From positions 23,000 through 86,999 of the IMG/VR virus record IMGVR_UViG_3300032293_000813: a DNA stretch of 64,000 nt. One strand, 5' to 3'. This stretch comes from a virus. Its lineage: Duplodnaviria > Heunggongvirae > Uroviricota > Caudoviricetes. A program made the position numbers and the translations under genes. Positions within the stretch are counted from its first letter, which is position 1, and the number at the start of each line of letters is the position of its first letter. Positions 1 through 64,000 of the stretch are shown here, piece by piece. The notes under the pieces were generated by a model. The model was not told the origin of the DNA, made no database searches, and saw only the letters and a program-made list of their open reading frames with translations.

Positions 1-279
1 ATCCAACGCCGATGCTATGATTGGGTCGTTATCCATTGCATCATAATCTAAGAATAACTCTCTACGAATTACTTGATATGATAATTGGGTTTGATATACA
101 TCCTGCGTATATCCTGATTGCAATCTATAAAATCTATCCTTTAACGATTTTAAGTTAGTTACCTGTTGACTGTTTTCGGTATCAATAACTCTCGTTCTGT
201 TTCCTTCTTTTTTGACAATAACACCAGTCGAAAAGACCTTTCGTAATCTATCAAAAAAAGAATTGCTGTTTTCTGCCAT
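1..279 (-). CDS. Portal protein (T4 gp20-like), N-terminal part; runs off the window
   Basis: Manual translation from ATG at 279 gives MAENSNSFFDRLRKVFS...ELFLDYDAMDNDPIIASALD, open to position 1. The YDAMDxDPIIASALD motif resembles gp20-like portals, and the gene lies directly downstream of TerL. Confidence 0.75.
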   Translation of the reverse strand, partial: MAENSNSFFDRLRKVFSTGVIVKKEGNRTRVIDTENSQQVTNLKSLKDRFYRLQSGYTQDVYQTQLSYQVIRRELFLDYDAMDNDPIIASALD

Positions 280-373
280 TTTTTATATTATTTTCTATAA
301 TTCTTAAAACTATATTGTATATACATATATATAGAGAATTTACACTAAAACATTAATATATAAGTAAACTTAT

Positions 374-382
374 TATAAATAT
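374..382 (-). promoter_or_regulatory. Putative phage late promoter RTATTTATW (portal)
   Basis: ATATTTATA overlapping the TerL stop; the same motif lies upstream of at least nine other genes. Confidence 0.55.
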
Positions 383-1968
383 CAAAGTAACCATCTTATA
401 TCTTCTTTTTCGCTACCAAAATCCATTTCATACGGATTTTGTCTAAAAGTTTGATGATTATACACCCCCATTTCGTTTCCTGTGGATGCAAATGAGTTTA
501 ATCCTTGTTTAGCTAAATCCATTCTTTCTTGTCTTAAACGTAGTGCGGTATCCCTTACCCATAACCCAATCGCCAAACACATTGTTAAGTCGTCATTATA
601 CCCCCTCATAGCTTCCGCTCTGTTTGTGAACCATATAAAGGTAAATAACTCATCGATTGTTCTCATCGATTGGATTACTACCGATTTTTCTCTGAAGTAT
701 TCATCCAATTTAGATATCATAAGAGGACGGGTTTTAGATGATGTTGTAAATCCTGCTACCTGTCTTCTATCTTCTGCTCCGTGTCTGTTAGTATATTGTT
801 TTTCTACATCGATGTATGTATAATCCGATGTTTGATAATATAGATTGTTATATCCCCTATCTATTATCTGTTGTAGTGCCGCCCACCCAATATTTGCATT
901 CTCCACAACTAATAGTGCATTATTATAATCCGTTGCTACCGAAACTAAGAAATTACCAAATTCCTTTGTATCTATCTTACCTCTATATTCCGCAACCTGA
1001 ACATTGTTAACTACATCCATAACGTGGAAAGCTGAGTAATCCGATGCATCACCTCTGGCAACGTCGGCTACAACCATATAAGATTTATTGTAATCAGGAT
1101 ATTCCCATTTCCAATAGTTTCCATCCCACCCACCTTTTTCAACCGGGTCTTTAACAAATGTTTCCTTATACCACATTAGGATTTCAGGAGATATTACCGT
1201 ATCACCGGAAGATATAAAGTCACAATCACACTCTTGTGCTGCCAACTTTTCTCCCAATACTTTTGTTTGTTCATCTCTCCATCTTTGGTCTCTTTCAGGA
1301 TGAACGGTCCAATGTAGATGGATTGGATTGAACTCATTTGTTCCTTCCTCCGAACCTACCCATTGTTTGTGAAACCAATTACCCACACCATTCGGTGTAG
1401 AAAGTGCTATACAGCTACCACCCGTTGATAGGGCCGGAGTTGCAGATGCCCAAATCTCATTAATATCCGGTACGAAAGCCGCCTCATCGACAACCAGTAG
1501 TGATAGGGCTTCCGAACGACCTGCATCAGGTGAAGATGGAATAGCTTTTACTTGTGAACCATTTACTAATCGCAATGAGAGTTTGTTATCTTCCTGTGTT
1601 GCTACCTTTAAACAGCTCGGTAAGTTATCATACATAACCCTTAACTTTGTTACTAAGTTCTTAGCAACCTCCTGCTTAATCGCAATAACAAGTACGTTAT
1701 AATCTTGATTAAATATCATCTTCCACAAAGAATAACCTGCGGTTAGTGTGGAGATACCTGTTTGTCGGGATTTAAGAACTAAGTTGTATCGATGTTCTTT
1801 AAATTGCAATAAAGTTTTTTCCTGATATGGAAATAACTCAAACCTTAACTTACCTTTTGTAGGGTGTTGAATCTTACAATACTTACGCATGAAATATACG
1901 GGGTCTGCCGCACACTTAACATACTCTTGTCTGATTACATCCTTTAAAGATAATTGTTTATCCTGCAT
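382..1968 (-). CDS. terL: Terminase large subunit (T4 gp17-like)
   Basis: Walker A region LKSRQTGIST, Walker B VVDEAAF, STPNG motif and RNase H-like nuclease motif ADVARG..DYS; 528 aa with no insertion. Confidence 0.95.
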   Translation of the reverse strand: MQDKQLSLKDVIRQEYVKCAADPVYFMRKYCKIQHPTKGKLRFELFPYQEKTLLQFKEHRYNLVLKSRQTGISTLTAGYSLWKMIFNQDYNVLVIAIKQEVAKNLVTKLRVMYDNLPSCLKVATQEDNKLSLRLVNGSQVKAIPSSPDAGRSEALSLLVVDEAAFVPDINEIWASATPALSTGGSCIALSTPNGVGNWFHKQWVGSEEGTNEFNPIHLHWTVHPERDQRWRDEQTKVLGEKLAAQECDCDFISSGDTVISPEILMWYKETFVKDPVEKGGWDGNYWKWEYPDYNKSYMVVADVARGDASDYSAFHVMDVVNNVQVAEYRGKIDTKEFGNFLVSVATDYNNALLVVENANIGWAALQQIIDRGYNNLYYQTSDYTYIDVEKQYTNRHGAEDRRQVAGFTTSSKTRPLMISKLDEYFREKSVVIQSMRTIDELFTFIWFTNRAEAMRGYNDDLTMCLAIGLWVRDTALRLRQERMDLAKQGLNSFASTGNEMGVYNHQTFRQNPYEMDFGSEKEDIRWLL

Positions 1969-2636
1969 TAAAATATTCTGTTTATGATAGGATTATTGAG
2001 TTCCCTCAACTTAGTATCATATATAACTATATCTTCTTCTAATTCTAATAATCCTTTATCAATATTAGCAATTTCCAATTCCATATCAGCTTTCATTTCA
2101 TCCATTGGTTTTGGTAAATGCCATATCTCAGTTTGTCCATTTTCTAAGATATACTCATATTGAGGTTTGAGGTCTTTGATACCACTTTGTATTTGTTCTC
2201 TAGCCTCTTTTGCCTTAGCAATTGCTCTACCAAATACTCTATAGTTCTTATACTCTTCAAATACTCCTAGTTTGGTTGCTTCTGCATCTATTTCTACGTT
2301 ACAATCAATACATAGACCCGATTGCTTAATTAAAAACATATCGTTTGGTCCATATTTTTCTTTAGAACAATCTGGATTTTTACAATTATCCTTTTCCCTT
2401 AAAAATTCTCTTGCTGATTGAAATGCGTCGTGGTTCTTACCTGTTTTTAAAACGAACCCCTCTTTCTGTTCATAACGATGAATCTCGTCTTCCCATACCT
2501 CACCAATTTCCCTTTTAGTGTGTGGATTGGGTTTCTCATAACCAAATGCTTTACTAGGGTCTTCCCCTCTAAACACAAAATCCACCAATTCACGGCGGGT
2601 TTTATGCATTAAATCTTTTCTAAATTCTTTAGCCAT
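1968..2636 (-). CDS. Hypothetical protein with a Cys cluster (possible Zn-binding) and coiled-coil C-terminus
   Basis: 222-aa ORF with CKNPDC...CIDC; its stop overlaps the TerL start (TAATG). Confidence 0.6.
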   Translation of the reverse strand: MAKEFRKDLMHKTRRELVDFVFRGEDPSKAFGYEKPNPHTKREIGEVWEDEIHRYEQKEGFVLKTGKNHDAFQSAREFLREKDNCKNPDCSKEKYGPNDMFLIKQSGLCIDCNVEIDAEATKLGVFEEYKNYRVFGRAIAKAKEAREQIQSGIKDLKPQYEYILENGQTEIWHLPKPMDEMKADMELEIANIDKGLLELEEDIVIYDTKLRELNNPIINRIF

Positions 2637-2679
2637 ATAACCTATTTTTGTATATCTATATATATTATGGAAAATAAGA

Positions 2680-3504
2680 TTAAGGTAATTTTACAACCTC
2701 AATCTTAATCTTAGGAGTGTACCCATCTGGTAGTTCAACTCTAACTCCTTCGAATGATTCTACTTTACTTTCAAAGTAGTTTATCTGCAATATTCTATCT
2801 GTAAGATTCATCACCGTTTGAGAAGATGTCCACATTTCGTCGCTTTGTCTTCTCATATTTAATTGTGAATCCGTTTTAAAAAATTCTTTTCTCATTGCCG
2901 CCGCTATCTCAGTCCAATCACTTACCTTATCTACTGATTTTTCAGCAGTTGTCTTTCTCATCTTAGAAGATAAATACTTAATTCCGTTTGTATATCCTGC
3001 ATCTGTAAATACATGTCCATGATTAGTTCTAACTACAGGACTTTCAGTATTTTGTAGTTTAATATCAGGCTTATGTTTTGATGTAGTTTCAATACTAACC
3101 ATATGTTTTGGAGATGATACGAATGTATGACCTTTAAGTGAAAGCTTTGATTTACCCTTATATGTAAGTGCAGCTTTGATAGCATCCTTAAGAGTTGGTT
3201 GTTTAATGATGTTTCTCATTTTATCACCATCTGGTCCTTGTTTACCACCCTTCTTTACAATTTTATGTTCCGCTTCATCGTGTCCAACTAATAGTGCAGA
3301 ATTGATAACTCCTATACCATTTGCATTCATGCCTTCACTCCAATCGGTGATTATATCATGTAAGTATGCAACTTCTACACCATCTATAATGGTATGAACT
3401 ATTTCTAATTTAGGTTTATATGCTCTATCTCTATTCTTTGCTAGGATAAATTTATCATTAACCTCCTTAGATACAATAATACATTCGGTTACCGGTTTGC
3501 TCAT
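2680..3504 (-). CDS. Ntn-hydrolase (peptidase C45 / acyltransferase-like)
   Basis: Near-N-terminal Cys in C-I-I-V...AKNRDR, then SEGMNANGIGVINS and RTNH, typical of C45/choloylglycine-hydrolase-like Ntn folds. Confidence 0.7.
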   Translation of the reverse strand: MSKPVTECIIVSKEVNDKFILAKNRDRAYKPKLEIVHTIIDGVEVAYLHDIITDWSEGMNANGIGVINSALLVGHDEAEHKIVKKGGKQGPDGDKMRNIIKQPTLKDAIKAALTYKGKSKLSLKGHTFVSSPKHMVSIETTSKHKPDIKLQNTESPVVRTNHGHVFTDAGYTNGIKYLSSKMRKTTAEKSVDKVSDWTEIAAAMRKEFFKTDSQLNMRRQSDEMWTSSQTVMNLTDRILQINYFESKVESFEGVRVELPDGYTPKIKIEVVKLP

Positions 3505-3520
3505 TAGGGAATATTATAGT

Positions 3521-3529
3521 AATAAATAT
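3521..3529 (-). promoter_or_regulatory. Putative late promoter (Ntn hydrolase)
   Basis: ATATTTATT, 16 nt upstream of ATG 3504. Confidence 0.55.
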
Positions 3530-3534
3530 TAGAA

Positions 3535-4050
3535 TTAAACAAATAGATTATGTCTATCAAAACTATTTTCCAAAACATTTTTCATAGAACCCGCTTCCCA
3601 TTTCATATCCAATAAATAAGCAACCCTAATATTATCACCTGTATTAATTACATTATGTTCTATCCTCTGTGAATCAAACCAATGTATTTTACCATCTTCG
3701 AATCTAGTACTGTATTCAACTTCATCCAATTTAAACCAATTTATGCAATTTTCATTTGAGATAATAGGAAGTATAAATCTTCTATATTCATGCCCACCAT
3801 CTTTGTGCCAATCTAATTTACCAGAAGGATGTGTAAAAAATAAAAATATATTATCGATTTCTAACCCATCGAATATAGGTAATACTAATTCATTAAATTG
3901 TTTCAACTTAGGTAACTGATAATTACTATCTAAATTATGCATTGTTACCGTTGGGGTGTGCTCTGATATGGAACTCGTATCATACTGCGCCTTTATTTCC
4001 TTTAGTAACAAATCGGAATCGAATGTTATTTTAGATGTATATAATTCCAT
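3535..4050 (-). CDS. Fe(II)/2-oxoglutarate oxygenase (Asp/Asn beta-hydroxylase-like)
   Basis: HxD motif (WHKDG), distal His in EHNVINTG and RV..LLD, consistent with a DSBH oxygenase. Confidence 0.7.
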   Translation of the reverse strand: MELYTSKITFDSDLLLKEIKAQYDTSSISEHTPTVTMHNLDSNYQLPKLKQFNELVLPIFDGLEIDNIFLFFTHPSGKLDWHKDGGHEYRRFILPIISNENCINWFKLDEVEYSTRFEDGKIHWFDSQRIEHNVINTGDNIRVAYLLDMKWEAGSMKNVLENSFDRHNLFV

Positions 4051-7000
4051 TATCTACTAAATGTGAATATTCCTAAAATTTGATTCAATGGTGCAAAAGC
4101 TCCAGTTAATTTATAGGTTGCTCCCTTATAAGAAAATACAATACCTTCATTCGGTACAATCTTATCAAATCCACCTAATGCATTTAATCTAGTCAATTCT
4201 ATTTCTAATTTAGCTAAGTTTTTCGCATCACCGGTTGCTCTAATAGATGATATAGCAGTTTCTAGTCTACCCACCATTTCTTGTTTAGCCGCTTCCGGAT
4301 TTGCAGTTAATACTGATGTCATAAATGAAAGAACATCTGCGCCAACTCCTAAGAATATCTCTTCAAACTTAAGAAGATTATCCTTTGTTATTTTAGCCTG
4401 GTCTTTCTTATCAGTTTGGTCTGCCCACGCTTTTAGCTTTGTATCTTTGATATCAGCTAAACGGAAACTCTTATCTCCGAAAGCCCATCTCTTAACTAAT
4501 CCTATCTTTTGCTGTTCATCTAATGAAGGTGCGTTCTTATCTACAAATTGTCTCCACCAAGCCTGATGATAATCTGCTACACCATTTTTATCAGTTAATC
4601 CAAACTCACTTTGAAGTTTAGTTATCATTGCTAAGTAAATTGATTGCTTAGCTTTTAAATCTTTATTAACAGGTAGTTTTTGAATTGGAGGCCCTTGTAT
4701 AGTAAACTTAGATTGAACATCTGCGTTTATTTTCTTAACCATTGCCGCCAACTTAGCCCCTGCTGCAGGATTTTCTCCTACTGCATCTCCACTTTCGTTG
4801 TATTCCATTGTTCCATGAAATACTAATAATGATGTACCATATGGAACTACGTTTGTATTCTCTGGATAAATGATTTCACAATTCATAAAACATTTACCAT
4901 CTTTGAATATACCTTTCTTATCCGTATCAGATAATCCTCTTACCGCTGATTCTAAATCTTTAATTGCAAACGTAAACGCATCTGATACAGAACCTCTACC
5001 AGCAAACTTACTGATTACATCCTGAACTCCCATTGCATCTTTACCTTTACTCTTTAAATGTGATTTATTTCTAGCAGCTACTAATCTTCCGTTTACCCAA
5101 CTAATAGCCAATGCCTGTCCATCTGTTTTTTCTCTCGCTAATTCCAACTTACCATTTAATGCCTGTTTAACTATATTCTTTAAATCAGCGAATGTAAGAT
5201 TCATCTGTACATCAAATGGATGATTCATATGTCCGTATGCACCACCTTCCATTATTAAGGATTCAGTTGTGAATACTGGAGTAGCCGATTTGAAATCCGC
5301 TTTTCGCATCACCGTCTTAGCAATCAATTTATTAGCCACTTTGATAAATGCTATATTGATTTTAGAACGATTATCCGTTACAACAAACTCTCTATATTTT
5401 TGTAAGAATTCTAAGAATTTCTTTTTATTTTTTGCCAATCTTTTAAAGAATCCAGTTAATTCGGCGGGAGATATTTCCTTACCATTTCTAGGGTCGTTTA
5501 ACCTTTGAAAGAAATGGTCGGTTTCTTTTCCTAACTCTACATCCTCTGGACTCATTTGAGAATCTGCATATTTTTCAACAGCATCCATATCAGCTTTCGC
5601 CATTTCAAATGCTTTATTCTTAATCTTATACCATCCACCTCCTGGTGTTCTGAATATTCTTGCAGGAATTTTAAATGTAGAACCTATTGGTAATTTACTC
5701 TGATATTGCTTATCTATATGAATTACCTTTGTTATGAATTCTTTTGTTTTGTTATCCGCTCCAACTAATTCTACTTCTATTTTTACAGGTGTTCCCCCAA
5801 TCTTAATAGTTCCACCATATAAGCCGGCATTAAGTTCTGTTATAACACTTTCCTTTTCCATTTTTGCCAACTTATCGTAGTACTTAGGGTCTTCGTATAA
5901 ATGGTCAAATGCAATTTCTTTGGCAACATTAACATCTGTCGTATGTTCCATTTCTACCTTCATACCCCTTTTAAGGTCTTTAACAATAGTATCAACACTT
6001 ATATTGTGTTTTTTTGCAATATCATTAAGTGTCATTCCTTTTGCTAATCCTCCTGGTATCTTATCTTCTCTAAATGGTTTTACCGGCCCCTTTATGGTAG
6101 CATGGATTGAAGCCCATTTTTTAGCTAAATCTCTCTGTGCTATTCCTATATTAGAATCCTTTTCAGTTGGTTTAGTTATACCACCCATTACATTTCCATT
6201 AGGAGTATTTGGTGTCTTAGGTTGTCTAAGATAAGGATTGGGAACTTTTAAATCATCAACTCCCAATCCAGATGGATGGGGAATTTCTCTCGGATGTCTA
6301 ATATTATTATCGGCATCATCATCTGTATATTCAACTTTTCCTTCCCAAAATCTTTTAATCTTTTTTACTTTCTTACCCGCATCCACATTTTCCCAATCTT
6401 CTACTTTATGTGGCTGTGTCGCAGGGTCTAAATCCGTTCCTTTTATATTCTGAACCTTATAGTATAATTTTCTAAACTGAGATTCTTTATCTTTAGTTCT
6501 ACCCTTACCCCTCATATTATCCGCTCTAGGTTTGTCGATTTGTTTCATTCCTAATTGCTTTAACCAAGGCTCAGGCTTACCTCTATCTATAATTCTCAGA
6601 TTACCATCCGGTGTATATCCTGAATCCGGTTCTCCATCTGATTCAACTCCACCGGTTCTAGCTATCTCTGATATAACTTCTTCGGATAACTTAGATAATT
6701 TAAGTGTTATTAGTTTGAATATACTCTCATCAAATTTAGGATATGCTTTTAGAAAATCTTTCTTAGATTGCTCATCCCCAGCCTTTAACCAATTTCTAAC
6801 CTCCGTTCCACTAATTGGGTTTGATTGAGCAGGAGATGCATAAACATATCCTTTATCCCTATACCCCACTTCTACCTTACCCTTATATGGAGTAAAATAT
6901 TTACCACTTAATCTCATTTCATCCTTTTCACCAACTACTGTAATAAACCCAGTTGTTTCCTCCGGATATGAAGCTAACACCTCCATCGGTGCGTAAGGAT

Positions 7001-7271
7001 TTCTAACCTCTACGATTTTATTAGATGGTATCCCAAACATCTTCTGCATAATCATCTTTTTCTCCCTAAAATTAAATGGAGATTTTTGATTATCAGTTTT
7101 ATTAGATGTTGCAATATACACACTATCCTTACCAAATTTCTTTATAAGATTTTCATAGGTTGCAAAGTGTCCCTTATGAAATGGTTGAAATCTACCGGAA
7201 TATACCACTATGGTCTTCTCTATCCCTTCCAAAAGAATCCCATCTACTAAAAATTGAGTTAAACTATTCAT
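4050..7271 (-). CDS. Modular polyprotein: HIGH-type cytidylyltransferase-like domain, DUF5661-like module, small conserved phage domain and C-terminal ligase-like (KxDG) nucleotidyltransferase domain
   Basis: SGRFQPFHKGH (HIGH); KIPGGLAKG...VEMEHT...DHLYEDPKYY; HFFQRLND...KTVMRK; EGGAYGHMNHPFD...EKTDG...NEGIVF..YKLTG. Start moved to ATG 7271 (MNSLTQFL), just downstream of the late-promoter motif at 7278-7286. Confidence 0.7.
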   Translation of the reverse strand: MNSLTQFLVDGILLEGIEKTIVVYSGRFQPFHKGHFATYENLIKKFGKDSVYIATSNKTDNQKSPFNFREKKMIMQKMFGIPSNKIVEVRNPYAPMEVLASYPEETTGFITVVGEKDEMRLSGKYFTPYKGKVEVGYRDKGYVYASPAQSNPISGTEVRNWLKAGDEQSKKDFLKAYPKFDESIFKLITLKLSKLSEEVISEIARTGGVESDGEPDSGYTPDGNLRIIDRGKPEPWLKQLGMKQIDKPRADNMRGKGRTKDKESQFRKLYYKVQNIKGTDLDPATQPHKVEDWENVDAGKKVKKIKRFWEGKVEYTDDDADNNIRHPREIPHPSGLGVDDLKVPNPYLRQPKTPNTPNGNVMGGITKPTEKDSNIGIAQRDLAKKWASIHATIKGPVKPFREDKIPGGLAKGMTLNDIAKKHNISVDTIVKDLKRGMKVEMEHTTDVNVAKEIAFDHLYEDPKYYDKLAKMEKESVITELNAGLYGGTIKIGGTPVKIEVELVGADNKTKEFITKVIHIDKQYQSKLPIGSTFKIPARIFRTPGGGWYKIKNKAFEMAKADMDAVEKYADSQMSPEDVELGKETDHFFQRLNDPRNGKEISPAELTGFFKRLAKNKKKFLEFLQKYREFVVTDNRSKINIAFIKVANKLIAKTVMRKADFKSATPVFTTESLIMEGGAYGHMNHPFDVQMNLTFADLKNIVKQALNGKLELAREKTDGQALAISWVNGRLVAARNKSHLKSKGKDAMGVQDVISKFAGRGSVSDAFTFAIKDLESAVRGLSDTDKKGIFKDGKCFMNCEIIYPENTNVVPYGTSLLVFHGTMEYNESGDAVGENPAAGAKLAAMVKKINADVQSKFTIQGPPIQKLPVNKDLKAKQSIYLAMITKLQSEFGLTDKNGVADYHQAWWRQFVDKNAPSLDEQQKIGLVKRWAFGDKSFRLADIKDTKLKAWADQTDKKDQAKITKDNLLKFEEIFLGVGADVLSFMTSVLTANPEAAKQEMVGRLETAISSIRATGDAKNLAKLEIELTRLNALGGFDKIVPNEGIVFSYKGATYKLTGAFAPLNQILGIFTFSR

Positions 7272-7277
7272 ATCTCT

Positions 7278-7286
7278 AATAAATAT
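7278..7286 (-). promoter_or_regulatory. Putative late promoter (polyprotein)
   Basis: ATATTTATT, 6 nt upstream of ATG 7271. Confidence 0.55.
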
Positions 7287-8116
7287 CAAAAAGTATCGTA
7301 TTTCTCTTTTATGTAACCATCCAATAATTCTGCGAATTTGATATGGGAAAAATAACCTGGATGTAAATCCATAGTTAGTAAATCCGTATCCTCTGCTATA
7401 GTAGATTTAGTATCAACTGAAAATTGGTGGAAATCCGTATAAATTTTATTCCCTATTTTCAATTTTAACATATTATTCTGTTTGAATATAGAATCTATAC
7501 CTATATTGAACTCTCCTTCAAAAAATATAAATTTTATATTATTAAGCTTAAGAAATGATAAAAATGTATCCAATTCTCTGGTTATCTTTGTAAACTCTGT
7601 TTTTCTACTATAGAAGTTTTCTAAATAAACTCTAAGATTTTTAGCCCCAATTCTATCAAAATCCATATAAGTTTCTTCCGTTGAGTATTTTCTAGTTGCA
7701 AAAAGATGATTATATGTCTCATCACTATAATCGGTTGAGGTATATAGTATGTTACATATAATATAATCGTTGAGCTTTTTAGAAAACATATCCAATCTAG
7801 CTAATGATGGTAATTCTAATATAAGAAATAACTCATCCTTTTGTTTCCAATTCTTTTTGACAAACTCATACGCCATTCGAATACTTCTACCTGTACCTCC
7901 ACCACTTGTGGAATCATTTACCACATCACAACCAATTATATTAGCTAACCTATGTGAATAGGTAGTCTCTTCTTGAGTATCCCACCATACATTATATCTA
8001 TCTCTATAGTAGTCTCTAACAAAGGTTTTATTATCTGTCAGAGTAGAGGTTAATTCTAATCCTCCTCCTGCACTATGCGAACATCCGTTACAATAAATTA
8101 GCTTTATATTCTTCAC
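7286..8116 (-). CDS. SGNH/GDSL-like hydrolase or acyltransferase
   Basis: Block I-like NGCSHSAG, G-rich GGGTGRS and C-terminal DLHPGYFSH. Confidence 0.55.
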   Translation of the reverse strand: MKNIKLIYCNGCSHSAGGGLELTSTLTDNKTFVRDYYRDRYNVWWDTQEETTYSHRLANIIGCDVVNDSTSGGGTGRSIRMAYEFVKKNWKQKDELFLILELPSLARLDMFSKKLNDYIICNILYTSTDYSDETYNHLFATRKYSTEETYMDFDRIGAKNLRVYLENFYSRKTEFTKITRELDTFLSFLKLNNIKFIFFEGEFNIGIDSIFKQNNMLKLKIGNKIYTDFHQFSVDTKSTIAEDTDLLTMDLHPGYFSHIKFAELLDGYIKEKYDTF

Positions 8117-9437
8117 CTAAAATTTCTTTACATAAATTAACTTCAGCCATTTCGTAATCGAAAGTAAGAAGTTTCATTTGGTTATATAATAAAATATCCT
8201 CTATTTCTTTAATCTTTATTTTTAACTCTTCTATTGGTATATTACAGATTCTATTGATTTCCGCATTTACCATAGATAACCGCTTCATATCATCGAATTC
8301 GATATCATAACTTTCATCTATAAATCCATCGAATGTTTTGAACCCCATTTCCCTAACCGCTTTTAAATATAATGGAGGAGCTGCTATTAAGAACGGCTGA
8401 AGATACATTATAGGTTTAAATATCTTTTCTGATATAAACCCCTGTTGTTTAAAAAATATAGTATCACTAATCAAACTTATAAATGATTTTTTATAAACTG
8501 ATATATCCTCAAAACCATACCCACTTATCTTAAGAGTTGTATCAAAATCTACCCTATGTTCTGGTAGTGTTAAAACATATTGATAATCCTCCCATAATCC
8601 TAATTCTTTTATTTGGTTTTCATAATCAAATCTATGTTCTCCCAAACTCTCATAAAACTTTGGATTAAATGAAATTAAGAATTTAGATTGCAAATCATTT
8701 TTAAACACATTTGTTATAATGTTTATACGATGATGATGTAACCATTGATTAAAACTTAAGAAATGAAATTGTTTTTGTGAGTAATCTAACAATTCAGGAA
8801 TGTAATTATCTTTCAGATTACTTTGAAAATATTTAGCACTTCTGTTTAGATAATAATTAAATGGAATAAAACTTATATTCTTAGATGCTATATTTGAAAA
8901 ATCATTTAGATAATCATTATAGATAAAAATAACCTTTTTATATTTTAATTTTTTTAATATTTCTAATATAAAAAATTCGTTTAAATGCCCTTCATGTGAA
9001 TAATTGATTAGTATAGTTGCATTTATCTTCTTTATCTTTTCAAATAATCCGTAACTTACACCTTCATAATTGTTCTTAAAAAAATTAATGTGACCAAACG
9101 GTTCTAATATATAGAAAAACTTCTGCCCTTTATATTCTCCCCATTTTTCTATTACATCATCTATATGATGTGTTTTCATCTTAACATCGTATTTCTGATT
9201 GTACTCATTCAATGTTAAAATCTGAAACCCCATATTATTACCCATTACGGTAATATCATTTGAAAATTTGGAGAATAGATGCTTTACCAAATGTCCACCA
9301 TCAGTAGATTTATTTTCGATAATCCACCTCATCGCCGCATCCAACACTTCAGGTGGTTGCCCGTTTGGTAGACATAAATCTTTTATCTTATTATCATATA
9401 CAAAATTAAGATGCATAGTATAGTTCAGGATATTCAA
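8088..9437 (-). CDS. Putative glycosyltransferase (GT10/GT47-like GT-B C-terminal motif), paralog 1
   Basis: FLSFN..HHRI...ISEKIFKPIMYLQPF...GFKTF..IDESYD, shared with 12700-13920 and 13904-15172. Confidence 0.5.
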   Translation of the reverse strand: MNILNYTMHLNFVYDNKIKDLCLPNGQPPEVLDAAMRWIIENKSTDGGHLVKHLFSKFSNDITVMGNNMGFQILTLNEYNQKYDVKMKTHHIDDVIEKWGEYKGQKFFYILEPFGHINFFKNNYEGVSYGLFEKIKKINATILINYSHEGHLNEFFILEILKKLKYKKVIFIYNDYLNDFSNIASKNISFIPFNYYLNRSAKYFQSNLKDNYIPELLDYSQKQFHFLSFNQWLHHHRINIITNVFKNDLQSKFLISFNPKFYESLGEHRFDYENQIKELGLWEDYQYVLTLPEHRVDFDTTLKISGYGFEDISVYKKSFISLISDTIFFKQQGFISEKIFKPIMYLQPFLIAAPPLYLKAVREMGFKTFDGFIDESYDIEFDDMKRLSMVNAEINRICNIPIEELKIKIKEIEDILLYNQMKLLTFDYEMAEVNLCKEILGEEYKANLL

Positions 9438-9948
9438 CTAAACAATGTATTCCTACATTATCCATAGCATATTTGTAACCCAACTCTATATCTTGCCACG
9501 ATTTTAAATCGTGAAATTCTATATTCTTACATAGAGATTTAAATTCATCTAAGTAGTTTCCTTTATGTTGATGTCCAGGGTCTAATGGTTTATCAGAACC
9601 CTTTCCCAATCTAATTAAGATGTGAGGTTTAACTCCGGTCATCATTTCGTATTTATCCAAATGATTAACCAACTGATTAGTCGCTGATATAATGAAATCC
9701 CAACGTGGATAAAATGTAACCACACACTTTCCTGCCATAGCTAATCCTAAACTCATACCCATTTGCGTTTCCTCCATTACAGGCAATTCAATCATTAAGT
9801 TTTTATCTACATTATCCAAAGTAGTACTCATAGGATTCCCTCTATAGATAATCTGTTGTCCGATGAAAACGATATTATCTTTTTTGGAAAGTTCTTCCAT
9901 CGATTTACTTAACGCATCTTTATATGGTGTGTATTCTGGTTGACTCAT
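9406..9948 (-). CDS. ThDP-dependent enzyme beta-like subunit (transketolase pyrimidine-binding domain only)
   Basis: FIGQQI...ELPVMEETQMGMSLGLAMAG...PRWDF...NQLVNH. Start set at ATG 9948 (MSQPEY), which overlaps the upstream TGA as ATGA. Confidence 0.8.
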   Translation of the reverse strand: MSQPEYTPYKDALSKSMEELSKKDNIVFIGQQIIYRGNPMSTTLDNVDKNLMIELPVMEETQMGMSLGLAMAGKCVVTFYPRWDFIISATNQLVNHLDKYEMMTGVKPHILIRLGKGSDKPLDPGHQHKGNYLDEFKSLCKNIEFHDLKSWQDIELGYKYAMDNVGIHCLVEYPELYYAS

Positions 9949-10850
9949 TTTATATATTTTACCAATTCTTCGTTTACAAATTTTTTGTTTAAGATTGATG
10001 ATGGGTGTCCGTACCAATCAAAGTTTCCATCTAAGTTTTCACTAAATAGAACCTTCTTCAATCCATCATAGTTATCCACATTCTTTTGATTTCGAACTGC
10101 ATATTCATATAATCCTCCTTTCCTCAGACCTTCCTCTTCATAAAACCAAAATTTATGGAATGGGAGCTTATTCAAATATACGGAAAAATATTGAGAATTC
10201 CTAATAAAGTAATCCATATTTTCATTCTTATATATCTCACCATTATAAACATCAGTTGTTCTAAACTCTGGCTCATAGAATATATCCTTAAGTGTAAAGT
10301 ATGTATAATCTATTCTTTCCTTTTCTAAATAATTTGAAAGGTCTATTATAGTTTCCACTAAAGAATAGGAATGATTTTGGCTTAACATTTGATGATGAGT
10401 TTTCAATATCCCATCTAACCCAATATACTTTGAGTTATTGGTTTCATAATATCCACCTGTTAAATACCAAAACTCATCTTTGTAATTTTTAGGTGTAGGT
10501 AGATAGTTCACTGTATGCGAACCTATTTCCAATTCACCTTTGTAATCCTTTATTAAGAATGAATCTCTATAAGGTTGAGTCCATTGTGCAAATACTTTAT
10601 CAACTATACCACCATTCTCTCTGATATATTCTATCCAATATGTAATACTCCTTTTAATAGTGTTATTGTCGTTCGTAGGGTTGCCCAAATTTAAGACGAT
10701 GTATTCATCTCCTAACATATTTTGCAACCATTCTGGCCACTGCAAACCCTCTACATTGTAAAGGTCTTTTGTCATATGGTTCAATGGTCGTAGGTTAGTA
10801 AATGAACACCCGCCACAAAGAATATATTTCTTATTTTTTGAGATATTCAC
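9945..10850 (-). CDS. SGNH/GDSL-like hydrolase or acyltransferase
   Basis: CGGCSFT block I, WPEWL...NLG...N and C-terminal GHPS. Confidence 0.55.
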   Translation of the reverse strand: MNISKNKKYILCGGCSFTNLRPLNHMTKDLYNVEGLQWPEWLQNMLGDEYIVLNLGNPTNDNNTIKRSITYWIEYIRENGGIVDKVFAQWTQPYRDSFLIKDYKGELEIGSHTVNYLPTPKNYKDEFWYLTGGYYETNNSKYIGLDGILKTHHQMLSQNHSYSLVETIIDLSNYLEKERIDYTYFTLKDIFYEPEFRTTDVYNGEIYKNENMDYFIRNSQYFSVYLNKLPFHKFWFYEEEGLRKGGLYEYAVRNQKNVDNYDGLKKVLFSENLDGNFDWYGHPSSILNKKFVNEELVKYIK

Positions 10851-11790
10851 TCTTATACCAATTTATACTTTTTTCTAATCCTTCCTTAATTGAAGTTTTA
10901 GCAATCCATCCTAATTTATCAAAAATCTTAAATGAATCAATTAATCTTTTTGGAATCATAGGTGCTTTGTTATTCACATAATCAATAGGAGATTCTAATC
11001 CTTCTATTTCTTTAAGGTATTCTATTACTTCGTTTACCGAATATCCTGCATTAGAACCTACATTATAGATTTCATGATGTTCTTCTTTCTCCATTATGAT
11101 TTGAAGAGCCTCACAAAAATCTTCTACATAAAGAAGGTCTCTAATTTCAGTTCCATCCCCCCAAACAGGAATTGGGTCTAATCGAGTCGCCACTTTGATA
11201 ATTGAAGCAGGTGTAACATGACACTTATCTAAATCATACTTATCATGCGGCCCATATAGATTTGCAGGTCTAACGATTACAGTTTGCATTGGATTAATTA
11301 AAATCTCTGAATACATCTTGCATAATACTTCCGCATATCTTTTCATCCAACCAACTGGAAAATATGTTTTGTAAATTGATTCGTAGATGTTATCAGTTTC
11401 ACACACTGCTCTTTCACCACTCTCAGGATAGATTGTAGATGAAGATAAGAATATAAACTTCTTAACACCTTCTTTATATGCTTTCTCCATTGTTAAAGCA
11501 TTGATGATTACATTTGGAGTAACGTGAAGTAATGGTGCATAAATTGTATCTACTGCATTTGAAGTAGATGCTGCACAATGGTACACTACATCAACTCCCT
11601 TCATAATTTCCTCTACAAACTTATCATCTCTTAAATCACCCTGAACTGATTCTCCGAATCCTTCTAACTTTCTATTGAATCCGTGATTACGAAGGTTGGT
11701 ATATCCTTCTTTGTATAATCTCTCCGCTAAGTTTCTACCAACGAAACCTGTAGCACCTAAAATTAGGATTTTGCTATTTGTGTTTATCAT
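10831..11790 (-). CDS. NAD-dependent epimerase/reductase (GDP-fucose-synthase-like extended SDR)
   Basis: GATGFVG Rossmann motif, RPANLYGPHDKYD...HV and VWGDGTEIRDLLYVED. Confidence 0.85.
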   Translation of the reverse strand: MINTNSKILILGATGFVGRNLAERLYKEGYTNLRNHGFNRKLEGFGESVQGDLRDDKFVEEIMKGVDVVYHCAASTSNAVDTIYAPLLHVTPNVIINALTMEKAYKEGVKKFIFLSSSTIYPESGERAVCETDNIYESIYKTYFPVGWMKRYAEVLCKMYSEILINPMQTVIVRPANLYGPHDKYDLDKCHVTPASIIKVATRLDPIPVWGDGTEIRDLLYVEDFCEALQIIMEKEEHHEIYNVGSNAGYSVNEVIEYLKEIEGLESPIDYVNNKAPMIPKRLIDSFKIFDKLGWIAKTSIKEGLEKSINWYKSEYLKK

Positions 11791-12703
11791 AATATTCGTA
11801 TGTCTTTTTTAATGCTGATTCAAACCCCAATGTAGGTAATAATCCAATTTGTTCTTGTTTAGTTGTATCCATCTGTCTTCTCAAATCTCCGTTTGGTTTA
11901 GATGTATTCCAATTTATTTTTAAATCCTTTCCACTAATCTTAATAAGTGTTTCTATCATTGATTTAATTGTAATCTCTTCTCCTGCTCCAAAGTTAATTG
12001 TAGTATGAAGTTTACTTGTATATAATCTAAGAATCACATCTGCTACATCTCCCGCATATACAAAATCTCTAATAGGTGAACCATCTCCCCATGCTTCAAT
12101 CTCATCCGTTGCTTCTACAATCTTTTTAATAGTAGATGCAATTACAGTTCCGTTTCCTGTAAAATCATCATATTCCCCAAAGATATTAGCTGGTCGAATG
12201 ATAGCCCAATTGTGGTAGTTATATTGAACTGAATAGGCTTCCAATAAAATCTCACCCATTCTCTTACTCCACGATGGAAACCAATCTGCTTCTCCAGGTA
12301 GAGTTTTCCACACATCATCTTCTACAAACTTTTCAGCAGGTGCATATACTCCTACTGAACTTACAAATACTAACCAAATGTTTTGCAATGCACATTGATT
12401 GATTATCTCTGTATTAATTTTAAAAGATGGATAAAGGAAATCTACTGGCTTTTGTTTTGCTCTGATTGGCGAACCTTTTACCCCAAAGCAATTGAATACT
12501 GCATCGAACTTATGGTTCATAAATAGGTATTCTATTGCAAATGGTTTTGTTAAATCATCTTGAATGAATTCCCAGCCATTTGATGGAAGTTGTTTTCCTT
12601 TTTTCAAATCAACTCCTACAACCTGATACCCTTCGTTCAAACACTTTTTTAATAGGTGAGTTCCCACTAACCCATTTACTCCTGTAATTAAAACCTTTTT
12701 CAT
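11774..12703 (-). CDS. NAD-dependent epimerase/reductase (GDP-fucose-synthase-like extended SDR)
   Basis: GVNGLVG, RPANIFGEYDDF, AWGDGSPIRDFVYAGD and KPNGDLRRQMD. Confidence 0.85.
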   Translation of the reverse strand: MKKVLITGVNGLVGTHLLKKCLNEGYQVVGVDLKKGKQLPSNGWEFIQDDLTKPFAIEYLFMNHKFDAVFNCFGVKGSPIRAKQKPVDFLYPSFKINTEIINQCALQNIWLVFVSSVGVYAPAEKFVEDDVWKTLPGEADWFPSWSKRMGEILLEAYSVQYNYHNWAIIRPANIFGEYDDFTGNGTVIASTIKKIVEATDEIEAWGDGSPIRDFVYAGDVADVILRLYTSKLHTTINFGAGEEITIKSMIETLIKISGKDLKINWNTSKPNGDLRRQMDTTKQEQIGLLPTLGFESALKKTYEYYDKHK

Positions 12704-13920
12704 ATTATATTTTTATAACTTTCAGTTGAACTAAATTGTTTTTTTAAATCCCCTATTGTTTCCTTAATCATATCGGAGAACTTATATTCAAAAAACTTAC
12801 TCTTATTATGTTCTATTTTATCTATGTTCTTTTTATACCATTCTAAGATACCATTTCCTCCTATATTATATATTCGTTTTACTTCTTTTAATGCTGAATT
12901 TAACCTAATTTCGCTATCATCTATTGAATCAAATGAATAATCTATCAAATCCTCATATAATTCAAATCCTAAATCTTTTATATGTGTATGAGTGTTAACA
13001 TCACCTATTACCAAATATGGGTGGCAGTTTGCGATACCCTTAAAACTCTTCTCTGTTAGGTTTAAACTATTAGTATCACAGGTTGTCTCTGTTATTATGT
13101 TAAATACTGTATCCGCATAATGAGATTTGGTAGTGTATCTAAGACTAGAAAAAACATCATTTTGATAATTAGGATAATCCCAATCCAATATATTAAATCC
13201 TTTTTCTTCAAATTGGTTAAACCATGCTATTAAATCATATAGTTCATCTTTATCCGAACGTAATCTATTTCTATCAAAATTACCATTCTTTATTAGTATC
13301 GATACATAACTATCATCTATTATCCCCGTCTTCATCAACCATAATAATAATTGAACTCTAAATGGTTTAGTTGTATTCTTATTATAACTTAAGAAAAACT
13401 TCTTCTTTTCAGAATCTATATATTCATCGGTTGAAAGTAATCCAATGATGGTATTATTATGTTCAATTGGGGTATGTAATATATCTTTATAATGGTCAGC
13501 CAAAAACCCCAATAGATATGGTTTGTATATTACATCTATCATTTTTTTATACACACTTACATTTGCGTTATTAGTTATAATACACACTTGATGATTAGCT
13601 AATCCAACTCTATTTTTTAATTGAATTAGTTTTTCTATAAATTGATTAGGTGTTCCTCCTTCGTGAAAATTAGTAAATGTTAATTTTACATTAGGTTTAT
13701 CTTTCACCGATTCAAATACAGATTTAATATATTCTATATTTTCATCAAATATATGTGGTAAGAATCCACCCCTTATCGAGAAATTCCATATTATAGGCTC
13801 GTCTGTTAGTTTAATAGTCTTCATTTGAAACCCATACTCCCAGTCTAAATTTGATATCTCACAAAACCCATTTCCATTTGGAATATTACGGAAATCTTCA
13901 TTTTCATAATAAAACTTCAT
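12700..13920 (-). CDS. Putative glycosyltransferase (GT10/GT47-like), paralog 2
   Basis: FLSYN...FRV...IITET...LTEKSFKGIANCHPYL...GFELY..IDYSFD. Confidence 0.5.
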   Translation of the reverse strand: MKFYYENEDFRNIPNGNGFCEISNLDWEYGFQMKTIKLTDEPIIWNFSIRGGFLPHIFDENIEYIKSVFESVKDKPNVKLTFTNFHEGGTPNQFIEKLIQLKNRVGLANHQVCIITNNANVSVYKKMIDVIYKPYLLGFLADHYKDILHTPIEHNNTIIGLLSTDEYIDSEKKKFFLSYNKNTTKPFRVQLLLWLMKTGIIDDSYVSILIKNGNFDRNRLRSDKDELYDLIAWFNQFEEKGFNILDWDYPNYQNDVFSSLRYTTKSHYADTVFNIITETTCDTNSLNLTEKSFKGIANCHPYLVIGDVNTHTHIKDLGFELYEDLIDYSFDSIDDSEIRLNSALKEVKRIYNIGGNGILEWYKKNIDKIEHNKSKFFEYKFSDMIKETIGDLKKQFSSTESYKNII

Positions 13921-15172
13921 CTGCTAATTTTTTAAAATATTCTGTACAACTTTCTCTCTTCCAAAAATTGAAAGCAACACTTTGGTTATACTCTAATATA
14001 TCCTTTGCCTGAGAATATAGTTTATGTAATGTATCTCTGTCGTTTATATCCGTTATCAATTTAACTACTGCATCCATTCTATCTTTAGGAGATATAATAT
14101 CATCATAACTCTCATCCCATAAATCTCCAAATGTTTTGAATCCATAACTCCTTAATCTTTCCAAATGTTTATATGGAGCAAGAAATACTCCTAAATGTAA
14201 ATTAATAAATGGTTTGAAACTCTTTTCAGTTAAATGCTCTTCATTATTCTCAAACGATGTTTCGGTTACAATACTACAATAAGAGTTATCATAACTTTGT
14301 TTATAATGAGTAGTTTTAGTATCACCAAAATATTCAAATATATTTTTAGATTCAGGTTCATATATAGTTTTCTTTTTAGTAACAAAGAAATATCTTAATT
14401 CCTTTTCTAAACTATATAATTCTTTTCTATCAAAGTATTTTGAAAAATGTTGAACATCAAATATGTTTTTTCCTTTATGTTTTGTTTCACCGTAAAATGG
14501 CAAGAATTCATTAGGGGCAAACAACATAGACCAATCTGTGTTGGATATCACTCCTTCTTTTGTTAATTTTACCAACAATGAAACTCTATGTGCTTTTGGA
14601 ACTCTATTAAAACATAAAAAATTAAATTTACGAACTACATCCTCAAATGTTCTTTTTTCAAATTTGTATCCTAATTCGTTTACCGTATTATCTTCTATTG
14701 CTTTATTTAATTGAAGAGAGGTATGCTCTAATAACCAATCTGTAATATGTAGATTCATCCCAATATCACCTATTGATTCATCGTAGTATTTAAATAAGTT
14801 TTTGTTAGCAAAGTGAATATAAAAAGATTCAGTATGTAGATTATTATCTTTTATTAACTGATATAGTTTCTTAAAGAACTCCTTATGGTCTCCGCCACCC
14901 TCATGCTCTCTTAATAATAAAACTTTAATTTTTTTATTATGTAAGAGTGATAAAATATTTTGAGAGAAAAATCCTTTTCTAAAAATACAATTAAAATCTG
15001 AGTTAAGTGATATTGGATAATATACATTTATACCATTCAATCCATCAACCGATAAATTGCGCGTAGATATGTACTCGGAACAATATGGGAATGTACACCC
15101 ATATTGATTTCCGTTAGGAAGTGGATTTCCATTTTCCCACTTATCAAATAAAAGATTTAGAATGCTATCCAT
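13904..15172 (-). CDS. Putative glycosyltransferase (GT10/GT47-like), paralog 3
   Basis: FLCFNRVPKAHR...IVTETSF...LTEKSFKPF...GFKTFGDLWDESYD. Confidence 0.5.
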   Translation of the reverse strand: MDSILNLLFDKWENGNPLPNGNQYGCTFPYCSEYISTRNLSVDGLNGINVYYPISLNSDFNCIFRKGFFSQNILSLLHNKKIKVLLLREHEGGGDHKEFFKKLYQLIKDNNLHTESFYIHFANKNLFKYYDESIGDIGMNLHITDWLLEHTSLQLNKAIEDNTVNELGYKFEKRTFEDVVRKFNFLCFNRVPKAHRVSLLVKLTKEGVISNTDWSMLFAPNEFLPFYGETKHKGKNIFDVQHFSKYFDRKELYSLEKELRYFFVTKKKTIYEPESKNIFEYFGDTKTTHYKQSYDNSYCSIVTETSFENNEEHLTEKSFKPFINLHLGVFLAPYKHLERLRSYGFKTFGDLWDESYDDIISPKDRMDAVVKLITDINDRDTLHKLYSQAKDILEYNQSVAFNFWKRESCTEYFKKLADEVLL

Positions 15173-15786
15173 TTCCCACTTCCGTAATGCGGATATTTTG
15201 ATTTGTAAGTATAATGAATTACATCAGATGGTACTTCTCTTTTAATATTCCAAGTAGCATCTGTAGGTGTATAAGTTGATACTCCATTATCTTCAACTAC
15301 AAAGTATAATGGTAGGTCAAAGTTTCTGGCATACTTGTGAACTTCATAGAATATACCACTCTCAAAACTCATATCACCAACAAATACCCAAACCTTTTCA
15401 TTTCCCCCATCTTTCTTTATAGCAGATGCTACTCCTAATGCAATTGGCAAAGTTCCACCTACAATAGCGGATGCGTAAAATCTTTCTTCATGCTCACACA
15501 TTGTAATAGATTTACCTTCCTTAATTATTTCAGTAGCATAATCAGCTGATAATCCTTTCAATACCCAATGATAATGTGAACGCCAAGTTGAGAATACCCA
15601 ATCGGTTTCTTTAATTCTTTTAAAGATTTCAATTAATGAGGCTTCATTACCATTTGATAAATGTACCGGCCCTTTGATTTTACCAGCTTCCCATATATCA
15701 ACTATTGATTGCTCGAATCTAATCAGCTTTTCTTCTGTCCAATCGATATCTCTTACTATTGGATATTGTTCTAAATTTTTTATCAT
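15157..15786 (-). CDS. ThDP-dependent dehydrogenase E1 alpha-like subunit (short)
   Basis: GPVHLSNGNE, STWRSHYH, SAIVGGTLPIALGVA and a ThDP-binding motif variant VGDM...VVEDN. Confidence 0.85.
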   Translation of the reverse strand: MIKNLEQYPIVRDIDWTEEKLIRFEQSIVDIWEAGKIKGPVHLSNGNEASLIEIFKRIKETDWVFSTWRSHYHWVLKGLSADYATEIIKEGKSITMCEHEERFYASAIVGGTLPIALGVASAIKKDGGNEKVWVFVGDMSFESGIFYEVHKYARNFDLPLYFVVEDNGVSTYTPTDATWNIKREVPSDVIHYTYKSKYPHYGSGKWIAF

Positions 15787-16640
15787 ATTAAAAGGTCACT
15801 TATACAAACTCTATTTTTTTCAGAGCCTCTGTTTAAAGAATTATATTCATCTCCTCCGATACCAAACATTACACAATCGGTTTCTTCTAAATTAAGTTCT
15901 TTACAAACTTCAGAATACTTCCCCCCATATGTATCCCAATTGTAATCTACTGAGAAGTTATTCATCAATTCCAATCCCAATGCTGCTCCAAATCTGTTTA
16001 CCATTTGTTGCTCATTAAAAGCAGTTATACCATCATCTAATGTTCTGTATTCATTAACCATTCTAACTCCAACTCTCATGTGTTCCATCCCATAAAATGG
16101 CTTAGATAAAGAAAAACATATGGATTGAATACATTTATGATTTAAATTAACGTTTATATTTTTTGCCATTGGATAATATGCAAAATCTAATAAACATGGG
16201 ATACTATTTTCATCACAATAATTTAAAAAATCTTCCGTTAATAAAGGATGTTGTTTTCCGTAATCAGAAAATGGTACACTTAGGATAACCGCATCTCCAT
16301 TCTTAATTTCATCATCTTCTATATAAGCCCAATTCCAATCATGTCTAAATGAACATTTATGATAAAAGAATTCTCCTTTAAAGAAGCGGAATCTTTTCTT
16401 TTTTTGAATTAAGTAGAAATGGTCAAATGCTTGAACAGTTCCATGTATATAACTAACATCGTGGTAAACTTCTAACCCACTTAATTTGTTATTTTTACTA
16501 CTCTTAATCCAACTTACGAATTTAGATTTAAATTTATCTAAAACCAAATCATCGTAAATAAGGTCTGTTCTTTTAAAATCAGTAATGAACTTCTTTACTA
16601 ATGGATTTGGTATAGGTTTCGCTCCTCTTAAATTCTTCAT
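15783..16640 (-). CDS. PLP-dependent transferase-like protein
   Basis: LLDFAY and FSLSKPF...RVG resemble the Asp and Schiff-base Lys motifs of fold-type I aminotransferases. Confidence 0.55.
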   Translation of the reverse strand: MKNLRGAKPIPNPLVKKFITDFKRTDLIYDDLVLDKFKSKFVSWIKSSKNNKLSGLEVYHDVSYIHGTVQAFDHFYLIQKKKRFRFFKGEFFYHKCSFRHDWNWAYIEDDEIKNGDAVILSVPFSDYGKQHPLLTEDFLNYCDENSIPCLLDFAYYPMAKNINVNLNHKCIQSICFSLSKPFYGMEHMRVGVRMVNEYRTLDDGITAFNEQQMVNRFGAALGLELMNNFSVDYNWDTYGGKYSEVCKELNLEETDCVMFGIGGDEYNSLNRGSEKNRVCISDLLI

Positions 16641-17109
16641 ATAAACCTGTTATTTGCATTGTATATTTTGGCTCCATCCCCATATTTCCACTAAGGTGAA
16701 GTTCTCCATATCTAATTACTTTAAAATTCATTTTTCCCCATCCCACAAATGGTTCATCTAATATTTCAAAATAGTGACCACTTTTCCACGACTCCAAAAA
16801 GAAATTCAATCTACATACTTCCTCTTTACTACATCCATTCTTTTCTGAAAACTTATAGAATGTATCAAAATGAGAGGGTATTGTTTGACCCGGCATTTGT
16901 TTAATTACACTCAATGAATATTCTGAAAATATTGTTTTAGCAAAAGTATGATACTCCTCCGGTAATTCAAATGCCTGATAATACTGAGTGTTCTTATCCG
17001 TATATCCTGCCACTATGTAAGCAATATTCTGAGCATCATAGTTATCCGAATTACCTAAACTTACGTTATCCGAAAGTGTATCAAATTTTATGTTATGTAT
17101 TGTTAGCAT
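16579..17109 (-). CDS. Fe(II)/2OG oxygenase-like (cupin) protein
   Basis: PGQTIPSHFD (HxD), distal HLSGNMG and YTMQITG. Confidence 0.6.
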   Translation of the reverse strand: MLTIHNIKFDTLSDNVSLGNSDNYDAQNIAYIVAGYTDKNTQYYQAFELPEEYHTFAKTIFSEYSLSVIKQMPGQTIPSHFDTFYKFSEKNGCSKEEVCRLNFFLESWKSGHYFEILDEPFVGWGKMNFKVIRYGELHLSGNMGMEPKYTMQITGLYEEFKRSETYTKSISKEVHY

Positions 17110-18061
17110 ATCCTAATGGGAATCCGTTTCTAAATTCAGATGTCATTCTAGGTATAAGTACTTGATAGGTTTTAATCAACTCTTCAATCCCATCATCTAA
17201 ACTATACTTAGGTTTCCAATCTGTTTTCTCTATCTTTTCATTCGATACTATATAATCTCTCTTATCAGGGTCTTCATAGAAATCCGAATAAGTGATTGCA
17301 AAATCAGGAATATATTGTTGTATCTTCTCTAATAATTCTTGTTTACTCAAATTAGCATCACTCAATCCTACATTATATACATTATGTTTCATAGTTTCAT
17401 AGTTATGCAATCCATGATAGAATACTCTACTAACATCTTGTATATGAATGAAATTTCTTTTAAAATGTCTTTCAAACACAACAATATATTTGTCGGTTAA
17501 TGCTTTATAAACAAATTCGTTTACTAATAAATCCGTTCTCATTCTCAGAGATGAACCAAATACGGTTGCTAATCTAAAACAAACTGCAGATGTTGATTCC
17601 ATTAATAACTTCTCCGCTGCAACTTTACTCTCCCCATAAACTGATATAGGATTCAATGGTGATTCTTCTGTGCAAAACTTACCATCTTCACCAACACCAT
17701 ATCCACTATTTGTATTTGGATATAATATCATCTGTTGGTCGGAAACTACTTTTGCGATATTTTCAATCTGATTGTAGTTTATTTCCCATGCTAACTTAGG
17801 GTCTTTTGCACACGCAGGAAATCCTACGATGGCAGCCAATGGTATTACAACATCATGTGTTCCCACTAGCTTCGTTAAAAGTGCTTCGTTCCTAACATCA
17901 CCATAGATGAAGTTATATCGTTTGTTAGCGGTAAACGCCAAAGGTGATATTTGATTGAATGATAGGTTATCTAATACTGTAACTTCGTGCCCTAAACTTA
18001 AAAAGTTATCGGTAATTACAGAACCTAAGTAACCTGCTCCTCCTGTTATTAAAATTTTCAT
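17093..18061 (-). CDS. NAD-dependent epimerase/dehydratase (extended SDR)
   Basis: ITGGAGYLGS, LAAIVG, canonical YGESK and FRLATVFG. Confidence 0.9.
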   Translation of the reverse strand: MKILITGGAGYLGSVITDNFLSLGHEVTVLDNLSFNQISPLAFTANKRYNFIYGDVRNEALLTKLVGTHDVVIPLAAIVGFPACAKDPKLAWEINYNQIENIAKVVSDQQMILYPNTNSGYGVGEDGKFCTEESPLNPISVYGESKVAAEKLLMESTSAVCFRLATVFGSSLRMRTDLLVNEFVYKALTDKYIVVFERHFKRNFIHIQDVSRVFYHGLHNYETMKHNVYNVGLSDANLSKQELLEKIQQYIPDFAITYSDFYEDPDKRDYIVSNEKIEKTDWKPKYSLDDGIEELIKTYQVLIPRMTSEFRNGFPLGYANNT

Positions 18062-18795
18062 TCTCCTTTTATTTTATCTAAAATTCTATTTTGTATATCA
18101 TTTACATTATAATCTTGATATAAGAATCCATGATTCCCATTACCACTATAATCCCAAACTTTAAATCTGTTAATCTTATCTTTTAGGAATCTATATCTTG
18201 CTAAAGTAAATCTTCTAGTTATTTCACTATTAAACAAATCCATTTCTTCCTTTGATAATGCCTTTTCCATAATAACTACATCATCTATATTACCTTTATA
18301 CCACCAACTATATTGTTTCAAATGGTCTTCGATATAATGGGGTGCTCCTGCTCCTATATAGAAAGGTGTGTTATCATAATTTATAACTTCCGTTTTAAAC
18401 TTATGTTCTCTATCGATTCCATTAACTCTAATTCTAAAAACTTTATTAGTATAATCAACACTATAGAATACTTCATTCCACTCTCTATCGAAATCATATG
18501 GGTCTGAAAAAGAAATATTCTCTTTATCCAATACACCTGTCAGCCATAATTGATTTGATATTACAAATAAATCATCTTGCTTATTTATAAAACATCCACT
18601 ATGAAGACCTGATTTTGAGAATACTGCATATACCTCATTACCCTTTTCTTCTATCTTAGGAGTTCTAAACTTAGCATAGGCCGTAAAATCATGCTGAAAG
18701 AATGTTTTAAAGTTTGGTTTCTTAGATGTATTGAAAGATGAATTCTCCCATACTTTATAACTCAAATCTTTATCAAAATTTACATATTGTGTCAT
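18058..18795 (-). CDS. Stand-alone LamG/concanavalin A-like domain protein
   Basis: FYIGAG...YKGNIDDVVIMEKAL...WDYSGNGNHG. Confidence 0.7.
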   Translation of the reverse strand: MTQYVNFDKDLSYKVWENSSFNTSKKPNFKTFFQHDFTAYAKFRTPKIEEKGNEVYAVFSKSGLHSGCFINKQDDLFVISNQLWLTGVLDKENISFSDPYDFDREWNEVFYSVDYTNKVFRIRVNGIDREHKFKTEVINYDNTPFYIGAGAPHYIEDHLKQYSWWYKGNIDDVVIMEKALSKEEMDLFNSEITRRFTLARYRFLKDKINRFKVWDYSGNGNHGFLYQDYNVNDIQNRILDKIKGE

Positions 18796-20180
18796 TATCT
18801 AAGGTTTTTACATAAGTTCCAAAATTCTTCTAACTCTGGAAATGTTTTTAAGAAATCAGTTCCTCTTCTTCTATCATGCTCAGTAAAGAACCTAAAAAAA
18901 TCTTTTCTATCTCTTTTTAATGAGTGTTCTTCTTTCGGTGCAGTTACTACATCATATATTCTTCTTAATTTATGAATCTCCACATCGGTATATCCTATTG
19001 GATTTTGCGTTCCTAATGTTTCATAGAAATCCATTAATTGCGCTTGCTCATAAACTTCTTTGTGCCAATCATCTGTTATAATGTTTGCCGCCTGATGGTT
19101 TGGATGTCTTAAATAAGAACTATCCAATCCAATTGGGTAGAACCAATATCTATCTGTGTTGGTAAATTGTTGTTTCAATTTATACACATCTTCTATTAAT
19201 CCTTTATATGAAGGAATACTCAATACATTATAAGTTCCCATAATAGAAATAGTAAGTTTAGGAATCTCTTCCAATAACTCTGCGCATCTATCATACCATT
19301 GGTTATAATCAAACCCATTTCTAATATATTCCGATTGCTTACCTTTACCATCGCAAGATGTAAATAAGACAAACTCTCTAACCAATCCTTCTCCACTAAT
19401 TCTTTTAATCTTCTCCTTTGCCATTTGATATAACTTATCAGGTGCACCTAAGTTAGAATTGATTGCCAACTTTAACTTTGGATTAGGATTATCGATTACA
19501 TAATCAAATACCTTAAAGGTATCTTTGTGTAAAAGGGGTTCACCACCGGTAATTCTAAAGTTTAGAAGGTCTTTATATAAATCAGGCCACCACTTCCAAA
19601 ATGCTTCCACATAAGGATTATGTTCAGTTTGCTTAAATGGTTGCTTACCATCTCTGATTAATTGGTCTAAACTATTATGTCGGGTCGAAGTTGGATACGC
19701 ACCAAATTGTTCAATCTCATCCCACCATTGTGTAGAGAATTGTGGATAACAATATGAACATTTAAAGTTACATACATTTGAGAACGATACTTCAACGTAT
19801 GAAGGGTTTACATCCTCTAAGTAAGAACTATTTTTAATCTCTTCATAATAAGGTAATGCCCACTCTTCCGCAGATTTAAAAGTTCTATCTGAAAACTCAT
19901 TTGAGCTATCTTCAACTTTCCAACAATAATCGCATTCATTTGGTTTGATACCTTGCAACATTTCTCTTCTCAATTCCTTTTTGTATTTGGTATTGTGAAG
20001 TGCGGATGGGTTACCTTCCAATTCTTCAGGTACAATTTTATGTAATCCAGGATGGTGGCAAGAGTGATTCTGCCCTATATGTAAATGTAGGGTAACTTGT
20101 TTCCACTTAGCTAAACAAAATCCTTGTCCAACTGAATTTAGTTTTTTCCTTATTTCGGAATATCTCTCTATATTATCCAT
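18795..20180 (-). CDS. Radical SAM protein with N-terminal Cys/His cluster, paralog 1
   Basis: CNFKCSYC (CxxxCxxC), ITGGEPLL, plus N-terminal CLAKW..HSCHH..CDYCW. Confidence 0.9.
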   Translation of the reverse strand: MDNIERYSEIRKKLNSVGQGFCLAKWKQVTLHLHIGQNHSCHHPGLHKIVPEELEGNPSALHNTKYKKELRREMLQGIKPNECDYCWKVEDSSNEFSDRTFKSAEEWALPYYEEIKNSSYLEDVNPSYVEVSFSNVCNFKCSYCYPQFSTQWWDEIEQFGAYPTSTRHNSLDQLIRDGKQPFKQTEHNPYVEAFWKWWPDLYKDLLNFRITGGEPLLHKDTFKVFDYVIDNPNPKLKLAINSNLGAPDKLYQMAKEKIKRISGEGLVREFVLFTSCDGKGKQSEYIRNGFDYNQWYDRCAELLEEIPKLTISIMGTYNVLSIPSYKGLIEDVYKLKQQFTNTDRYWFYPIGLDSSYLRHPNHQAANIITDDWHKEVYEQAQLMDFYETLGTQNPIGYTDVEIHKLRRIYDVVTAPKEEHSLKRDRKDFFRFFTEHDRRRGTDFLKTFPELEEFWNLCKNLR

Positions 20181-20841
20181 ATTTATTCGGTCTGGCTTTC
20201 GAAACGAAATCCATTATTTTATCGTGTTTAAATTTAACAGGCTCAGATATTAACCCATGATTACCATTTCCACTATTATCAAATATCTTAAAATTAGTTT
20301 TAGTATCCATATCCAACGAGGTATAAATTCCTTCTTCTTCTAATACAACATCTCTCTTTAAATTAAAAGATATTTCATGTGGTTCTAATGGTCTATCGTA
20401 TATAACTAATCTACTCAATTCACCTTCCAATAAATTTTCATCGGTTGTTTTCTCATGAATATTATCAGCTAAAAAAGTAAAGTAATTATTCTCATCTACT
20501 ACTTTTGGATAGTCAGGTTTGAAATCAAAACTAACTACTTTATTTCCATTAAAATAAGTAAATTTATGTCTCTTATAATCAATGTTAATAAAGAAATCAA
20601 ATTCGTTTCCAATATCATCTACTATATAAGAATGATATGTTCCCAAATCTTGAAACTGAAAGTGTAATTTATCTTCCGAAATAATAAGTGTTTCAGTTGA
20701 TAGATTTCTTCTATATAAGTAACCTACTTTCTTTGTGCAATTATGTGAACCAGTAAATCTAATAGAATACCCTGCAACTAAGTCTGTAAACTTTTTTGTG
20801 TTGGTTTTATTATTGGATTCATTTTGTATTGTGAATATCAT
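20173..20841 (-). CDS. Stand-alone LamG-like domain protein
   Basis: EGELSRLVIYDRPL...FDNSGNGNHG; similar to 18058-18795. Confidence 0.6.
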   Translation of the reverse strand: MIFTIQNESNNKTNTKKFTDLVAGYSIRFTGSHNCTKKVGYLYRRNLSTETLIISEDKLHFQFQDLGTYHSYIVDDIGNEFDFFINIDYKRHKFTYFNGNKVVSFDFKPDYPKVVDENNYFTFLADNIHEKTTDENLLEGELSRLVIYDRPLEPHEISFNLKRDVVLEEEGIYTSLDMDTKTNFKIFDNSGNGNHGLISEPVKFKHDKIMDFVSKARPNKYG

Positions 20842-22232
20842 AGTTTTCCTTTTCTACATTTTTTATAAAGTTCATCGAATTCAGGGAATGTTTCTAAGAA
20901 ATTAGTTCCCCTTCTCATATCATGATGTCTTACAAAGATAAAGAAATCTTTTCTATTTTTCAAGAAAGTTGAATCATCATCGTGGTTTTTCATCCATTCT
21001 GCAATTCTCTTTACTTTAGTAATTTCAATATCTGTAAATCCATAACCATCTTCCCCTACTCTTACTTGCTCATAAAAATCCATAAGTTGAGCCTGTGAGT
21101 TTACTTCCTCTATCCATTCCTTATCTAATATCTTAACACTTTGATGCGGAGGCCATCTAAGATACGAACTATCTAATAATACCGAACTACCATAGTATCT
21201 ACTAGAACTATGATATTTCTTTTTCAATTCATATACATCTCTAATCAATCCTTTATAAGATGGAACTGATAAAGCATTATATGTACTCATTATGATAATA
21301 GTAAGTTTAGGATTTTCTGTTAATAAAATGTTTATTCTTTCGATAAACAAATCATAATTAAACCCATGTCTTATATAGTTTGCCTGCTCACCATGCGCAT
21401 CACAAGATGTGAATAGAATAAACTCATTAACTCTTTCTTCATCCATTAACTTTTTAATCTTCTCTCTGAACTCATTGAATATCTTTTCAGGAGCATTTAA
21501 GTTAGTGTTAATAGAAAGATTCAATGCCTTATTAGGATTAGGTTCACTATTGATGAAATCTAATACATCAAATGTATCCTTTGCCAAAAGAGGTTCTCCT
21601 CCTGTGATTCTGAATGTATGTAAATCCTTATACAAATCCGGCCACCATTTCCAAAACGCATCAACGTATGGATTCTTTTTATTATGAGGTATCGGCATCT
21701 GGTCAGTACTCTTCAAATAATCTAAGTTATTAAAATTAGTTGAAGTAGGGTATGAACCATGTTGTTGAATTTCGTCCATCCATTGAGATGAAAACGCAGG
21801 CCCACAATATGAACATTTAAAGTTACATACATTTGAGAACGATACTTCCACATATTTTGGGTTAATATCTTTTTCACCTTTTGTTTTCAATACCTCATCG
21901 AAATATTGCATCGACCAGGGTTCGGTAGATTTATATACTCTATCAGAAAACTCATTTGAATTATCCTCTATGTTCCAACAATAATCACACTCTTTAGGTC
22001 TTAATCCTTCCATCATTTCTCTTCTTCTATTCTTCTTATAGTTTGTATTGTGAAGAGCAGATGGATTCTGTGCCACCTCTAATTCAGAAATCTTATGTGT
22101 TACGGGGTGATGACACGAATGGTTATGACCCGTTTGCAGTTGAAGTGTAACCTGAGTCCACTTAGCTAAACAAAACCCTTTTCCAACTTTGTCTAACTTC
22201 TCTTTTGTTTTTTCGAAATGTTCGTTTAGCAT
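20838..22232 (-). CDS. Radical SAM protein with N-terminal Cys/His cluster, paralog 2
   Basis: CNFKCSYC, ITGGEPLL and CLAKW..HSCHH..CDYCW; colinear with 18795-20180. Confidence 0.9.
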   Translation of the reverse strand: MLNEHFEKTKEKLDKVGKGFCLAKWTQVTLQLQTGHNHSCHHPVTHKISELEVAQNPSALHNTNYKKNRRREMMEGLRPKECDYCWNIEDNSNEFSDRVYKSTEPWSMQYFDEVLKTKGEKDINPKYVEVSFSNVCNFKCSYCGPAFSSQWMDEIQQHGSYPTSTNFNNLDYLKSTDQMPIPHNKKNPYVDAFWKWWPDLYKDLHTFRITGGEPLLAKDTFDVLDFINSEPNPNKALNLSINTNLNAPEKIFNEFREKIKKLMDEERVNEFILFTSCDAHGEQANYIRHGFNYDLFIERINILLTENPKLTIIIMSTYNALSVPSYKGLIRDVYELKKKYHSSSRYYGSSVLLDSSYLRWPPHQSVKILDKEWIEEVNSQAQLMDFYEQVRVGEDGYGFTDIEITKVKRIAEWMKNHDDDSTFLKNRKDFFIFVRHHDMRRGTNFLETFPEFDELYKKCRKGKL

Positions 22233-23668
22233 TTACAATTTATTAATACTGAATTATTACCAATGTCTTCTATATTCAATAGTTCGTATTTCAAACTATT
22301 CATCCCATCATTCTGCCAATTATATTTTCCCTGCTGCATCTCTAACACATATCTCTTCTCATTTCTTGCAGTTGTTGCCCCTTTCTTCCATTTACCATTT
22401 ACCAATCCTTCGGTTTCATGTGGTAAACATTCAAACTTACCATTTCTTCTATAAGGTATAACGGTTGATGGTATCTCCATTTTCTCTTTGGTAAATGTAA
22501 CATTATGCATTTTACCATGATTACCATTTCCCGTTTTATCTTCAACCATCTCATCGATGAAAGAATCAAAATCATAATGAAGTTGTAAACCATCTTCTTC
22601 TAAATGAAATGGAATATCTGCTACCTCACCATCCGTCATACATCTATCATACATTCTAACTTCAGCAATTTCTCCCTTAAAAAACTTGTTCGGTTGATTT
22701 TGATTTATAGAAGGAGATGTTCCCATATAAAATCCTTCCGTTCCATATCTCTTTAAATCACCACTATATTCCATTGGAGAAGTTACACCTGTTCCAAATC
22801 TAGCATCTGTTTCTCTTCCGTTTAAATAGAAGTGAATCTTTTTATTATAAGCATCCACTTTCAAAGTTACCCATGTCCATAAATTCTCATATCGCTTCAT
22901 CCACATATATTGCATCTCCTTCTCACTATTCCATAACATCGAAGTAAATGCTCTACTATTGTTATATGATAATCCCCAATCATATCCTGGTCTTCTTAAG
23001 ATAGGATATTCCCAAAATCTTCTATTCTCATCTCCGATTAAGTAGATAGGAATCTTTTCTTCTTGTTGGTGTGCCTTTACTAATACTGAAATAGTATGAG
23101 AACGATTACACATAAATCGGATAGAACGAGATTGTGCGGTTTCTATATAGGATTTTATTCCATCAAAATTAGCCACACTAAATTCATTCTGTGGTTTGAT
23201 ATATGTTTGGTCTGCCATCCCATTTAATGCACATCTCCAAAACAAATCATCATCTTCCATACCCCAATCCCAATAATCATTTGAGTAACCATTGGTTTTG
23301 TAAACTTGTTCTTTTGTAAACAATACAGCGCCCCCAAAATACTCCTCATATTTGAGGTTATAATCTGTTTGAGATATTCTTACCGCCAAATGTTTTGGGT
23401 TCTCAGGATTGTAACTATAATCACACGAATCATCTTCTGGTATCATATCAATATCATGCCATACGATATAATCACATCCATCCTTAAATGCCACATCCGC
23501 TGCAATGTTTTTCATCTTACCTCTGTTAAAAAGTAAGTTATCACATTGGTGTGCAAAATATATTTTATGCTCAATACCTCTCTCTTCCAAAAATTTGTGA
23601 ACTCTCGGTGAGAACTGAGCTAAATGTTCTTCTCTGTTTCTATATGGTACACATACCCCTAACTTCAT
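22226..23668 (-). CDS. GT7 (beta-1,4-galactosyltransferase-like) glycosyltransferase with inserted LamG domain
   Basis: VPYRNR, FNRG, HDIDMIP and NGYSNDYWDWGMEDDD, then LamG (FKGEIAEVRMY...DKTGNGNHG), then the GT7 tail (LPH...NEKRY...DGMNSLKY). Confidence 0.85.
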   Translation of the reverse strand: MKLGVCVPYRNREEHLAQFSPRVHKFLEERGIEHKIYFAHQCDNLLFNRGKMKNIAADVAFKDGCDYIVWHDIDMIPEDDSCDYSYNPENPKHLAVRISQTDYNLKYEEYFGGAVLFTKEQVYKTNGYSNDYWDWGMEDDDLFWRCALNGMADQTYIKPQNEFSVANFDGIKSYIETAQSRSIRFMCNRSHTISVLVKAHQQEEKIPIYLIGDENRRFWEYPILRRPGYDWGLSYNNSRAFTSMLWNSEKEMQYMWMKRYENLWTWVTLKVDAYNKKIHFYLNGRETDARFGTGVTSPMEYSGDLKRYGTEGFYMGTSPSINQNQPNKFFKGEIAEVRMYDRCMTDGEVADIPFHLEEDGLQLHYDFDSFIDEMVEDKTGNGNHGKMHNVTFTKEKMEIPSTVIPYRRNGKFECLPHETEGLVNGKWKKGATTARNEKRYVLEMQQGKYNWQNDGMNSLKYELLNIEDIGNNSVLINCKC

Positions 23669-25101
23669 AACTCTACTGAAATCATTTTAGCCTTTTCAGA
23701 TAATTCTTTTTCTTCTACCTTTTTATATCTTAATGTATTCAATCCTTCAATCGAATAGAATAACACATCGTCTTTAATTGAATTGAATCTTAACTGATTC
23801 TTTCTAGTCTCTTCCCAAACCCATCTATTTCCTTCTACACTATTAGATGAATGTTTAAGTGTTTTGAACTTACAATCCTTTTTAGTTGGAATCGTAACCT
23901 CTACCATAAACTTACTATTCATCAATGTGTTAGCCTGGCAATTGATAATCTCAGCATCAAAGTTGTTACCGGATATATCAATCAATTTATCCTTTCTATA
24001 ATGTCTGAAATCGTAATATGTTTTTAAACTCTTAGATGATTTATATTTACCAAAATTATTCAATAGGGATTTCTTAGCTGAATCTTTATATATTTGATTG
24101 ATTTCAGGCAAACTTAATGCCTTATCAAATACCGCAAACTCAGAAATCAATCCTTTGAAATAATAATTCTCATAATTCTTAGATGGATTGGCAACTCCTA
24201 AATAGAAATCGGTTACATTGTAATCATACATATCTTCTATAAATTCCTCACCTATTAATTTACCATTGATAAACAACTCAATACTTTTACTACGATAGTT
24301 TCGTTTGATAACTGCGTGTACCCACATATCAGGACTAATATCAGATGTTATACTTCTACTCTTTTCTTCTTTATCCCATATATCCAATTTGTATCTATTG
24401 AAACTATTATAGGATAGAGAGAAGTTAAAACCAGGAATAGAGAATATTGTGTATTCATCGTATTCTCTGTTTGAGTTATTAACTAAATCCTCTGCTTTAA
24501 ATTTAATAGAGATACTGAAATCATCATTAAGTATCTTTTTAAATTGAGGAAATGGAATACTAACAAATGAATCAATTCCGTTAAAGTAGAAATAATTCAA
24601 TACAAAGTTTTCATCCTCTATACCAAATACTTTTTTATCCAATGTAAGATTACAACTCTCACATCTTTTTAAAAGGTCATCATCCTCAAAACCCCAACCC
24701 CAATATTCGTTAGAGTAACCATTAATAATTTTGAAATCTAATTTACTCAATATAGTAACTCCACCAAAATAGTTATAGAAACTTTCTTCGCCATTAAGAG
24801 TGTTAGCTAAGTGAGTTGGTACATCACAATACGAATAATCCGCATCGATAGGTAACATATCCACATCATGAAAACAATAGTAATCAAAATCAGGTCCACT
24901 TTCTTTATAACCTACATTCAACAACTTACCTCTATTAAAAGGTTTATCATCTTTTTGTTCAATGACAAAAACCTTGTAATCAACTTTAGTTCCTAAATAT
25001 TCTTCAATATATGGAATAAAGATGTTAAGGTGAGATTCCCTATTTCTGTAAGGAACTATTATTGCTAATTTCTTAGTTGTTGTTTTACTGCGGTCTTTCA
25101 T
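23665..25101 (-). CDS. GT7 glycosyltransferase with inserted LamG domain
   Basis: VPYRNR, FNRG, HDVDMLP and NGYSNEYWGWGFEDDD, LamG (FKGLISEFAVFDKAL), then the GT7 tail (EGLNTLRY). Confidence 0.85.
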   Translation of the reverse strand: MKDRSKTTTKKLAIIVPYRNRESHLNIFIPYIEEYLGTKVDYKVFVIEQKDDKPFNRGKLLNVGYKESGPDFDYYCFHDVDMLPIDADYSYCDVPTHLANTLNGEESFYNYFGGVTILSKLDFKIINGYSNEYWGWGFEDDDLLKRCESCNLTLDKKVFGIEDENFVLNYFYFNGIDSFVSIPFPQFKKILNDDFSISIKFKAEDLVNNSNREYDEYTIFSIPGFNFSLSYNSFNRYKLDIWDKEEKSRSITSDISPDMWVHAVIKRNYRSKSIELFINGKLIGEEFIEDMYDYNVTDFYLGVANPSKNYENYYFKGLISEFAVFDKALSLPEINQIYKDSAKKSLLNNFGKYKSSKSLKTYYDFRHYRKDKLIDISGNNFDAEIINCQANTLMNSKFMVEVTIPTKKDCKFKTLKHSSNSVEGNRWVWEETRKNQLRFNSIKDDVLFYSIEGLNTLRYKKVEEKELSEKAKMISVEL

Positions 25102-25318
25102 CGTTAGGTCTTTCTGAATCTCTCATTGGTCGAGATACACTTCCTAAGTTTTTAGCTTTTAAAATAGTGTGAAATTCATGTAAGTACCATTCAACTCTTG
25201 TTCCCCAAGCTGATTTATCGATTTCAAACATCCAATCATTTAAATCTCTGAAAGATGAAGCAATATCTTCTAATGCTCTTACCTTTCTCTCTTCTAAGTT
25301 TTTTTCGTCTACTGCCAT
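25085..25318 (-). CDS. Small hypothetical protein, tandem paralog A
   Basis: 77 aa; alignable end to end with 25333-25566. Confidence 0.7.
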   Translation of the reverse strand: MAVDEKNLEERKVRALEDIASSFRDLNDWMFEIDKSAWGTRVEWYLHEFHTILKAKNLGSVSRPMRDSERPNDERPQ

Positions 25319-25332
25319 AACTTAATGTTTAA

Positions 25333-25566
25333 TTATTGAGGTCTTTCAGTTCCCTTTTCAGGTCTTCCTGTGTTACCAATAGTTTTCGCTTTTGCAATCA
25401 TATAGAATTCGTTTAAATACCATTCTAATCTTTCCGACCATCCTTTGGTATCTAACTCATACATCCAATCTTGAATGTTTTCCAATGAACCTGCAATCTT
25501 TTCAAAAGCCTTAACAGCTCTTTCTTCGATGTTATCGGTTTGTTCTGGTTTTTTAGATGTTGCCAT
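25333..25566 (-). CDS. Small hypothetical protein, tandem paralog B
   Basis: 77 aa; shares W-M-x-E-x-D...W..R.EWYL.EF and C-terminal ERPQ with 25085-25318. Confidence 0.7.
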   Translation of the reverse strand: MATSKKPEQTDNIEERAVKAFEKIAGSLENIQDWMYELDTKGWSERLEWYLNEFYMIAKAKTIGNTGRPEKGTERPQ

Positions 25567-25567
25567 T

Positions 25568-25816
25568 TTATTTATTTTTTAATTTATTTTCTGTTTTGTG
25601 TTGAAAGAATCCTGTTGGAAATGGAGTAGCCTGCCTCGATGAATAATATTCTCTTAATAATTCTAATGCAGAGAATATTATCGGTTGTACATATGAGAAG
25701 GTTTGAAGTGTTTTATTCTTTTCAAAAACTTCTAATGCTTCCGCTACTCTTTCCGCTTTACTAACAAATTCTTCGTTGTTAATAAGTTTTTTTACTATAG
25801 AACTATCTTTATCCAT
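25568..25816 (-). CDS. Small hypothetical protein
   Basis: 82-aa ORF filling the gap in a tightly packed operon. Confidence 0.5.
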   Translation of the reverse strand: MDKDSSIVKKLINNEEFVSKAERVAEALEVFEKNKTLQTFSYVQPIIFSALELLREYYSSRQATPFPTGFFQHKTENKLKNK

Positions 25817-27282
25817 GTTGCTTTTTCATTTATTTGTTCTTCTGATAAAATCTTATAATTTAAATAATTCAATCCTACCTCTTTTGTATCCAATCTATTT
25901 GTTAATACTTCGTTGAAATATATTTGAGAGTTTTGTACAATATCCGGGTCCCAACTATAAAACTTCTCCGTTATTTGGTCATCACCTTCGTGGATTAAAG
26001 ATTGATACTTACCTAATATTCTAGATGGAACTGATAAACGGGATGTTTTTGGTATCGTATCCTTTTTAAGATACTCCGAATAGTTTCCGAATTCAGGTCC
26101 ATATATCTTAACGTGATTAAGAGTTAATGAATCATCTAAAATAAAATCTCTATATGTTTTATCAAACTTAATATTCAATACAGGCTCTAAATCTGTATTC
26201 TTTTTCTCATCATTATATCCTTCTAAATAAAGGTTATCAATTTCTCGTTGTTCTAACACATAATCAAATAACAATACGTTAGCCATCTTACCATTATATC
26301 TAGCGGTATTCAAACTACTACATCCTAAGAATAAGTGTTCGTTTGTATAATCATATAAAGGTGTTACGATGTAAGGTTGTTGGTCTCCTGTATAACTTAT
26401 CTTAACTGAGTTTAAATACATCTCAATTAATTCCTTATTATAATCAACAACAAATACTACATGATTCCAAACACCTGGTTCATATTTCTTATATGCAAAA
26501 CAATACTGTTTATCATTATCATAAACATTCACTCTTATTGTACCATCTTTCTGTAATGATATACCGGTATTAAATCCTTTCCAAGCAATTAAGTATTCCT
26601 CTTCTTCTACCATATCAGAATTGAACCATAATGCGGCAGTAAAACTATCTCTCGTAATATCTCTTAATTGAGCATTAGGAAATATCTTTAGGTACAAATC
26701 GTTACCACTAAAGTCCGCATAGTTTACCTGCTCAATATATTTCTTATCTGTTATCTTAATCTTTTCAAATTCATAATAAGAATCTATGCGAGGAAAAATT
26801 GTTTCTTCATCTAATTCAATTTCGTTTATTCTACATCTGTGAAGTAAATCTAAATCAGCAAACCCCCATCCCCAATACTCATTTGAAAATCCATTTATCT
26901 TTTCGAAATCTTCTTTACTAAACATAACAACACCACCCATATATTCTAAGTAAGGTAACTTAAACTTATGAGCAGATACTCTAGTTGCCATATGAACGGG
27001 ATATCCACCAATGTGAATGTAATTGTAATCACAATCATCACTTACAGGCAGCATATCAATGTCGTGGAAACAGAAATAATCAAATTTATCTTTCAATAAA
27101 GAGAATCCTATATTACAGATTTTTCCATAGTTAAATGGTTTATCATCGGTTTGCTCAACAATAATAATTTCATACTCTACATCTTTGTTCTTAAAGAACT
27201 CAATCATGTGAGGTACGAAAGTATCTAACTGCTCTCGTCTATCCCTATAGGGTACTATTATCGCTATCTTTTTTCCGTACAT
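25795..27282 (-). CDS. GT7 glycosyltransferase with inserted LamG domain
   Basis: VPYRDR, FNYG, HDIDMLP and NGFSNEYWGWGFADLD, LamG (YNGKMANVLLFD), then the GT7 tail (VGLNYLNY). Confidence 0.85.
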   Translation of the reverse strand: MYGKKIAIIVPYRDRREQLDTFVPHMIEFFKNKDVEYEIIIVEQTDDKPFNYGKICNIGFSLLKDKFDYFCFHDIDMLPVSDDCDYNYIHIGGYPVHMATRVSAHKFKLPYLEYMGGVVMFSKEDFEKINGFSNEYWGWGFADLDLLHRCRINEIELDEETIFPRIDSYYEFEKIKITDKKYIEQVNYADFSGNDLYLKIFPNAQLRDITRDSFTAALWFNSDMVEEEEYLIAWKGFNTGISLQKDGTIRVNVYDNDKQYCFAYKKYEPGVWNHVVFVVDYNKELIEMYLNSVKISYTGDQQPYIVTPLYDYTNEHLFLGCSSLNTARYNGKMANVLLFDYVLEQREIDNLYLEGYNDEKKNTDLEPVLNIKFDKTYRDFILDDSLTLNHVKIYGPEFGNYSEYLKKDTIPKTSRLSVPSRILGKYQSLIHEGDDQITEKFYSWDPDIVQNSQIYFNEVLTNRLDTKEVGLNYLNYKILSEEQINEKATWIKIVL

Positions 27283-28136
27283 TATATTGAAACTATGTGT
27301 TTAGATAGTTTATTCCAATTACTGAAAGATACGAAGGATTTTTCAGATTTCCAAGTGAATTCTTTGTATTTTTCCAAATCTATACAATATCCATAATCCT
27401 CTATACCATTCAACATTATCTGATATTCTCTTGAGTAAGAATAATCTTGTCCAATCTTTGCTACCGCTTTCAATCTATCTACTACACTCTTATCCCATTT
27501 GAAATGGTGAACTTGTACAAATCCCTTATTAATTGGATATCTCAATGGGTGATTCCAACCTTGCCATCTCCAAGTTGATTGCCCTTCTATTTGAGCATAA
27601 TGTTGACCGGATGTTACTTCAATTCTACCTTTACATAATGTAACTTTATTTGGACAGGCTCCACTCATTGGGTATCTAAAAAATGAACTGATAGGAAATG
27701 CTTCCCATAAATCCGTATTCTCATCTACAAATGGAAAACTACCATCTTCTCCAATCTTATCTATAAATCCACCGGTTACAAATTCCCATCCATTATGTTC
27801 ACACTCTTCTATTATAGAATTTACATCATCCCAATACAAATGTAATTCATCATCATCCGCTACTATCCACCAATCGTTGGGATATAAGTTCTTTATCTCA
27901 TTGTAGAAATGTGTTACTGAAATCCAATTGAATGCATCCGATTCTCTTTCGTGCACAATACATCCAAATTCTTCAGCAATCTCATTAACTCTATCGAATG
28001 ATTCTTTATTGTTTACATCAAGAGTTCTGTAATTAACCAAATGAATTTCACTCACTATATCTTTATAATGAGATAACATCTGTCGTAGAGTATTTGTTCT
28101 ATGACCAGTAACGGTTATTAATCTAGGTTTTTTCAT
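27282..28136 (-). CDS. GT-A fold glycosyltransferase (GT2-like)
   Basis: DxD-type WWIVADDDELH and a later VHHFKW, typical of Glyco_tranf_2_4-like proteins. Confidence 0.6.
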   Translation of the reverse strand: MKKPRLITVTGHRTNTLRQMLSHYKDIVSEIHLVNYRTLDVNNKESFDRVNEIAEEFGCIVHERESDAFNWISVTHFYNEIKNLYPNDWWIVADDDELHLYWDDVNSIIEECEHNGWEFVTGGFIDKIGEDGSFPFVDENTDLWEAFPISSFFRYPMSGACPNKVTLCKGRIEVTSGQHYAQIEGQSTWRWQGWNHPLRYPINKGFVQVHHFKWDKSVVDRLKAVAKIGQDYSYSREYQIMLNGIEDYGYCIDLEKYKEFTWKSEKSFVSFSNWNKLSKHIVSI

Positions 28137-28891
28137 TTTCTTCGTATGAGTGTTAATCCAGTAGATGATGGTTTATTTTTTATGATACCAAAATTAAATA
28201 AGTTAAATACTTCCCAATCTTTACTATCTTTCAATTCTTTTACAAATTGAATAGGCCCACTCCAATCATCGTGGTCACCTCTATCTTTTATTTCATTTGT
28301 TATAATATAGTTATCAGCATATTTCGAATCAGTATCGTGTATTGAGATGATACCATTTTCTGATAATATTTGTGAGTATAAATCAAAATCTTCCTTAACG
28401 TTTTCATATGAATGTCCTGCATCTATGTGTAAATAATCAATCTTAATATCGTTTAATACAAAGTAATTGTGAAATGCCTCTTCGGTAGTTGTGTTAATAA
28501 TTCTAGGATGAAAAGTTCTTCTGTAAAATGATTCTTCTGCAAACCAATCTACATTACCACCAATACCATTCATTGCATCAACTACATAAGTTGTTCCAAT
28601 ATCTCCCCAATTATAATCAGCATTTCCTTCGAAGATTCCTTGCCTATGTAAATCGTATCTAGATTGTGTCATTAGACGAGGAATAAATCCTCCTCCACTA
28701 CCTAAACATACACATACTTTAGCTCTCATATATTGTATAATAGAATATATGATTAAACCATCGCCTAAGTGTACATCGGTTGCTCCGTGAGACCATCTAT
28801 AGGGAACAGGATGCTCCTCTTCTTCACCTCTAAAATCAAACTCTAAATTGTTAGTGAGGTACTTCTTTATGTAGTTTAAGTCTTGTAACAT
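28133..28891 (-). CDS. Class I SAM-dependent methyltransferase (Methyltransf_24-like)
   Basis: LGSGGG motif I and IDYLHIDAGHSYENVKEDF...IISIHDT. Confidence 0.8.
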   Translation of the reverse strand: MLQDLNYIKKYLTNNLEFDFRGEEEEHPVPYRWSHGATDVHLGDGLIIYSIIQYMRAKVCVCLGSGGGFIPRLMTQSRYDLHRQGIFEGNADYNWGDIGTTYVVDAMNGIGGNVDWFAEESFYRRTFHPRIINTTTEEAFHNYFVLNDIKIDYLHIDAGHSYENVKEDFDLYSQILSENGIISIHDTDSKYADNYIITNEIKDRGDHDDWSGPIQFVKELKDSKDWEVFNLFNFGIIKNKPSSTGLTLIRRK

Positions 28892-28914
28892 CTATTGAAT
28901 ATAACTATTATAAT

Positions 28915-28952
28915 ATACTACAAAGATACTAAAAATTCATCACTTTTCCAAC
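28915..28952 (-). promoter_or_regulatory. Bacteroidota sigmaA-type promoter upstream of the methyltransferase and glyco island
   Basis: On the minus strand, GTTG (28952-28949), a 20-nt spacer and TATCTTTG (28928-28921). Confidence 0.55.
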
Positions 28953-29921
28953 TTTATTTTTCCAATTTTCTAAGGATGCAAACCCCCCCATATACTCTCT
29001 TAACTTATTGAATTCCAACACTTTAGAGTCATATGTTTCGATTGCAATTTCCTTCACAATTTCATCAAAATCTTCCTTAGTTTCTACCCTATATTTGTAA
29101 TCACATTCTACTCCCCAATCTTTATGAAGTATAGGAAGTTTACCATAGTTTACCGCATCAAATACTGAATACCCAAATGGTTCGTTTTTGTAAGCAGAAT
29201 GAAATGTTTGCCAACTCTTATCTATAAACCATTGACGGTGAATACTCATATCAAACTCATAGAACTTACATCTCTTAAAATCGTATTGCTCTGATATGTT
29301 ATAATAATCATATTTGTGAGTGAGAACTTTTGCAGTATGCCCACTTAACCAATGTGGATTCTTTCTACTTTCAAATCGTGCAGCGTATCCAATAGTTTCC
29401 GTATCTACATCAACCAATTCTCTATTCTCCGTAAATGTATAATAATTAGGTATAGTAATACAATCCCATTCATCTAAAAGTGAAGAGTGATTTAATCCTA
29501 TCCAAATTCTATTCTTACATTTTCTTAATAGTAGATTTTGCCATCCTAAATCAATCTTTGTTGGATATAATTTAAAATCAGTTCCAGCTTCTGTTATATC
29601 TTTTGCATATGCCTGAATGAATACTGAATTCCACTTATCCTGATATTCCATAAGGTACTCTCTATGTGAATACGGTGGGTGTAGGAAGATTATTCTATCA
29701 CATCTATCCAATGTATCCTCCACCATTTTGGGGTTCTCTAAACGGAAGATATGGGGTATAGAAATGGATGATTGAATATGTTTAGCAGGTCGTTTATTAT
29801 CGATTATCAAACATACTTCTTCTTCGATGGTAGGAACTATATGTTGAATAAAATTATTTACCCATATATCCCCTCCACCGATAATTTGATTACCCGCAGA
29901 TGTCGTAACAAATACTATCAT
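28929..29921 (-). CDS. GT-B fold glycosyltransferase (GT4-like)
   Basis: N-terminal GGGDIWVNNF and C-terminal EPFGYSVFDAVNYGKLPIL (ExFG-x4-D/E motif). Confidence 0.6.
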   Translation of the reverse strand: MIVFVTTSAGNQIIGGGDIWVNNFIQHIVPTIEEEVCLIIDNKRPAKHIQSSISIPHIFRLENPKMVEDTLDRCDRIIFLHPPYSHREYLMEYQDKWNSVFIQAYAKDITEAGTDFKLYPTKIDLGWQNLLLRKCKNRIWIGLNHSSLLDEWDCITIPNYYTFTENRELVDVDTETIGYAARFESRKNPHWLSGHTAKVLTHKYDYYNISEQYDFKRCKFYEFDMSIHRQWFIDKSWQTFHSAYKNEPFGYSVFDAVNYGKLPILHKDWGVECDYKYRVETKEDFDEIVKEIAIETYDSKVLEFNKLREYMGGFASLENWKNKVGKVMNF

Positions 29922-29927
29922 AACTTT

Positions 29928-32900
29928 TTATATCGAACCACTAAGTTGTGCCTCTAAATAAATAACTTTATCGTTTAATTCTTGAATAGCCTTAATCATT
30001 GGTGCAATTAACTCAGTATAATTTAATCCCATATACCCTTCTTTTTGATAATTAATATCTCTTTCAACCGATTCCCAATTAGATTGTGTTTTAAATTTTT
30101 CAATCTGCTCATCTGTATATTCTAATGATGAAGTATGTATAAATGAAACATCATCTGTTCCATGTCCATATTCTGATAACGATGAACTTATTTCTTGTGC
30201 CACAAAACCATAATGATATCTAGGTGTTTTTGATTCATTATATTTAAATTTCTTTGGTTTTAATTTATTAAGAAATTCTAATCCCAAATCACTATCCTCA
30301 ATTGAATTTTTTAATCTTTCATCCGAAATATTTAATGCATTATTCGTCCAAACAGTTCTCCATCTATTACCCGTAGTTCCTAAATCATTCGTATTACCAA
30401 CGAATGGATGCCATACACCATTACAATAACTAAATTGACCACTACCATTAGAATCAAAATAAACAGTACCTTTTAGTTTTATCTTATCCCCGACTCTGTT
30501 CATCTTTATATAATCATTTGCACTATCTGCAATTATTATTCCTTTATCCGATATTTCAGCAAGAGATACTGCTTTATTATATGTTTTACTACCCTGTGAT
30601 TCTTGAGAGATTGTATAATCTATGTATCCTGAATTTATAAATTTCATTACCTCAGTAACGGGTTTCATATAATATGTTCCAGCTGCAGGAAATGTAAATG
30701 ATTGGAATTGGCTCATCAATCCACTGTACACCGTACCCGAATCCATTGCGGTGAATGAATTAGCTGAATTTACATACATTGTTCCATAGACAGTTCCACC
30801 TGCATCGACAACATTTACATAACTATATAGGAATAAATATCCAGAAAAAGCTGGACTTGTTCCGTATTGTATATACGATGACCCCCAATTATATTTAACA
30901 GTAACAACATATGTTCCTGCTGCAGGAACCGAGAATGAAGTTGTTGTACCACTAGTCGTTACATTACCGGATGTAGTTATACCATATTCAGTAACAAGTA
31001 CTTGATTTATAGTTGCAGAAAAATTATCCGCTGATTCTGGGTCTGTAAGTGAACCAATTTTTATATTTAATTTTGTTTCACCTGTTGTATCCGCGTATTC
31101 AATATTTGGTGCACTCGGATTTAGTGTGATTTTTCCCGTTGAAGATGAACCTATTAACTTTCCTACATTATCAACTACCCATCCACCGATACTACCTGCG
31201 GTTGCAGTTACGGTACCGGTAATGTTTGCAGTAGTTGCACTAAGTACACCTGCAGTAGATACACTAAATGGAGCCGATGCGAATGAATTATTACCTAACC
31301 ATATTCCAGTAGTATCTGCTTTAAAGATATTAGGTGCAGTTCCAATTGCAATACTACCACCGGTTATACTTGCTCCACTAACAGTTCCACCACTAACAGT
31401 TCCACCACTAATAGTACCACCTGAAATTGTTGCAACGGATGTAATGTTTCCACTAAAGTATCCAGATGATGCACTTATGATACCATTAACGCTTAAAGAA
31501 CTACCATCCCATTTTAAAAACCCACTAGCTCCAACTAATGACATCCTATAATTGCCTGAATCATTACCTAACCAAATACCCGTTGAACCATATGTTTTAG
31601 TTGTTTGCCCAACTGAAATATAAGGATACGCATTTCCACCATAAATTGTTACGTTCGATGCATTTCCCGCTGCATTAGTACCAACATTTATTGTGTTTTG
31701 TACATAAGATTCTTCTGCAATTAAAAGACCCGTTGCTACTGCACTAAAAGAAGTAAATTCTTCCCAAGTTGCATCCCCTCCATTAGTTGGGGTTGAGGTA
31801 GCGTTAATCGTTGTTAAATCGGCTCCTCTGAAAGCGTAGAATTTTCCACTATGTTTTACCGCATCTTTTTTAGTTGCACTATTATTTAAAACAAATCCAG
31901 GTTCCGCTGCTTTCTTTGTTGCATAATCACCGATGTATAAAAGACCAGGACCCTGTCTACCATCTTTAACAGGAGTTACTTTATGAGTTCGAACTTCACT
32001 TCCCGCTACTCCTTCTGAATTTACATAGTTAACCGTTATAGTAGTTGTAGTACCTGCATCAGTTGTAGGAGTGGTAGGCGTAACGGTTCCATTATTATTG
32101 TTTGTACCACCTGTTACAGATACATAAAATGTACTATTACCATAAGGAGAACTATCATCATAGCTATAATCAGAAGATTCTTTTGCTTTAATTGTTACCA
32201 CCGCCGGAGCCGTATATCCTCCGGAAGATGATGCAACGTTTTGCCCTTCAGGTGTTATCGTTACTAATGTAGTAGGTGCCGCATTTTTAACTTTCGATAA
32301 TGATATACTATCTGTTACTACTCTAGTCGTTCCCTCACTATCTGTTATAGTAGCACTAACTGCAACGGTTGTACTATCAGTTGCCGATGCCAATGTTCTA
32401 CCATTTAATGTAATTATTCCTGTTGCAGGTGCTGTTCCGATTGTTGCTATATCGGCAGATGTTGCATTTAAAGTGGTTATTGTTTTTGTTGTAGTTGAAC
32501 CATCATATGTTTCACTCACTGTCACAACTGAATTACTAAATGCTCCAATTTGTGCACCCGTTGATTTCCCACTTACACTTTGTATTTTGTTTGTTATCTC
32601 TATCTTTAATACTGGTGCCGCTTTTCTTGCCTTTGTTACAGATGATTTTAATGAACCAGTTCCATAAGAACCTTCACCAAATGTATAATGAACTTCATCC
32701 AACGTTAATTGAACCGAATCACTACCGCTCACCATATTATTAAGTGTAACAGTGTTGGTTGATATCGCAGTAGTAATTGTAGTAACAGGAACTTGTGATA
32801 CGGATTTTATTCTATTAAATCTATCTGTTCCATTTTCAGTTGCAGTTACATTTAATGTTGTATATCCCGCAGTTGTATTACCACCTGCTACCGCACCAAT

Positions 32901-35765
32901 ACTATTTGCGGATAATGTTTGAGATGTTGGATTAACATTCAAATCAATTGTAGGAACTGAATTTCTTTGTTTCTTAAATGTAATTGTCTTTGTTGCAGTT
33001 TCAATTACACCTAATGCATCTCTGTAGTTTATATTTACCGTTACTAAACCTTGCTCATAAGAGTTGTTTGTAAAAGCACTAATACCAACATCAATTCCAT
33101 CCGCCGCTAAAGAACCCGTCGTAGTTGTAGCTAAACATCCACTTACCGCAGTTGTAATCCAAAATCTATTTGTAGTAGAAGATGCTGCTGGTACAATTGC
33201 TTCTCCACCAACATTCACCGTCACTTTTGCTTTTTGTGAAGTAAATTGTGCTGATTCCGTTACATCATTATTAGCAGTTGAAAACTGAGATGCATACAAT
33301 GATGATTTTGCTCTTAAAGTAAAATTATCATTTGATAGATTAACGGCTAATGGAGAATTAATAACAACCGGGTCAATAGTTACCGAACCCGTATATGCAA
33401 CTCCTCTTCTATCTAATTGTTGGAACACATATGTAGTAGAGTTATATCCGCTTCCTGTTACAAATTTATCAACTGGAGTAGTGCCAGCATCCAATACAAA
33501 TGTTATCGGCGATGTGTTCGAAGACCCACTTAATGAGGCGGTTATGTTTCCACCAATTTTAGATTGTGTAATAGGATATACGGATGATGATGGTAAATTT
33601 AATCTATCAACTGATAATACTATTCTTTGATTAGATGGGTCTGGCTCTAATGTAGTTCTCTTATATGTAAATTGATTTTTATTTGCTCTTACTAAAACTT
33701 GTTTATCTTTCTCACCATCGGATTGTCTAAATATTGTAAAGTTTTTAGTAGCCGGTAATGATGATGATGTTTCAGTTAAAGTATAAACAATTCTATCTAC
33801 AATAACTGATGTTGCAGCTGGTGGGTTTGCATGTCTACTTCCTGTGAAAGATGAAAGTGTTAATACTGCACTTCCACTATAAAGATTTTCAGAATAACTT
33901 CCAAATGCACCAGGATATGGAGATAAAACCGCTGAGTATGATGCGGGTGGAATAGGAACACCACCGGTATCAAATGCCTGAGATGTAATCAACAAATCAC
34001 CCAATACTCTATTCTTACTAATTGAGATATTAACTTGTTGTGAGGCGGGTATTGCAATTAAATCCGAATCAAATGAGAAATAATTTTTATCAGCATCTAC
34101 TATAATTTCTTTATCAATTAATTTTATATTTCCACTAACAAATTGTTTAGTAGCAAATACATCGATAGGAACATAGTTATTATTTATATCAAAAAATTCA
34201 AACTTAAAATCAAATGTTTCTTGTTCCAACTGTCTATCAATTGGAATTATAAAATTAAATGAATCAGGTGAATATCCTAATTCGTTTGATGATTTTAAAC
34301 TAACTGAACCAACTTGCCAATAAGCGTTTGCAGTAGAAGTAGTTGATTTAAAATTAAGAGTCCAATCATCTGTTCTGTACGGTATAAAATTAATCGAACG
34401 CTTTACTGAGTTTCTAAATTCATTAGAGCCTGTTAGATTTTCTAAACTCTGAGTTAGATAATAATTTGAAATACCACTTCCACTTCTTAAAGTAGAAGTT
34501 AGATATACACTCAAAGAATCATTAGCATTACTTGATGCGGAATCATATAAAGTGTAATATTCTAATGTGTATTCACTACCACTATACAATCTTAAATCAT
34601 TTCCTAAATTTGAAGAAATGGTATTATTTTTAAATTTAACCGCTTTGTATATCTTAGAAGAATCTAATGATGTGTTTGCACTACTAGCGGTATTCCAATA
34701 TGTGTTCCAATTTGTACCATCTAAATAAGAACCGGTAAAAAATCCAACTCTTTCAATAGAGCCAGAAATTACATTTGTTAATATTTCCGCTGAATCAACT
34801 CGTGTATCCTGAATAGTAGCATAATCTAAATTACTTGCTCTACTCTTTTTAAATACTTTCAATCTTTCAACATCACCGACAAATGTAGCTAAGTTACTTA
34901 CAGAAAATCTACCGAATGAACCTAATATTGGAGATTCGGTTGGGTTGGTAAAATATTGATAATTTAATGCATATGATGCACCGGTAAAAGATTGTATAGT
35001 TCCTTCTGAGCCTGTGTAAGGAACTCTCACAACAACCGTATTTTGATTCAGATATTCTAATACATCTGCATCTTGTATCCCAGTTCCAGCTACAGAAATA
35101 GTAGTTGCGCCATCTTTAAAATCACCCCCTTCATTTTCTATATAGTATCGTATAGCTCCTCTATATCCTCTTACAAATGTTCCTTCAGATGGAGTTAAAG
35201 CATATCCTCTTACGGTAGAAGATGATTGTGCAGTTGATACTAAAGTCTTTGCATAAAAACTCTCATCTAATTCTTCAATTTCAATTTCAGGTCTTTTGAC
35301 AAACCTTACTCTCGTTTCGTTTGGAATATTTTTATTTATCTTTACATTTCTCTCCCACTTTACATTATATATACCTTCCCAATCAGCAGGGACAGGTTGC
35401 TCAAATCCATTCTCATCCACATAACTCCTAAGCTCACCTAATATAGTAATCTTACCGATACCGATTGGAGTGTCTTGATAAACATGAGCAGTTATTAATT
35501 TAGATAACCCCTCATAATATTCTGGAATACCTTCACCTGCTTGCACAAATAATGGATTACCCTCTACATCCAATACCTCTATTTTAATTTCAGTATCCCC
35601 TTTTAAATAAGGTGAACCTTCTATAAGAAACCCATTTTTACCAGAGGTGAATGTATCAGCTAATTCTGATATTCTAAAATAATTAGATGAACCTATCGTA
35701 TCATTAATAAAAACTTGAAAGTTTTGTAGGTTAAGTAAAGGTGATATTTTTTCGATTTTTGCCAT
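29928..35765 (-). CDS. Long tail fibre / receptor-binding protein with C-terminal peptidase S74 intramolecular chaperone
   Basis: 1945 aa, Ser/Thr/Gly-rich repeated beta modules; ends SDERLKNSI...LNKLKPKKFKY...YGFVAQE...LNYTELIAPMIKAIQEL. Confidence 0.85.
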   Translation of the reverse strand: MAKIEKISPLLNLQNFQVFINDTIGSSNYFRISELADTFTSGKNGFLIEGSPYLKGDTEIKIEVLDVEGNPLFVQAGEGIPEYYEGLSKLITAHVYQDTPIGIGKITILGELRSYVDENGFEQPVPADWEGIYNVKWERNVKINKNIPNETRVRFVKRPEIEIEELDESFYAKTLVSTAQSSSTVRGYALTPSEGTFVRGYRGAIRYYIENEGGDFKDGATTISVAGTGIQDADVLEYLNQNTVVVRVPYTGSEGTIQSFTGASYALNYQYFTNPTESPILGSFGRFSVSNLATFVGDVERLKVFKKSRASNLDYATIQDTRVDSAEILTNVISGSIERVGFFTGSYLDGTNWNTYWNTASSANTSLDSSKIYKAVKFKNNTISSNLGNDLRLYSGSEYTLEYYTLYDSASSNANDSLSVYLTSTLRSGSGISNYYLTQSLENLTGSNEFRNSVKRSINFIPYRTDDWTLNFKSTTSTANAYWQVGSVSLKSSNELGYSPDSFNFIIPIDRQLEQETFDFKFEFFDINNNYVPIDVFATKQFVSGNIKLIDKEIIVDADKNYFSFDSDLIAIPASQQVNISISKNRVLGDLLITSQAFDTGGVPIPPASYSAVLSPYPGAFGSYSENLYSGSAVLTLSSFTGSRHANPPAATSVIVDRIVYTLTETSSSLPATKNFTIFRQSDGEKDKQVLVRANKNQFTYKRTTLEPDPSNQRIVLSVDRLNLPSSSVYPITQSKIGGNITASLSGSSNTSPITFVLDAGTTPVDKFVTGSGYNSTTYVFQQLDRRGVAYTGSVTIDPVVINSPLAVNLSNDNFTLRAKSSLYASQFSTANNDVTESAQFTSQKAKVTVNVGGEAIVPAASSTTNRFWITTAVSGCLATTTTGSLAADGIDVGISAFTNNSYEQGLVTVNINYRDALGVIETATKTITFKKQRNSVPTIDLNVNPTSQTLSANSIGAVAGGNTTAGYTTLNVTATENGTDRFNRIKSVSQVPVTTITTAISTNTVTLNNMVSGSDSVQLTLDEVHYTFGEGSYGTGSLKSSVTKARKAAPVLKIEITNKIQSVSGKSTGAQIGAFSNSVVTVSETYDGSTTTKTITTLNATSADIATIGTAPATGIITLNGRTLASATDSTTVAVSATITDSEGTTRVVTDSISLSKVKNAAPTTLVTITPEGQNVASSSGGYTAPAVVTIKAKESSDYSYDDSSPYGNSTFYVSVTGGTNNNNGTVTPTTPTTDAGTTTTITVNYVNSEGVAGSEVRTHKVTPVKDGRQGPGLLYIGDYATKKAAEPGFVLNNSATKKDAVKHSGKFYAFRGADLTTINATSTPTNGGDATWEEFTSFSAVATGLLIAEESYVQNTINVGTNAAGNASNVTIYGGNAYPYISVGQTTKTYGSTGIWLGNDSGNYRMSLVGASGFLKWDGSSLSVNGIISASSGYFSGNITSVATISGGTISGGTVSGGTVSGASITGGSIAIGTAPNIFKADTTGIWLGNNSFASAPFSVSTAGVLSATTANITGTVTATAGSIGGWVVDNVGKLIGSSSTGKITLNPSAPNIEYADTTGETKLNIKIGSLTDPESADNFSATINQVLVTEYGITTSGNVTTSGTTTSFSVPAAGTYVVTVKYNWGSSYIQYGTSPAFSGYLFLYSYVNVVDAGGTVYGTMYVNSANSFTAMDSGTVYSGLMSQFQSFTFPAAGTYYMKPVTEVMKFINSGYIDYTISQESQGSKTYNKAVSLAEISDKGIIIADSANDYIKMNRVGDKIKLKGTVYFDSNGSGQFSYCNGVWHPFVGNTNDLGTTGNRWRTVWTNNALNISDERLKNSIEDSDLGLEFLNKLKPKKFKYNESKTPRYHYGFVAQEISSSLSEYGHGTDDVSFIHTSSLEYTDEQIEKFKTQSNWESVERDINYQKEGYMGLNYTELIAPMIKAIQELNDKVIYLEAQLSGSI
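31375..31419 (-). repeat. 3 x 15-bp tandem repeat encoding SGGT(I/V) pentapeptides in the tail fibre
   Basis: Plus strand ccactaacagttcca twice, then ccactaatagtacca. Confidence 0.8.
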
Positions 35766-35783
35766 TCTGTGTAATTTCTTATA

Positions 35784-35819
35784 GATAAATACCGTTTTAT
35801 TGTATTTATTTATAAATAT
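35784..35819. promoter_or_regulatory. Divergent late-motif cluster between the tail fibre and RHH genes
   Basis: Minus strand GTATTTATC (35792-35784) and ATATTTATA (35819-35811); plus strand GTATTTATT (35802-35810). Confidence 0.5.
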
Positions 35820-35820
35820 A

Positions 35821-35860
35821 CTAAAGAAATCTAAAGAATGATAAAGAAATCAGAAAGATA
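35821..35860 (+). promoter_or_regulatory. Four 10-bp-phased direct repeats over the RHH start codon (putative operator)
   Basis: ctaaagaaat/ctaaagaatg/ataaagaaat/cagaaagata. Confidence 0.5.
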
Positions 35861-36023
35861 TGCAATGTTACAACTCCCAAAAGAGATTCATACTGCATTA
35901 AAAGACTATTGCGATGAGAGAGGTTATAAAATGAGTAGGTTCGTATCTAACCTAATTAAAGATAAAATACGAACCACTAATAAAGCTAGGAATGTTCTTC
36001 CTGTCGATAAAGTTAGAATTTAA
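35838..36023 (+). CDS. Ribbon-helix-helix (CopG/Arc-like) DNA-binding protein
   Basis: 61 aa with an alternating strand YAMLQL, then helix IHTALKDYCDERG and helix MSRFVSNLIKDKI; the only credible plus-strand gene. Confidence 0.7.
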   Translation: MIKKSERYAMLQLPKEIHTALKDYCDERGYKMSRFVSNLIKDKIRTTNKARNVLPVDKVRI

Positions 36024-39000
36024 CTGAACTGAATCCGTTATCTTTTTTAATCTCCAATAAACTATCGACCACATCCCTCATTGAATCGATGTGTGAGATT
36101 ACTATTACAAACTCAAATTGAGTTTTAAGATATGCAAATGCCATAAATAGAGATTGTAAGTTCTCACTATCCAATGTACCAAATCCTTCATCAATTACTA
36201 AGAAGTTTGGACGAGGTAAGTTGCATATATTGATTAAAGCAACTCTAATTGCTAATCCACTTACAAATTTCTCCATACCACTACACATTTCTAATGGCCA
36301 CTTTCTGTTATCCCCATAATTAATATAAGCATTGACATTCTTACCATCCATTTGTAGGTTCATACTGAAATCTACAATCTGACCTAAAATGTTATTAATC
36401 TCACCTTCAATTGCAGGAAGTGTTCTACTGATTAATTCATACGATATACCATCTCTTTTTACTGCATCTAAATAGTAATCATATAATTTGTTAGTTTCTT
36501 CTAACTTCTTAATTTGAGCAATCCTACCTTCAATTCCTTCTTTTTCTTGCTTTGCTTTAGAAACTATACTATTGATAGATAATTTTTCATCATCAACTTC
36601 TTTGATTTGTTTTTTAATACCATTGATAACCTCTTTAGTATCAGTAATATCTTTACGAAGTTGTTTATTCAATTCTATTTGCTCTTTGTTTCTATGATAC
36701 TCTTCAATCTTAGAAGTTGAATCTTTTATACCATCCTCAGAATCTCTTATATCCAATTTAGTTTTAGAAATATACTCTTTGATTCTACTAACTAAAGTTT
36801 TAGAATCGTTTACCTCCTTATGCTTAGATTGATATGATTTGTATGCATCCTCAACATCATCCCATCTATCCAAAGTTTGTTGAATACCAGTAGTATCAAC
36901 TAATGCCTGTTTAACTATTGCTTCCAATTCAGGTAATGCATTTTTTGCAACCATCGCATCTTTAACAAATGTATTATCACAACAATATTTACAATTTGGG
37001 TCATATTCATGTTTATCCAAATGTTTTATCTTTTCTTCAGCTAAACTTAAATATAATTTTGCATTTGAATATACTTTCTCTGCTTCAATTAGTTTTTTCT
37101 GTTCTTCTTGATAATTTGAATATACAACTTCTATATCAATACCATTATATTTAGATAGATGGGATTGTGATTCAATTAACTCCGATACTATACCTTCTGC
37201 CTGTGTTAATTGTTCTTCCATCTTCACAAGTTTACCATTATCGGTTTCTAATGAACTTGTAAAAGATTCTAATCGTTTTGTCTCAACATCTAAATCAATT
37301 GAAAGAGTAGTTTGTTGAATTTGAGATTCTAAATTAGATAACTTCCTTTCTACTTCGGTTTTATCTTGCTCAAACTCATCCTTCTTTTCAACTAACTCAT
37401 TAAATACCTTTCCATTAGTGTTAACAATCTCATCTAATTCCGCCAATCTCAAAGAGAAATCATCCTTCTTAAAATTCTTTAATAGAATTGCAGCTTCTTT
37501 GTTATCTTCGTTTACAACATCAAATAACTTATCAAATACATTTACTCCTATATATTGTGCTAGAATATCTTTTCTTTCTGATTGTGATTTATCAATGAAT
37601 AAAGCATTGTTACCTTGCAATGAAAGCGAAGTCATTACAAAATCTTCATAAGTACCTAAATACTTTTTGATTACATCATTTGTATTTCGTCTCTCATCTC
37701 CGTTTAAAGATTCATCTGTTCCATCAACTACTCTCCAAAAATTAACATTTACCTTAACCTTTTCTGTTTTAGTTGTATGAGCCTCTCTTTCGATAAAATA
37801 ATCTATACCATCAATCTCAAAATTAAATTTACAACTGAATGTATCTTTTTGATTATTCATAATATGAGTAGCCTTAAATGCTCTACTACACTTATCGAAT
37901 ATACAAAATGAAAGTGAATCGAATAAGGATGATTTACCTTGTGTGTTTGGTGCAAATAAACCAATGATTCCTTTTGCTCTATCGAATTCTATTTTATTAC
38001 CTTCACCATATGAGAACATATTACTGAATTCAAACTTCTTAGGAATCCATAGAATATTATCCGTATCTTCGTGGGTAATCTTTGTGTTAACGTTATTGTT
38101 AATTTCAATTACTTTATTTACAGTCTCATTATCTAAAAGGAATTGCCTTTCTAAATACTCTTTAATTAATCCGTTCTGAATGTTTACATCCTTAACATTA
38201 CCCGCTAAGTTTCTGGCGTTTCTGTTTTTAGTTTTAAGAGAGTTCAATGTATCCTGTCTAGTAACGGTAATTTCAGATATATTAAACATCTTTTGTAATT
38301 CCGTTGATACTAACTTAATATCACCACCCTCTGTTTCCTGAAATCTAACTCTTAGTCGAGGTTGTTTAGGTAACTTAGTTCCTATCTCATCGTGAACCCA
38401 TTGTGGTATAACTCCATTAGTTACATCAATAGTTAAGTAACCATAATCATTATGAATATTAAACTCTTCAAAAGTTTCATTCTTTACATCCCATAATAGG
38501 TAACCATGATTCTCTAAGTATTCTCCGTGATTTTGTTGAACTATTGAACCTGCGTAAACTACAATTGGTTTACCATTTGCCTTATCTCTTTGTTGAACGA
38601 TTTGTCTTTTGTGAATATCTCCCATCAATACCATATCAAACCCATCAAACATATCGGGTGTGAAATTGTTAGATGATACCACATAACCAATATCGGTTCT
38701 AGCCGCATCTACAGGTCCATGAAAGAAACAAATCTTTTTCTTTCCTTCTACATCTTTACCCAAAGGCCAGTTTGCTTTCTTATCTAAAATTGAATAGACC
38801 GTAAAAGTTAATTCATCATTGATATGAGTTGTACCGGTATCTCTTAAGTAATATAAATTTGGATTGTTTAGGTTATCACAGATAGGAGTTAATACATCCA
38901 ATCTATCCATATTGTTTAAGTTACAATCGTGGTTTCCTGTGATTACGAATGTAGGGAAACGATTTGCACATTCATTGAAGAACCAAGTTATTTCTCTAAC

Positions 39001-39192
39001 TAATTCCGGACTCATTTCCGTTTTAGCGTGTGCAATATCTCCTGCTAAATAAATAACTGCGTTCTCCTTCTTTTGTGAATCTACATCCACTAAGAATTTA
39101 TTTAGAATCTCTCTATACTCCTTATGACGTTTTAAGTTACGGATGTGTAAATCCGCTAAGTGATAGATGTAATCTACTTTTATGTTAAGCAT
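36013..39192 (-). CDS. Mre11/SbcD-Rad50/SbcC fusion (gp47-gp46-like recombination nuclease)
   Basis: Phosphoesterase motifs ADLH, AGD, GNHD, FHG and GDIH; Walker A PNTQGKSS; Zn-hook CKYC in a coiled coil; signature CSGME; Walker B VIDEGFGTLD; one continuous ORF. Confidence 0.92.
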   Translation of the reverse strand: MLNIKVDYIYHLADLHIRNLKRHKEYREILNKFLVDVDSQKKENAVIYLAGDIAHAKTEMSPELVREITWFFNECANRFPTFVITGNHDCNLNNMDRLDVLTPICDNLNNPNLYYLRDTGTTHINDELTFTVYSILDKKANWPLGKDVEGKKKICFFHGPVDAARTDIGYVVSSNNFTPDMFDGFDMVLMGDIHKRQIVQQRDKANGKPIVVYAGSIVQQNHGEYLENHGYLLWDVKNETFEEFNIHNDYGYLTIDVTNGVIPQWVHDEIGTKLPKQPRLRVRFQETEGGDIKLVSTELQKMFNISEITVTRQDTLNSLKTKNRNARNLAGNVKDVNIQNGLIKEYLERQFLLDNETVNKVIEINNNVNTKITHEDTDNILWIPKKFEFSNMFSYGEGNKIEFDRAKGIIGLFAPNTQGKSSLFDSLSFCIFDKCSRAFKATHIMNNQKDTFSCKFNFEIDGIDYFIEREAHTTKTEKVKVNVNFWRVVDGTDESLNGDERRNTNDVIKKYLGTYEDFVMTSLSLQGNNALFIDKSQSERKDILAQYIGVNVFDKLFDVVNEDNKEAAILLKNFKKDDFSLRLAELDEIVNTNGKVFNELVEKKDEFEQDKTEVERKLSNLESQIQQTTLSIDLDVETKRLESFTSSLETDNGKLVKMEEQLTQAEGIVSELIESQSHLSKYNGIDIEVVYSNYQEEQKKLIEAEKVYSNAKLYLSLAEEKIKHLDKHEYDPNCKYCCDNTFVKDAMVAKNALPELEAIVKQALVDTTGIQQTLDRWDDVEDAYKSYQSKHKEVNDSKTLVSRIKEYISKTKLDIRDSEDGIKDSTSKIEEYHRNKEQIELNKQLRKDITDTKEVINGIKKQIKEVDDEKLSINSIVSKAKQEKEGIEGRIAQIKKLEETNKLYDYYLDAVKRDGISYELISRTLPAIEGEINNILGQIVDFSMNLQMDGKNVNAYINYGDNRKWPLEMCSGMEKFVSGLAIRVALINICNLPRPNFLVIDEGFGTLDSENLQSLFMAFAYLKTQFEFVIVISHIDSMRDVVDSLLEIKKDNGFSSVKF

Positions 39193-39209
39193 GTTTATAC
39201 TATGTGTTG

Positions 39210-39246
39210 TGTTACAAAGATACGAAAAAAAGGTGAGAATACCAAA
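39210..39246 (-). promoter_or_regulatory. Bacteroidota sigmaA-type promoter upstream of the Mre11-Rad50 fusion
   Basis: TTTG (39246-39243), a 20-nt spacer and TATCTTTG (39222-39215) match the TTTG-N19-21-TAnnTTTG consensus. Confidence 0.75.
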
Positions 39247-39639
39247 TTATTTACCAATTAAATCCATTGGTGTATTGCGGAATATTCTATATGAATCCTC
39301 ATTAAAGTGTTGAGTACTAACCTCATATATAGTAGATAAATCATCTATAGCTTGCAGTTGATGTGGTAGCCCTCTTTCTATTGTAACCGAATCCCCAGCT
39401 TTAATTATTTGTGATACCAATTTACCGTCTTCTACATCTAACCAACTGAATATAAAACTACCCTGTTGAACATACCAACTCTCTTTTTTCTTTAAGTGAT
39501 AATGCATTGAGAACTTATCACCGGTATTATTGAATACTAATAATTTTCCACAATACTCTTCATCATTGTGAATCCATAATTCGTAACCCCATGCCTTTTC
39601 TACTTTAAGGGGTTGTTTAATTTCTACTTCTAATTTCAT
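39247..39639 (-). CDS. Cupin protein (sugar-phosphate isomerase-like)
   Basis: VEKAWGYELWI...SMHYHLKKKESWYV...GLPHQL. Confidence 0.75.
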   Translation of the reverse strand: MKLEVEIKQPLKVEKAWGYELWIHNDEEYCGKLLVFNNTGDKFSMHYHLKKKESWYVQQGSFIFSWLDVEDGKLVSQIIKAGDSVTIERGLPHQLQAIDDLSTIYEVSTQHFNEDSYRIFRNTPMDLIGK

Positions 39640-39640
39640 A

Positions 39641-40687
39641 TTAATTACTTAATGGTGCTTTAATTTTTGGATGTGATTCGTATCCTATTAATTCGAAACA
39701 ATCGGGTCTATAACTTTTAAGTTTCTCATCTAAAGTTTTTTCACCTAATCTCTCTTTAACCAATTGATGTTGATACCAATTCCTTTCGGTAATTTGTATT
39801 GTTGGTAAATCAAATGATGTTCTACTGATTTGTTCTTTTGCCTGTTCGATATGATTTTTATACAGATGAACATCTCCTAAGTTTCCAATCAGTTCATCCG
39901 GAATCATATTAACTTCCTTTGCAATAATCTCTAATAACAATCCGTATGATGCAATGTTAAATGGTAATCCTAAAAATGTATCTACACTTCTTTGATTCCA
40001 CATTAGGGAGATTGCTCTATATTTTCCTGGATTAACTATCTTTTCTTCTCTTGTTGTTTTTCTCGTGTAAAGTTGAAATCCATAATGACAGGGTGGAAGA
40101 ACCATTTGGTCTAACTCACCTACATTCCAAGCAGATACCATCAATCTTCTACTATCTGGATTTGTTTTAAGTTCGTTGATTAGGTTTTGGATTTGGTCAG
40201 TATCTTTACTACTCCAATCTTCTTGCCAATATTGACTTGTATCTACACTTTCCCAATTTCTCCATTGCTTACCATAGATTGGTCCTAACTCACCCCATTT
40301 TTCAGCAAATGTTTCATCGGTTTTGATTTTGTTCGTGAATTGTTCTTTTGTTAAACAAACATTATCATATGGCCCAGAGAATGGTGGATTTTCTTTTAAC
40401 CATTCTGTTTGATAGTTTTTATAAGCATCACCATCCCAAATATGACAATCATAATCCAATAGGAATTTAATATTAGTATCACCTCTTAAAAACCATAGGA
40501 GTTCTGTTACGATAGAATTCCAATGCATCTTCTTTGTAGTAAGTAATGGAAACCCTTCACTCATTTTGTGTCGAAATTGATGTCCGAATTCTGATATAGT
40601 ACCAGTTCCGGTTCTATCTTCTTTCTCTACACCAAATTCAATTATATCACTTAATAGTTGTTGATATTTTTTGTCTAAGTTATTCAT
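39641..40687 (-). CDS. thyA: Thymidylate synthase
   Basis: DRTGTGT, FPLLTTKK, ELLWFLRG, LGPIYGKQW, LPPCH, QRSVDTFLGLPFNIASY and GDVHLY. Confidence 0.97.
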   Translation of the reverse strand: MNNLDKKYQQLLSDIIEFGVEKEDRTGTGTISEFGHQFRHKMSEGFPLLTTKKMHWNSIVTELLWFLRGDTNIKFLLDYDCHIWDGDAYKNYQTEWLKENPPFSGPYDNVCLTKEQFTNKIKTDETFAEKWGELGPIYGKQWRNWESVDTSQYWQEDWSSKDTDQIQNLINELKTNPDSRRLMVSAWNVGELDQMVLPPCHYGFQLYTRKTTREEKIVNPGKYRAISLMWNQRSVDTFLGLPFNIASYGLLLEIIAKEVNMIPDELIGNLGDVHLYKNHIEQAKEQISRTSFDLPTIQITERNWYQHQLVKERLGEKTLDEKLKSYRPDCFELIGYESHPKIKAPLSN

Positions 40688-41616
40688 TATGTAAACGATA
40701 GTTTTAATCTTATTAAATCCTCAAATGATGAGGTTGTGTTTTGTTGTATTTGTTTTGTTACTTCTACAAATCCCATTTCCGAAGGGTCTTTCCCACTTAA
40801 TCTAACTAACTTACAATCGATTCCATTTGCAGTTAAGTATTCATAGTGTCTAATCGCATCTCCCATTGCATCATCATCTAATACAATATTGATTGATGGT
40901 TTTTCCGTTAGGATTTTATCGGTTAATTCTTTCGATAATGTTTTACCCAATACCGGAGAAGCATTTCTTTTGATTGCTATTGCATCAAATGCTCCTTCAC
41001 AAAGTGTTACGGGCATTTTCCAATTTATCATTGATTCAAATCCAATTATATTTTTTGATACAGGTGGATTCTTATATTTTAATTTCTCATCTGGATAAAT
41101 ACTTCTAGCCAAAAAGAAATTAAGTTGATGAAGTGAATTGTAAGATGGTACAATAATTCTCCCTTTATACATACCACCATCACAATATCCTATTTTATGT
41201 TTGAGAATATCTTTATCAGTTATACCTCTTTTCTTTAGGTAATTATACGCTACTCTGAACTCTATGATATGCTGATTATCCAAAAGAGTTTTATATTCCG
41301 ATGGTAAATGTATCTCTACAAACTCTTCATCTTCTGCTCTTGCTACATATCCAGACTCATCGTAGATTTTCATTACCTTTTGGATAACATCATAATCTAC
41401 ACTTAACTTCTTTAATAGAGAGTGAACCTTCTTACCCCTAGCATTACACACCCAACATCTCCATTTCTGTGATTCTAAGTTGACCTGTAATTTAGGTTTA
41501 TGGTGGGAACAAAATGGGCAATAGTATTGGATTTCGGAACTACCTAAGTTTCTTCCTTCTCCCAAAACTATATTCATTTGACCTAATACATATTGCTTAT
41601 CTATTTCCGATATCAT
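40687..41616 (-). CDS. DNA primase (zinc finger + TOPRIM)
   Basis: CPFCSHH...CWVC zinc finger, LCEGAFDA, LDDDA and KDP. Confidence 0.9.
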   Translation of the reverse strand: MISEIDKQYVLGQMNIVLGEGRNLGSSEIQYYCPFCSHHKPKLQVNLESQKWRCWVCNARGKKVHSLLKKLSVDYDVIQKVMKIYDESGYVARAEDEEFVEIHLPSEYKTLLDNQHIIEFRVAYNYLKKRGITDKDILKHKIGYCDGGMYKGRIIVPSYNSLHQLNFFLARSIYPDEKLKYKNPPVSKNIIGFESMINWKMPVTLCEGAFDAIAIKRNASPVLGKTLSKELTDKILTEKPSINIVLDDDAMGDAIRHYEYLTANGIDCKLVRLSGKDPSEMGFVEVTKQIQQNTTSSFEDLIRLKLSFT

Positions 41617-42343
41617 ATCTTTCTTTTAACCAATTAATATACCATCTATTACCACGATTATTAAAGTGAATATCTAATTTAGATACAAAGTATTCTGGAT
41701 GATTTTCTGCTATATAAGATTGTACACTATTGAACTCACCAAACTTAATGTGATTACTATTTATTTCACGAAGAAGAACTCTATCCTTTCTAAATGGGTT
41801 GATTCCATTTAACGATACATCAAAATCACTTGAGTAGAAAAGGTATTCTAAATTAATACCAATCGATTTTGCCAGATTCTTTAATAGGTTTACTTCTAAC
41901 AGTAAATCATTTAATATATTCATTTCATTTCGATTTATAAAAAATCCCAAATAAGGCATGAATACCATTTTGATTAAATCCGAATCTTTTGTACCCATAT
42001 TTGGGTATAAAGTATAATATCTATTATTGAAAATATCACCATCTCCATATTGAGTGACGGATGTTTCATATGAATAAATTCTCCTTAGTAAATCTTTTTC
42101 ATGCGGAATATTTGATTCATTAACACACATTCTACTACAAACGGTTAATTGAACTAGTATCGTGCTACCACTTACATCAATGTTCTGTTCTAAAATTTTA
42201 GTAAGCTTTAGCTTAACCAATTTAAGGATATGTTCGTTTGATAACGAATGATGTGTATTAAATTCTATATCGTTTAGATAACAGTCTTTAATATCCTCAG
42301 TAAATAACGAGAATGAATCTCCGAAAAGATACAATTTTTTCAT
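41597..42343 (-). CDS. SGNH/GDSL-like protein
   Basis: LFGDSFS block I and DIHFNNRGN block V-like; start set at MKKLYLF (42343) because the promoter -7 box overlaps the upstream ATG. Confidence 0.55.
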   Translation of the reverse strand: MKKLYLFGDSFSLFTEDIKDCYLNDIEFNTHHSLSNEHILKLVKLKLTKILEQNIDVSGSTILVQLTVCSRMCVNESNIPHEKDLLRRIYSYETSVTQYGDGDIFNNRYYTLYPNMGTKDSDLIKMVFMPYLGFFINRNEMNILNDLLLEVNLLKNLAKSIGINLEYLFYSSDFDVSLNGINPFRKDRVLLREINSNHIKFGEFNSVQSYIAENHPEYFVSKLDIHFNNRGNRWYINWLKERYDIGNR

Positions 42344-42378
42344 ACCCAAATATACGAAATTATTTGGAGATTTCCAAA
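42344..42378 (-). promoter_or_regulatory. Bacteroidota sigmaA-type promoter for the SGNH-primase-thyA-cupin unit
   Basis: TTTG (42378-42375), a 20-nt spacer and TATATTTG (42354-42347). Confidence 0.7.
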
Positions 42379-43184
42379 TATTTTTTGTAAAGCTGATTAG
42401 CTAACCAATTGTGTGATTCTAAACAAGGATGGTCATCATTTACTCCTATATTTTCTCTTAGAGTGAGAGAACACTTTCTATTCATTATATCCCAACTTTC
42501 ATAGGGAACATCATTGTATATGGTAGGTAGATAATGCTCATCATTCTTAACTATATCATATATAAGATTTCTCGAATACTCTTCAACTGAACCGAGTAGA
42601 AATATACATTTACACCCATATTTCTCCTCTAATATAGTGAATCTTTTTTTAACTTCCAAAAGCATTGTGTTAAATATTTTCACAAGTATTGGATTCATTT
42701 TTTCTATATCACCCTTTGTTTGAATATGAGTAGGGTTTAATCTAGCTACTGCATATTTTATATCTTCGTAGAGTTCAGCTCCGAATACTCCACCGGTATT
42801 TCTGTATTTACTCTGAGTATGCCCAATATCTCTAATGATATTAGTAAATTGAAATACACATAATTTTGGAGTTATTCCATTTTCCGATTTAAGATAATCC
42901 AACCATATATCCATTGTTTCTAATGCCCCATAATTACTACCCCCATTCCCAAAGTTAGATACTCTACTAACTCCCATAAGTTTTCCTAATAATCCACTAT
43001 AGTTATTATCCATTCTATATTCATAGAATTCCGAAAATGTTTCACTTACAGTTTGACATGGTTCATATGAAGTTTTACCTTTGAATTTATCAAATGTATT
43101 ACTATACTTATCTTTCCATAAATGAAATTGTAATCCCTCACCATAGGTAAATGAATCACCTATTGTAATTAATAAATCACTCAT
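42360..43184 (-). CDS. SGNH/GDSL-like protein
   Basis: IGDSFTYG, NFGNGGSN and DDHPCLESH. Confidence 0.6.
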   Translation of the reverse strand: MSDLLITIGDSFTYGEGLQFHLWKDKYSNTFDKFKGKTSYEPCQTVSETFSEFYEYRMDNNYSGLLGKLMGVSRVSNFGNGGSNYGALETMDIWLDYLKSENGITPKLCVFQFTNIIRDIGHTQSKYRNTGGVFGAELYEDIKYAVARLNPTHIQTKGDIEKMNPILVKIFNTMLLEVKKRFTILEEKYGCKCIFLLGSVEEYSRNLIYDIVKNDEHYLPTIYNDVPYESWDIMNRKCSLTLRENIGVNDDHPCLESHNWLANQLYKKYLEISK

Positions 43185-43623
43185 ATGTTGGTAAATCTTT
43201 TCGGAAAAACTTTCCTAAAATGTTATCATTAAAATAAACATCTCCATTTTCCAATACTCCTAATGAGAATAGATACTTTGTTTCCAAATATGTAAGATGC
43301 TTTGGGGCAAAGGCAAATTCAATAATCGTTCTTTCGAATTCTTCTTTTTTACCTTCTTTTATAAGTTGCTTGATTTCAGAGTGAGAACCATAATATGATT
43401 TCCAATCACTCTCTTTTTGAACCTTCTTTTTCTTACTAGCTCTTTTATCAGTTATTTCAGCTAGTTCTTTTTTACCTAATGCTTTTGTAGTTACTGATAT
43501 AAGTTGTTTCCTTCCGATATATTTCTTACCAGATGGTTTATGTAATACCTCATATACAAACCCAAATGCTCCATAGGGAATCTCACTTATATCTGAGATT
43601 TCCCCTTTATCATATTTCCACAT
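43177..43623 (-). CDS. GIY-YIG-like (Seg-like) nuclease-family protein
   Basis: GFVY...KKYIGRK...YYGS...ERTII...E...N pattern. Confidence 0.65.
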   Translation of the reverse strand: MWKYDKGEISDISEIPYGAFGFVYEVLHKPSGKKYIGRKQLISVTTKALGKKELAEITDKRASKKKKVQKESDWKSYYGSHSEIKQLIKEGKKEEFERTIIEFAFAPKHLTYLETKYLFSLGVLENGDVYFNDNILGKFFRKDLPTYE

Positions 43624-43638
43624 AACCTTTATTTTTTA

Positions 43639-43872
43639 CTATCTCTTTACAGTAGAAGTGTAATTAATTCCGTTTACTTTACCTTTTCTAGCTGCTTCCA
43701 ATACTTTATCATCTAATCTAAAATCTGTGATTCCTTGTACAGCTTTGGGAGTAAACCCATTAACTGCTATTTGTCCACCTACTTTAGGTTTAATAAAATC
43801 TACCGATTGCCCTGAAGCGTTCTTCTCCTTTATTCTAGAGGTTTTGTATAAATCAATAATTTGCTTTGCCAT
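43639..43872 (-). CDS. Small basic hypothetical protein
   Basis: 77 aa, preceded by the late-promoter motif at 43889-43897. Confidence 0.6.
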   Translation of the reverse strand: MAKQIIDLYKTSRIKEKNASGQSVDFIKPKVGGQIAVNGFTPKAVQGITDFRLDDKVLEAARKGKVNGINYTSTVKR

Positions 43873-43888
43873 ATGTGTGTATGTTTTA

Positions 43889-43897
43889 TATAAATAT
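43889..43897 (-). promoter_or_regulatory. Putative late promoter
   Basis: ATATTTATA upstream of ATG 43872. Confidence 0.55.
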
Positions 43898-43911
43898 TAC
43901 TTCGTAACGGA

Positions 43912-45453
43912 TTAAGTATCAAAACGAACTACTATATTAACTGGGTAATCAGGTGTTGATTTTGGTTTGGAAGGTAACTTTGCTACTGCAACTAAATTCA
44001 TCTCATCATCGTACAATCCAACCGTAGTTATATATGGTGCCAGATACGAACCTGTTGGGTCTAGCGAAGAGCTAAACTCATACTCACCAAATCCTATTGA
44101 ACGAGTAACCGAAGTGCCAGGTGCCCCCCACGATGAGGTATAATTAAATACATTCTCTGATTTAATTCTGAAATCTAAATCATAGAAAGAACCACTATCT
44201 CCTAATGAAGCGGGTTGGTTTTCTATATACTTATTTATATACAATCCTCCACTATAATGTGTTGTTGCAGATGGATTTGTTGATGTGTTAAATTCGGTTG
44301 GATGTACCTCTAAAAATACTTCATTTTCAAATATTGTTTTGGTAGATTGAAAACTCATTTGATATCCCTCACTTCCAAACTCAAAATTTGTACCTTCCAT
44401 ATATACACCACTACTTGTAGTAAACCCGGTTTGCCAAGTTACAGTAGCTATACCATTTGCATAAAATATATTACCTAATGATTTTTTAGGATTCTGAATT
44501 GGGTAGGGTAAATTCCATTCTACATCTGCGAACATAGTTCCGGACATAACATCTATTTCATCTATATCTCTACTATCAATTCCATATGGTCTATCATTTT
44601 GGTACTGATATGATATAACTTCATCATTATTAACCATATCATCTCCAAAATCATTTTCATATAAATTAAATGTATAATCTAATCCTTCAGTAGTTCGTAT
44701 AGTCATACTGCCAGTATCGTTACTTCCACTAAAATCTAACTCCACAAATCCTAAGAAATCCCTATCATTATCTATTAAATTTGATTTACCATCATCTACA
44801 ATAGTTACAAATTCACCTTTTTTTCCTTTTGAATTTCTTTTTCTACCATAATCCACTACTCTGAATGAGCCTGGTTTGATACCTTCTCCTACAAATTTTT
44901 GTGGTATATTCCATAAGAAAAATCTATTACCGATGTTTCTCTCTTGTACAGAACCTAAGTTATTCATAGCTCCATACATCTTAGTAATATCCGTAAATTT
45001 ACCCGCTAATATCTGTCCTCTATCACTAACAATATAACCATGATTATCCAAATAAGATTGAAATTCATCTATATAAGAATCTGTTGTGGAATCATAATAG
45101 TATTCATATGTAATTGTATCATTTGTAGAATCATTAATATCTTGTATATTGTAATATCTTTGTTTCTTTGCTTTATGCTTTTCTAAATTCCAATTGGTTA
45201 CAACCGCTACTAATTTAGGTGCATTGTTATAAAACATCGCCCTAACACTTCTATCGGTTGCATATTCATTATAGGAATATTGGAAATCATAATTACTACC
45301 TGAGCCAAATAATTTAAATCCCTCATAATCCTCAAACGCACCTTCTCTATGTTGAATAGCGTGGAGATTAATGGTATCTTCATTAAAAGACCAGTTTTTA
45401 TAGACCTTAAACGGTCTTATCGTAATATCCGATTTAGAAATTGATTTAAACAT
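43912..45453 (-). CDS. Putative tail/baseplate structural protein
   Basis: C-terminus YITTVGLYDDEMNLVAVAK is paralogous to that of 45566-46813; structural-gene context. Confidence 0.55.
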   Translation of the reverse strand: MFKSISKSDITIRPFKVYKNWSFNEDTINLHAIQHREGAFEDYEGFKLFGSGSNYDFQYSYNEYATDRSVRAMFYNNAPKLVAVVTNWNLEKHKAKKQRYYNIQDINDSTNDTITYEYYYDSTTDSYIDEFQSYLDNHGYIVSDRGQILAGKFTDITKMYGAMNNLGSVQERNIGNRFFLWNIPQKFVGEGIKPGSFRVVDYGRKRNSKGKKGEFVTIVDDGKSNLIDNDRDFLGFVELDFSGSNDTGSMTIRTTEGLDYTFNLYENDFGDDMVNNDEVISYQYQNDRPYGIDSRDIDEIDVMSGTMFADVEWNLPYPIQNPKKSLGNIFYANGIATVTWQTGFTTSSGVYMEGTNFEFGSEGYQMSFQSTKTIFENEVFLEVHPTEFNTSTNPSATTHYSGGLYINKYIENQPASLGDSGSFYDLDFRIKSENVFNYTSSWGAPGTSVTRSIGFGEYEFSSSLDPTGSYLAPYITTVGLYDDEMNLVAVAKLPSKPKSTPDYPVNIVVRFDT

Positions 45454-45458
45454 ACACC

Positions 45459-45467
45459 AATAAATAT
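45459..45467 (-). promoter_or_regulatory. Putative late promoter restarting after the terminator
   Basis: ATATTTATT between the terminator at 45475-45497 and ATG 45453. Confidence 0.6.
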
Positions 45468-45474
45468 CACAATT

Positions 45475-45497
45475 AAAAAAACCCGCCGAAGCGGGTT
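45475..45497 (-). terminator. Rho-independent terminator
   Basis: Minus strand AACCCGC-TTCG-GCGGGTT followed by a T-run: a 7-bp stem with a cUUCGg tetraloop. Confidence 0.9.
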
Positions 45498-45502
45498 CTA
45501 TT

Positions 45503-45580
45503 AAAATTAAGGTTTAAAAATAAAGTTTAAAAGCAAAGTTTAAAAATGAAGTTTAAAAATAAAGTTTAAAAGTCAAGTTT
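45503..45580 (-). repeat. Six 13-bp degenerate tandem repeats starting in the last codons of the 45566-46813 gene
   Basis: Minus strand AAACTTGACTTTT/AAACTTTATTTTT/AAACTTCATTTTT/AAACTTTGCTTTT/AAACTTTATTTTT/AAACCTTAATTTT. Confidence 0.9.
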
Positions 45581-46813
45581 TACCTTAATCAACACCTCCT
45601 TATCGAAGGATTTTGCTATTGGTTGGGAAGTTTTAGCCACCGCCAATAATTCGTTAGCATCGTTGAATAAACCAACTGCTGTAATGTATGTTTTAGGGTC
45701 TGTTTCAAAAGAAGGTTCTCTTAAAGTACCATCTGAACCACTTGTGAATGTAGGATTATTAGAGAAGTTAAACTCTCTATTTGTTGCTCTTACAAAGAAG
45801 TGTTGAGTTGATACGTTTTCAGTTCTTCTCATTTCAAAATCAGCTCCACCTTTAATTGCGTTAAATATTCTTCTGTGATTATAAGTTTCAGCCGTAGGAG
45901 TTGTAGCGATAGATGGTGATAATTCTGAACCTACTACGGTTGCAATCGCCGCTGGATTTAATAAAACTATACCTAATTTAGGGTAGAATTTACCAAATCC
46001 TTGTTGGTTAGAAGCAGTATATGTATTAATCGTTGCATCTAATTCAGTTCCTAAGTTATTAGAACCTGATACAATATTAAATACAGTTCCAGCTTTACCA
46101 GCTTTATCAGAGAACTTTTTACCACTATCATCTATAAAAGTAAATGAAGTACCATTAGAACCACTTAATGTAATTTTAATGTTACCAGCATCAGCTTGTT
46201 GTCTATATCTAGCTCTAGCTAAGTTAATAACATAAATTTGGTCAGATTGATATCCATCTTCTACTGAAGAAGAATAAAAAGTAAAGAAATCATCTGCTAC
46301 ACCTTCGTAGTTATCATTTAAGAGAATTCTATACTGAGAGTAGATTGCTTTAGTAGGTAATAATGCCGCATCAGATGTTGTTAACTGAACTGAACCACTA
46401 CCATTTTTATGTCCATATGCTACCGCAAATTCTATTGGTGCAGATGAACCTGTGTTAGAACCTGTTAAGAATACATTTAAGTAATATTTCGATGCATCCG
46501 AACCACTATGTCCTGCTATAGTTGTAGTAGAACCGGTTGCAATTGCTCCGTTCAAACTACCACTACCATTACTCCATAATCCTTCAGTTACTACTTCAAT
46601 TTTATTTGAAATAACATCAAAATCTCCGAATTTTTTATATATTCCGTTTGAAATAACCCCACCACTTGTCAAACCTACTTTTTCATTAGCAGGAAGATAT
46701 TGGTTTAATAAATTAGCTACTGTAGTAGAATCTATTAATCCAGCATTATCCACTAAATATTGGGAAAGTTTCTGGGTTAAATCTGCTCCTTGTGCTCCTG
46801 TAATTTGTGCCAT
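45566..46813 (-). CDS. Putative tail/baseplate structural protein
   Basis: SGS-rich; C-terminus TYITAVGLFNDANELLAVAK resembles the tail-collar (DUF3751/P2 gpH N-terminal) motif E.GLFD..G.L.AVA. Confidence 0.55.
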   Translation of the reverse strand: MAQITGAQGADLTQKLSQYLVDNAGLIDSTTVANLLNQYLPANEKVGLTSGGVISNGIYKKFGDFDVISNKIEVVTEGLWSNGSGSLNGAIATGSTTTIAGHSGSDASKYYLNVFLTGSNTGSSAPIEFAVAYGHKNGSGSVQLTTSDAALLPTKAIYSQYRILLNDNYEGVADDFFTFYSSSVEDGYQSDQIYVINLARARYRQQADAGNIKITLSGSNGTSFTFIDDSGKKFSDKAGKAGTVFNIVSGSNNLGTELDATINTYTASNQQGFGKFYPKLGIVLLNPAAIATVVGSELSPSIATTPTAETYNHRRIFNAIKGGADFEMRRTENVSTQHFFVRATNREFNFSNNPTFTSGSDGTLREPSFETDPKTYITAVGLFNDANELLAVAKTSQPIAKSFDKEVLIKVKLDF

Positions 46814-46830
46814 CTTATTATATTATATTT

Positions 46831-47445
46831 TTATGCTACATAGTTTACTGTCACCGGAATAGAAATCGAACCACCTGTTTCGTTTCCATAAACTGTCAAT
46901 GTTGTTACCACTGCCGAAGTTAAATTCGGATTAGGGATGAATTCGAAAGATAAACCTTTCTTAACATCCGCCGTAGCAGTTACGTTATCACTAACAGAAA
47001 TTTGTCCTGATGTTGCTATACCTAACCCTACCAATGTACCTGCTGTCTTATCAGCTAATACCGCTGTGTAACCACTTGTAGTGTTACCCGCTGGTGAAGT
47101 TGTAGGTGTAATAGAAACCTTACCTCTCGTCTGATTAGTACTAATAGCAGTTGTGCCGATTGATACTTGAGGTATTTTAGTTGTGTTTTTTGGAAGAGTT
47201 ACAAGTTTGTATCTCAAAACCTGTGTTTCATCTGGAGAAGCTTCTAATATAGGGGTGGCTTTAATTGCTGCATCGTAATAAGCAGAACCCTTTGGGTGTG
47301 CTGCATCAAACAATTGGTAATCAATCTCATCATCACCCAATGCGAATTGAGTAATACCTAAGCTTTGACCTGCTGCCAATTTCTCTCTACCTTTTTTAGT
47401 TAGAATAGCATCTACAATGATTTCCGAGTTATCTAAGTATGCCAT
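46831..47445 (-). CDS. Putative tail/baseplate structural protein
   Basis: N-terminal DAILTKKGREKLAAG...ITQFALGD resembles the start of tail-collar (DUF3751-like) domains. Confidence 0.55.
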   Translation of the reverse strand: MAYLDNSEIIVDAILTKKGREKLAAGQSLGITQFALGDDEIDYQLFDAAHPKGSAYYDAAIKATPILEASPDETQVLRYKLVTLPKNTTKIPQVSIGTTAISTNQTRGKVSITPTTSPAGNTTSGYTAVLADKTAGTLVGLGIATSGQISVSDNVTATADVKKGLSFEFIPNPNLTSAVVTTLTVYGNETGGSISIPVTVNYVA

Positions 47446-47473
47446 ATGTTGGTTTTCTTTTTGTTATTTCTAT

Positions 47474-47482
47474 TATAAATAT
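47474..47482 (-). promoter_or_regulatory. Putative late promoter
   Basis: ATATTTATA upstream of ATG 47445. Confidence 0.55.
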
Positions 47483-47510
47483 ATAACTTATTCGTTTTAT
47501 ACAAAATCTT

Positions 47511-50500
47511 TTAATCTACTTCTAATATTGGTTCTCCACTACCTCTTCCAGCTGCTCCAACTCTTAATCTATTAGGGTTGGTTGTGAAGGTTTCTACAGC
47601 AGAAGTTCCATCTAAAGTTGTACGAGATGTTTGCTTAGAACCCTCATAAAAACTATTTTCTAAACCTCTACATGTATCCTTTGTATTACTATAGTGACCA
47701 GATGTTAATCCTACAAATGGTTGAATTGCAGTTATCACACCATTTTTATATGGATATGTTCCTACCCCAGCTAAAATATCTATATAAAATGAATGTTGTA
47801 ATGGGCTTCTAAACGCGGGAGTAACCAATGAATAATCTATTGGGTCAATTAAAATTAATTTCTTTTCATATCTCTCCACTTTCTCCAATACTACTTTATC
47901 CGTAGCACTCAATTTAGTTGTATTAAATAATGAACTAGATAATCCATTTGCAGGAACTCTTCTAGGGATACTTCTAGTATATTTTACAGTTATAATATAT
48001 GAGTTATATCTCTGAGTTAAAACTAAATTACCATTATCATCGTAATACGTTCTATCAACCGCTCCATTGAATCCTACTAGCCCAAACCCTTTATTAAATG
48101 GAGAATCCGCATCATTACCTATTTGTTGGTATGAATCTTCTAAATCAACTTCACCTAAAATAGTAGGATTTTTCAATCCGCAATCTATTTCTATTACAAT
48201 ACCCCCTGCATTTGGTAAATTTGATAATATAGATGCACTAGATGTAATATTTCCAATAACACTATAATTTCCTCCAAAAGTAGGATATTCGGTTGTTATA
48301 TTTAAATTTTCAATTATATCATAACTTCCTGAATAATATGGAATAGTTGCTTCAAATCTTATACCTTCATTCATATTAAGTGAACCTGTATATGAAGGAA
48401 CACTCATTTCTATTAAAGTGGTCTCCATTGTGTTAATAGAAGCAGTGTGTAAAATATTTTCAGCTACCGGTTTGGTAATCTTAATTTTACTTCTCTCTAA
48501 TAACGATGGTTCAATTAATAATCCTTTTGATACGTTAGCTCTGACAGGTATTACCTGAGTAAGCATATCAAATAATGATTTATCTATTGATTTTATTAAT
48601 TTAATATACTCATCAAAATTTAGCTGAGTTCTTTCGAAATAATAGTTTCTAAGTTGGTCCAAATCTCTATAAGTATCAGTTCCATATTCCTCATCCCAAT
48701 CACCAATATAATCTCCAATATTAATAGGGCCTAATGAACGAAGAATATCCAAATTTATTTCTTTAACAGGTGAGAAGAATAATCCCAATCTGTTTGAATC
48801 AATCGGTGCTCTATCATACGCTTTTTTAGTTGCTCTTTGTTTATATGATAGCTGACCGGTTAATGTGATATCTTCTGTTCGTACTTTATCCTTTCCTACA
48901 AATCCTATTGATGGCACTTCAGCAGTTACAAATCTTTCATACACATCATAATGATATGGATACGAACTTGCAGTTGTAAAAATACTAGCAGTTATATAAC
49001 CACTATATCCACTTACAACAATTTGTTTATTATTAGTATCTAAAGAAGATGTATATGTTACAAATGGTGCTACGTTCTTTATAAATTTATCACCACTTCC
49101 AGTTTGTCTATTTTTAGGATATTCAAAATCTGAACGGAAAAAAAGGTCTGATGTGGATGAATAAACATCATTACCAAATATTGTATCTGGATTTAATGTA
49201 TGTGATGTTATTACTGATTCGCTCAATGCTCCACCCCAAATTCTTACCTCATCTATTGAACCACTAATACCACCTGCATTTTGCCCACCAAAGTTAATCG
49301 TACTACCACTTAACCAAGATATAGCAGTATAATATTTTGCATTAGAAACTAACGAACCTGAGTTAGATGTTACTAATAAATTTAATTCATCCGATTCACT
49401 AATATTGATTCTATCTCCATTAGCTTGTTTATAATACATTGTGTATTGTTCATAATCTAAACTTCTAGTTAATGTATTGCCTATATACTCATCTCTACTA
49501 ACAACTTCTCTTTGAATAGTAAAGTGTTTATATGAGTTATCAAATATAGGAACATTTTGAATACTCATTGATACTAATTCAGAACCCGAAGTTACTACTC
49601 CAGGAGAAATGTAAACATTACTACTAGCACTCATTTGGAATACTATATCACCATATATGGTAGAACCCGATGGTACTAACTTAACATTCCATATACCACT
49701 ACCATTTCCGCCGATGTTTACTAAACTTTGTGTATGGTAAAGAGTTGTAGAAGGTGGAAATAAATAAGGTAATACAGATGTTTTAAATCTAAGTTCGATT
49801 GCATCAGGGTCATTGAATGATGTTCCTTCTTTCCAATCAACGGTAAGATATTCATCTCTAGAAATGTTAAGTGCAGCAGTTCTATCTTCGTATGTATATT
49901 TAGTACTCTGAGACCCGCTATTTGCAGGCCCTCCAAATTCAACTATTGTTAATAATGAAGATGGTACACCATAACAAGCCATAATTGCATTAATAGCTTT
50001 CTTAGTTCCTTTATGTTTTAAAAGGTATGGTAAGTTATTTAGTATTCTTCTCCAAACTTGATTTCTTGCTTGCTCAGGAGTAAATGAAGAACCAACATCG
50101 TTTCCTAAAACATTCGAATTTGAATTAGTGCTACCATCTTCGTTTAACCCAAATGCCTGTTTCCATAATTGGTGACCACTAAATGGTTGTTTCGGGTCCC
50201 ATCCAAATGATTCCAATAAAGTATAAACCAACTTATCTGATATGCCATCGGTTGATTTATTTGATATTTTTCTTATTCTATTTATACCATTTATATATGA
50301 CCAGATAACATCAAAATGCTGTCCAATCATTTCCATGAATATTAAAAATTCATTACTCGAAGTATCTTCCTGAATATATTGAGGTAAATGTTTTACTAAA
50401 TAATTCTTATTGTTTCTATCATATACATCTCCGTAATCAGTTTGTATTTCAAAAAATTGAGCATTAGATGAACTAATTCCATAATCAAAATACATCTTTT

Positions 50501-52388
50501 TTTCAAACCCATCAAATCCATTTCTAATAGCTTTTATCTTATCATTATAAGATGCACTTGTTAATAATGAAATTGAAGATGTTGATAAAACCGATGATGA
50601 GTATAATGTACTGGTTATTTTAGTTTCCCAGTTTTCTATCGTTTCTATTTTATATTGAAAATTCTCTATTCTAGTTTTAGCGCTTGAGAAATTAACAAAG
50701 TTATCAAACACCACAAAATACGAAGATGTAACATCACTGCCACTTGTGTAATCTATATTAAGGTCTTCTAAGCTAAATTGTGATTTTGATAAATACTGAT
50801 TTACTATATCAGTAGATGTTACAGAACCACTTGATACGATTTGATTAAAGAATTCATATCCGGTTTCATCTACTACATCTACTGTAAAATTTGGTGTTAA
50901 TGCAATACATTCGTTAGTATCGGTATCATTTATTATGATAGTTTCTACAATAGAAGGTATGATTTGTTTACTTATCCATACCAATTGATTCTCAACTACA
51001 TTTTCATCAAGTGGTTCTAATAGCTTAACTACTAAAGAGTTGTATGTACTTTGGTTTCTTACTTTTTTTGTACTACCATTTTCAGGGTCTTCCTCAAATC
51101 TAGATGGAACTATTTTACCATTTTCCAAAGAAAATGTAACATCATCTACAGCAGTATTTGTTATTACAAAAGAAGAATCATTATCAGTTTTTACTTGATA
51201 GTATAAATGTTTATCATCTTCGAAAATAATCTTATCTTCGAAATTTGCCTTAGTATCATTTCCAGAAAATAATTGTGAGAAAACTCCAGTGAATATATCT
51301 AATACTTCTCCACTTGATATTAAGTATTTAGCTCTATCAACAAATATTGTAAAACTTTCTTTCTTACCAACTATCTTTCCCCCTATACCATTGAAATACG
51401 GTTGGAGTCCAAATGTAATTTCATAATTACTATCACTTTCATTGAAGAAAGTTTTATAAGAATTATATAAACTTTTAGCAGGTAATTTAATCTTAGCTTC
51501 TCCATTTACTATAGGAGTATTAAAAACTAAATTATCCCCTAAGAATACATCTACTCCTTCTGAGTTTACAGTATCTATTTCAAAGTTAAAATCAAAATCT
51601 AATGGTCGTAAATCCGCTTCTGTGATATTTCTATCAAATATAATATTCGTTACATCTGGTTGGCCATATGTTTTTTCTCTTATTACATTTATACGGGTTC
51701 TCTGCTCATCACCATCTTTCAGTATCTCATTACCTGCGATAATTATTAATTCATATATTCCAACCGCATTTGGGTTAGAAAGTATAATATTAACACTACC
51801 CTCCGTTACAGGAGCAATTTTAGCTCCGTTTGAATCAGCTCCAGGTTGATTCGGAAAATAATATTTTACATATGATGCGTTTTTAGTTGCAACATTTATA
51901 GTAAATTCATTTTCAATTTCAGTATTAAACTTATAAGCACTATCTAATACAGTTATAAATCTAGCTAAATTTTCAGTTGTTAATATCTTCTGACTTGTAA
52001 TTTCTATAGTCTGAGGTCGTTGGATATTTTCTAAATCAAATAAGTTGGCATTAGTATCCTTTAATAAAGTTCCATTTTCAGATTTAACCTTAATGTTAGT
52101 TATATTAAATAATAAAGGATTACTTCTTCCAATTGAAACTTTTGTATTCTTTAGTACCTCTAAATTTGCACTTTGATATAATATAGCAGATGAATCTACA
52201 TTATTAACATTTTTATAATATACGATTGCAGTTCCGTCTGATAACGAATTACTTATAGTAATAGTAACTACTTCATTTATGGCTTGGATAGGAGCATCCA
52301 TAGGGATATTACCATCGAATCCAACATCAAGTGTTAAATCTGCTCTATAATCATTAAAAGCTACTTTTATTTCCCTTGTCTCTGCCAT
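47511..52388 (-). CDS. Large baseplate wedge-like protein with an internal LamG-like domain
   Basis: LPYLLKHKGTKKAINAIMACYG (P2 gpI/T4 gp7-like) and GSIDEVRIW (LamG); lies in the baseplate cluster. Confidence 0.6.
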   Translation of the reverse strand: MAETREIKVAFNDYRADLTLDVGFDGNIPMDAPIQAINEVVTITISNSLSDGTAIVYYKNVNNVDSSAILYQSANLEVLKNTKVSIGRSNPLLFNITNIKVKSENGTLLKDTNANLFDLENIQRPQTIEITSQKILTTENLARFITVLDSAYKFNTEIENEFTINVATKNASYVKYYFPNQPGADSNGAKIAPVTEGSVNIILSNPNAVGIYELIIIAGNEILKDGDEQRTRINVIREKTYGQPDVTNIIFDRNITEADLRPLDFDFNFEIDTVNSEGVDVFLGDNLVFNTPIVNGEAKIKLPAKSLYNSYKTFFNESDSNYEITFGLQPYFNGIGGKIVGKKESFTIFVDRAKYLISSGEVLDIFTGVFSQLFSGNDTKANFEDKIIFEDDKHLYYQVKTDNDSSFVITNTAVDDVTFSLENGKIVPSRFEEDPENGSTKKVRNQSTYNSLVVKLLEPLDENVVENQLVWISKQIIPSIVETIIINDTDTNECIALTPNFTVDVVDETGYEFFNQIVSSGSVTSTDIVNQYLSKSQFSLEDLNIDYTSGSDVTSSYFVVFDNFVNFSSAKTRIENFQYKIETIENWETKITSTLYSSSVLSTSSISLLTSASYNDKIKAIRNGFDGFEKKMYFDYGISSSNAQFFEIQTDYGDVYDRNNKNYLVKHLPQYIQEDTSSNEFLIFMEMIGQHFDVIWSYINGINRIRKISNKSTDGISDKLVYTLLESFGWDPKQPFSGHQLWKQAFGLNEDGSTNSNSNVLGNDVGSSFTPEQARNQVWRRILNNLPYLLKHKGTKKAINAIMACYGVPSSLLTIVEFGGPANSGSQSTKYTYEDRTAALNISRDEYLTVDWKEGTSFNDPDAIELRFKTSVLPYLFPPSTTLYHTQSLVNIGGNGSGIWNVKLVPSGSTIYGDIVFQMSASSNVYISPGVVTSGSELVSMSIQNVPIFDNSYKHFTIQREVVSRDEYIGNTLTRSLDYEQYTMYYKQANGDRINISESDELNLLVTSNSGSLVSNAKYYTAISWLSGSTINFGGQNAGGISGSIDEVRIWGGALSESVITSHTLNPDTIFGNDVYSSTSDLFFRSDFEYPKNRQTGSGDKFIKNVAPFVTYTSSLDTNNKQIVVSGYSGYITASIFTTASSYPYHYDVYERFVTAEVPSIGFVGKDKVRTEDITLTGQLSYKQRATKKAYDRAPIDSNRLGLFFSPVKEINLDILRSLGPINIGDYIGDWDEEYGTDTYRDLDQLRNYYFERTQLNFDEYIKLIKSIDKSLFDMLTQVIPVRANVSKGLLIEPSLLERSKIKITKPVAENILHTASINTMETTLIEMSVPSYTGSLNMNEGIRFEATIPYYSGSYDIIENLNITTEYPTFGGNYSVIGNITSSASILSNLPNAGGIVIEIDCGLKNPTILGEVDLEDSYQQIGNDADSPFNKGFGLVGFNGAVDRTYYDDNGNLVLTQRYNSYIITVKYTRSIPRRVPANGLSSSLFNTTKLSATDKVVLEKVERYEKKLILIDPIDYSLVTPAFRSPLQHSFYIDILAGVGTYPYKNGVITAIQPFVGLTSGHYSNTKDTCRGLENSFYEGSKQTSRTTLDGTSAVETFTTNPNRLRVGAAGRGSGEPILEVD

Positions 52389-52393
52389 TAGTT

Positions 52394-52402
52394 AATAAAT
52401 AT
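52394..52402 (-). promoter_or_regulatory. Putative late promoter
   Basis: ATATTTATT, 5 nt upstream of ATG 52388. Confidence 0.55.
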
Positions 52403-52404
52403 TT

Positions 52405-53064
52405 TTATTGTAGGTTTTCTCTCTGAGTTACATCAGCTAATCCAAAACCTGCTCCTCTGAAGTCATTTGGATTAATTTCTCTCATTCCGCCACCTCCACC
52501 GAATCCTCCGGCAGTACCTCCACCAGAGCCTCCTCCGCTGCCATCGAACTCCCCACCACGAGTATCAACCGTTCCACCACCACCAACTCCACTGTAAATC
52601 GGTGTTCCAATTGGAGATACCGGTGATGTTGATAAATCTTCTTTGGTGCTGTATTCTATAACAGAAACTTCATTTTGAAAGTCTTTCCTACTTTGTATTA
52701 AGAAATATTTATCTGCTTTTAAATCTCCACTAACTATAGTTAACGCAGATGGATTCAATAACCTCTGTTCATTTATAGTAAAAGTTATTTTACCTTTATT
52801 AACAGTCTGGTCTTCAACTTCAATTCCATCTAAAAATGCTTTTGCTAATACACCATTTCTACTTAAACTTGCGTATGTGTTAATAGTAAAAACTACAACT
52901 CTAGGTTGTATATATGGGCTAGTATATGGGTCAATAGAATATGGAGGAACATAAGTGTTACCACCACCACCTCCTCCTCCTTGCGCAAAAGAAGTTGTAT
53001 CAAACGAATTTGCACCGGTGGAGGTAAAATCGTTAGCTAATTCTTCTATAGTTCTTTGTGCCAT
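52405..53064 (-). CDS. Hypothetical protein with Gly-rich termini (probably virion)
   Basis: 219 aa with GGGGGGG and GGSGGGTAGGFGGGGG tracts. Confidence 0.55.
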   Translation of the reverse strand: MAQRTIEELANDFTSTGANSFDTTSFAQGGGGGGGNTYVPPYSIDPYTSPYIQPRVVVFTINTYASLSRNGVLAKAFLDGIEVEDQTVNKGKITFTINEQRLLNPSALTIVSGDLKADKYFLIQSRKDFQNEVSVIEYSTKEDLSTSPVSPIGTPIYSGVGGGGTVDTRGGEFDGSGGGSGGGTAGGFGGGGGMREINPNDFRGAGFGLADVTQRENLQ

Positions 53065-53072
53065 TTTATAAA

Positions 53073-54449
53073 TTATTTAATTCTATTTTTTCTAAGTATT
53101 CCAGATATTGATGAAGGAACTCCGCCTCTTTCAGTACCTAAATCACTTGCTATACCACCTAATGGAGATGCGCCTCCCGTTAATCCTTCCGCCTTTTTAG
53201 CTCCAAAAAACTTAGATATTTTATTTTGATTTAAATCTCTACCTAAGAATCCTGTTCTCTTTTTTCCTTTCAATCTTCCAAAGAATCCACCTCTTTCATT
53301 TACAACATCGGATACATCTGTTGCAGGTGTATCCATAACAGGTGTTTGAATTATTATAGGTTCTTCAACTCCAGGAACAATAACTTCTTTTTTAATTATA
53401 GCAGTAACCGCATCTTTAACCTCTCCATATGTTGGGATTGATACAGATACCCTTTCTACTTTAACATTTTCCGAAACTTTATCTGATTCTAATTTTTGAA
53501 TTAAATTAGTAAGATTATCTATACTCTGCTGTGTTGTTGCATCTATTACAACCTCTTCTAATAAAGTTCTGGTAGGAAGATGGAACTCACATGATTCTCT
53601 AAACTTTTTTCCTAATAGATTGATAATATCATTTTTATTATAATAAGTAAAATCTATCTCATCACCAAGCGGTTGTCCAAATTCACTTCCTCCTATTACT
53701 GCATTTTTATGTAGCAAAGTATGTCTAACCGATTCTTTCATAGATTCTAAAATCTTTGTAAAAAATTGGTCATAGTTTTGGATACCAAATTCATATTGTA
53801 TTCTATCTATATAATCCTTAGATTTAGATTTTGAAAAAGATGTTTGTAAATCTGCTACGGTCAATCTATTTATTATTTCATCTATCTCCGAATAAACTTC
53901 ATCTCCACTAAACTTACCATTTACGAAACTACTATAAGCTTGATTTAAATCAATCATTATATCAACTTCATATGGATTACTTTCATTGAAGTTATTATAT
54001 GGCAATAATCTTAGCTCACTTCTAGATGGAGAAATCTGATGTATCCACAATCTATCCATTTCTATGTTACTACCTACTCTGTTATTTACAAAGTTAAATT
54101 GTACTCTAAATATTCCTGTATTATATCCAGCTTCTTTAACTAATCGCTTTACATCTATTAAAAACCCACCTCCATCATATACCTTATCTAAAATATTTTC
54201 ACTTCTTATTATATAATCTTGAATTTCGGAAGATGGTATGTATCTAACATTCCCATAATCTTTTTGTTCCAAGACATTATTACTAGAATCATATAATAAA
54301 AATTCCAATACATCATTATTACCTATATCAAATGGAGTTGGTATAAATCCCTTATCTATCAACTTAAGTTCGATTGAACTAAGCTCCGTAGTTAAGGAAG
54401 TTCCCTTCTTTAATACATCATCAATATTTTTAAATTTACTTAATGCCAT
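53073..54449 (-). CDS. Hypothetical protein (baseplate cluster)
   Basis: 458-aa ORF in a co-oriented structural operon. Confidence 0.55.
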   Translation of the reverse strand: MALSKFKNIDDVLKKGTSLTTELSSIELKLIDKGFIPTPFDIGNNDVLEFLLYDSSNNVLEQKDYGNVRYIPSSEIQDYIIRSENILDKVYDGGGFLIDVKRLVKEAGYNTGIFRVQFNFVNNRVGSNIEMDRLWIHQISPSRSELRLLPYNNFNESNPYEVDIMIDLNQAYSSFVNGKFSGDEVYSEIDEIINRLTVADLQTSFSKSKSKDYIDRIQYEFGIQNYDQFFTKILESMKESVRHTLLHKNAVIGGSEFGQPLGDEIDFTYYNKNDIINLLGKKFRESCEFHLPTRTLLEEVVIDATTQQSIDNLTNLIQKLESDKVSENVKVERVSVSIPTYGEVKDAVTAIIKKEVIVPGVEEPIIIQTPVMDTPATDVSDVVNERGGFFGRLKGKKRTGFLGRDLNQNKISKFFGAKKAEGLTGGASPLGGIASDLGTERGGVPSSISGILRKNRIK

Positions 54450-54451
54450 AA

Positions 54452-55462
54452 TTAACCTCTGGTTTTATTCATATTAGCTGAAAAAGAAACTTCTCCGTTT
54501 TTTGTCTTAAAAACAAGTGTACCAGTGTATTCTTTAGCCGAACCTCCGCCGAAGAATAAAAACTTTCTAGGAGTTGGCTCCAATCCATTGATTTTATTTA
54601 TATCCAATTGAAGTGTTACCTCAACCTTTTCCTGTGGTTTAAGATTTACAATAGATGGTCCACTTATCCAAGCTTCAGTATTCTTCATGCTAATAGTAAC
54701 GGTTTGGTCTTCTAACGTAGTATTAAATAATTCAACCGTAGGCCCATTTATCCATTTACCTGCTTCGTTACCAACATTATTTTTGAGTTCTATATCTTTT
54801 TTAAGAGGGTCGGATTTCTCTACTACTCTAGCAGTTATGTCTGCACCTGCTTTCGCCCCCTCCGCTAATCTTGCATTTTTACCATTCAATTGTTGGGTTA
54901 AACTATCTACTTGCTTTGAAAGAGATTGAACAGTCGCTCCCTGACCTTCATTTCTAGCTTGTAATGCAGTTCTATCTATACCCTCTAAAACAGAACGTTG
55001 TAGTGATGTTTGCAATGTATCATTTACTAATGCAAATTGTTTTCTAAGTTGTTCCGAATTCGATTCTGCGGTTACTCTAAGTAATCTCTCATTATCCAAT
55101 TGAACATCCAACGATGCTGATATGGATGTTAGCTCTGATACCTGTGATTGTAGGTCTCCTATTTCAATCGATTGTGATGCTATTGTTCCGTTGGCAAACT
55201 CTAATGAACGAGTTACCTCATTATAGATTGGCCTAGGAACTAAATCTAATTCAGTTTCCTGTGCCGCGGGTATCAATTCGAAAACAGTTACATCAATTGC
55301 TTTTTTTAATTCATCGGTATTATATACTCTTTTTTTAGATGGAGCATATACAAACCCACCTTTAGCATCATTTATAGATGTTTCAAAGTATGGCGATTTT
55401 TTGTCTCTAGCAGCAAAAGAACCACTATCCTGTAAAGATTTTTTAATTAATTCAAATTCCAT
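54452..55462 (-). CDS. Hypothetical coiled-coil protein (baseplate cluster)
   Basis: Central heptad-rich region followed by a beta-rich C-terminus. Confidence 0.55.
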   Translation of the reverse strand: MEFELIKKSLQDSGSFAARDKKSPYFETSINDAKGGFVYAPSKKRVYNTDELKKAIDVTVFELIPAAQETELDLVPRPIYNEVTRSLEFANGTIASQSIEIGDLQSQVSELTSISASLDVQLDNERLLRVTAESNSEQLRKQFALVNDTLQTSLQRSVLEGIDRTALQARNEGQGATVQSLSKQVDSLTQQLNGKNARLAEGAKAGADITARVVEKSDPLKKDIELKNNVGNEAGKWINGPTVELFNTTLEDQTVTISMKNTEAWISGPSIVNLKPQEKVEVTLQLDINKINGLEPTPRKFLFFGGGSAKEYTGTLVFKTKNGEVSFSANMNKTRG

Positions 55463-56427
55463 TACTTAATTATAAAAGTTAAATCATCTTCAATAAATTC
55501 ACTTATACCATCCCTAACTATCTTAAACAATAATCTATAAACTCTATTCTTAGCGAAATTAGAAGTATCTAAATTAATGTAATTACCATTCGCATCACAA
55601 CTGATTTTTGTGTAATCTGAAAAATCTATTATATTAACTTTTGTTATCTCATCTCTAATTCCATAATATGAGGTTTGAGGTAGATATTTAATATCATCAT
55701 ATGAAAAAGCGTTTGTAAAAGTTTTAGTTGGATACAAACTTCTTCCTATTATTTTTATCTTAACTTTATTACCCTCAGTATAATTATCCCTTAATTCTTT
55801 ACTTCTAACTATAATTTGTGAATCAGTTAATGCAGTAAGTGAACCGGTTATAAATTGAGAATCATCCCATCCTAATTTAAGAAGGGGCTGGAATATAGTA
55901 TTAGTTTCTTTTGAATAATATTTAAGAACACCATAATCCAATGAAGAACTTTCAGCAGATGATGTGTGTGATAAACGTATTCCATAATTAGCCGAACCTG
56001 TCCAATAATCATATATTGGTTTAATATTCATATTTAAATCAGAATCAAAATATGTAAATGATTGAACCGATTCTATTGTGTAATCTACTCCAGTTTGATT
56101 AGTCCAATTTATACCATCTGTATTAATATTTTCGGGCCAAGTACCTCTCCCCATATCCCAGCTTTCAGTTACCGGATATCCATATACCGAATAACTTACT
56201 GCCAACTCTTCAGGCTGAGTAAGTTTTAAATGTAATGTAGCTGATGATGCTGTTACATATGATGGAACATTTTCTATATCAAAATTAATAAATGTTCTAG
56301 CGTTATCTCTTTCCGCAAAGCGTGAGTAATGTTTGGATATAGTTAATATCTCATCCAAACCTGTGTTTTTATTCACATATAAACTATAAACAGATGCATC
56401 TTTTGATGCCGTTACAAAATATATCAT
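55462..56427 (-). CDS. Putative virion structural protein (DNRLRE-like N-terminal domain)
   Basis: ASKDASVYS...NTGLDEILTI...RTFINFD pattern; coupled to the gp6-like gene. Confidence 0.5.
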   Translation of the reverse strand: MIYFVTASKDASVYSLYVNKNTGLDEILTISKHYSRFAERDNARTFINFDIENVPSYVTASSATLHLKLTQPEELAVSYSVYGYPVTESWDMGRGTWPENINTDGINWTNQTGVDYTIESVQSFTYFDSDLNMNIKPIYDYWTGSANYGIRLSHTSSAESSSLDYGVLKYYSKETNTIFQPLLKLGWDDSQFITGSLTALTDSQIIVRSKELRDNYTEGNKVKIKIIGRSLYPTKTFTNAFSYDDIKYLPQTSYYGIRDEITKVNIIDFSDYTKISCDANGNYINLDTSNFAKNRVYRLLFKIVRDGISEFIEDDLTFIIK

Positions 56428-58463
56428 TATATCGCTTTACCTTTAATGTCTTTATCAGGAAACTTAACTTCAAAGACAGACGGGTCTAACGATGGATAGA
56501 TAATCTTATTCTTTGTTGCTGCTTTTATATCGTAACTATTTCTAGCATATATTCCACCACATCTATTAACTATCTCTACACTTTGAACAGATGCAACACC
56601 TTCTACCATAGCAAGTGTTAATTCTATATCAGAAAGATTAATTGGTTGGTTGAACTGCCAGTTGTTTACATCAAAGAACGATTTTAACTCATTAATACAA
56701 GTCAAAACAATCTCTCTTTGATTAAAGTTTTTATATGTAGTTATCTCAAAATTAACACCGATATTAATAATAAATCCATCTATTATATTAATACCATCAG
56801 TTAACATCCTATATTCATTTATATACGTCTTTAAATTTTCTTTAACCGCTCTATTAAGATTAGTTAGGTTTCCATTAGAATCATATCCCAATGTATATAA
56901 GTTAATTGCAAACGGATTTACCAATTCAGTATTCTGAGTTGTTTTCTGAACAAAACTTCTTACTATATCTTTAATTTCAGTAGTCGATGGTAGATTACCT
57001 CCCTGAGAAATTGCATATGTTGAAATAGTTTTAACTATGTTAGTAAACTCATCCAAATTATCAGTTGAATTTAAAATACTTTCAGGTGAATTAGAATTTA
57101 ATGAATTATCACCTATAGCAAATACTTTAGCAATAGAACCAAACTTAGAAGGCATTGCTAATGCTCTAACTTGATAATCTTTTGCGGTTACTGCTCTATT
57201 TTGAGATGCAAAGTTAGCCAATGCACTTTCTCTAATTTCTTCGATAGTATCAACCCCTCTTCCACCTTTTGCAGGTATCTCGTTTTCTACAGCTACTGAA
57301 TTCTTAACAAATGTTAATATCGTTTCATCTAAATCAGAAGTAGTAACCGAAGTATCATCGAATACAATTTTAGATATAGTCGTTAAATCTCCCTGAGAAA
57401 CGTTTGAACTAATTCCTCCTCCTACTAAGTAATTGACAGTTATAGTTGTATTAGCCGGAGCCTGGCCATATGTTTTTGTTTTAAGAAAATTAGTTGGGTC
57501 ATATGATTCCCCAATTCTGTCTATAGAACTATTTAATCCAAGACCTACATTTTTTATATTAGGTATAATTAATTCATCGGATAAAGAACTATCTCCTCCA
57601 CCAAAATTAATTGATGTGGTAAAATCATCGTTTACTTTAGTTGTGAATCTTCTACTTGTTTTTAATAATTTAAGTAAATATGGAACGGTATCTCTAAATT
57701 GATATAAATCGGGGTCGTTTTGTTCTACGTTAGGATAATCAATATATATGGTTTCCTGTGCCAAATATGGAACTTCATACCATTTATTACCATCTTCATC
57801 TGTAACAGATTCAATTGAAATTACATTTGTGTCTTCTAACATAATAGAAGAGAATGCTTCAGCTGAACTGAATATTTTGGTAGCATTAGCTTCTGTTGCA
57901 GATATCGCCTGTATTTGTTTCTTTATTAAAAAATAATCTGGAGTATTTGTTAGTTCATTTATGCTATATACACTTATCTCTCTGTTAGTAGGGTCGTTAA
58001 AATCTAAGTTTTCAACGGTTCTAAATGTTACATCTCCGTTTGAAGTTGATTTAACCGTCAAACCTGAATTTATTTTAAGTAAATACCTCGTATCAACTTG
58101 TCCTCCTGTATCCGATTTACATAACTGATAAACGGATATAGTAGTTACTGCTGGAGCCGTTGATTTAGGTTTATATCCCAATAAGTTAGCTAATGCAAAT
58201 ACATTTTTTTCCTCCCCCGCATATTGTATCAAACTTTCCTTTAATGAGGAATCCGTATAGTATCCCAATACATCTCCTATATACGATGCCATTTCTATGA
58301 ACATCATACCAGGAGAGGTTTCATTAAAATCATTATAGGTGTTAGGAAAATAAGTTTTAGAATATTCAATTAGATTATTTCTAAATGCTTCGAAATCTTT
58401 ACCCAAATAGGATATATCCCTACTATTTTTACCTATATTCTTATTTGTTACTTTGAATGCCAT
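56427..58463 (-). CDS. Baseplate wedge protein (T4 gp6 / baseplate J-like)
   Basis: DFEAFRNNLIEYSKTYFPNTYNDFNETSPGMMFIEMASYIGDVLGYY and QNRAVTAKDY. Confidence 0.85.
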   Translation of the reverse strand: MAFKVTNKNIGKNSRDISYLGKDFEAFRNNLIEYSKTYFPNTYNDFNETSPGMMFIEMASYIGDVLGYYTDSSLKESLIQYAGEEKNVFALANLLGYKPKSTAPAVTTISVYQLCKSDTGGQVDTRYLLKINSGLTVKSTSNGDVTFRTVENLDFNDPTNREISVYSINELTNTPDYFLIKKQIQAISATEANATKIFSSAEAFSSIMLEDTNVISIESVTDEDGNKWYEVPYLAQETIYIDYPNVEQNDPDLYQFRDTVPYLLKLLKTSRRFTTKVNDDFTTSINFGGGDSSLSDELIIPNIKNVGLGLNSSIDRIGESYDPTNFLKTKTYGQAPANTTITVNYLVGGGISSNVSQGDLTTISKIVFDDTSVTTSDLDETILTFVKNSVAVENEIPAKGGRGVDTIEEIRESALANFASQNRAVTAKDYQVRALAMPSKFGSIAKVFAIGDNSLNSNSPESILNSTDNLDEFTNIVKTISTYAISQGGNLPSTTEIKDIVRSFVQKTTQNTELVNPFAINLYTLGYDSNGNLTNLNRAVKENLKTYINEYRMLTDGINIIDGFIINIGVNFEITTYKNFNQREIVLTCINELKSFFDVNNWQFNQPINLSDIELTLAMVEGVASVQSVEIVNRCGGIYARNSYDIKAATKNKIIYPSLDPSVFEVKFPDKDIKGKAI

Positions 58464-58894
58464 TATTGGATTACATTAAATGTTACTGTCTCTAAATTTT
58501 GTTGACCTGAAACTCTAAATTTAAGTGTAACTGTAAAGAAATATGTATCTCTACTTGTGTTTGATTGGTCTACCTCTATATCTTCAATAGATACATACGG
58601 CATCCATTTTTCAACAGCATCTTCTATAGATGATTCAATTTCGGTTTCCAAATCATCTGTATTTGATGAAAAAAGTGCATCATATAGGGTTGTACCGAAA
58701 TCCGGTTGCATAATCCTCTCACCTTTTCTTGTTAGAATGAGATTCTTAATATTAGATTTAACCTGCTCCGAAGTTTGGTAAGATTGGGCAAAGAATCCAC
58801 CATTCCCTCTTTGGATTGGGAGAGTGATTCCTATTGCCACCCTATCCTTTTCAGGTAGGTCTTTTACTAACTTAGGGCCGGTTATGATTGCCAT
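58463..58894 (-). CDS. Baseplate gp25-like protein (GPW/gp25)
   Basis: NIKNLILTRKGERIMQPDFGT...WMPYVSIEDI. Confidence 0.9.
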   Translation of the reverse strand: MAIITGPKLVKDLPEKDRVAIGITLPIQRGNGGFFAQSYQTSEQVKSNIKNLILTRKGERIMQPDFGTTLYDALFSSNTDDLETEIESSIEDAVEKWMPYVSIEDIEVDQSNTSRDTYFFTVTLKFRVSGQQNLETVTFNVIQ

Positions 58895-59364
58895 TATCTA
58901 TTTTTGTCTTTACTTGCTGCCAAAACCTTAGCACTTCGTGCGATTGCTTTATCTAATATATCGTTTCCTGTACTGATTGGAGCAGATGGATTAGCATATT
59001 GTGTTTGCATACCCATTTGTGGATTACCATATCCAATCATATCCGGTGTCATAGTACCATACTCACCATCTGTTCTTGAGAAATTAGGTCTAATAGAGGT
59101 TTCGTTTAAAACCTGGTTTAACAAAGGATTACTAGAGTATTGTTTATCTTCTCTATCTCTGCTTAAAATTTTGTTAGCTAAATCGAACGGGTCAGCACTT
59201 TCCTCTACTAATGATTTAAGAGAAGATTGTTGTTTAACCGGTTGTGATTTTTTAACCTCCGCTAACACCTCTTTTCTTATTTCTTCTTTAATAAGAGAAA
59301 TTTCTTTTTTTACTTCCTCCTGAACGATTATTTGAATTGCTTTAAATAGTTTGTTCGTGTCCAT
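58894..59364 (-). CDS. Hypothetical protein
   Basis: 156 aa, preceded by the late-promoter motif at 59382-59390. Confidence 0.6.
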   Translation of the reverse strand: MDTNKLFKAIQIIVQEEVKKEISLIKEEIRKEVLAEVKKSQPVKQQSSLKSLVEESADPFDLANKILSRDREDKQYSSNPLLNQVLNETSIRPNFSRTDGEYGTMTPDMIGYGNPQMGMQTQYANPSAPISTGNDILDKAIARSAKVLAASKDKNR

Positions 59365-59381
59365 ACATTGTTTGTTGTTTA

Positions 59382-59390
59382 TATAAATAT
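59382..59390 (-). promoter_or_regulatory. Putative late promoter
   Basis: ATATTTATA upstream of ATG 59364. Confidence 0.55.
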
Positions 59391-59417
59391 TTAGTTTTAT
59401 TATTTGGTAAAATTAAT

Positions 59418-60899
59418 CTAACCAACTATAGTTTTAGTTGGCGTAGAAAGGGGTGTAGAGACTTTTGCCACCGGATTTACACCATCGTTTAAACCTAATT
59501 TATCCCAATTTTCTATAAAGTAATTGAAATAACCATCTTTTACAGCTTTAATGTTAGCCACATTAAATCCAGTTCTATCTCTAGCTGCTATATAATAAGC
59601 TTGAGGTTGTGCGTTTGCTGATACTTTATTTTGTCTTTCTACTCTTTCTTTATAAAACTCGGTGGCTACTTTAACAGATACATCTAAACTATTAACTAAC
59701 AATTTTGGATTATTTAAAATATCTACTCCCGCTAATTTACCATAATGTTCATATGCTTCTCTACCCGTAAGTTGAATCAATCCTCTTCCTATAAATTTAC
59801 CACCATCATCTGGTTGAGTATTACCCACTAGTTTACCATTTCTCTGTGGGGCATATATATAGTTTGCCAAACCTTTTGGTCCAGGAGTACCTCCTGGTAT
59901 AAAATTATATGCTTCTGGTTTTGGAATAGCAATTTTCTTACCTGGTTTGGTAGTTGTATCCCATCCTTGTCTAAATATACTAAATACTTCAGCTAATCTT
60001 TCTACTTTAGTATAGTGGAATCCCTCTTCTCTCATAGACCATAAGTTTTCTCCACCTGATATTGCTAATAAAGATGCAATTCTCGCTCTTCCTGTCCATC
60101 CATATTTTACACATATCTCTGCAATTTGTCTAATTCTATCTATATTAGCCTCAACAGCTCCTTTTGATGTTCCATCTCCATAGTTTACCTTATCGATGCT
60201 ACCACCTCCGTCAGCATCACCGGTGGCTCCAGATTGATACGCATTTACTAATTCATCGATAGTTTTAAAACCTCCTAATTCGTTTAATATGTTTGCTACT
60301 TCAATTTCATTGGCTGCAATTACTTTACTCGCATCTATTGTGTATCCAACCCACGGGACTATTCCAGGTCCAGAAGTGGCGGTTGGAAGAAATCCATACA
60401 TAGAATTTACATTATATTCACCACTAATGGTTTTAAAATGCATTTCTGCTGCTTGAATAAAATTTTCTATAAAAGGTCCTACTGTACTCTCAGGCTTAAT
60501 TAATTCAGTAGGAAATGGTACTGTTTGTCCAGGATTTGAACAAACTACAGTTAAGGTTGATAGATTCGCAGATGCACCCGGAGCTAAAGGAAATAGACAC
60601 GGTCTAACTACTTGTAAAGTAGAACCTGCCCAATAAGCCTGTAATCCTGCGGTGAATAGTTCAAATAAATTTAACTGTTTGGGACTTACTGCCTGTAAAT
60701 TGAATACATTTTTTATTACATTTTCTAATGCTGCTACATTTCCGTTCATTACAGCGTTGCCAACCGCCAAATCGCCTGCAGGTGGAGTTTTTACCGCCAT
60801 ATCATATGCACTAGCTAATACTTTAGCTAAGTCATCCGAATCTTTCGGCATTAACTCCATCGTCATTTTAACTTGCTGTCTAAATGTATCCCATGACAT
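59418..60899 (-). CDS. Structural N-terminal domain fused to a GH19 lysozyme/chitinase domain
   Basis: GNTQPDDGGKFIGRGLIQLTGREAYEHYG...NPKLL; candidate catalytic Glu residues in GGEN and REE. Confidence 0.8.
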   Translation of the reverse strand: MSWDTFRQQVKMTMELMPKDSDDLAKVLASAYDMAVKTPPAGDLAVGNAVMNGNVAALENVIKNVFNLQAVSPKQLNLFELFTAGLQAYWAGSTLQVVRPCLFPLAPGASANLSTLTVVCSNPGQTVPFPTELIKPESTVGPFIENFIQAAEMHFKTISGEYNVNSMYGFLPTATSGPGIVPWVGYTIDASKVIAANEIEVANILNELGGFKTIDELVNAYQSGATGDADGGGSIDKVNYGDGTSKGAVEANIDRIRQIAEICVKYGWTGRARIASLLAISGGENLWSMREEGFHYTKVERLAEVFSIFRQGWDTTTKPGKKIAIPKPEAYNFIPGGTPGPKGLANYIYAPQRNGKLVGNTQPDDGGKFIGRGLIQLTGREAYEHYGKLAGVDILNNPKLLVNSLDVSVKVATEFYKERVERQNKVSANAQPQAYYIAARDRTGFNVANIKAVKDGYFNYFIENWDKLGLNDGVNPVAKVSTPLSTPTKTIVG

Positions 60900-60910
60900 A
60901 TTAGTAAATA

Positions 60911-62194
60911 TTAAGGTTTAAATCCAGATGCCACATCAACTGCAGTAGATTTCATCTTTATCAAATTCTTTTTTAAATCCTTGAGTTCAGTTAGTGTTCC
61001 TGGTTTAATCAAGCTCGTTGGTCCAGCGGGCGTAAGTAATCCACCATCTGCCAAGTTTATAATAGCAGTGAGTACATCTTCTAAAATTTGATGTAGAGTA
61101 TTCCCTAATACTGCTGGTTGCATATATGTATCACCCAATGAAATAGTACCACTCTTACCATTATATATAGTAAATTTGGTATCAGTTGATTGAATATCTA
61201 TATTTCCTTTTGAATTTATTGTAACTCCCAAATTTGTATCCACAGAAAATATACCATCTGTAATTACACCATAATGTTTTTTTGACCAAAATATCATCTC
61301 TCCTTTTCTTGAAGAAAATACTAATCTATCAGATGTGATTAGTATTTGATTTCCATCTAATTTAGGAGGATATGCTTCAAACGCATCAGATTTATTATCC
61401 AGTAATCCAGGAGCTAATGTTGCTCCTTTAGAAGGATTCATCTCAAAATCAGTTCCTAGTAATGGTTTTGGTGAACCAGGTATAAAATCTGATTTATATT
61501 TACCACTTGTTATTGCAATTGTAGAACCATCTTTATTTACATTCTCCTCTGTATCCCCTCCGCCTAATAATCCACCTAATAATCCACCTTCAGATTGTTT
61601 ATTTCGTATTATAATCGTTGGGGAAAAATTATTACTACCATTATTATACCCACTCATTCTGATTGATTGGCCGAAACGAGATTGTATTATAGTATCGCCT
61701 TCATATAGTTTTAATCTTTTAATTTTTGTATTAGGTTTAAAATAACCACCTGGATTCAACAAACTGGACACACCTGTATTAGATGATAATGCCATTGTTT
61801 TAAAATCTTTTATAGATTTACTTGGGTTTACTAGATTACCCAATGAATTTGCTCCAGCTTGTTTAGTATTTGAATTATTTATACTAGGATTGAAATTATA
61901 TCTCCTATAATATGGAACTACTGAATCCCCAAAACACTCGACTATTTCGTTTTGAAGTGGGATATTTAAAAACATCTCATCTAATGGATATACTAATAAT
62001 GGCTGTTGTGCGCTTGTAGCAATAGGTTTAACTAAACATACTCCAGGTGCAATAGGGTTACCGTTTTGGTCAGTATCCGCCTCTAAATATACTGTTTGGA
62101 CGGTGGCCAAATAAGTAGTACTTTTTTTGGGATTTATTCTATCACTTGATGTGTTAGGTTGGAATCCCGATACCGTTCTTAAAAAATCACTCAT
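60911..62194 (-). CDS. Baseplate hub/spike protein (gp5/VgrG-like)
   Basis: OB-like N-terminus (PLQNEIV), EGDTIIQSRFGQSIRM and C-terminal beta repeats; located upstream of gp25 and gp6. Confidence 0.6.
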   Translation of the reverse strand: MSDFLRTVSGFQPNTSSDRINPKKSTTYLATVQTVYLEADTDQNGNPIAPGVCLVKPIATSAQQPLLVYPLDEMFLNIPLQNEIVECFGDSVVPYYRRYNFNPSINNSNTKQAGANSLGNLVNPSKSIKDFKTMALSSNTGVSSLLNPGGYFKPNTKIKRLKLYEGDTIIQSRFGQSIRMSGYNNGSNNFSPTIIIRNKQSEGGLLGGLLGGGDTEENVNKDGSTIAITSGKYKSDFIPGSPKPLLGTDFEMNPSKGATLAPGLLDNKSDAFEAYPPKLDGNQILITSDRLVFSSRKGEMIFWSKKHYGVITDGIFSVDTNLGVTINSKGNIDIQSTDTKFTIYNGKSGTISLGDTYMQPAVLGNTLHQILEDVLTAIINLADGGLLTPAGPTSLIKPGTLTELKDLKKNLIKMKSTAVDVASGFKP

Positions 62195-62625
62195 TATTTT
62201 TTAGTTTGCTCTAGTTTCCTTTGGATTTCTTCCAATTCATATTCAATATCATCTACTTTATCCATAGTTTTTGCTTGAACATCTTTTGAAATCTTCTCCA
62301 ATTCACCTAATAACTCTTCCTTTTCTTTGTCGGATAACAATCCTCCATCGTTAGTTCCTTTATATTCCATAGCAACAAATCGTTGTCCAATTGTTGCTAA
62401 TCTAATCAATATGTCATCATTCTCTACTGAGAACTTAACCAAATCTTTAATAACCGGTCCAATTGATGCTATATCACCCGCATGTCTGATTTGTTTTTTG
62501 AATTCCTCAATCAAATCACTTATTTTCTGTTTTTTTGAATGTTGGTTGGAATATATCTCACCGAATAAGTCAGATAACTTCTTTTCCCCAAACATTACAA
62601 AATCTGTAGATTGTTGTTTTGCCAT
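62194..62625 (-). CDS. Hypothetical helical protein
   Basis: Start reassigned to ATG 62625 (MAKQQ), right after the late motif at 62629-62637; this avoids a 120-bp overlap with the SGNH gene. Confidence 0.65.
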   Translation of the reverse strand: MAKQQSTDFVMFGEKKLSDLFGEIYSNQHSKKQKISDLIEEFKKQIRHAGDIASIGPVIKDLVKFSVENDDILIRLATIGQRFVAMEYKGTNDGGLLSDKEKEELLGELEKISKDVQAKTMDKVDDIEYELEEIQRKLEQTKK

Positions 62626-62628
62626 ACT

Positions 62629-62637
62629 AATAAATAC
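62629..62637 (-). promoter_or_regulatory. Putative late promoter
   Basis: GTATTTATT, 3 nt upstream of ATG 62625. Confidence 0.55.
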
Positions 62638-62641
62638 CTTA

Positions 62642-63424
62642 TTAAATAATTTTTTGTGTATCGATAAATTTATAGAATTCATCAGATAGTAATTGGTATC
62701 CTTCCGAATTAGGGTGCTGTGTTCCACGAGTATCCCATCGTTCTGTATGCTCCCATAAATCAACCCTGTTAAACGTATTTAAATACCCCCTAGCGGTTTG
62801 TTTTCTGAATTCCCAATAAACTCTACCATCTATCAAATCCGTCTTATCATAGTGAGGCAGAATACCCATAAACATATCTTCTATACCATCTATAAAGATG
62901 TGAGATATCTTATAGTGTTTAAAAAATTCCTGTAAAAATACTATGTAATTTTGGTTAACTATACTATAATAGTTTTCGTTATATAGATTAAGTAAATAGA
63001 ATTTCTTATAATCCTCCATAAAGAAATCATAATATCTATTTTGCGTTTGGGTTGAAGTGAAGAATCTATCAGGAGTTTCCATAAGATGTTTCGTACTCCA
63101 ACTTAACCACTCACCTTTTGGCCCCTTTGGGAAAAATGGTAAGTAATCTCTTAAGGATGAACTCCACATTATGACTACTAAATCATTTTTAGTTGTTTCA
63201 CCACTTTTTATATCATCTACTATTTGATTGAATATAACATTATTGGGGTTGCCACTTATCGCATTATTTTGATAAGGTAACCCCAATTTATCACTTAAGC
63301 GTTTAACCCAACTATTTTCTTTTTGATAGATTATCTTTTCGTGTTTAGAGAGGGTATCCTCGATTTCTCGATTACATCCCTCTCCAACTGTCCAACTATC
63401 TCCGTATGCAACTATTCGTTTCAT
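62642..63424 (-). CDS. SGNH/GDSL-like protein
   Basis: YGDSWTVG, NNAISGNPN and QHPNSEGYQLLS. Confidence 0.65.
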   Translation of the reverse strand: MKRIVAYGDSWTVGEGCNREIEDTLSKHEKIIYQKENSWVKRLSDKLGLPYQNNAISGNPNNVIFNQIVDDIKSGETTKNDLVVIMWSSSLRDYLPFFPKGPKGEWLSWSTKHLMETPDRFFTSTQTQNRYYDFFMEDYKKFYLLNLYNENYYSIVNQNYIVFLQEFFKHYKISHIFIDGIEDMFMGILPHYDKTDLIDGRVYWEFRKQTARGYLNTFNRVDLWEHTERWDTRGTQHPNSEGYQLLSDEFYKFIDTQKII

Positions 63425-64000
63425 TTCTTAGTTATAACATAATCCTCTATTACTAACATATCCAATTCAACATCCAAAAATGTATCTATTGCAGTTTTGG
63501 GGTCTCTAATCATTGTCTGGTCTTTAATATTGAATGATGTATTAAGAACTATTGGGTATTCGTTTTGTTTTTCTAATTCGGTAAGTAAATCGTATATTCT
63601 AACACAATCTTCTCTATTTAAAGTTTGTATCCTAGCAGTTCCATCAACATGAGTAATCGCAGGTAACATATCTCTGTATTCTTTTTTAACACCTACTATT
63701 TGGTTCATATATGGAACTGATTTATCCCACTCAAAATATGTAGAAACATCTTCCAACTTTACAATTGGTGCGAATGGTCTAAACCCTTCTCTTTTCTTTA
63801 CTATCTTATTTATTCTATTTTTCATTTCCCCATTTGTAGGGTCAGCCAAAATAGAACGATGCCCAAGGGCTCTAGCACCAAACTCCAATCTACCTTCAAA
63901 CCAAGCCACAACTTCACCATTTGATATTGCGTTTGCAACAACTGAAATAATTTCATCATCGGATAATTTATTGTATATTAATTTTTTATTGTAATTTTGT
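63421..64000 (-). CDS. Carbamoyltransferase (NodU/CmcH/TobZ family), C-terminal part; 5' end outside the window
   Basis: WFEGRLEFGARALGHRSILADP, REGFRPFAP, THVDGTARIQT and LNTSFN; the frame stays open from 63909 to the window edge. Confidence 0.92.
   Translation of the reverse strand, partial: QNYNKKLIYNKLSDDEIISVVANAISNGEVVAWFEGRLEFGARALGHRSILADPTNGEMKNRINKIVKKREGFRPFAPIVKLEDVSTYFEWDKSVPYMNQIVGVKKEYRDMLPAITHVDGTARIQTLNREDCVRIYDLLTELEKQNEYPIVLNTSFNIKDQTMIRDPKTAIDTFLDVELDMLVIEDYVITKK

Follow-up and report, generated by a model that had tools for sequence, protein, structure and literature searches.

A co-oriented island of soluble glycosyltransferases and radical SAM enzymes beside the tail-fibre gene of a freshwater T4-like phage probably builds and edits a glycan on a cytoplasmic target

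An uncultured, freshwater T4-like phage carries, next to its tail-fibre gene, a 22.6-kb accessory island (positions 7286-29921 of the window, i.e. of the whole stretch of 64,000 nucleotides that was analysed; Table 1), whose genes are co-oriented, tightly packed and intact. Based on our observations, we suggest that the most likely task of the island is to assemble and edit a sugar chain attached to a target in the cytoplasm. There is about an even chance that the acceptor is a virion protein of the phage, above all the Ser/Thr-rich fibre encoded just upstream.

All ORFs between positions 3535 and 35765 lie on the minus strand and abut or overlap. The original prediction had extended the island over 3535-29921. 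This holds for 7286-29921 but not for 4050-7289, which is occupied by a NadR-like gene of the phage backbone, and the island is therefore delimited as above. As this backbone gene stands between the island and the cupin gene at 3535-4050, the tie of the latter to the island is uncertain. TerL is of the T4 type (56% to a Flavobacterium phage, 54.6% to a Microcystis phage), and the Bacteroidota host proposed earlier stands as a suggestion drawn solely from this nearest cultured relative. Genome completeness was estimated at 83%, so absences of genes are not absolute.

Table 1. Features of the island and of its flanks (window coordinates)
Position	Strand	Feature	Basis or remark
3535-4050	-	Asp/Arg beta-hydroxylase-like cupin (2OG oxygenase type)	Pfam/NCBIfam match
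4050-7289	-	NMN-adenylyltransferase/NadR-like, 1079 aa	Phage backbone; 42% identity to Flavobacterium phage immuto gene
7286-8116	-	SGNH/DUF6071-like protein, closes the island	DUF6071/GDSL neighbours, SGNH blocks
8088-9437	-	GT-B, GT10-like paralogue	Paralogue group, TEK motif
9406-9948 (ORF to 10017)	-	E1 beta-like (Pyr-domain) ThDP subunit	Pfam/NCBIfam match
9945-10850	-	SGNH-like hydrolase or acyltransferase	GCS(F/H) block I, HPSxxxH block V, DUF6071/GDSL neighbours
10831-11790	-	Extended SDR, Fcl/GalE-like, no catalytic Tyr	Pfam/NCBIfam; PVGWMKR motif
11774-12703	-	Extended SDR, Fcl-like, no catalytic Tyr	Pfam/NCBIfam; P-SWSKR motif
12700-13920	-	GT-B, GT10-like paralogue	Paralogue group, TEK motif
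13904-15172	-	GT-B, GT10-like paralogue with TEK motif, the one modelled	AF2 and Foldseek
15157-15786	-	ThDP-binding (PP-domain) E1 alpha-like subunit, 209 aa	Pfam/NCBIfam match; GDMS...EDNG ThDP motif
15783-16640	-	Putative short PLP-fold protein (class I/II aminotransferase-like)	Likeness to short viral class I/II PLP-fold proteins
16579-17109	-	176-aa protein	HxD...H motif read in sequence
17093-18061	-	Extended SDR, GalE-like	Pfam/NCBIfam; canonical YxxxK
18058-18795	-	Stand-alone LamG (Laminin_G_3) protein	Start overlaps radical SAM stop
18795-20180	-	Second N-twitch radical SAM (NF033640)	NCBIfam match above cut-off; 56% identical to paralogue
20173-20841	-	Stand-alone LamG-like protein, coupled to upstream radical SAM gene	hhalign 96.9% to LamG family
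20838-22232	-	N-terminal-twitch radical SAM (NF033640)	NCBIfam match above cut-off
22226-23668	-	GT7 with inserted LamG, second core paralogue, the one modelled	Glyco_transf_7N+7C+Laminin_G_3; AF2
23665-25101	-	GT7 with inserted LamG, first core paralogue	Glyco_transf_7N+7C+Laminin_G_3
25085-25318 and 25333-25566	-	Two tandem 77-aa helical proteins (s77 family)	Conserved cassette member
25568-25816	-	Small 82-aa protein (s82)	Found in close relatives only
25795-27282	-	GT7 (beta4GalT-like) with inserted LamG, lineage-specific third paralogue	Glyco_transf_7N+7C+Laminin_G_3
27282-28136	-	GT-A glycosyltransferase, GT2/GT92 type	WIVSDDDE motif (DDDE); language-model neighbours score 0.96-0.99
28133-28891	-	SAM-dependent methyltransferase (Methyltransf_24), first gene of conserved core	Pfam match
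28929-29921	-	Putative GT4-like GT-B glycosyltransferase	EX7E-type motif; faint PF00534 match, residues 217-268
29928-35765	-	Tail fibre, 1945 aa, Ser/Thr-rich, C-terminal Peptidase_S74 intramolecular chaperone	Directly upstream of the island

Of 80 related IMG/VR loci, at least 36 contain an ordered core, consisting of the methyltransferase, the GT92-like glycosyltransferase, s77, two GT7 enzymes, an N-twitch radical SAM enzyme and a LamG protein; this core usually comes shortly after fibre-type genes. A pathway of such complexity had been expected to be unusual in a Bacteroidota phage; among uncultured aquatic T4-like phages the island is not unusual, as besides these core loci the NF033640-type radical SAM family forms at least 7935 metagenome clusters. 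The possibility that the genes are a decaying host LPS locus was rejected, since purifying selection acts on all of the tested genes (dN/dS = 0.03-0.30) and the synteny is kept in dozens of phages.

Eight glycosyltransferases of four types are encoded in the island. Indeed, all the gene types of the original inventory are present, with weak calls for the GT4-like enzyme, the PLP-fold protein and the second oxygenase (the last from a motif only), a point that counts against our explanation. All three GT7 paralogues exceed the Glyco_transf_7N/7C gathering cut-offs (63-86 bits versus 23-27). The modelled one (AF2 pLDDT 88.8) was aligned by Foldseek with both beta4GalT7 and beta4GalT1 (34-36% identity, 1.4-2.3 A), and the GT7 profile matches beta4GalT1 with E = 2e-50 in two segments (residues 2-151 to 65-216, and 422-468 to 231-276). 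The LamG fold sits between these segments, so that the catalytic domain is not contiguous, unlike in CAZy GT7/beta4GalT. With animal beta4GalT1/7 (CAZy GT7; PDB 2ae7, 1fr8, 4irq, 3lw6) the phage enzymes share the GT-A fold, the DxD (H71, D72 and D74 are invariant) and WGWGxEDDD motifs (consensus YWGWGFEDDD), both of which align to beta4GalT1, and the C-terminal DGL..L.Y segment. They differ in being viral and cytoplasmic, with no signal anchor, and in bearing about 250 LamG residues at the site of the flexible acceptor-side loop of beta4GalT1. Identity reaches 57-92% in the GT7 cores versus 33-77% in the inserts. No GT7-LamG homologues were found among 50,697 GenBank phages. About 10 MAG contigs from prokaryote assemblies have the complete design, and all six of them that span a larger part of the island contain this same cassette.

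The family of the GT92-like enzyme is present in 50 of the 80 loci. That of the first glycosyltransferase occurs in 26 related loci and keeps an invariant E..PFGY..F.A...GK.PI motif in its alignment, which points weakly to a GT4-like enzyme. The three GT-B paralogues gave no match in a Pfam search, including none to GT10. CAZy GT10 is characterized by the GT-B fold together with a C-terminal ...ENS...Y.TEK donor-binding motif. The fold was recovered in the paralogue model (AF2 pLDDT 88; Foldseek probability ~1.0 to GT4-type enzymes, and 0.91 to the alpha1,3-FucT 2nzw, at rank 50 only), and a GT10-style TEK motif (E316, K317; consensus HITEKSFKPF) is invariant in all three.

Both radical SAM proteins score far above the NF033640 cut-off (324 and 328 bits versus 170). 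Like other members of this family (N_Twi_rSAM), they have a four-Cys N-terminal domain (C22, C41, C83, C86) and a CX3CX2C motif (C137, C141, C144), all invariant in the alignment, and their closest solved structure is MoaA (E = 0.002). They differ from the family at large in having a LamG partner and in lying inside a glycan cassette. We know of no NF033640 member that has been studied. In the island, both radical SAM genes are translationally coupled to a LamG gene that evolves fast; in the related loci, a LamG gene follows the radical SAM gene in 67 of 140 cases, with overlaps mostly of -4 or -1. Mean column identity is 67% in the radical SAM alignments versus 27% in those of LamG, and thus the catalytic parts are conserved and the LamG parts divergent. 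It is tentatively proposed, as a possibility below even chance, that the LamG domains are interchangeable acceptor-recognition adaptors which bring glycosyltransfer and radical chemistry to a fibre-attached glycan.

The remaining genes would serve the making and tailoring of sugars. The SDR with the canonical motif is a candidate UDP-hexose 4-epimerase and could provide UDP-Gal or UDP-GalNAc; the catalytic tyrosine is missing in the other two, which weakens the case for the proposed sugar chemistry. The E1 beta-like subunit likely starts at the ATG at 9948, where there is an ATGA overlap with the upstream stop, giving 180 aa versus a family median of 182. AviB1 and AviB2 of avilamycin form an E1 alpha/beta-like ThDP pair of a branched-sugar pathway. 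The phage pair resembles such two-subunit, pyruvate-dehydrogenase-E1-like enzymes, likewise encoded among NDP-sugar SDRs and glycosyltransferases, but each subunit is cut down to ~180-209 aa (PP and Pyr domains only). The PLP assignment is a lead only. The 176-aa protein, for which a family search gave no match and which is not RmlC-like, may be a small cupin or a 2OG oxygenase. A paralogue of the last island gene is located elsewhere in the same genome.

These enzymes suggest a pathway that makes unusual nucleotide sugars, attaches them step by step to a macromolecule in the cytoplasm of the host, and then tailors the product. We infer that the SDRs, the minimal ThDP pair, the PLP-fold protein and the small cupin-like protein first remodel host nucleotide sugars, the ThDP pair possibly attaching a two-carbon branch to a keto-sugar. 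The chain would then be built by the eight soluble glycosyltransferases, with the GT92-like enzyme and two beta4GalT-like GT7 enzymes as the conserved core; here the lectin-like LamG domain, replacing the GT7 acceptor-side lid, would hold the acceptor. Finally, the methyltransferase, the SGNH acyl-esterases or acyltransferases and the two radical SAM enzymes, each presumably served by its own LamG adaptor, would edit the glycan.

A virion protein as the acceptor is suggested by the position of the island. It is separated from the fibre gene by 6 bp, an intergenic search found no terminator between them, and a late-promoter-like box, TATAAATA, lies at 35807-35814, ~40 bp upstream of the fibre ATG; the island is probably a late-transcribed operon. 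An S74-chaperone fibre precedes the cassette in 14 of 45 related loci (within ~5 kb of flank), and other fibre-like proteins, Hint-ended, with collagen repeats or LamG, precede it in relatives. Some relatives carry protein-directed glycosyltransferase families at the same position, namely HPAT-like (PF23452) and Skp1-type GlcNAc transferase (PF11397).

Virus-encoded soluble glycosyltransferases are known to glycosylate virions in chloroviruses (PBCV-1 capsid glycans) and mimivirus (fibril glycans), and mycobacteriophages reportedly bear glycans on the capsid and the tail tube (Freeman et al. 2023). As in these systems, the soluble glycosyltransferases of the island and its sugar-nucleotide enzymes (Fcl-like SDRs, a methyltransferase) are virus-encoded, cytoplasmic, genetically linked to structural genes and independent of host secretory glycosylation. 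Those systems, however, are not known to have radical SAM enzymes or LamG adaptors, and in them the virion glycan has been demonstrated, whereas the source phage is known from its genes alone. Several observations speak against our explanation: the HPAT and GlcNAc transferase genes are absent from the source genome, the window shows no enrichment of the late-promoter motif (12 copies versus 20.6 expected), the catalytic tyrosine is missing from all but one of the three SDRs, and adjacency to the fibre may merely reflect a hypervariable host recognition cluster where accessory genes gather (PMC7029224).

Soluble glycosyltransferases can also use undecaprenyl-linked host intermediates, with host export completing the process. 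The island might accordingly remodel the host envelope, its enzymes modifying O-antigen, capsule or glycolipid intermediates on this carrier while the host provides initiation and export; the benefit could be, e.g., superinfection exclusion or progeny that do not adsorb to debris. Host-recognition clusters rich in glycosyltransferases have been interpreted in this way in pelagimyophages and cyanomyophages (PMC7029224; PMC12801897). The GT4-, GT2- and GT10-like enzymes and Fcl/GalE-like SDRs, as well as the RmlC and UDP-glucose dehydrogenase of relatives, are typical O-antigen gene types, and glycan binding is common for LamG/ConA-like domains. On the other hand, the search of the island for export components was negative: it revealed no flippase or polymerase, no initiating phosphoglycosyl transferase, ABC exporter or Gtr-type protein, and no multi-pass membrane protein. 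The only transmembrane-like segments of the island proteins are single hydrophobic windows that are buried in the SDR and E1 alpha folds. In the whole genome one ORF alone is multi-pass (5 segments); it matched no glycan-export family, and hence the membrane components of seroconversion (Wzx-Wzy, Gtr) were not detected in a genome estimated to be incomplete. The transmembrane screen suggested in the original prediction thereby supported the predicted soluble, cytoplasmic nature of the pathway. In addition, classical seroconversion belongs to prophages, while this phage is of the lytic, T4-like type; the cassette accompanies fibre genes in phages that otherwise differ greatly; and the protein-specific Hyp-O-glycosyltransferase families of relatives occupy the same position. 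We regard envelope remodelling as possible but rather doubtful.

Another reading is that the product is a free glycoconjugate, one linked to a peptide such as an s77-like small protein, or a small molecule, acting as an effector or a decoy. Both s77 copies and s82 lie inside the core, and s77 is strongly constrained (dN/dS 0.06). Its family comprises 138 representative clusters, all of stand-alone small proteins. However, conservation in s77 is centred on a helical W/R/Y motif, whereas the tails vary and there is no conserved Ser/Thr/Asn acceptor patch, s77 is absent from about half of the core cassettes, and no carrier-protein, RiPP-recognition or export family was found, which makes this reading improbable.

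Phage DNA had been named as the other potential target. In such a case, the glycosyltransferases would place the oligosaccharide on hydroxymethyl-pyrimidines or other modified bases for restriction evasion. Phages are known to encode glycosyltransferases by which DNA is hypermodified with a variety of glycans (Pyle et al. 2024), and the GT-B model resembles T4 beta-glucosyltransferase at the level of the generic fold (Foldseek probability 0.99, TM ~0.4). Nevertheless, T-even-type DNA glycosylation involves a thymidylate synthase homologue that forms hydroxymethyl-pyrimidines, and the sole PF00303 gene here passes the ThyA equivalog cut-offs (NF002496 and TIGR03284), its nearest phage homologues being annotated td/ThyA. 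DNA is therefore an unlikely target. The island and its vicinity showed no hydroxymethylase, hmdNMP kinase or base-modifying enzyme, and eight glycosyltransferases with LamG adaptors beside fibre genes are unlike any known DNA-glycosylation locus. We consider hypermodification of DNA very improbable.

In the literature, this region is known only as a glycosyltransferase-rich 'host recognition cluster', a term applied in pelagimyophages and cyanomyophages to the hypervariable region of the tail-fibre genes (Zaragoza-Solas et al. 2020; PMC7029224). The features of that cluster are found here as well: a T4-like backbone (T4-type TerL, and the T4 Gp23 capsid protein in cassette carriers), a large variable block next to the tail-fibre genes and, within it, many glycosyltransferases, sugar enzymes of the LPS type and cassettes with radical SAM genes. 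The source phage differs in being a freshwater one, nearest to a Flavobacterium phage. The published account, at the level of annotation, interprets the cluster as modifying host O-chains, with no mention of the ordered core, the LamG-inserted GT7 enzymes or the radical SAM-LamG pairs. The chemistry of the cassette is not known to have been studied. If our reading of a LamG-guided modification of the fibre is true, this would be the first case of a lectin-guided radical SAM system that edits a glycan linked to a protein, and it would give aquatic phages a widespread means to diversify or mask their receptor-binding proteins.

The original prediction placed a glycan/modification island at 3535-29921, and all of the gene types that it listed were recovered by Pfam and NCBIfam matches together with family alignments. 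The accessory island itself occupies 7286-29921 (~22.6 kb, 26 genes including three small ones); the remainder of the span does not belong to it, because 4050-7289 encodes an NMN-adenylyltransferase/NadR-like protein shared with Flavobacterium phage vB_FspM_immuto (42% identity). Ten ORFs had no family match in Pfam, NCBIfam or PHROGs, and most of these were resolved through family alignments built from related loci. All ORFs of at least 80 aa within the predicted span lie on the minus strand, the GC content is even (29-36%) and the island edge shows no compositional break.

Table. Genes of the island and its surroundings, with the basis of each assignment and their occurrence in related loci
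Feature	Position	Basis	Related loci (of 80)
TerL	382-1968	T4-type family match	
SGNH-like genes	7286-8116; 9945-10850	SGNH block I and block V motifs; DUF6071/GDSL neighbours	
GT10-like paralogues (three)	8088-9437; 12700-13920; 13904-15172	family alignment and AF2 model	46-48
E1 beta-like ThDP subunit	9406-10017	Pfam/NCBIfam	19
E1 alpha-like ThDP subunit		Pfam/NCBIfam	28
Extended SDRs (three)	two at 10831-12703	Pfam/NCBIfam	29-33
PLP-fold protein (lead)	15783-16640	likeness to short viral PLP-fold proteins of class I/II	
ORF with HxD...H motif	16579-17109	motif is the sole visible feature; no family match	
Stand-alone Laminin_G_3 protein		Pfam/NCBIfam	
'N-terminal twitch' radical SAM proteins (two)	18795-20180; 20838-22232	NF033640, 324 and 328 bits (cut-off 170)	
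GT7-LamG proteins (three)	22226-23668; 23665-25101; 25795-27282	Glyco_transf_7N, Glyco_transf_7C and Laminin_G_3	58-61
s77 (small protein)	25085-25566	alignment with related loci	
GT92-like	27282-28136	WIVSDDDE motif	50
Methyltransferase		Methyltransf_24	47
GT4-like (weak)	28929-29921	EX7E-like motif; faint PF00534 match	26
Asp/Arg-hydroxylase-type cupin		Pfam/NCBIfam	
Tail fibre	29928-35765		
Overlapping TATAAATA boxes, both strands	35807-35818	T4-late-type motif	
Thymidylate-synthase-family gene	39641-40687	ThyA equivalog cut-offs	

The AF2 model of the GT10-like family (pLDDT 88) is a GT-B glycosyltransferase, with Foldseek probabilities of ~1.0 to BshA, TarM and T4 BGT and of 0.91 to alpha1,3-FucT; E316-K317 is invariant within a '...HITEKSFKPF' motif, in GT10 style. 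The language-model neighbours of the GT92-like protein are viral 'glycosyltransferase 2-like' clusters and PF01697/PF00535 clusters (0.96-0.99). An hhalign comparison of the ORF bearing the HxD...H motif with the RmlC family of relatives gave no relation, and PDB searches by sequence and by profile found no match to any of the GT10-like, GT4-like, GT92-like, SGNH-like and PLP-like proteins. With the listed TTG as its start, the E1 beta-like gene runs 73 bases into the SGNH gene upstream of it; an alternative ATG at 9948 gives an ATGA stop-start overlap and the family-typical 180 aa.

Searching IMG/VR with one radical SAM protein yielded 255 relatives, and 80 loci were taken for comparison. At least 36 of them share an ordered core, i.e. 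methyltransferase, GT92-like gene, optional s77, two GT7 genes and radical SAM, mostly followed by a LamG gene. The core is succeeded by a variable arm of GT10-like glycosyltransferases, SDRs and E1 alpha/beta, to which relatives add RmlC, UDP-glucose dehydrogenase, carbamoyltransferase and more radical SAM genes. Against the closest relative, all 20 orthologous pairs show constraint, with dN/dS of 0.05-0.30 at dS ~1. A decaying host LPS locus is ruled out, because the reading frames are intact, dN/dS is low (0.03-0.30) and synteny is phage-wide; the island is a module conserved among phages.

The T4 Gp23 capsid protein is encoded by two carriers that are complete or nearly so, one of 289 kb with terminal repeats and one of 156 kb. 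Among 50,697 GenBank phage records there was no GT7-LamG homologue, and a full-length radical SAM homologue occurred in only one, the Ralstonia jumbo phage RsoM2USA (38% identity). When prokaryotes were searched (one genome each of 185,579 species), full-length GT7-LamG was found on ~10 MAG contigs; six of these (L085-L088, L091 and L094) hold more of the island, with the cassette and its gene order unchanged, and are therefore probably binned phage DNA. Some 96 other prokaryote genomes (chlamydiae, Steroidobacteraceae and others) carry only a bare 150-residue GT7 core. The radical SAM family comprises at least 7935 metagenome clusters.

The record is a 164.5-kb linear virus genome, estimated to be 83% complete, in which the window lies at 23000-86999. 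Its TerL is 56% identical to that of vB_FspM_immuto and 54.6% to that of Microcystis phage Mel-JY01. A near-identical copy of 20000-29900 occurs in the metagenomes of at least eight studies, labelled as freshwater or as lake water (shares 0.41-0.77), and contigs from two of them show 0-1 differences over ~400 bases; the source phage is thus a recurrent freshwater population. Cover of the fibre middle (~30.0-33.3 kb) is low or absent in DNA runs of other lakes, and such cover is unusable as evidence of fibre replacement. Two RNA-type libraries gave contigs with 90-95% likeness to parts of 18-30 kb. These contigs were rejected as proof of transcription, as both DNA carry-over and relatives could account for them. 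Elsewhere in the window, 36013-39192 encodes a single 1059-aa protein composed of an SbcD-like phosphoesterase and an SbcC/Rad50-like ATPase, which resembles a fused gp47/gp46-type recombination nuclease. At 39247-40687 a 348-aa thymidylate synthase, longer than usual, precedes a 130-aa cupin that weakly matches the WbuC family of sugar-locus cupins (E = 1.3e-4).

The GT7-LamG family profile matches beta4GalT1 (E = 2e-50) in two pieces, with query residues 2-151 on chain residues 65-216 and 422-468 on 231-276. In the AF2 model (pLDDT 88.8) the core aligns with beta4GalT7 and beta4GalT1 (34-36% identity, 1.4-2.3 A) and the middle with pentraxin/LamG folds; the family conserves the DxD motif as well as WGWGxEDDD. 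The break in the profile match falls at what we take to be the position of the long flexible loop of beta4GalT1, which folds over the donor and makes up the site for the acceptor and for alpha-lactalbumin; the LamG domain would therefore occupy the place where a GT7 enzyme chooses its acceptor. The GT7 cores are 57-92% identical, compared with 33-77% for the inserts, in which dN/dS is also higher. In one related locus a single 914-aa ORF (L017:4175-6919) joins GT7-LamG to an N-twitch radical SAM protein, either as a natural fusion or as a sequencing artefact.

LamG proteins also accompany the radical SAM enzymes. The loci contain 140 radical SAM genes, 67 of which have a LamG-family gene directly behind them, mostly with an overlap of 4 or 1 bases, and the three LamG families involved are linked by hhalign with 97-99% probability. 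Mean column identity is 67% for radical SAM versus 27% for LamG, and conserved catalysts with divergent LamG partners are what one would expect to see if LamG were a specificity module tracking a variable substrate. The predicted complex of the radical SAM protein 18795-20180 with the LamG protein 18058-18795 scored 0.27 (mark 0.32) and counts neither for nor against such a pairing. Sequence and profile searches of the PDB with radical SAM returned MoaA only (E = 0.002).

Enzymes of the families GT7 and GT92 typically act as beta1,4-galactosyl(amine) transferases, and a well conserved GalE-like SDR (~66%) with the canonical YxxxK motif adjoins the core; a core chain containing Gal/GalNAc is therefore plausible. 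The other two SDRs, Fcl/GalE-like, lack the catalytic Tyr of YxxxK and carry P(x)GWxKR instead, as seen with ~35 related-phage homologues. E1 alpha retains the GDMS...EDNG ThDP motif and E1 beta the E..G..G.A..G Pyr-domain motif; the two make up a minimal ThDP enzyme. Branched-sugar pathways use E1-like pairs, and by analogy this pair could put a two-carbon unit on a keto-sugar. A phosphonate (Ppd-type) pathway was considered for the split enzyme and rejected, as its subunits match E1/transketolase-type families and no island ORF matches a PEP mutase family in Pfam. Tailoring of the product would involve methylation, radical SAM steps and the SGNH-type addition or removal of acyl groups, and in relatives also carbamoylation. 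Between the GT92-like and GT7 genes lies s77, one of a group of helical proteins of ~75 aa in which W29, W38, R41, Y45 and L46 are invariant and the charged tails vary; among 1.84 billion representatives all 138 matches were small stand-alone proteins, with no fusions.

Radical SAM chemistry and the use of nucleotide sugars require the cytoplasm. As predicted originally, a hydropathy scan found no membrane protein in the island; the whole record holds a single multi-pass ORF, which has no match to a glycan-export family. Since all of the enzymes are soluble and the island has no initiation or export genes, a cytoplasmic macromolecule is the favoured acceptor. The lack of such genes also weighs against a host-envelope product, in which peripheral glycosyltransferases would act on undecaprenyl-linked intermediates exported by the host. 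This is how similar regions are interpreted in the literature (PMC7029224; PMC12801897), and here we consider it a possible explanation, less likely than a virion protein. DNA is a highly improbable target, given that the only thymidylate-synthase-family gene passes the ThyA equivalog cut-offs and its nearest phage homologues are annotated td/ThyA. Some other glycoconjugate as the product also seems improbable, though less so than DNA. The earlier interpretation, a cytoplasmic glycan pathway acting on virion proteins or DNA, is partly supported, and to a virion protein as the acceptor we give about an even chance.

The island begins 6 bp after the gene of a 1945-aa Ser/Thr-rich tail fibre with an S74 chaperone, and there is no intergenic terminator between the two. 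A T4-late-type TATAAATA box stands ~40 bp before the fibre ATG, in a 248-bp gap upstream of the gene where such boxes overlap on both strands; no other sizeable gap separates genes from 36 kb down to 7 kb. Counts of the motif gave no overall enrichment, and scans for sigma-70 promoters and terminators were at or below chance. In related lineages 14 of 45 loci have an S74-ended protein ahead of the cassette, within ~5 kb of flank, and in other loci the cassette follows Hint-ended, collagen-repeat or LamG fibre-like proteins. In one relative the product of the gene upstream of the cassette (L011:22-2577) is 852 aa long and contains nine stretches of collagen triple-helix repeats (PF01391, E = 1e-61). 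Four relatives (L032:2257-3866; L002, L030 and L040), including a close one with 88% identity in radical SAM, have HPAT-like and Skp1-type GlcNAc-transferase (PF11397) genes at the fibre-proximal end of the cassette. HPAT (hydroxyproline O-arabinosyltransferase) and Skp1-type GlcNAc-transferase families glycosylate hydroxyproline in proteins. The present genome is without these two genes and has two P4H-type 2OG oxygenases outside the island.

Virion glycosylation encoded by the virus is an established concept, for which giant viruses and a few mycobacteriophages are the examples so far. A variable block rich in glycosyltransferases and radical SAM genes beside the fibres of aquatic T4-like phages is likewise of an already described kind (PMC7029224). 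In the literature we found no studied counterpart of the conserved ordered core, the LamG-inserted beta4GalT-type enzymes or the radical SAM-LamG pairs. Whatever the target, two enzyme designs emerge, neither with a studied member: a beta4GalT-type transferase in which a lectin-like domain would replace the acceptor lid, and a radical SAM family that is paired with LamG and numbers thousands of members from the environment. If the fibre or another virion protein is indeed decorated, virion glycosylation would be a common and elaborate trait of abundant aquatic T4-like phages, with a bearing on host range, resistance to proteases or grazers, and phage-host arms races. The main interest lies in the two enzyme designs and in the testable prospect that fibre glycosylation may be widespread among aquatic phages.

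What the first reader, a model, noticed from the sequence alone, without database searches (positions are those of the whole stretch)
4050..7271. Modular polyprotein with (I/L)-x-E linkers carrying a HIGH nucleotidyltransferase and a ligase-like KxDG domain
Seen: modules begin right after Glu in ILLE|G, VISE|I, VITE|L and LIME|G, and the N-terminus MNSLTQFLVDGILLE resembles T4 capsid-targeting leaders. The last module has ligase motif I (EKTDG, 5118-5129), motif IV (NEGIVF) and a motif V Lys (YKLTG). A central HFFQRLND...KTVMRK module might be a BECR-type RNase. A late motif precedes the gene. Known: T4 prohead protease gp21 cleaves after (I/L)-x-E in packaged internal proteins. Inference: this is a packaged polyprotein that is cut during head maturation and injected. 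It would deliver nucleotide-transfer or RNA-repair enzymes, possibly countering host tRNA/RNA-cleaving or NAD-depleting defences.
Basis: partly seen in the sequence, partly recalled or inferred. Interest (0 to 1): 0.75.

Follow-up and report, generated by a model that had tools for sequence, protein, structure and literature searches.

The report
Phage head-cargo enzyme polyprotein
An uncultured T4-like phage encodes one 1073-residue protein that strings several enzymes, including a new kind of RNA-ligase-like enzyme, behind a T4-style "load me into the head" tag, with head-protease-type cut sites at the joints. It is probably packed into the capsid, cut up and injected with the DNA, but nobody has measured this.

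Summary
The ORF is real (window 4050-7271, minus strand, 1073 aa).

Modules, in order:
- a 15-residue leader like the T4 capsid-targeting sequence
- an NMNAT-like HIGH nucleotidyltransferase
- an unknown module plus DUF5661
- a small beta module plus a RelE/RegB-fold putative RNase
- a 398-residue C-terminal domain that folds confidently as an ATP-dependent RNA-ligase-type nucleotidyltransferase, with all motifs invariant. No Pfam, PHROG or NCBIfam model covers it.

The C-terminal domain defines at least 1830 protein clusters, nearly all in modular proteins. The middle modules are shuffled between homologues. Module starts sit just after (L/I/V/F)-x-E far more often than chance, and L/I-x-E|GG precedes the ligase domain in about 79% of homologues.

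The gene sits in a conserved block with the terminase, the portal and a gp21-type protease. The capsid protein keeps the T4 cut site.

Distant leader-bearing HIGH relatives were found in two cyanophage virion proteomes.

Packaging, cleavage and all enzyme activities remain inferred. Earlier notes of this scan describe the same family on other DNA.

The parts
4050..7271 (-). Whole gene, 1073 aa plus stop; predicted 120 kDa, pI 9.3
   Evidence: A 95%-identical homologue exists in an IMG/VR contig (L005).
7227..7271 (-). Leader, residues 1-15, ending in ILLE|G. It resembles the T4 capsid-targeting sequence: L4, F7, L8, D10, then a second site at E15.
   Evidence: T4 IPII/IPIII N-termini were read from NC_000866. 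The family consensus has the same register. The same leader precedes other domain types in homologues.
6666..7226 (-). HIGH (cytidylyltransferase-like, NadM/archaeal-NMNAT-like) nucleotidyltransferase, residues 16-202. GRFQPFHKGH is at 26-35 and ISGTEVR at 153-159. The module ends KLSE-EVISE|I.
   Evidence: Pfam CTP_transf_like 9e-8. NMNAT structures are the only PDB sequence hits. NCBIfam NMNAT models score far below their cut-offs.
6312..6665 (-). Portable module of unknown function, residues 203-320. It starts right after VISE.
   Evidence: Found in 22 homologues at different positions. Starts are preceded by [LIVF]xE.
6060..6311 (-). Pro/Lys-rich stretch, residues 321-404, probably a disordered linker
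   Evidence: Judged from sequence composition only. No family hit.
5835..6059 (-). DUF5661 module, residues 405-479, ending in VITE|L
   Evidence: Pfam PF18905 1.1e-15. Present in 11 of 39 homologues and in unrelated phage proteins.
5607..5834 (-). Small beta-rich module, residues 480-555
   Evidence: 10 homologue instances, all preceded by [LIV]xE plus one residue.
5259..5606 (-). RelE/RegB-fold (BECR-type) putative RNase module, residues 556-671. Invariant residues: H586, R590, D593, R595, N596, D633, N639, K652, T653, R656, E670.
   Evidence: Alignment A4. AF2 pLDDT 77. Best structural match is T4 RegB, Z 7.2, followed by RelE, CdiA-CT, YafQ and ParE. PHROG 14518 and 23027.
5247..5258 (-). 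LIME|GG junction, residues 672-675: the conserved candidate protease site in front of the ligase-like domain
   Evidence: Predicted disordered in the model.
4053..5246 (-). RNA-ligase-fold covalent nucleotidyltransferase domain, residues 676-1073. Motifs: N-terminal GGAYGHMNHPF, motif I EKTDG (K715), Ia ARNK, III MNCEII (E799), IIIa LLVFHG, a helical insert of about 170 aa (870-1037), IV EGIVF, V YKLTG (K1054).
   Evidence: Invariant columns. AF2 pLDDT 92.6. The top 12 structural matches are all ATP-dependent RNA ligases, Z 7.2-9.3. Foldseek against PDB, BFVD and AFDB agrees.
1968..2636 (-). Conserved 222-aa ORF between the polyprotein gene and TerL; small terminase by position only
   Evidence: Present in 79 of 80 related loci, directly before TerL. 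No family hit.
382..1968 (-). Large terminase subunit, part of the conserved block

Best explanation
This is a head-cargo polyprotein of an uncultured T4-like myovirus.

Shown:
- One 120-kDa basic protein is built from portable cassettes. They are a CTS-like leader, an NMNAT-like HIGH nucleotidyltransferase, an unknown module plus DUF5661, a beta module plus a RelE/RegB-fold module, and a constant C-terminal domain with the fold and all catalytic motifs of ATP-dependent RNA ligases.
- The gene lies in a conserved block: polyprotein, 222-aa ORF, TerL, portal, gp21-type protease.

Inferred:
- The leader docks the protein into the scaffolding core of the prohead.
- The gp21-type protease then cuts after E15, E202, E479 and E675. 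This would release four basic proteins of about 21, 31, 22 and 44 kDa, which leave the head with the DNA.
- Once in the cell they act on RNA and nucleotides before any phage gene is expressed. The ligase-like domain seals broken RNA, most likely tRNA cut by host anticodon nucleases. The RegB/RelE-like module cuts RNA. The HIGH domain makes an adenylylated nucleotide, with NAD+ the best guess.
- Homologues that add a polynucleotide-kinase-like P-loop, an HD phosphohydrolase and a CCA-adding enzyme point to the same RNA-repair theme.
For: Fold and motifs of the ligase-like domain:
- AF2 pLDDT 92.6.
- Trl1-LIG, NgrRnl, T4 Rnl1, REL1 and Rnl2 are the top matches, Z 8.0-9.3.
- EKxDG, the motif III Glu, EG and the motif V Lys are invariant.

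Leader:
- The T4 IPII/IPIII leader was read from the T4 genome.
- The family consensus has the same register: L4, aromatic at 7, L8, E10, then I-L-x-E15.
- PMC9026906 reports that CTS residues 4 and 7 direct targeting and residues 8 and 10 direct processing, and that Asp10 blocks cutting but not targeting. This protein has D10 followed by ILLE15.
- The same leader precedes a P-loop kinase, a small beta domain or the ligase domain itself in homologues.
- A homologue carries the MIRL-type leader that is shared by a gene cluster of this same genome.

Protease:
- Peptidase_S77 is present in the genome.
- The capsid protein has LLSE|A aligned with the T4 gp23 site FLTE|A.

Junctions.

Synteny with TerL, portal and gp21: 78 of 80 loci, and also in a second clade.

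Experimental, but on distant relatives:
- The cyanophage 'cytidylyltransferase' starts with the same type of leader in S-CREM2, Syn9 and P-SSM2.
- It is related to this HIGH domain (BLASTP 8e-7; hhalign 84% probability).
- It was detected in purified virions of S-CREM2 and S-SZBM1 (PMC10665884, PMC9146016).

RNA-repair theme: homologue P0049 carries AAA_33 kinase, HD, PolyA_pol (CCA type) and the ligase-like domain.
Against: - There is no direct evidence for packaging, cleavage or any activity.
- Within this protein the number of [IL]xE motifs is at chance level.
- In the interior of homologues the strict motif is only 1.2-fold enriched.
- About 20% of homologues have Met or Cys at P1 of the ligase junction. 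Met and Glu alternate among near-identical relatives whose capsid protein keeps Glu at its own cut site.
- No late promoter was found.
- The beta and RegB-like modules have no L/I-x-E between them.
- The RegB/RelE match is only moderate (Z 7.2) and has no sequence support.
- The NMNAT assignment rests on about 55 residues around the HIGH motif.
- The authors of the S-CREM2 paper themselves warn that abundant soluble proteins may co-purify with virions.
Confidence: 0.55

Rival explanations
1. It is an unprocessed cytoplasmic multi-enzyme protein. The gene would make one large late (or middle) RNA-repair and nucleotide enzyme that works as a fusion inside the infected cell, like fungal Trl1 or bacterial Pnkp. 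The L/I-x-E motifs would then be only the ends of linker helices.
For: - Multi-domain RNA-repair enzymes normally work as fusions (established knowledge: Trl1, Pnkp/Hen1).
- Motif counts in this protein are at chance.
- Interior enrichment in homologues is weak.
- Met and Cys variants occur at the ligase junction.
- No late promoter was found.
Against: - A portable 15-residue leader in T4 CTS register is conserved in front of unrelated first domains.
- The junction residues are conserved although predicted disordered.
- Cassette starts coincide with [LIVMF]xE.
- The gene position next to the head genes is strictly conserved.
- Leader-bearing HIGH relatives were found in virion proteomes.
Confidence: 0.22
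2. It is packaged, but mainly as internal head filler or an ejection aid. The basic fragments would neutralise DNA charge or help DNA exit, like the bulk T4 internal proteins, and the enzyme domains would be secondary or inactive.
For: All four predicted fragments are basic, pI 9.1-9.7. T4 internal proteins contact DNA through lysines (PMC3012670).
Against: Catalytic motifs of the ligase-like, HIGH and RegB-like modules are invariant across hundreds of diverged homologues. That argues for selection on catalysis.
Confidence: 0.1
3. It is part of the neighbouring glycan-synthesis island. The HIGH domain would be a sugar- or glycerol-phosphate cytidylyltransferase that activates precursors for the roughly 26-kb glycosylation gene block directly upstream.
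For: The gene abuts a long run of epimerase and glycosyltransferase genes. Cyanophage relatives have been annotated as TagD-like.
Against: - Synteny is with the terminase and portal, not with the island. Only 2 to 12 of 80 related loci share the upstream genes.
- The closest sequence and structure matches are NMNATs, not TagD.
- This reading does not explain the leader, the RNase-like module or the ligase-like module.
Confidence: 0.03

Closest known systems
T4 internal proteins IPI, IPII, IPIII and Alt (capsid-targeting sequence, gp21 processing, ejection with the DNA)
   Same: - A short N-terminal leader with hydrophobic residues at positions 4 and 7, ending in L/I-x-E followed by a small residue.
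- A gp21-type protease in the genome.
- Basic cargo.
- The gene lies beside the head genes.
   Different: - The cargo here is one chain of four or more shuffled enzyme cassettes with internal sites, not a single small protein.
- There is no sequence homology to the T4 internal proteins.
- The leader is 15 residues long with a second site.
- Nothing has been shown experimentally.
ATP-dependent RNA ligases: T4 Rnl1 and Rnl2, fungal Trl1-LIG, Naegleria NgrRnl, trypanosome REL1
   Same: The nucleotidyltransferase fold and motifs I, Ia, III, IIIa, IV and V in the same order.
   Different: - No match to any Pfam, PHROG or NCBIfam ligase model.
- A helical domain of about 170 aa is inserted between motifs IIIa and IV rather than appended.
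- There is a conserved N-terminal GGxxGHxxHPF segment.
- Motif V has a single conserved Lys.
- Activity is untested.
T4 Pnkp plus Rnl1 tRNA repair (counter to the PrrC anticodon nuclease)
   Same: Homologues combine a polynucleotide-kinase-like P-loop, a phosphohydrolase, a CCA-adding enzyme and the ligase-like domain. That is the same heal-and-seal logic.
   Different: - The T4 enzymes are made after infection and are separate proteins.
- Here the kit would be pre-loaded in the capsid.
- This particular member lacks the kinase and phosphatase modules.
Cyanophage 'cytidylyltransferase' (T4-GC190; Syn9 gp184, P-SSM2 194, S-CREM2 gp154)
   Same: A CTS-type leader plus a HIGH nucleotidyltransferase. 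It was detected in two virion proteomes. It shows weak but specific similarity to this HIGH domain.
   Different: These are single-enzyme proteins of 286-424 aa with no ligase-like domain and no shuffled cassettes. They lie elsewhere in the genome.
Polyvalent proteins of phages and conjugative elements (Iyer, Burroughs, Aravind et al. 2017, PMC5512222)
   Same: Large multi-domain proteins predicted to be packaged and injected, releasing several effectors early in infection.
   Different: - Those proteins are typically anchored by MuF or portal fusions, or carry their own peptidase.
- This family has none of these. It appears to rely on the CTS and the prohead protease.
- That paper does not mention the HIGH-plus-ligase architecture.
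T4 RegB endoribonuclease and RelE/YoeB toxins
   Same: Best structural matches of the 556-671 module. The conserved His/Arg pair has the same spacing as the pair hhalign places opposite it in RegB.
   Different: There is no significant sequence similarity. The model has only moderate confidence. Activity is unknown.

Membership tests
Covalent nucleotidyltransferases (ATP-dependent RNA/DNA ligases, capping enzymes) | Motif I KxDG with the nucleotidyl-accepting lysine | tested here: met
   EKTDG at residues 714-718. E, K, D and G are invariant or nearly so in 39-42 diverse homologues.
Covalent nucleotidyltransferases (ATP-dependent RNA/DNA ligases, capping enzymes) | Motifs III, IIIa, IV and V in the canonical order on the strands of the nucleotide pocket | tested here: met
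   E799, F818/H819, E1042-G1043 and K1054 are conserved and lie on beta strands of the model.
Covalent nucleotidyltransferases (ATP-dependent RNA/DNA ligases, capping enzymes) | Nucleotidyltransferase fold | tested here: met
   The top 12 of 48,161 chains are RNA ligases, Z 7.2-9.3, with 186-212 residues aligned at rmsd 3.9-5.0. The Foldseek hit lists are consistent with this.
Covalent nucleotidyltransferases (ATP-dependent RNA/DNA ligases, capping enzymes) | Formation of a lysyl-AMP adduct and strand joining | not testable with these tools
   Needs a biochemical assay.
Described RNA ligase families Rnl1 to Rnl5 (sequence models) | A significant match to an existing family model | tested here: not met
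   The C-terminal domain has no Pfam, PHROG or NCBIfam hit and no meaningful PDB sequence hit with a family profile.
T4-type CTS-targeted, gp21-processed head cargo | An N-terminal leader of about 10 residues with targeting residues at positions 4 and 7 and a processing site at positions 8-10 | tested here: met
   L4, F7, L8, D10, then ILLE15. The family consensus has E10 in 20 of 37 and E15 in 23 of 37 leaders in this register. The T4 leader was read. Roles of the residues are from PMC9026906.
T4-type CTS-targeted, gp21-processed head cargo | A gp21-type (Peptidase_S77) protease in the same genome, with L/I-x-E specificity | tested here: met
   Peptidase_S77 7.6e-31. It shares 67 identical columns with T4 gp21, and the capsid protein's LLSE|A aligns with the T4 gp23 cut site. 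Specificity is inferred from that site, not measured.
T4-type CTS-targeted, gp21-processed head cargo | Physical presence in virions in cleaved form | not testable with these tools
   The only indirect evidence is that distant leader-bearing HIGH proteins were found in S-CREM2 and S-SZBM1 virion proteomes.
NMN adenylyltransferase (NadM/archaeal type) | (H/T)xGH and ISxTxxR nucleotide-binding motifs | tested here: met
   GRFQPFHKGH at 26-35 and ISGTEVR at 153-159.
NMN adenylyltransferase (NadM/archaeal type) | A score above the curated cut-off of an NMNAT equivalog model | tested here: not met
   Best score is 31 bits against cut-offs of 127-418 bits. Only the generic TIGR00125 and Pfam CTP_transf_like models pass.
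RelE/RegB (BECR-fold) ribonucleases | The fold | tested here: inconclusive
   Model pLDDT is 77. T4 RegB matches at Z 7.2 (101 residues, rmsd 3.1). Nearly all of the top 22 rows are RelE/ParE-superfamily or CdiA-CT toxins. Z below 8 is not decisive.
RelE/RegB (BECR-fold) ribonucleases | Sequence-level relationship or catalytic residues | tested here: inconclusive
   hhalign against T4 RegB gives probability 0.2%. The module has invariant His, Arg, Asp, Asn and Lys residues, but their equivalence to RegB residues is unproven.
Polyvalent proteins (Iyer et al. 2017) | A MuF/portal anchor or an embedded peptidase domain | tested here: not met
   No such domain was found in this protein or in 39 homologues.

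The most novel reading that the evidence does not exclude
T4-like phages of aquatic bacteria carry a widespread, undescribed payload system. Enzyme cassettes are shuffled combinatorially into one polyprotein. A T4-type capsid-targeting leader addresses it to the prohead. The head protease dices it at L/I-x-E joints, and the pieces are injected with the DNA. The constant cassette would be a new RNA ligase family: a helical domain inserted between motifs IIIa and IV, and a conserved N-terminal Gly-Gly exposed either by cleavage or, in the Met variants, by internal initiation. Under this reading a tRNA/RNA repair and RNA-cutting kit is already active before any phage gene is expressed.
Probability: 0.45. 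Interest if true: 0.8.

Novelty: new variant of a known kind. Interest (0 to 1): 0.7.

Why it matters
If this is right, pre-loaded injected enzymes are not a T4 curiosity (Alt, IPI). They would be a large modular system in environmental myoviruses, with at least 1830 clusters at 50% identity for the constant domain alone.

- It would show that RNA repair can be delivered as protein with the genome. That would let a phage undo tRNA cleavage by host defences before its own translation starts.
- It also yields a new, unannotated RNA-ligase-fold family with unusual topology, and a RegB-like module. Both are easy to express and assay.
- It gives a natural set of leaders and cut sites for engineering protein delivery by T4-type capsids.

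Tried and rejected
- Megablast of the gene against 50,697 phage records found nothing. Only Mel-JY01 and two metagenomic huge phages carry the C-terminal domain.
- A family profile of the C-terminal domain against PDB sequences gave only spurious eS6 hits. The ligase relationship is visible by structure only.
- No TATAAATA lies upstream of the gene, and the motif is not enriched in the window: 12 found against 20.7 expected.
- The Atlas search for the 556-672 module returned only unnamed viral clusters.
- hhalign of that module against T4 RegB was not significant.
- Syn9 gp185, next to the cyanophage cytidylyltransferase, was checked as a possible ligase-like partner. It is a low-complexity charged protein, not a ligase.
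- I tested whether the Met/Cys variants at the ligase junction reflect a changed protease specificity. They do not. The clade with Met variants has the same gp21-type protease and synteny, and its capsid proteins keep L-I-x-E|A/S. Met (21 loci) and Glu (58 loci) alternate among close relatives.
- Membership in the glycan island was rejected because the synteny is with the terminase, not the island.
- Enrichment of the strict motif in protein interiors is only 1.2-fold. Not every joint carries a canonical site.
- NCBIfam found nothing for residues 204-404, 556-676 or 665-1073, and only a sub-threshold chance-level hit (sigma-70, E 0.033) for 405-556.
- The Syn9 virion paper (PMID 17564603) is not held in the library.

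Full report
**The object.**
- The finding is a single intact ORF on the minus strand, window 4050-7289 from TTG.
- The true start is the ATG at 7271, giving 1073 aa (P0001). Homologues start at the same M-N-x-L. The TTG overlaps the stop codon of the upstream gene.
- The window is bases 23000-86999 of a 164.5-kb IMG/VR virus record, about 83% complete. The window averages about 32% G+C, and almost all genes lie on one strand.
- Just beyond the window lies a T4-type head module: portal, two small core proteins, a Peptidase_S77 (gp21-type) protease (7.6e-31), the scaffold and the major capsid protein.
- The large terminase is at window 382-1968.

**Checking the observation.**
Coordinates were recomputed and translated.
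- The four Glu-ended motifs are ILLE (12-15), VISE (199-202), VITE (476-479) and LIME (672-675).
- In this protein alone the number of [IL]xE motifs is what chance gives: 8 against 9.0 +/- 2.7. The single sequence therefore proves nothing. The family does (see "Shuffled cassettes").
- The "late motif" is not there. No TATAAATA lies upstream, and only 14 nt separate the ATG from the preceding stop codon.

**The domains.**
- *Residues 16-202.* Pfam finds CTP_transf_like at 23-160 (9e-8).
  - PDB and NCBIfam matches are all NMN adenylyltransferases of the archaeal/NadM type.
  - These matches cover only about 55 residues around the HIGH motif and fall far below the curated cut-offs.
  - This is an NMNAT-like HIGH nucleotidyltransferase. 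It is not a demonstrated NMNAT.
- *Residues 405-479.* Pfam DUF5661 at 417-474 (1.1e-15).
- *Residues 556-671.*
  - These hit two PHROGs of unknown function.
  - An alignment of 22 instances shows invariant His, Arg, Asp, Asn, Lys and Thr residues.
  - The AF2 model (pLDDT 77) matches T4 endoribonuclease RegB best: Z 7.2, 101 residues, rmsd 3.1.
  - Next come RelE, CdiA-CT toxins, YafQ and ParE (Foldseek agrees weakly).
Sequence does not support it (hhalign 0.2%).

**The C-terminal domain (676-1073).**
- A search of 1.84 billion representative proteins found 1830 clusters (E up to 0.001; 584 at 1e-30 or better). The domain is almost always C-terminal, in proteins of 400-1930 aa.
- The invariant columns are exactly the ligase motifs: EKxDG, ARN, a motif III Glu, FH(G), EG..F and a motif V Lys.
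- The AF2 model is confident (pLDDT 92.6, pTM 0.88).
- In an exhaustive structural comparison the top 12 of 48,161 chains are all ATP-dependent RNA ligases: Trl1-LIG Z 9.3, NgrRnl 8.8, T4 Rnl1 8.5, REL1 8.2 and T4 Rnl2 8.0. DNA ligases score lower.
- Foldseek against PDB, BFVD and AFDB gives the same picture. It also shows family members annotated only as "cytidyltransferase-like domain-containing protein".
- The domain is not covered by Pfam, PHROGs or NCBIfam.
- Its topology is unusual. About 170 helical residues (870-1037) lie between motif IIIa and motif IV. A conserved GGxxGHxxHPF opens the domain.

**The leader.**
- From the T4 genome I read the IPII/IPIII N-terminus (M-K-T-Y-Q-E-F-I-A-E, then A) and the IPI leader.
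- In this family, 37 of 142 N-termini have the exact register M-x-x-L-(S/T)-x-(F/Y/W)-L-(V/I)-(E/K/D)-x-(I/F)-L-x-E. The hydrophobic register has a background rate of 2%. Many more N-termini have it with a small offset.
- A review of Black's work (PMC9026906) reports that CTS residues 4 and 7 carry targeting and residues 8 and 10 carry processing. It also reports that Asp at position 10 blocks processing but not targeting. This protein has L4, F7, L8 and D10, followed five residues later by ILLE15.
- The leader is portable. In homologues it precedes the HIGH domain, a P-loop kinase, a small beta domain, or directly the ligase domain in stand-alone forms of 412-435 aa.
- The same genome has a run of genes that all begin with an MI(R/K)L..IL.E leader. 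One homologue of this protein carries exactly that leader type (P0038).
- The small head-core proteins of this phage also begin with leaders ending in hydrophobic-L-x-E.

**The protease and its specificity.**
- The phage's protease shares 67 identical columns with T4 gp21, including the N-terminal LLIE.
- Its capsid protein has LLSE|A aligned with the T4 gp23 maturation site FLTE|A. That T4 gp23 is cut there is established knowledge.
- Capsid proteins of three related phages have L-I-x-E|A/S at the same place.

**Shuffled cassettes and their joints.**
- The four middle modules of P0001 recur in 10-23 of the 150 homologues, at different positions and in different orders.
- Projecting the module boundaries, a [LIVMF]xE lies within a few residues before the module start as follows:
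  - 203-320 module: 6 of 6
  - beta module: 10 of 10
  - RegB-like module: 19 of 23
  - DUF5661: 7 of 17
- The background is 0.095. The instances are related, so the binomial p-values overstate independence. However, the preceding sequences come from different modules.
- Before the ligase domain, P3 is L/I in 129 of 132 and P1 is Glu in 104, Met in 13 and Cys in 12. In the 79 readable loci of this phage's own clade it is always Glu. These residues are predicted disordered.
- Family-wide, the strict motif is 2.2-fold over shuffles in the N-terminal parts, while D, K and Q controls are not enriched. After removing the leader and the last junction, the interior excess is only 1.2-fold, or 1.8-fold with a small P1' residue.

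**Genomic context.**
- In 80 related IMG/VR loci the order is polyprotein, a conserved ORF of about 220 aa, TerL, portal and the gp21-type protease. It holds in 78-79 loci, and the protease appears wherever the contig reaches far enough.
- A second, more distant marine clade has the same order.
- The cultured Mel-JY01 homologue also lies about 2.6 kb before its terminase.
- The glycan-synthesis genes upstream in this window are not part of the conserved block. Only 2 to 12 of 80 loci share them.

**External, experimental support (distant relatives only).**
- The cyanophage core gene annotated "cytidylyltransferase" (S-CREM2 gp154, Syn9 gp184, P-SSM2 194) starts with M-K-x-F-S-x-F-L-(S/T)-E, followed by a HIGH domain.
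- It is weakly but specifically related to this HIGH domain (BLASTP 8e-7; hhalign 84% probability, E 7e-6).
- It was detected by mass spectrometry in purified virions of S-CREM2 (PMC10665884) and S-SZBM1 (PMC9146016).
- The S-CREM2 authors note that cytidyltransferases are frequently detected in cyanophage virions. They also caution that abundant proteins may co-purify.

**What it probably does.**
- In 39 homologues the accompanying domains are CTP_transf_like (33), DUF5661 (11), AAA_33/Zeta-type P-loop kinase (4), PolyA_pol head plus RNA-binding domain (3) and HD (2).
- One 1930-aa homologue carries HIGH, the RegB-like module, DUF5661, kinase, HD, a CCA-type nucleotidyltransferase and the ligase-like domain in one chain.
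- Kinase, phosphohydrolase, CCA-adding enzyme and ligase together give the logic of tRNA heal-and-seal repair, as in T4 Pnkp plus Rnl1.
- AFDB clusters also contain proteins with the ligase-like fold N-terminal and a cytidyltransferase-like domain elsewhere. The pairing of HIGH and ligase-like domains is therefore recurrent.
- My best reading is that four basic fragments (pI 9.1-9.7) are delivered with the DNA and act on RNA and nucleotides at the very start of infection.
- The substrates are guesses.

**What does not fit.**
- Met or Cys at P1 of the ligase junction occurs in about 20% of representative proteins. Met and Glu alternate among close relatives whose protease and capsid site are unchanged.
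- A Met there could serve as an internal start and yield the same Gly-Gly N-terminus. One homologue starts exactly so (P0151). This is speculation.
- There is no canonical site between the beta and RegB-like modules.

**Literature and novelty.**
- The T4 CTS and gp21 system is classical (PMC3012670, PMC9026906).
- Packaged multi-domain "polyvalent" effectors were predicted in 2017 (PMC5512222). Those use MuF/portal anchors or their own peptidases, and that paper does not describe this architecture.
- A survey of viral NAD/ADP-ribose systems links NAD+ to RNA repair and to head packaging, but not to this family (PMC9503650).
- I found no paper on DUF5661 or on this ligase-like family.
- Earlier AI notes of this same scan describe the family on other genomes and reach similar readings. 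I consulted the same-genome notes after my own genome scan had shown the shared leaders, and the notes on other genomes after my own tests. They are not independent evidence.

Noticed in passing
G000:C1:126873-130465 (same genome, outside the window): Six or seven adjacent genes begin with the same MI(R/K)L..IL.E decapeptide. This is a second leader class of the same register as this protein's leader. One homologue of the polyprotein (P0038) carries this leader type.
   Followed up: partly
window 5247-5258, and loci L087-L166: At the residue just before the ligase domain, Glu is replaced by Met in 21 of 79 close relatives of one marine clade, and by Cys in other clusters. The two leucines and the following Gly-Gly stay fixed. 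The Met could be an internal start codon. This is unexplained.
   Followed up: partly
window 2680-4050: Two genes sit between the polyprotein gene and the terminase block only in this phage and its nearest relatives (1-2 of 80 loci). One is a 274-aa ORF with no family hit. The other is a 171-aa Asp/Arg beta-hydroxylase-like (2OG oxygenase-type) ORF.
   Followed up: no
window 1968-2636: A 222-aa ORF with no Pfam, PHROG or NCBIfam hit is conserved directly upstream of TerL in 79 of 80 related loci. By position it is probably the small terminase.
   Followed up: partly
window 7286-8116 and 9945-10850; genome 64596, 65359, 85641, 98489, 111960, 116996, 145607: At least nine scattered ORFs begin with a GDS(F/L)/GCSF-type N-terminal block. 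They look like paralogous SGNH/GDSL-type hydrolases, which is an unusual number for one phage.
   Followed up: no
P0001 residues 10/15, 197/202, 474/479, 670/675: At all four joints an acidic residue lies exactly five residues before the candidate P1 Glu. These may be tandem redundant sites or a coincidence.
   Followed up: no
G000:C1:150537-152174: A 545-aa ORF starts like a GroEL-type chaperonin (phage-encoded Cpn60). This was judged from the N-terminal sequence only.
   Followed up: no
protein P0049 (homologue, 1930 aa): One chain carries the leader, HIGH, the RegB-like module, DUF5661, AAA_33 kinase, HD, a CCA-type nucleotidyltransferase and the ligase-like domain. That is a complete RNA heal, seal and CCA set.
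   Followed up: partly

Follow-up and report, generated by a model that had tools for sequence, protein, structure and literature searches.

The question raised by this locus is what use a phage may make of five LamG-family modules, three of which are inserted into glycosyltransferases of family GT7 and two of which are free proteins encoded next to radical SAM (rSAM) enzymes. The locus lies in a 64,000-nt window, the whole stretch of DNA analysed here, of the record IMGVR_UViG_3300032293_000813, which derives from an uncultured freshwater T4-like myophage. We favour the reading, with a probability of about one half, that the block forms the core of an operon for building and tailoring a glycan, in which GT7 enzymes carry a LamG module in cis, rSAM enzymes and free LamG proteins form units, and the target is part of the virion. 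The genes of the block and its neighbours are as follows; for all seven genes named in a preliminary description, the ORF listing gives the same coordinates on the minus strand.

28133..28891, minus strand: SAM-dependent methyltransferase (Methyltransf_24)
27282..28136, minus strand: candidate GT2/GT92-like glycosyltransferase, 284 aa, a lead from an ESM Atlas feature search only
25795..27282, minus strand: GT7a, 495 aa (Pfam, alignment A1, motif census)
25568..25816, minus strand: s82, an 82-aa ORF without family match
25333..25566, minus strand: s77a, a 77-aa helical protein whose family adjoins GT7b on the upstream side
25085..25318, minus strand: s77b, a tandem paralog of s77a
23665..25101, minus strand: GT7b, 478 aa (Pfam, motif census)
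22226..23668, minus strand: GT7c, 480 aa (Pfam, structure model)
20838..22232, minus strand: rSAM1, 464 aa, with N-terminal twitch domain (NF033640)
20173..20841, minus strand: LamG1, a free LamG-family protein of 222 aa
18795..20180, minus strand: rSAM2, 461 aa (NF033640; structure modelled)
18058..18795, minus strand: LamG2, a free LamG-family protein of 245 aa
17093..18061, minus strand: SDR (NAD-dependent sugar epimerase/dehydratase), directly downstream of LamG2

Pfam and NCBIfam searches gave no match for the 284-aa neighbour. The apparent gap between GT7a and GT7b (25101-25795) is occupied by three small ORFs that the preliminary description lacked. Start and stop codons overlap at each junction from GT7b through the SDR gene. 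The coupling of each rSAM gene to its LamG gene had been singled out before, and the overlaps are indeed present, as ATGA between rSAM1 and LamG1 (20838-20841) and as TAATG between rSAM2 and LamG2 (18795); since all junctions in this part of the block overlap, they are not distinctive of these pairs.

The three GT7 proteins, assigned to the beta4GalT-type, inverting GT-A family, were proposed to be interrupted by a LamG domain at a common point, and this holds for each of them. In Pfam, P0001, P0002 and P0003 match Glyco_transf_7N with E-values of 1e-19 to 1e-24 (67.8-86.3 bits, cut-off 27) and Glyco_transf_7C with 1e-17 to 1e-20 (63-70.5 bits, cut-off 23), and also Laminin_G_3 (PF13385) with 4e-10 to 2e-16 (61.2, 56.1 and 40.6 bits, respectively, cut-off 27.6). 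The insert of about 235 residues is located between the WGxEDDD helix and the strand leading toward the metal-binding His and the mobile loop, at the following positions (GT7a and GT7b according to alignment A1).

26044-26736, minus strand: LamG insert of GT7a, residues ~183-413
23905-24609, minus strand: LamG insert of GT7b, residues ~165-399
22472-23191, minus strand: LamG insert of GT7c, residues 160-399

The columns D72, D74, W135, G136, D139 and D141 are invariant in alignment A1, followed past the insert by H417, N436 and G455. GT7b has the complete HDVDM / WGWGFEDDD / His signature, and the motif census found the full motifs retained in the orthologs of GT7b and GT7c. In GT7a the DxD and the His are retained and the acid motif is degenerate (WGWGFADLD); across its class this motif varies, and some orthologs have lost the His. 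The AlphaFold model of GT7c (pLDDT 88.8), the one GT7 enzyme for which the fold was superposed, aligns with B4GalT7 (4irq_D) over 208/243 residues, spanning 1..480, with a Z-score of 26.1 and an rmsd of 1.9 (VIA-align). Its insert (160-400) matches the LamG domain of PAPP-A (Z 22.2), the carbohydrate-binding protein 4dqa (Z 21.8) and pentraxins (Z 18-19.5). Thus, Pfam and the superposed model agree with the proposal that the inserts are LamG folds inside a GT7 fold. Residues 421-428, directly after H417, have a low pLDDT, in line with a mobile loop. A circular permutation was considered for the terminal GNGNHG hairpin and dropped, because sequential structural alignments reach residue ~394-400 and make it unnecessary.

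With B4GalT1 and B4GalT7 the phage enzymes share the fold (Z 25-26, rmsd 1.9-2.2, 208-214 residues, 30-36% identity in the N-terminal part), the DxD, the WG.EDDD motif, the hinge His and the DG(L/M)N.L.Y tail. Unlike these, they have neither membrane anchor nor stem and start around bovine residue ~180, their fold is interrupted by the 235-residue LamG, and in GT7a the acid motif is degenerate. The GT7 enzymes begin at the first GT7 strand, and neither a signal peptide nor a transmembrane segment was evident in them. The architecture is frequent in sequence collections, with at least 1868 GT7-LamG clusters at 90% identity, and the best 120 all share one Pfam order. Among AlphaFold DB clusters the whole architecture occurs in one entry only, and a viral structure library contained no entry with it.

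The free LamG proteins belong to the same family as the inserts. P0007 matches Laminin_G_3 directly (E 8.6e-8, 32.9 bits); P0005 scores under the cut-off (E 0.03, 14.9 bits), was recruited by the iterated family profile and falls within the free-LamG clade of the tree. A comparison by hhalign found the free LamG colinear with the insert over 208 columns (99.2%, E 1e-19), as expected from the homology claimed earlier, and the fold assignment of the free proteins goes via this alignment to the modelled GT7c insert. A shared end motif had been described for the modules: the canonical GNGNHG is found in three of them, and in the wider form of a hairpin (F.F...V.D.S.N.N.G) it ends all five. The LamG parts had also been thought more diverged than the catalytic parts. 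Between the GT7 paralogs, LamG identity is 22-25%, which is lower than in the N-terminal catalytic part (41-50%) but not lower than in the C-terminal tail (19-23%). Of 3035 relatives of the free LamG proteins, the 150 best are nearly all stand-alone proteins of 200-280 aa, GT7-LamG enzymes or giant multi-LamG proteins, and no rSAM-LamG fusion is found among these 150.

Both rSAM proteins are members of NF033640 (N_Twi_rSAM), with 328.2 bits for P0004 and 324.0 bits for P0006, about twice the cut-off of 170, which was reached by none of 14 control genomes. rSAM2 and rSAM1 are paralogs with 56% identity. As is typical of the family, a four-Cys N-terminal segment precedes the CxxxCxxC motif; in an alignment of 29 sequences, C137, C141 and C144 of this motif and C22, C41, C83 and C86 of the segment are invariant, and the sequence suggests the segment as a putative auxiliary-cluster site. 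The rSAM2 model (pLDDT 93.3) has the radical SAM core fold. Its structural matches are generic and near-tied (SkfB Z 14.7, BlsE 13.5, PFL-AE 12.6, then MoaA, viperin and DesII) and hence do not establish a sugar substrate; by sequence, the best match among solved structures was viperin, with an E-value of 0.4. A complex prediction for rSAM2 and LamG2 (alignments A3 and A2) gave 0.00, which speaks neither for nor against binding.

Viral contigs contain 579 rSAM relatives. In cellular genomes NF033640 is found mainly in Bdellovibrionota MAGs, where the rSAM genes have no LamG or GT7 gene nearby, so that LamG is not required by the rSAM family as such. Next to them lie unrelated housekeeping genes or additional rSAM paralogs, from which a substrate could not be deduced. 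The long rSAM ORFs L102 and L135 of Bdellovibrio loci contain no LamG; L102 is a fusion of two rSAM domains. Unlike the cellular members, the phage subfamily encoded after GT7c has a LamG partner, which is specific to it.

This association is well conserved. The preliminary description had called for a synteny survey, and among 79 IMG/VR phage contigs a LamG-family ORF comes after the rSAM gene in 78, within the recurring order small ORF-GT7b-GT7c-rSAM-LamG. GT7c is present in 77 and GT7b in 73 of these loci, and the s77 family in 71. The 284-aa neighbour (62/79), the methyltransferase (57/79) and the SDR gene (47/79) are kept less often. Best hits identified an s82 homolog in 10 related loci, and relatives carry an RmlC-like epimerase after the second rSAM gene. 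In trees of the catalytic part as well as of the LamG part, the GT7 classes a, b and c each form one clade, and the free LamG proteins form a fourth clade beside the three insert classes. Each LamG lineage has therefore remained associated with one enzyme from a time before the triplication. The earlier idea of LamG as a swappable module is not supported, as the four clades are each tied to their own enzyme and no exchange was seen. Similarly, rSAM1, like LamG1, groups with the partners from L030/L032, and rSAM2, like LamG2, with the L015-L025 type; since the two trees agree for both pairs of the window, each pair is inherited as a unit. Among cultured phages we found no DNA match and, for GT7c, no tblastn match. 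The rSAM has one relative there, in Ralstonia phage RsoM2USA (39%), in which Pfam and BLAST searches detected no LamG in the 233-aa ORF downstream.

Tail-fibre and terminase genes flank the block, all in one co-directional, tightly packed array that looks like a late structural array. Directly upstream of it lies a tail-fibre gene with a Peptidase_S74 C-terminus, with gaps of 6-37 nt. The motif TATAAATA occurs about 40 nt ahead of the fibre start and is not enriched overall; in our scans promoter-like sites were rarer than expected by chance and terminator-like sites occurred at about the chance level. A freshwater metatranscriptome library holds sequences of relatives, which is a hint of expression only, and contigs from two RNA-labelled libraries share 90-97% identity with parts of the block, where DNA carry-over is possible. 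The sugar genes of the window comprise SDR epimerases, a ThDP E1-like pair, a cytidylyltransferase and a methyltransferase.

All in all, the most likely role of the block is the building and editing of a sugar chain, in a pathway that is probably cytoplasmic and expressed late. The GT7 paralogs would attach one sugar after another in the cytoplasm of the host, and the LamG in cis would sit beside the acceptor side and hold the acceptor, be it the growing glycan or its carrier protein. An rSAM enzyme and its free LamG would act as a two-subunit tailoring enzyme, in which LamG may bind the substrate while a sugar residue would undergo the radical chemistry. Judged by gene position only, our leading guess for the glycan target is a virion protein, because the block directly follows the tail-fibre gene in the packed co-directional array. 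It has been shown that aquatic T4-like phages, namely pelagimyophages and cyanomyophages, carry glycosyltransferases and "radical SAM cassettes" beside tail-fibre genes (PMC7029224). The terminase of the present phage has its closest matches, at 55-56%, in Flavobacterium phage immuto and Microcystis phage Mel-JY01 and not in pelagiphages. For mycobacteriophages, Freeman et al. 2023 (cited in PMC12619734) reportedly found capsid and tail proteins to be decorated by phage-encoded glycosyltransferases, which would provide a precedent for a virion target. In neither account are GT7-LamG enzymes or rSAM-LamG pairs described.

The suggestion that LamG is an acceptor-binding module is drawn by analogy. 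In lactose synthase, the acceptor choice of B4GalT1 is set by alpha-lactalbumin. The polypeptide GalNAc-transferases of GT27 use a C-terminal ricin-type lectin module to set theirs (PMC5716993). Both place an accessory module by the acceptor side of a GT-A enzyme, as we propose for LamG, which differs in being a jelly roll instead of a ricin-type or lysozyme-like module and in lying inside the fold instead of being appended or separate. A fully lectin-guided system of aquatic phages, where the GT7 enzymes read the acceptor through a built-in lectin and each rSAM with its dedicated free lectin subunit edits residues of an already assembled, protein-bound glycan of the virion, is a more tentative extension of this reading.

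Other explanations have to be weighed against a virion glycan. During infection the block could instead remodel an envelope glycan of the host (O-antigen, capsule or S-layer glycan), for example against superinfection, with LamG binding a lipid-linked or polymer intermediate. The glycosyltransferases and radical SAM cassettes of pelagimyophages have been read in this way, as part of a host-recognition cluster (PMC7029224), and the sugar-nucleotide genes of the window are akin to those of O-antigen pathways. On the other hand, the scanned genes include no flippase, polymerase, ligase or membrane protein, the enzymes are all soluble, and the position in an apparent late structural array fits poorly; we regard this as possible, and clearly less probable than a virion target. 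It is unlikely that LamG is rather a docking element that, by LamG-LamG or hairpin contacts, joins the GT7 and rSAM enzymes in a multi-enzyme complex or anchors them to a virion or scaffold protein. All five modules belong to one subfamily with a common terminal hairpin, LamG2 has at its N-terminus a weak copy of the hairpin motif from its C-terminus, and LamG folds often bind proteins, with PAPP-A and pentraxins among the best structural matches. However, the fast and independent divergence of four LamG lineages is more readily explained by varied ligands than by an interface common to all.

Most SPASM/twitch enzymes modify proteins or peptides, and the rSAM enzymes might accordingly be maturases of the adjacent LamG or of s77, which the GT7 enzymes would then glycosylate. 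The best structural matches of the rSAM fold include the RiPP maturases SkfB, SuiB and CteB besides PFL-AE, but the sugar-acting BlsE and DesII match about as well. The free LamG proteins keep a nearly invariant G-x-H-x-G, K212, D215 and N221 despite a mean identity of 21%, and the conserved, helical s77 proteins, encoded four genes upstream, are kept in the cassette with a variable tail. Against this, neither a leader/core peptide pattern nor a RiPP recognition element was recognised, a 245-aa jelly roll would be an unusual rSAM substrate, and the surroundings contain sugar-nucleotide enzymes; we regard maturation as improbable. Hypermodification of phage DNA bases with a glycan appears the most improbable of these explanations. 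Phage glycosyltransferases that add diverse glycans to DNA are reportedly described by Pyle et al. 2024 (cited in PMC12619734). Yet the sole thymidylate-synthase-family gene scores as a true ThyA (316 bits for TIGR03284, whose cut-off is 108), and no second copy, which would be a candidate hydroxymethylase, was found in the 164.5-kb record (83% complete). Moreover, no GT7 enzyme or LamG domain is known to act on DNA.

The preliminary description did not recognise the system as a described one, and our literature search likewise found no papers on GT7 enzymes with LamG or on twitch rSAM enzymes with phage glycosyltransferases. GT7 is a textbook animal family, and the enzymes described here represent a large phage-borne branch whose hinge, the part forming the acceptor site, has a lectin-like domain inserted. 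NF033640 has a curated name and no known reaction; a co-inherited lectin-like partner offers a handle on its substrate, and the parts are small, soluble and easily expressed. If the lectin-guided system proposed above is true, it would represent the first lectin-directed radical SAM "glycan editors" and, for T4-like phages, the first complex virion glycan. Were the product to decorate virions, this would bear on how glycosyltransferases gain acceptor specificity, on host recognition, and on how stable or resistant to grazing abundant freshwater phages are.

The GT7-LamG and radical SAM (rSAM)-LamG genes constitute a real, widespread and uncharacterised feature. The genes concerned, which like all genes of the window lie on the minus strand, are:

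27282-28136, minus, 284-aa protein
25795-27282, minus, GT7a (P0001), GT7 enzyme with inserted LamG
25568-25816, minus, s82, small ORF
25085-25566, minus, s77b and s77a, tandem paralogs of 77 aa each
23665-25101, minus, GT7b (P0002), GT7 enzyme with inserted LamG
22226-23668, minus, GT7c (P0003), GT7 enzyme with inserted LamG
20838-22232, minus, rSAM1 (P0004)
20173-20841, minus, LamG1 (P0005), stand-alone LamG
18795-20180, minus, rSAM2 (P0006)
18058-18795, minus, LamG2 (P0007), stand-alone LamG

In all three GT7 proteins, Glyco_transf_7N, Glyco_transf_7C and Laminin_G_3 score above the Pfam cut-offs. A 47-member family profile matched B4GalT1/B4GalT7 over positions 1-152 (E 5e-46), and its tail (428-471) showed a weak alignment with DGLNSLTY in the C-terminal part of B4GalT1. 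In the AlphaFold model of GT7c (pLDDT 88.8), Foldseek matched residues 1-152 to B4GalT7 and B4GalT1 (rmsd 1.8, 36% identity). The insert-tolerant VIA-align placed 208-214 residues of B4GalT7/B4GalT1 along model positions 1 to 480 (Z 25-26, rmsd 1.9-2.2), while residues ~160-400 correspond to a LamG-type jelly roll, as found in PAPP-A (Z 22), the Bacteroides carbohydrate-binding protein 4dqa (Z 21.8) and pentraxins (Z 18-19). LamG is thus a true insertion within the GT7 fold. It enters behind the helix after WGxEDDD and ahead of the strand leading to an invariant His (H417); a loop beyond this His (421-428) is modelled with low confidence. The corresponding His of B4GalT1 is known to act as hinge for the mobile loop from which the acceptor site is formed. 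Across the three paralogs the boundaries of the insert coincide in the alignment, in agreement with the preliminary description, where LamG was said to interrupt the three GT7 domains at one point.

The orthologs of GT7b and GT7c retain HD(I/V)DM, WGWG(F/Y)EDDD or WDWGMEDDD, and the His. The acid motif of the GT7a class (window gene and orthologs in L015-L082) is variable, with ADLD, EDLD, SDLD or YDLD; it reads WGWGFADLD in the window, and some orthologs have WGGIFHWED and have lost the hinge His. GT7a may differ in its donor or acceptor, or some phages may carry an inactive form. Depending on the threshold, it was recognised in 23-31 of 79 loci, where the 6-kb upstream flank may exclude some. 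Clustering at 90% identity leaves at least 1868 groups of GT7-LamG proteins; the best 120 of these all share an identical Pfam order and none carries a functional name. Among the AlphaFold DB clusters the full architecture occurs in one entry only, A0A2E0BNI5 (TM 0.83), and in the viral structure library BFVD, GT7s are present only as LamG-less giant-virus forms. The closest of these are A0A5J6VLB6 from a Megaviridae environmental sample (258 aa, 36% identity over 153 columns) and A0A481YZG5 from Mimivirus LCMiAC01 (31%), which hints that GT7 circulates among aquatic viruses.

LamG had been proposed to be a swappable module. We compared trees of the catalytic and the LamG columns of 67 sampled GT7 proteins, in which a chimera would break one tree. 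Neither is broken: the a, b and c classes each form one clade, with supports of 84/100/96 (catalytic) and 99/96/97 (LamG). When the free LamGs were added, four separate groups resulted, with the free forms as one group (support 98). The module is thus not shuffled: it is old, stays with its enzyme and evolves faster than the catalytic part, the LamG of GT7c orthologs being 55.6% identical and their catalytic part 72.8%. The claim that LamG is more diverged than the catalytic parts holds for the N-terminal part (window paralogs 22-25% versus 41-50%), but not for the C-terminal tail, which is equally diverged (19-23%).

Of the free proteins, LamG2 matches Laminin_G_3 with E 8.6e-8 and LamG1 weakly (E 0.03). 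Forty-one aligned free LamGs have a mean identity of 21%, and their alignment is colinear with the GT7c insert (166-394; hhalign probability 99.2%, E 1e-19), including the terminal F.F...KVWD.SGNGNH hairpin. In an exhaustive profile search 105 clusters reached E ≤ 1e-30, and almost all are stand-alone proteins of 200-280 aa. The DNA of the GNGNHG hairpin is 88% identical over 26 nt in LamG2 (18128-18153), LamG1 (20255-20280) and the GT7c insert (22515-22540); outside it, the three modules are barely alignable as protein.

Both rSAM proteins belong to NCBIfam NF033640 ('twitch domain-containing radical SAM protein'; 328 bits for rSAM1 and 324 for rSAM2, cut-off 170). Four N-terminal Cys and CxxxCxxC are invariant in 29 aligned sequences. 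The rSAM2 model (pLDDT 93.3) has a radical SAM core, with SkfB (Z 14.7), BlsE (Z 13.5) and PFL-AE (Z 12.6) as best matches, followed by MoaA, SuiB and viperin (Z 12.2-12.4) and DesII (Z 11.8); judged by this model, these are near ties across several substrate classes. The two rSAM genes share 71-75% DNA identity at a period of 2046-2055 nt.

We found 579 rSAM relatives in IMG/VR contigs and examined 79 loci. The order GT7b-GT7c-rSAM occurs in practically all untruncated ones, and in 79 of 79 the rSAM after GT7c is followed by an ORF of 197-306 aa at a gap of -22 to +4 nt. An iterated LamG1+LamG2 profile recruits this ORF in every locus except L069, so that the proposed rSAM-LamG adjacency is borne out in 78/79. 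The start/stop overlaps of these genes are real as well, but as all junctions between GT7b and the SDR gene have them, overlap alone does not mark out the pair. In the rSAM tree, rSAM1 groups with L030 and L032 (support 96) and rSAM2 with L015, L016 and L024 (98); in the LamG tree, LamG1 groups with L030 and L032 (97) and LamG2 with the L015-L025 type (95). Since both trees group the pairs alike, the pairs represent two lineages of a single two-gene unit, which is doubled in tandem only in the closest relatives (L006-L014). Many relatives have, some 1 kb beyond the LamG gene, a second, distant rSAM (~515 aa) and after it a 178-aa RmlC-like dTDP-4-dehydrorhamnose 3,5-epimerase (E 8e-33); the two occupy 9054-11130 in L016 and the same place in L017-L025. 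The L030 counterpart is a DUF6071/GDSL-like ORF.

In cellular genomes, surveyed as one per prokaryotic species, NF033640 is heavily concentrated in MAGs of the predatory Bdellovibrionota (Bdellovibrionales, Bacteriovoracaceae, Halobacteriovorax, Oligoflexia; L085-L162), often as tandem arrays with several paralogs per locus. No GT7 or LamG lies alongside in these loci, and 14 model control genomes had no member above the cut-off. The full cassette was found only in short contigs binned as Pelagibacterales and in one contig of 248 kb assigned to a Flavobacteriaceae MAG, all of which are probably phage DNA.

Further genes accompany the cassette. The 284-aa protein recurs in 62/79 loci; it matches no Pfam or NCBIfam family, lies in the ESM Atlas among viral 'glycosyltransferase 2-like' clusters, some with GT2 or GT92 Pfam, and may be a fourth glycosyltransferase. 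A methyltransferase recurs in 57, an SDR epimerase in 47 and a ThDP E1-alpha-like gene in 40 of the loci. The stretch 25101-25795, an apparent gap between GT7a and GT7b, holds three small ORFs that the preliminary description lacks, one family of which is conserved: the helical s77 proteins lie directly 5' of GT7b in 71/79 loci. They match no Pfam family and share the core LEERKVKALEKIA..L..W.EEIDK..W..R..YYL.EF, with a variable tail often ending RPxKxxER. In one RNA-labelled library, the small-ORF segment has the highest contig depth of the block.

The source is a 164.5-kb IMG/VR viral record (estimated completeness 83%; window GC ~31%) of a T4-like myophage. The window encodes a large terminase, baseplate wedge, SbcCD-type nuclease, thymidylate synthase and, starting at 35765 (minus), a tail fibre of 1945 aa that ends in Peptidase_S74. 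The nearest cultured terminases are those of Flavobacterium phage immuto (56%) and Microcystis phage Mel-JY01 (55%). Freshwater and lake metagenomes from at least nine studies contain at least half of the block's sampled words. The block lies downstream of the tail-fibre gene with gaps of 6-37 nt. The motif TATAAATA, the T4 late-promoter consensus, stands at 35807-35814 (minus), ~40 nt 5' of the fibre start; on the plus strand, the inverse motif overlaps this copy. No copy occurs in the short spacers between the genes of the glycan block, and the motif is not enriched across the window (12 observed versus 20.6 expected).

The gene content includes three SDR epimerases/dehydratases, a split ThDP E1-like pair, a cytidylyltransferase fusion, a methyltransferase and several glycosyltransferases. 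Because of this gene content, together with the RmlC-like epimerase of relatives, the block most likely encodes a cytoplasmic pathway that makes unusual sugars and then assembles and tailors them. A 130-aa cupin adjoining the thymidylate synthase gene (39247-39639), weakly similar to the WbuC family and to cupins of the mannose-6-phosphate isomerase type, may be a further sugar-pathway gene outside the main block. The LamG in cis would hold the acceptor beside the GT7 acceptor cleft, and the free LamG would do likewise with the substrate of its partner rSAM. The target would be a virion protein, as suggested by the close spacing behind the tail-fibre gene and the TATAAATA motif before it.

Such cassettes have also been read as remodelling the host envelope (PMC7029224), which competes with a virion target. 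LamG may instead be an assembly or docking element, and the rSAMs may modify proteins rather than sugars. The glycosyltransferases may also act on DNA, a reading weakened by the fact that the only ThyA-family gene of the record is a canonical thymidylate synthase. With the sugar pathway as the preferred, inferred reading of function, the GT7-LamG architecture is a new form of lectin-assisted glycosyltransferase, and the radical SAM-lectin pair has no described analogue.
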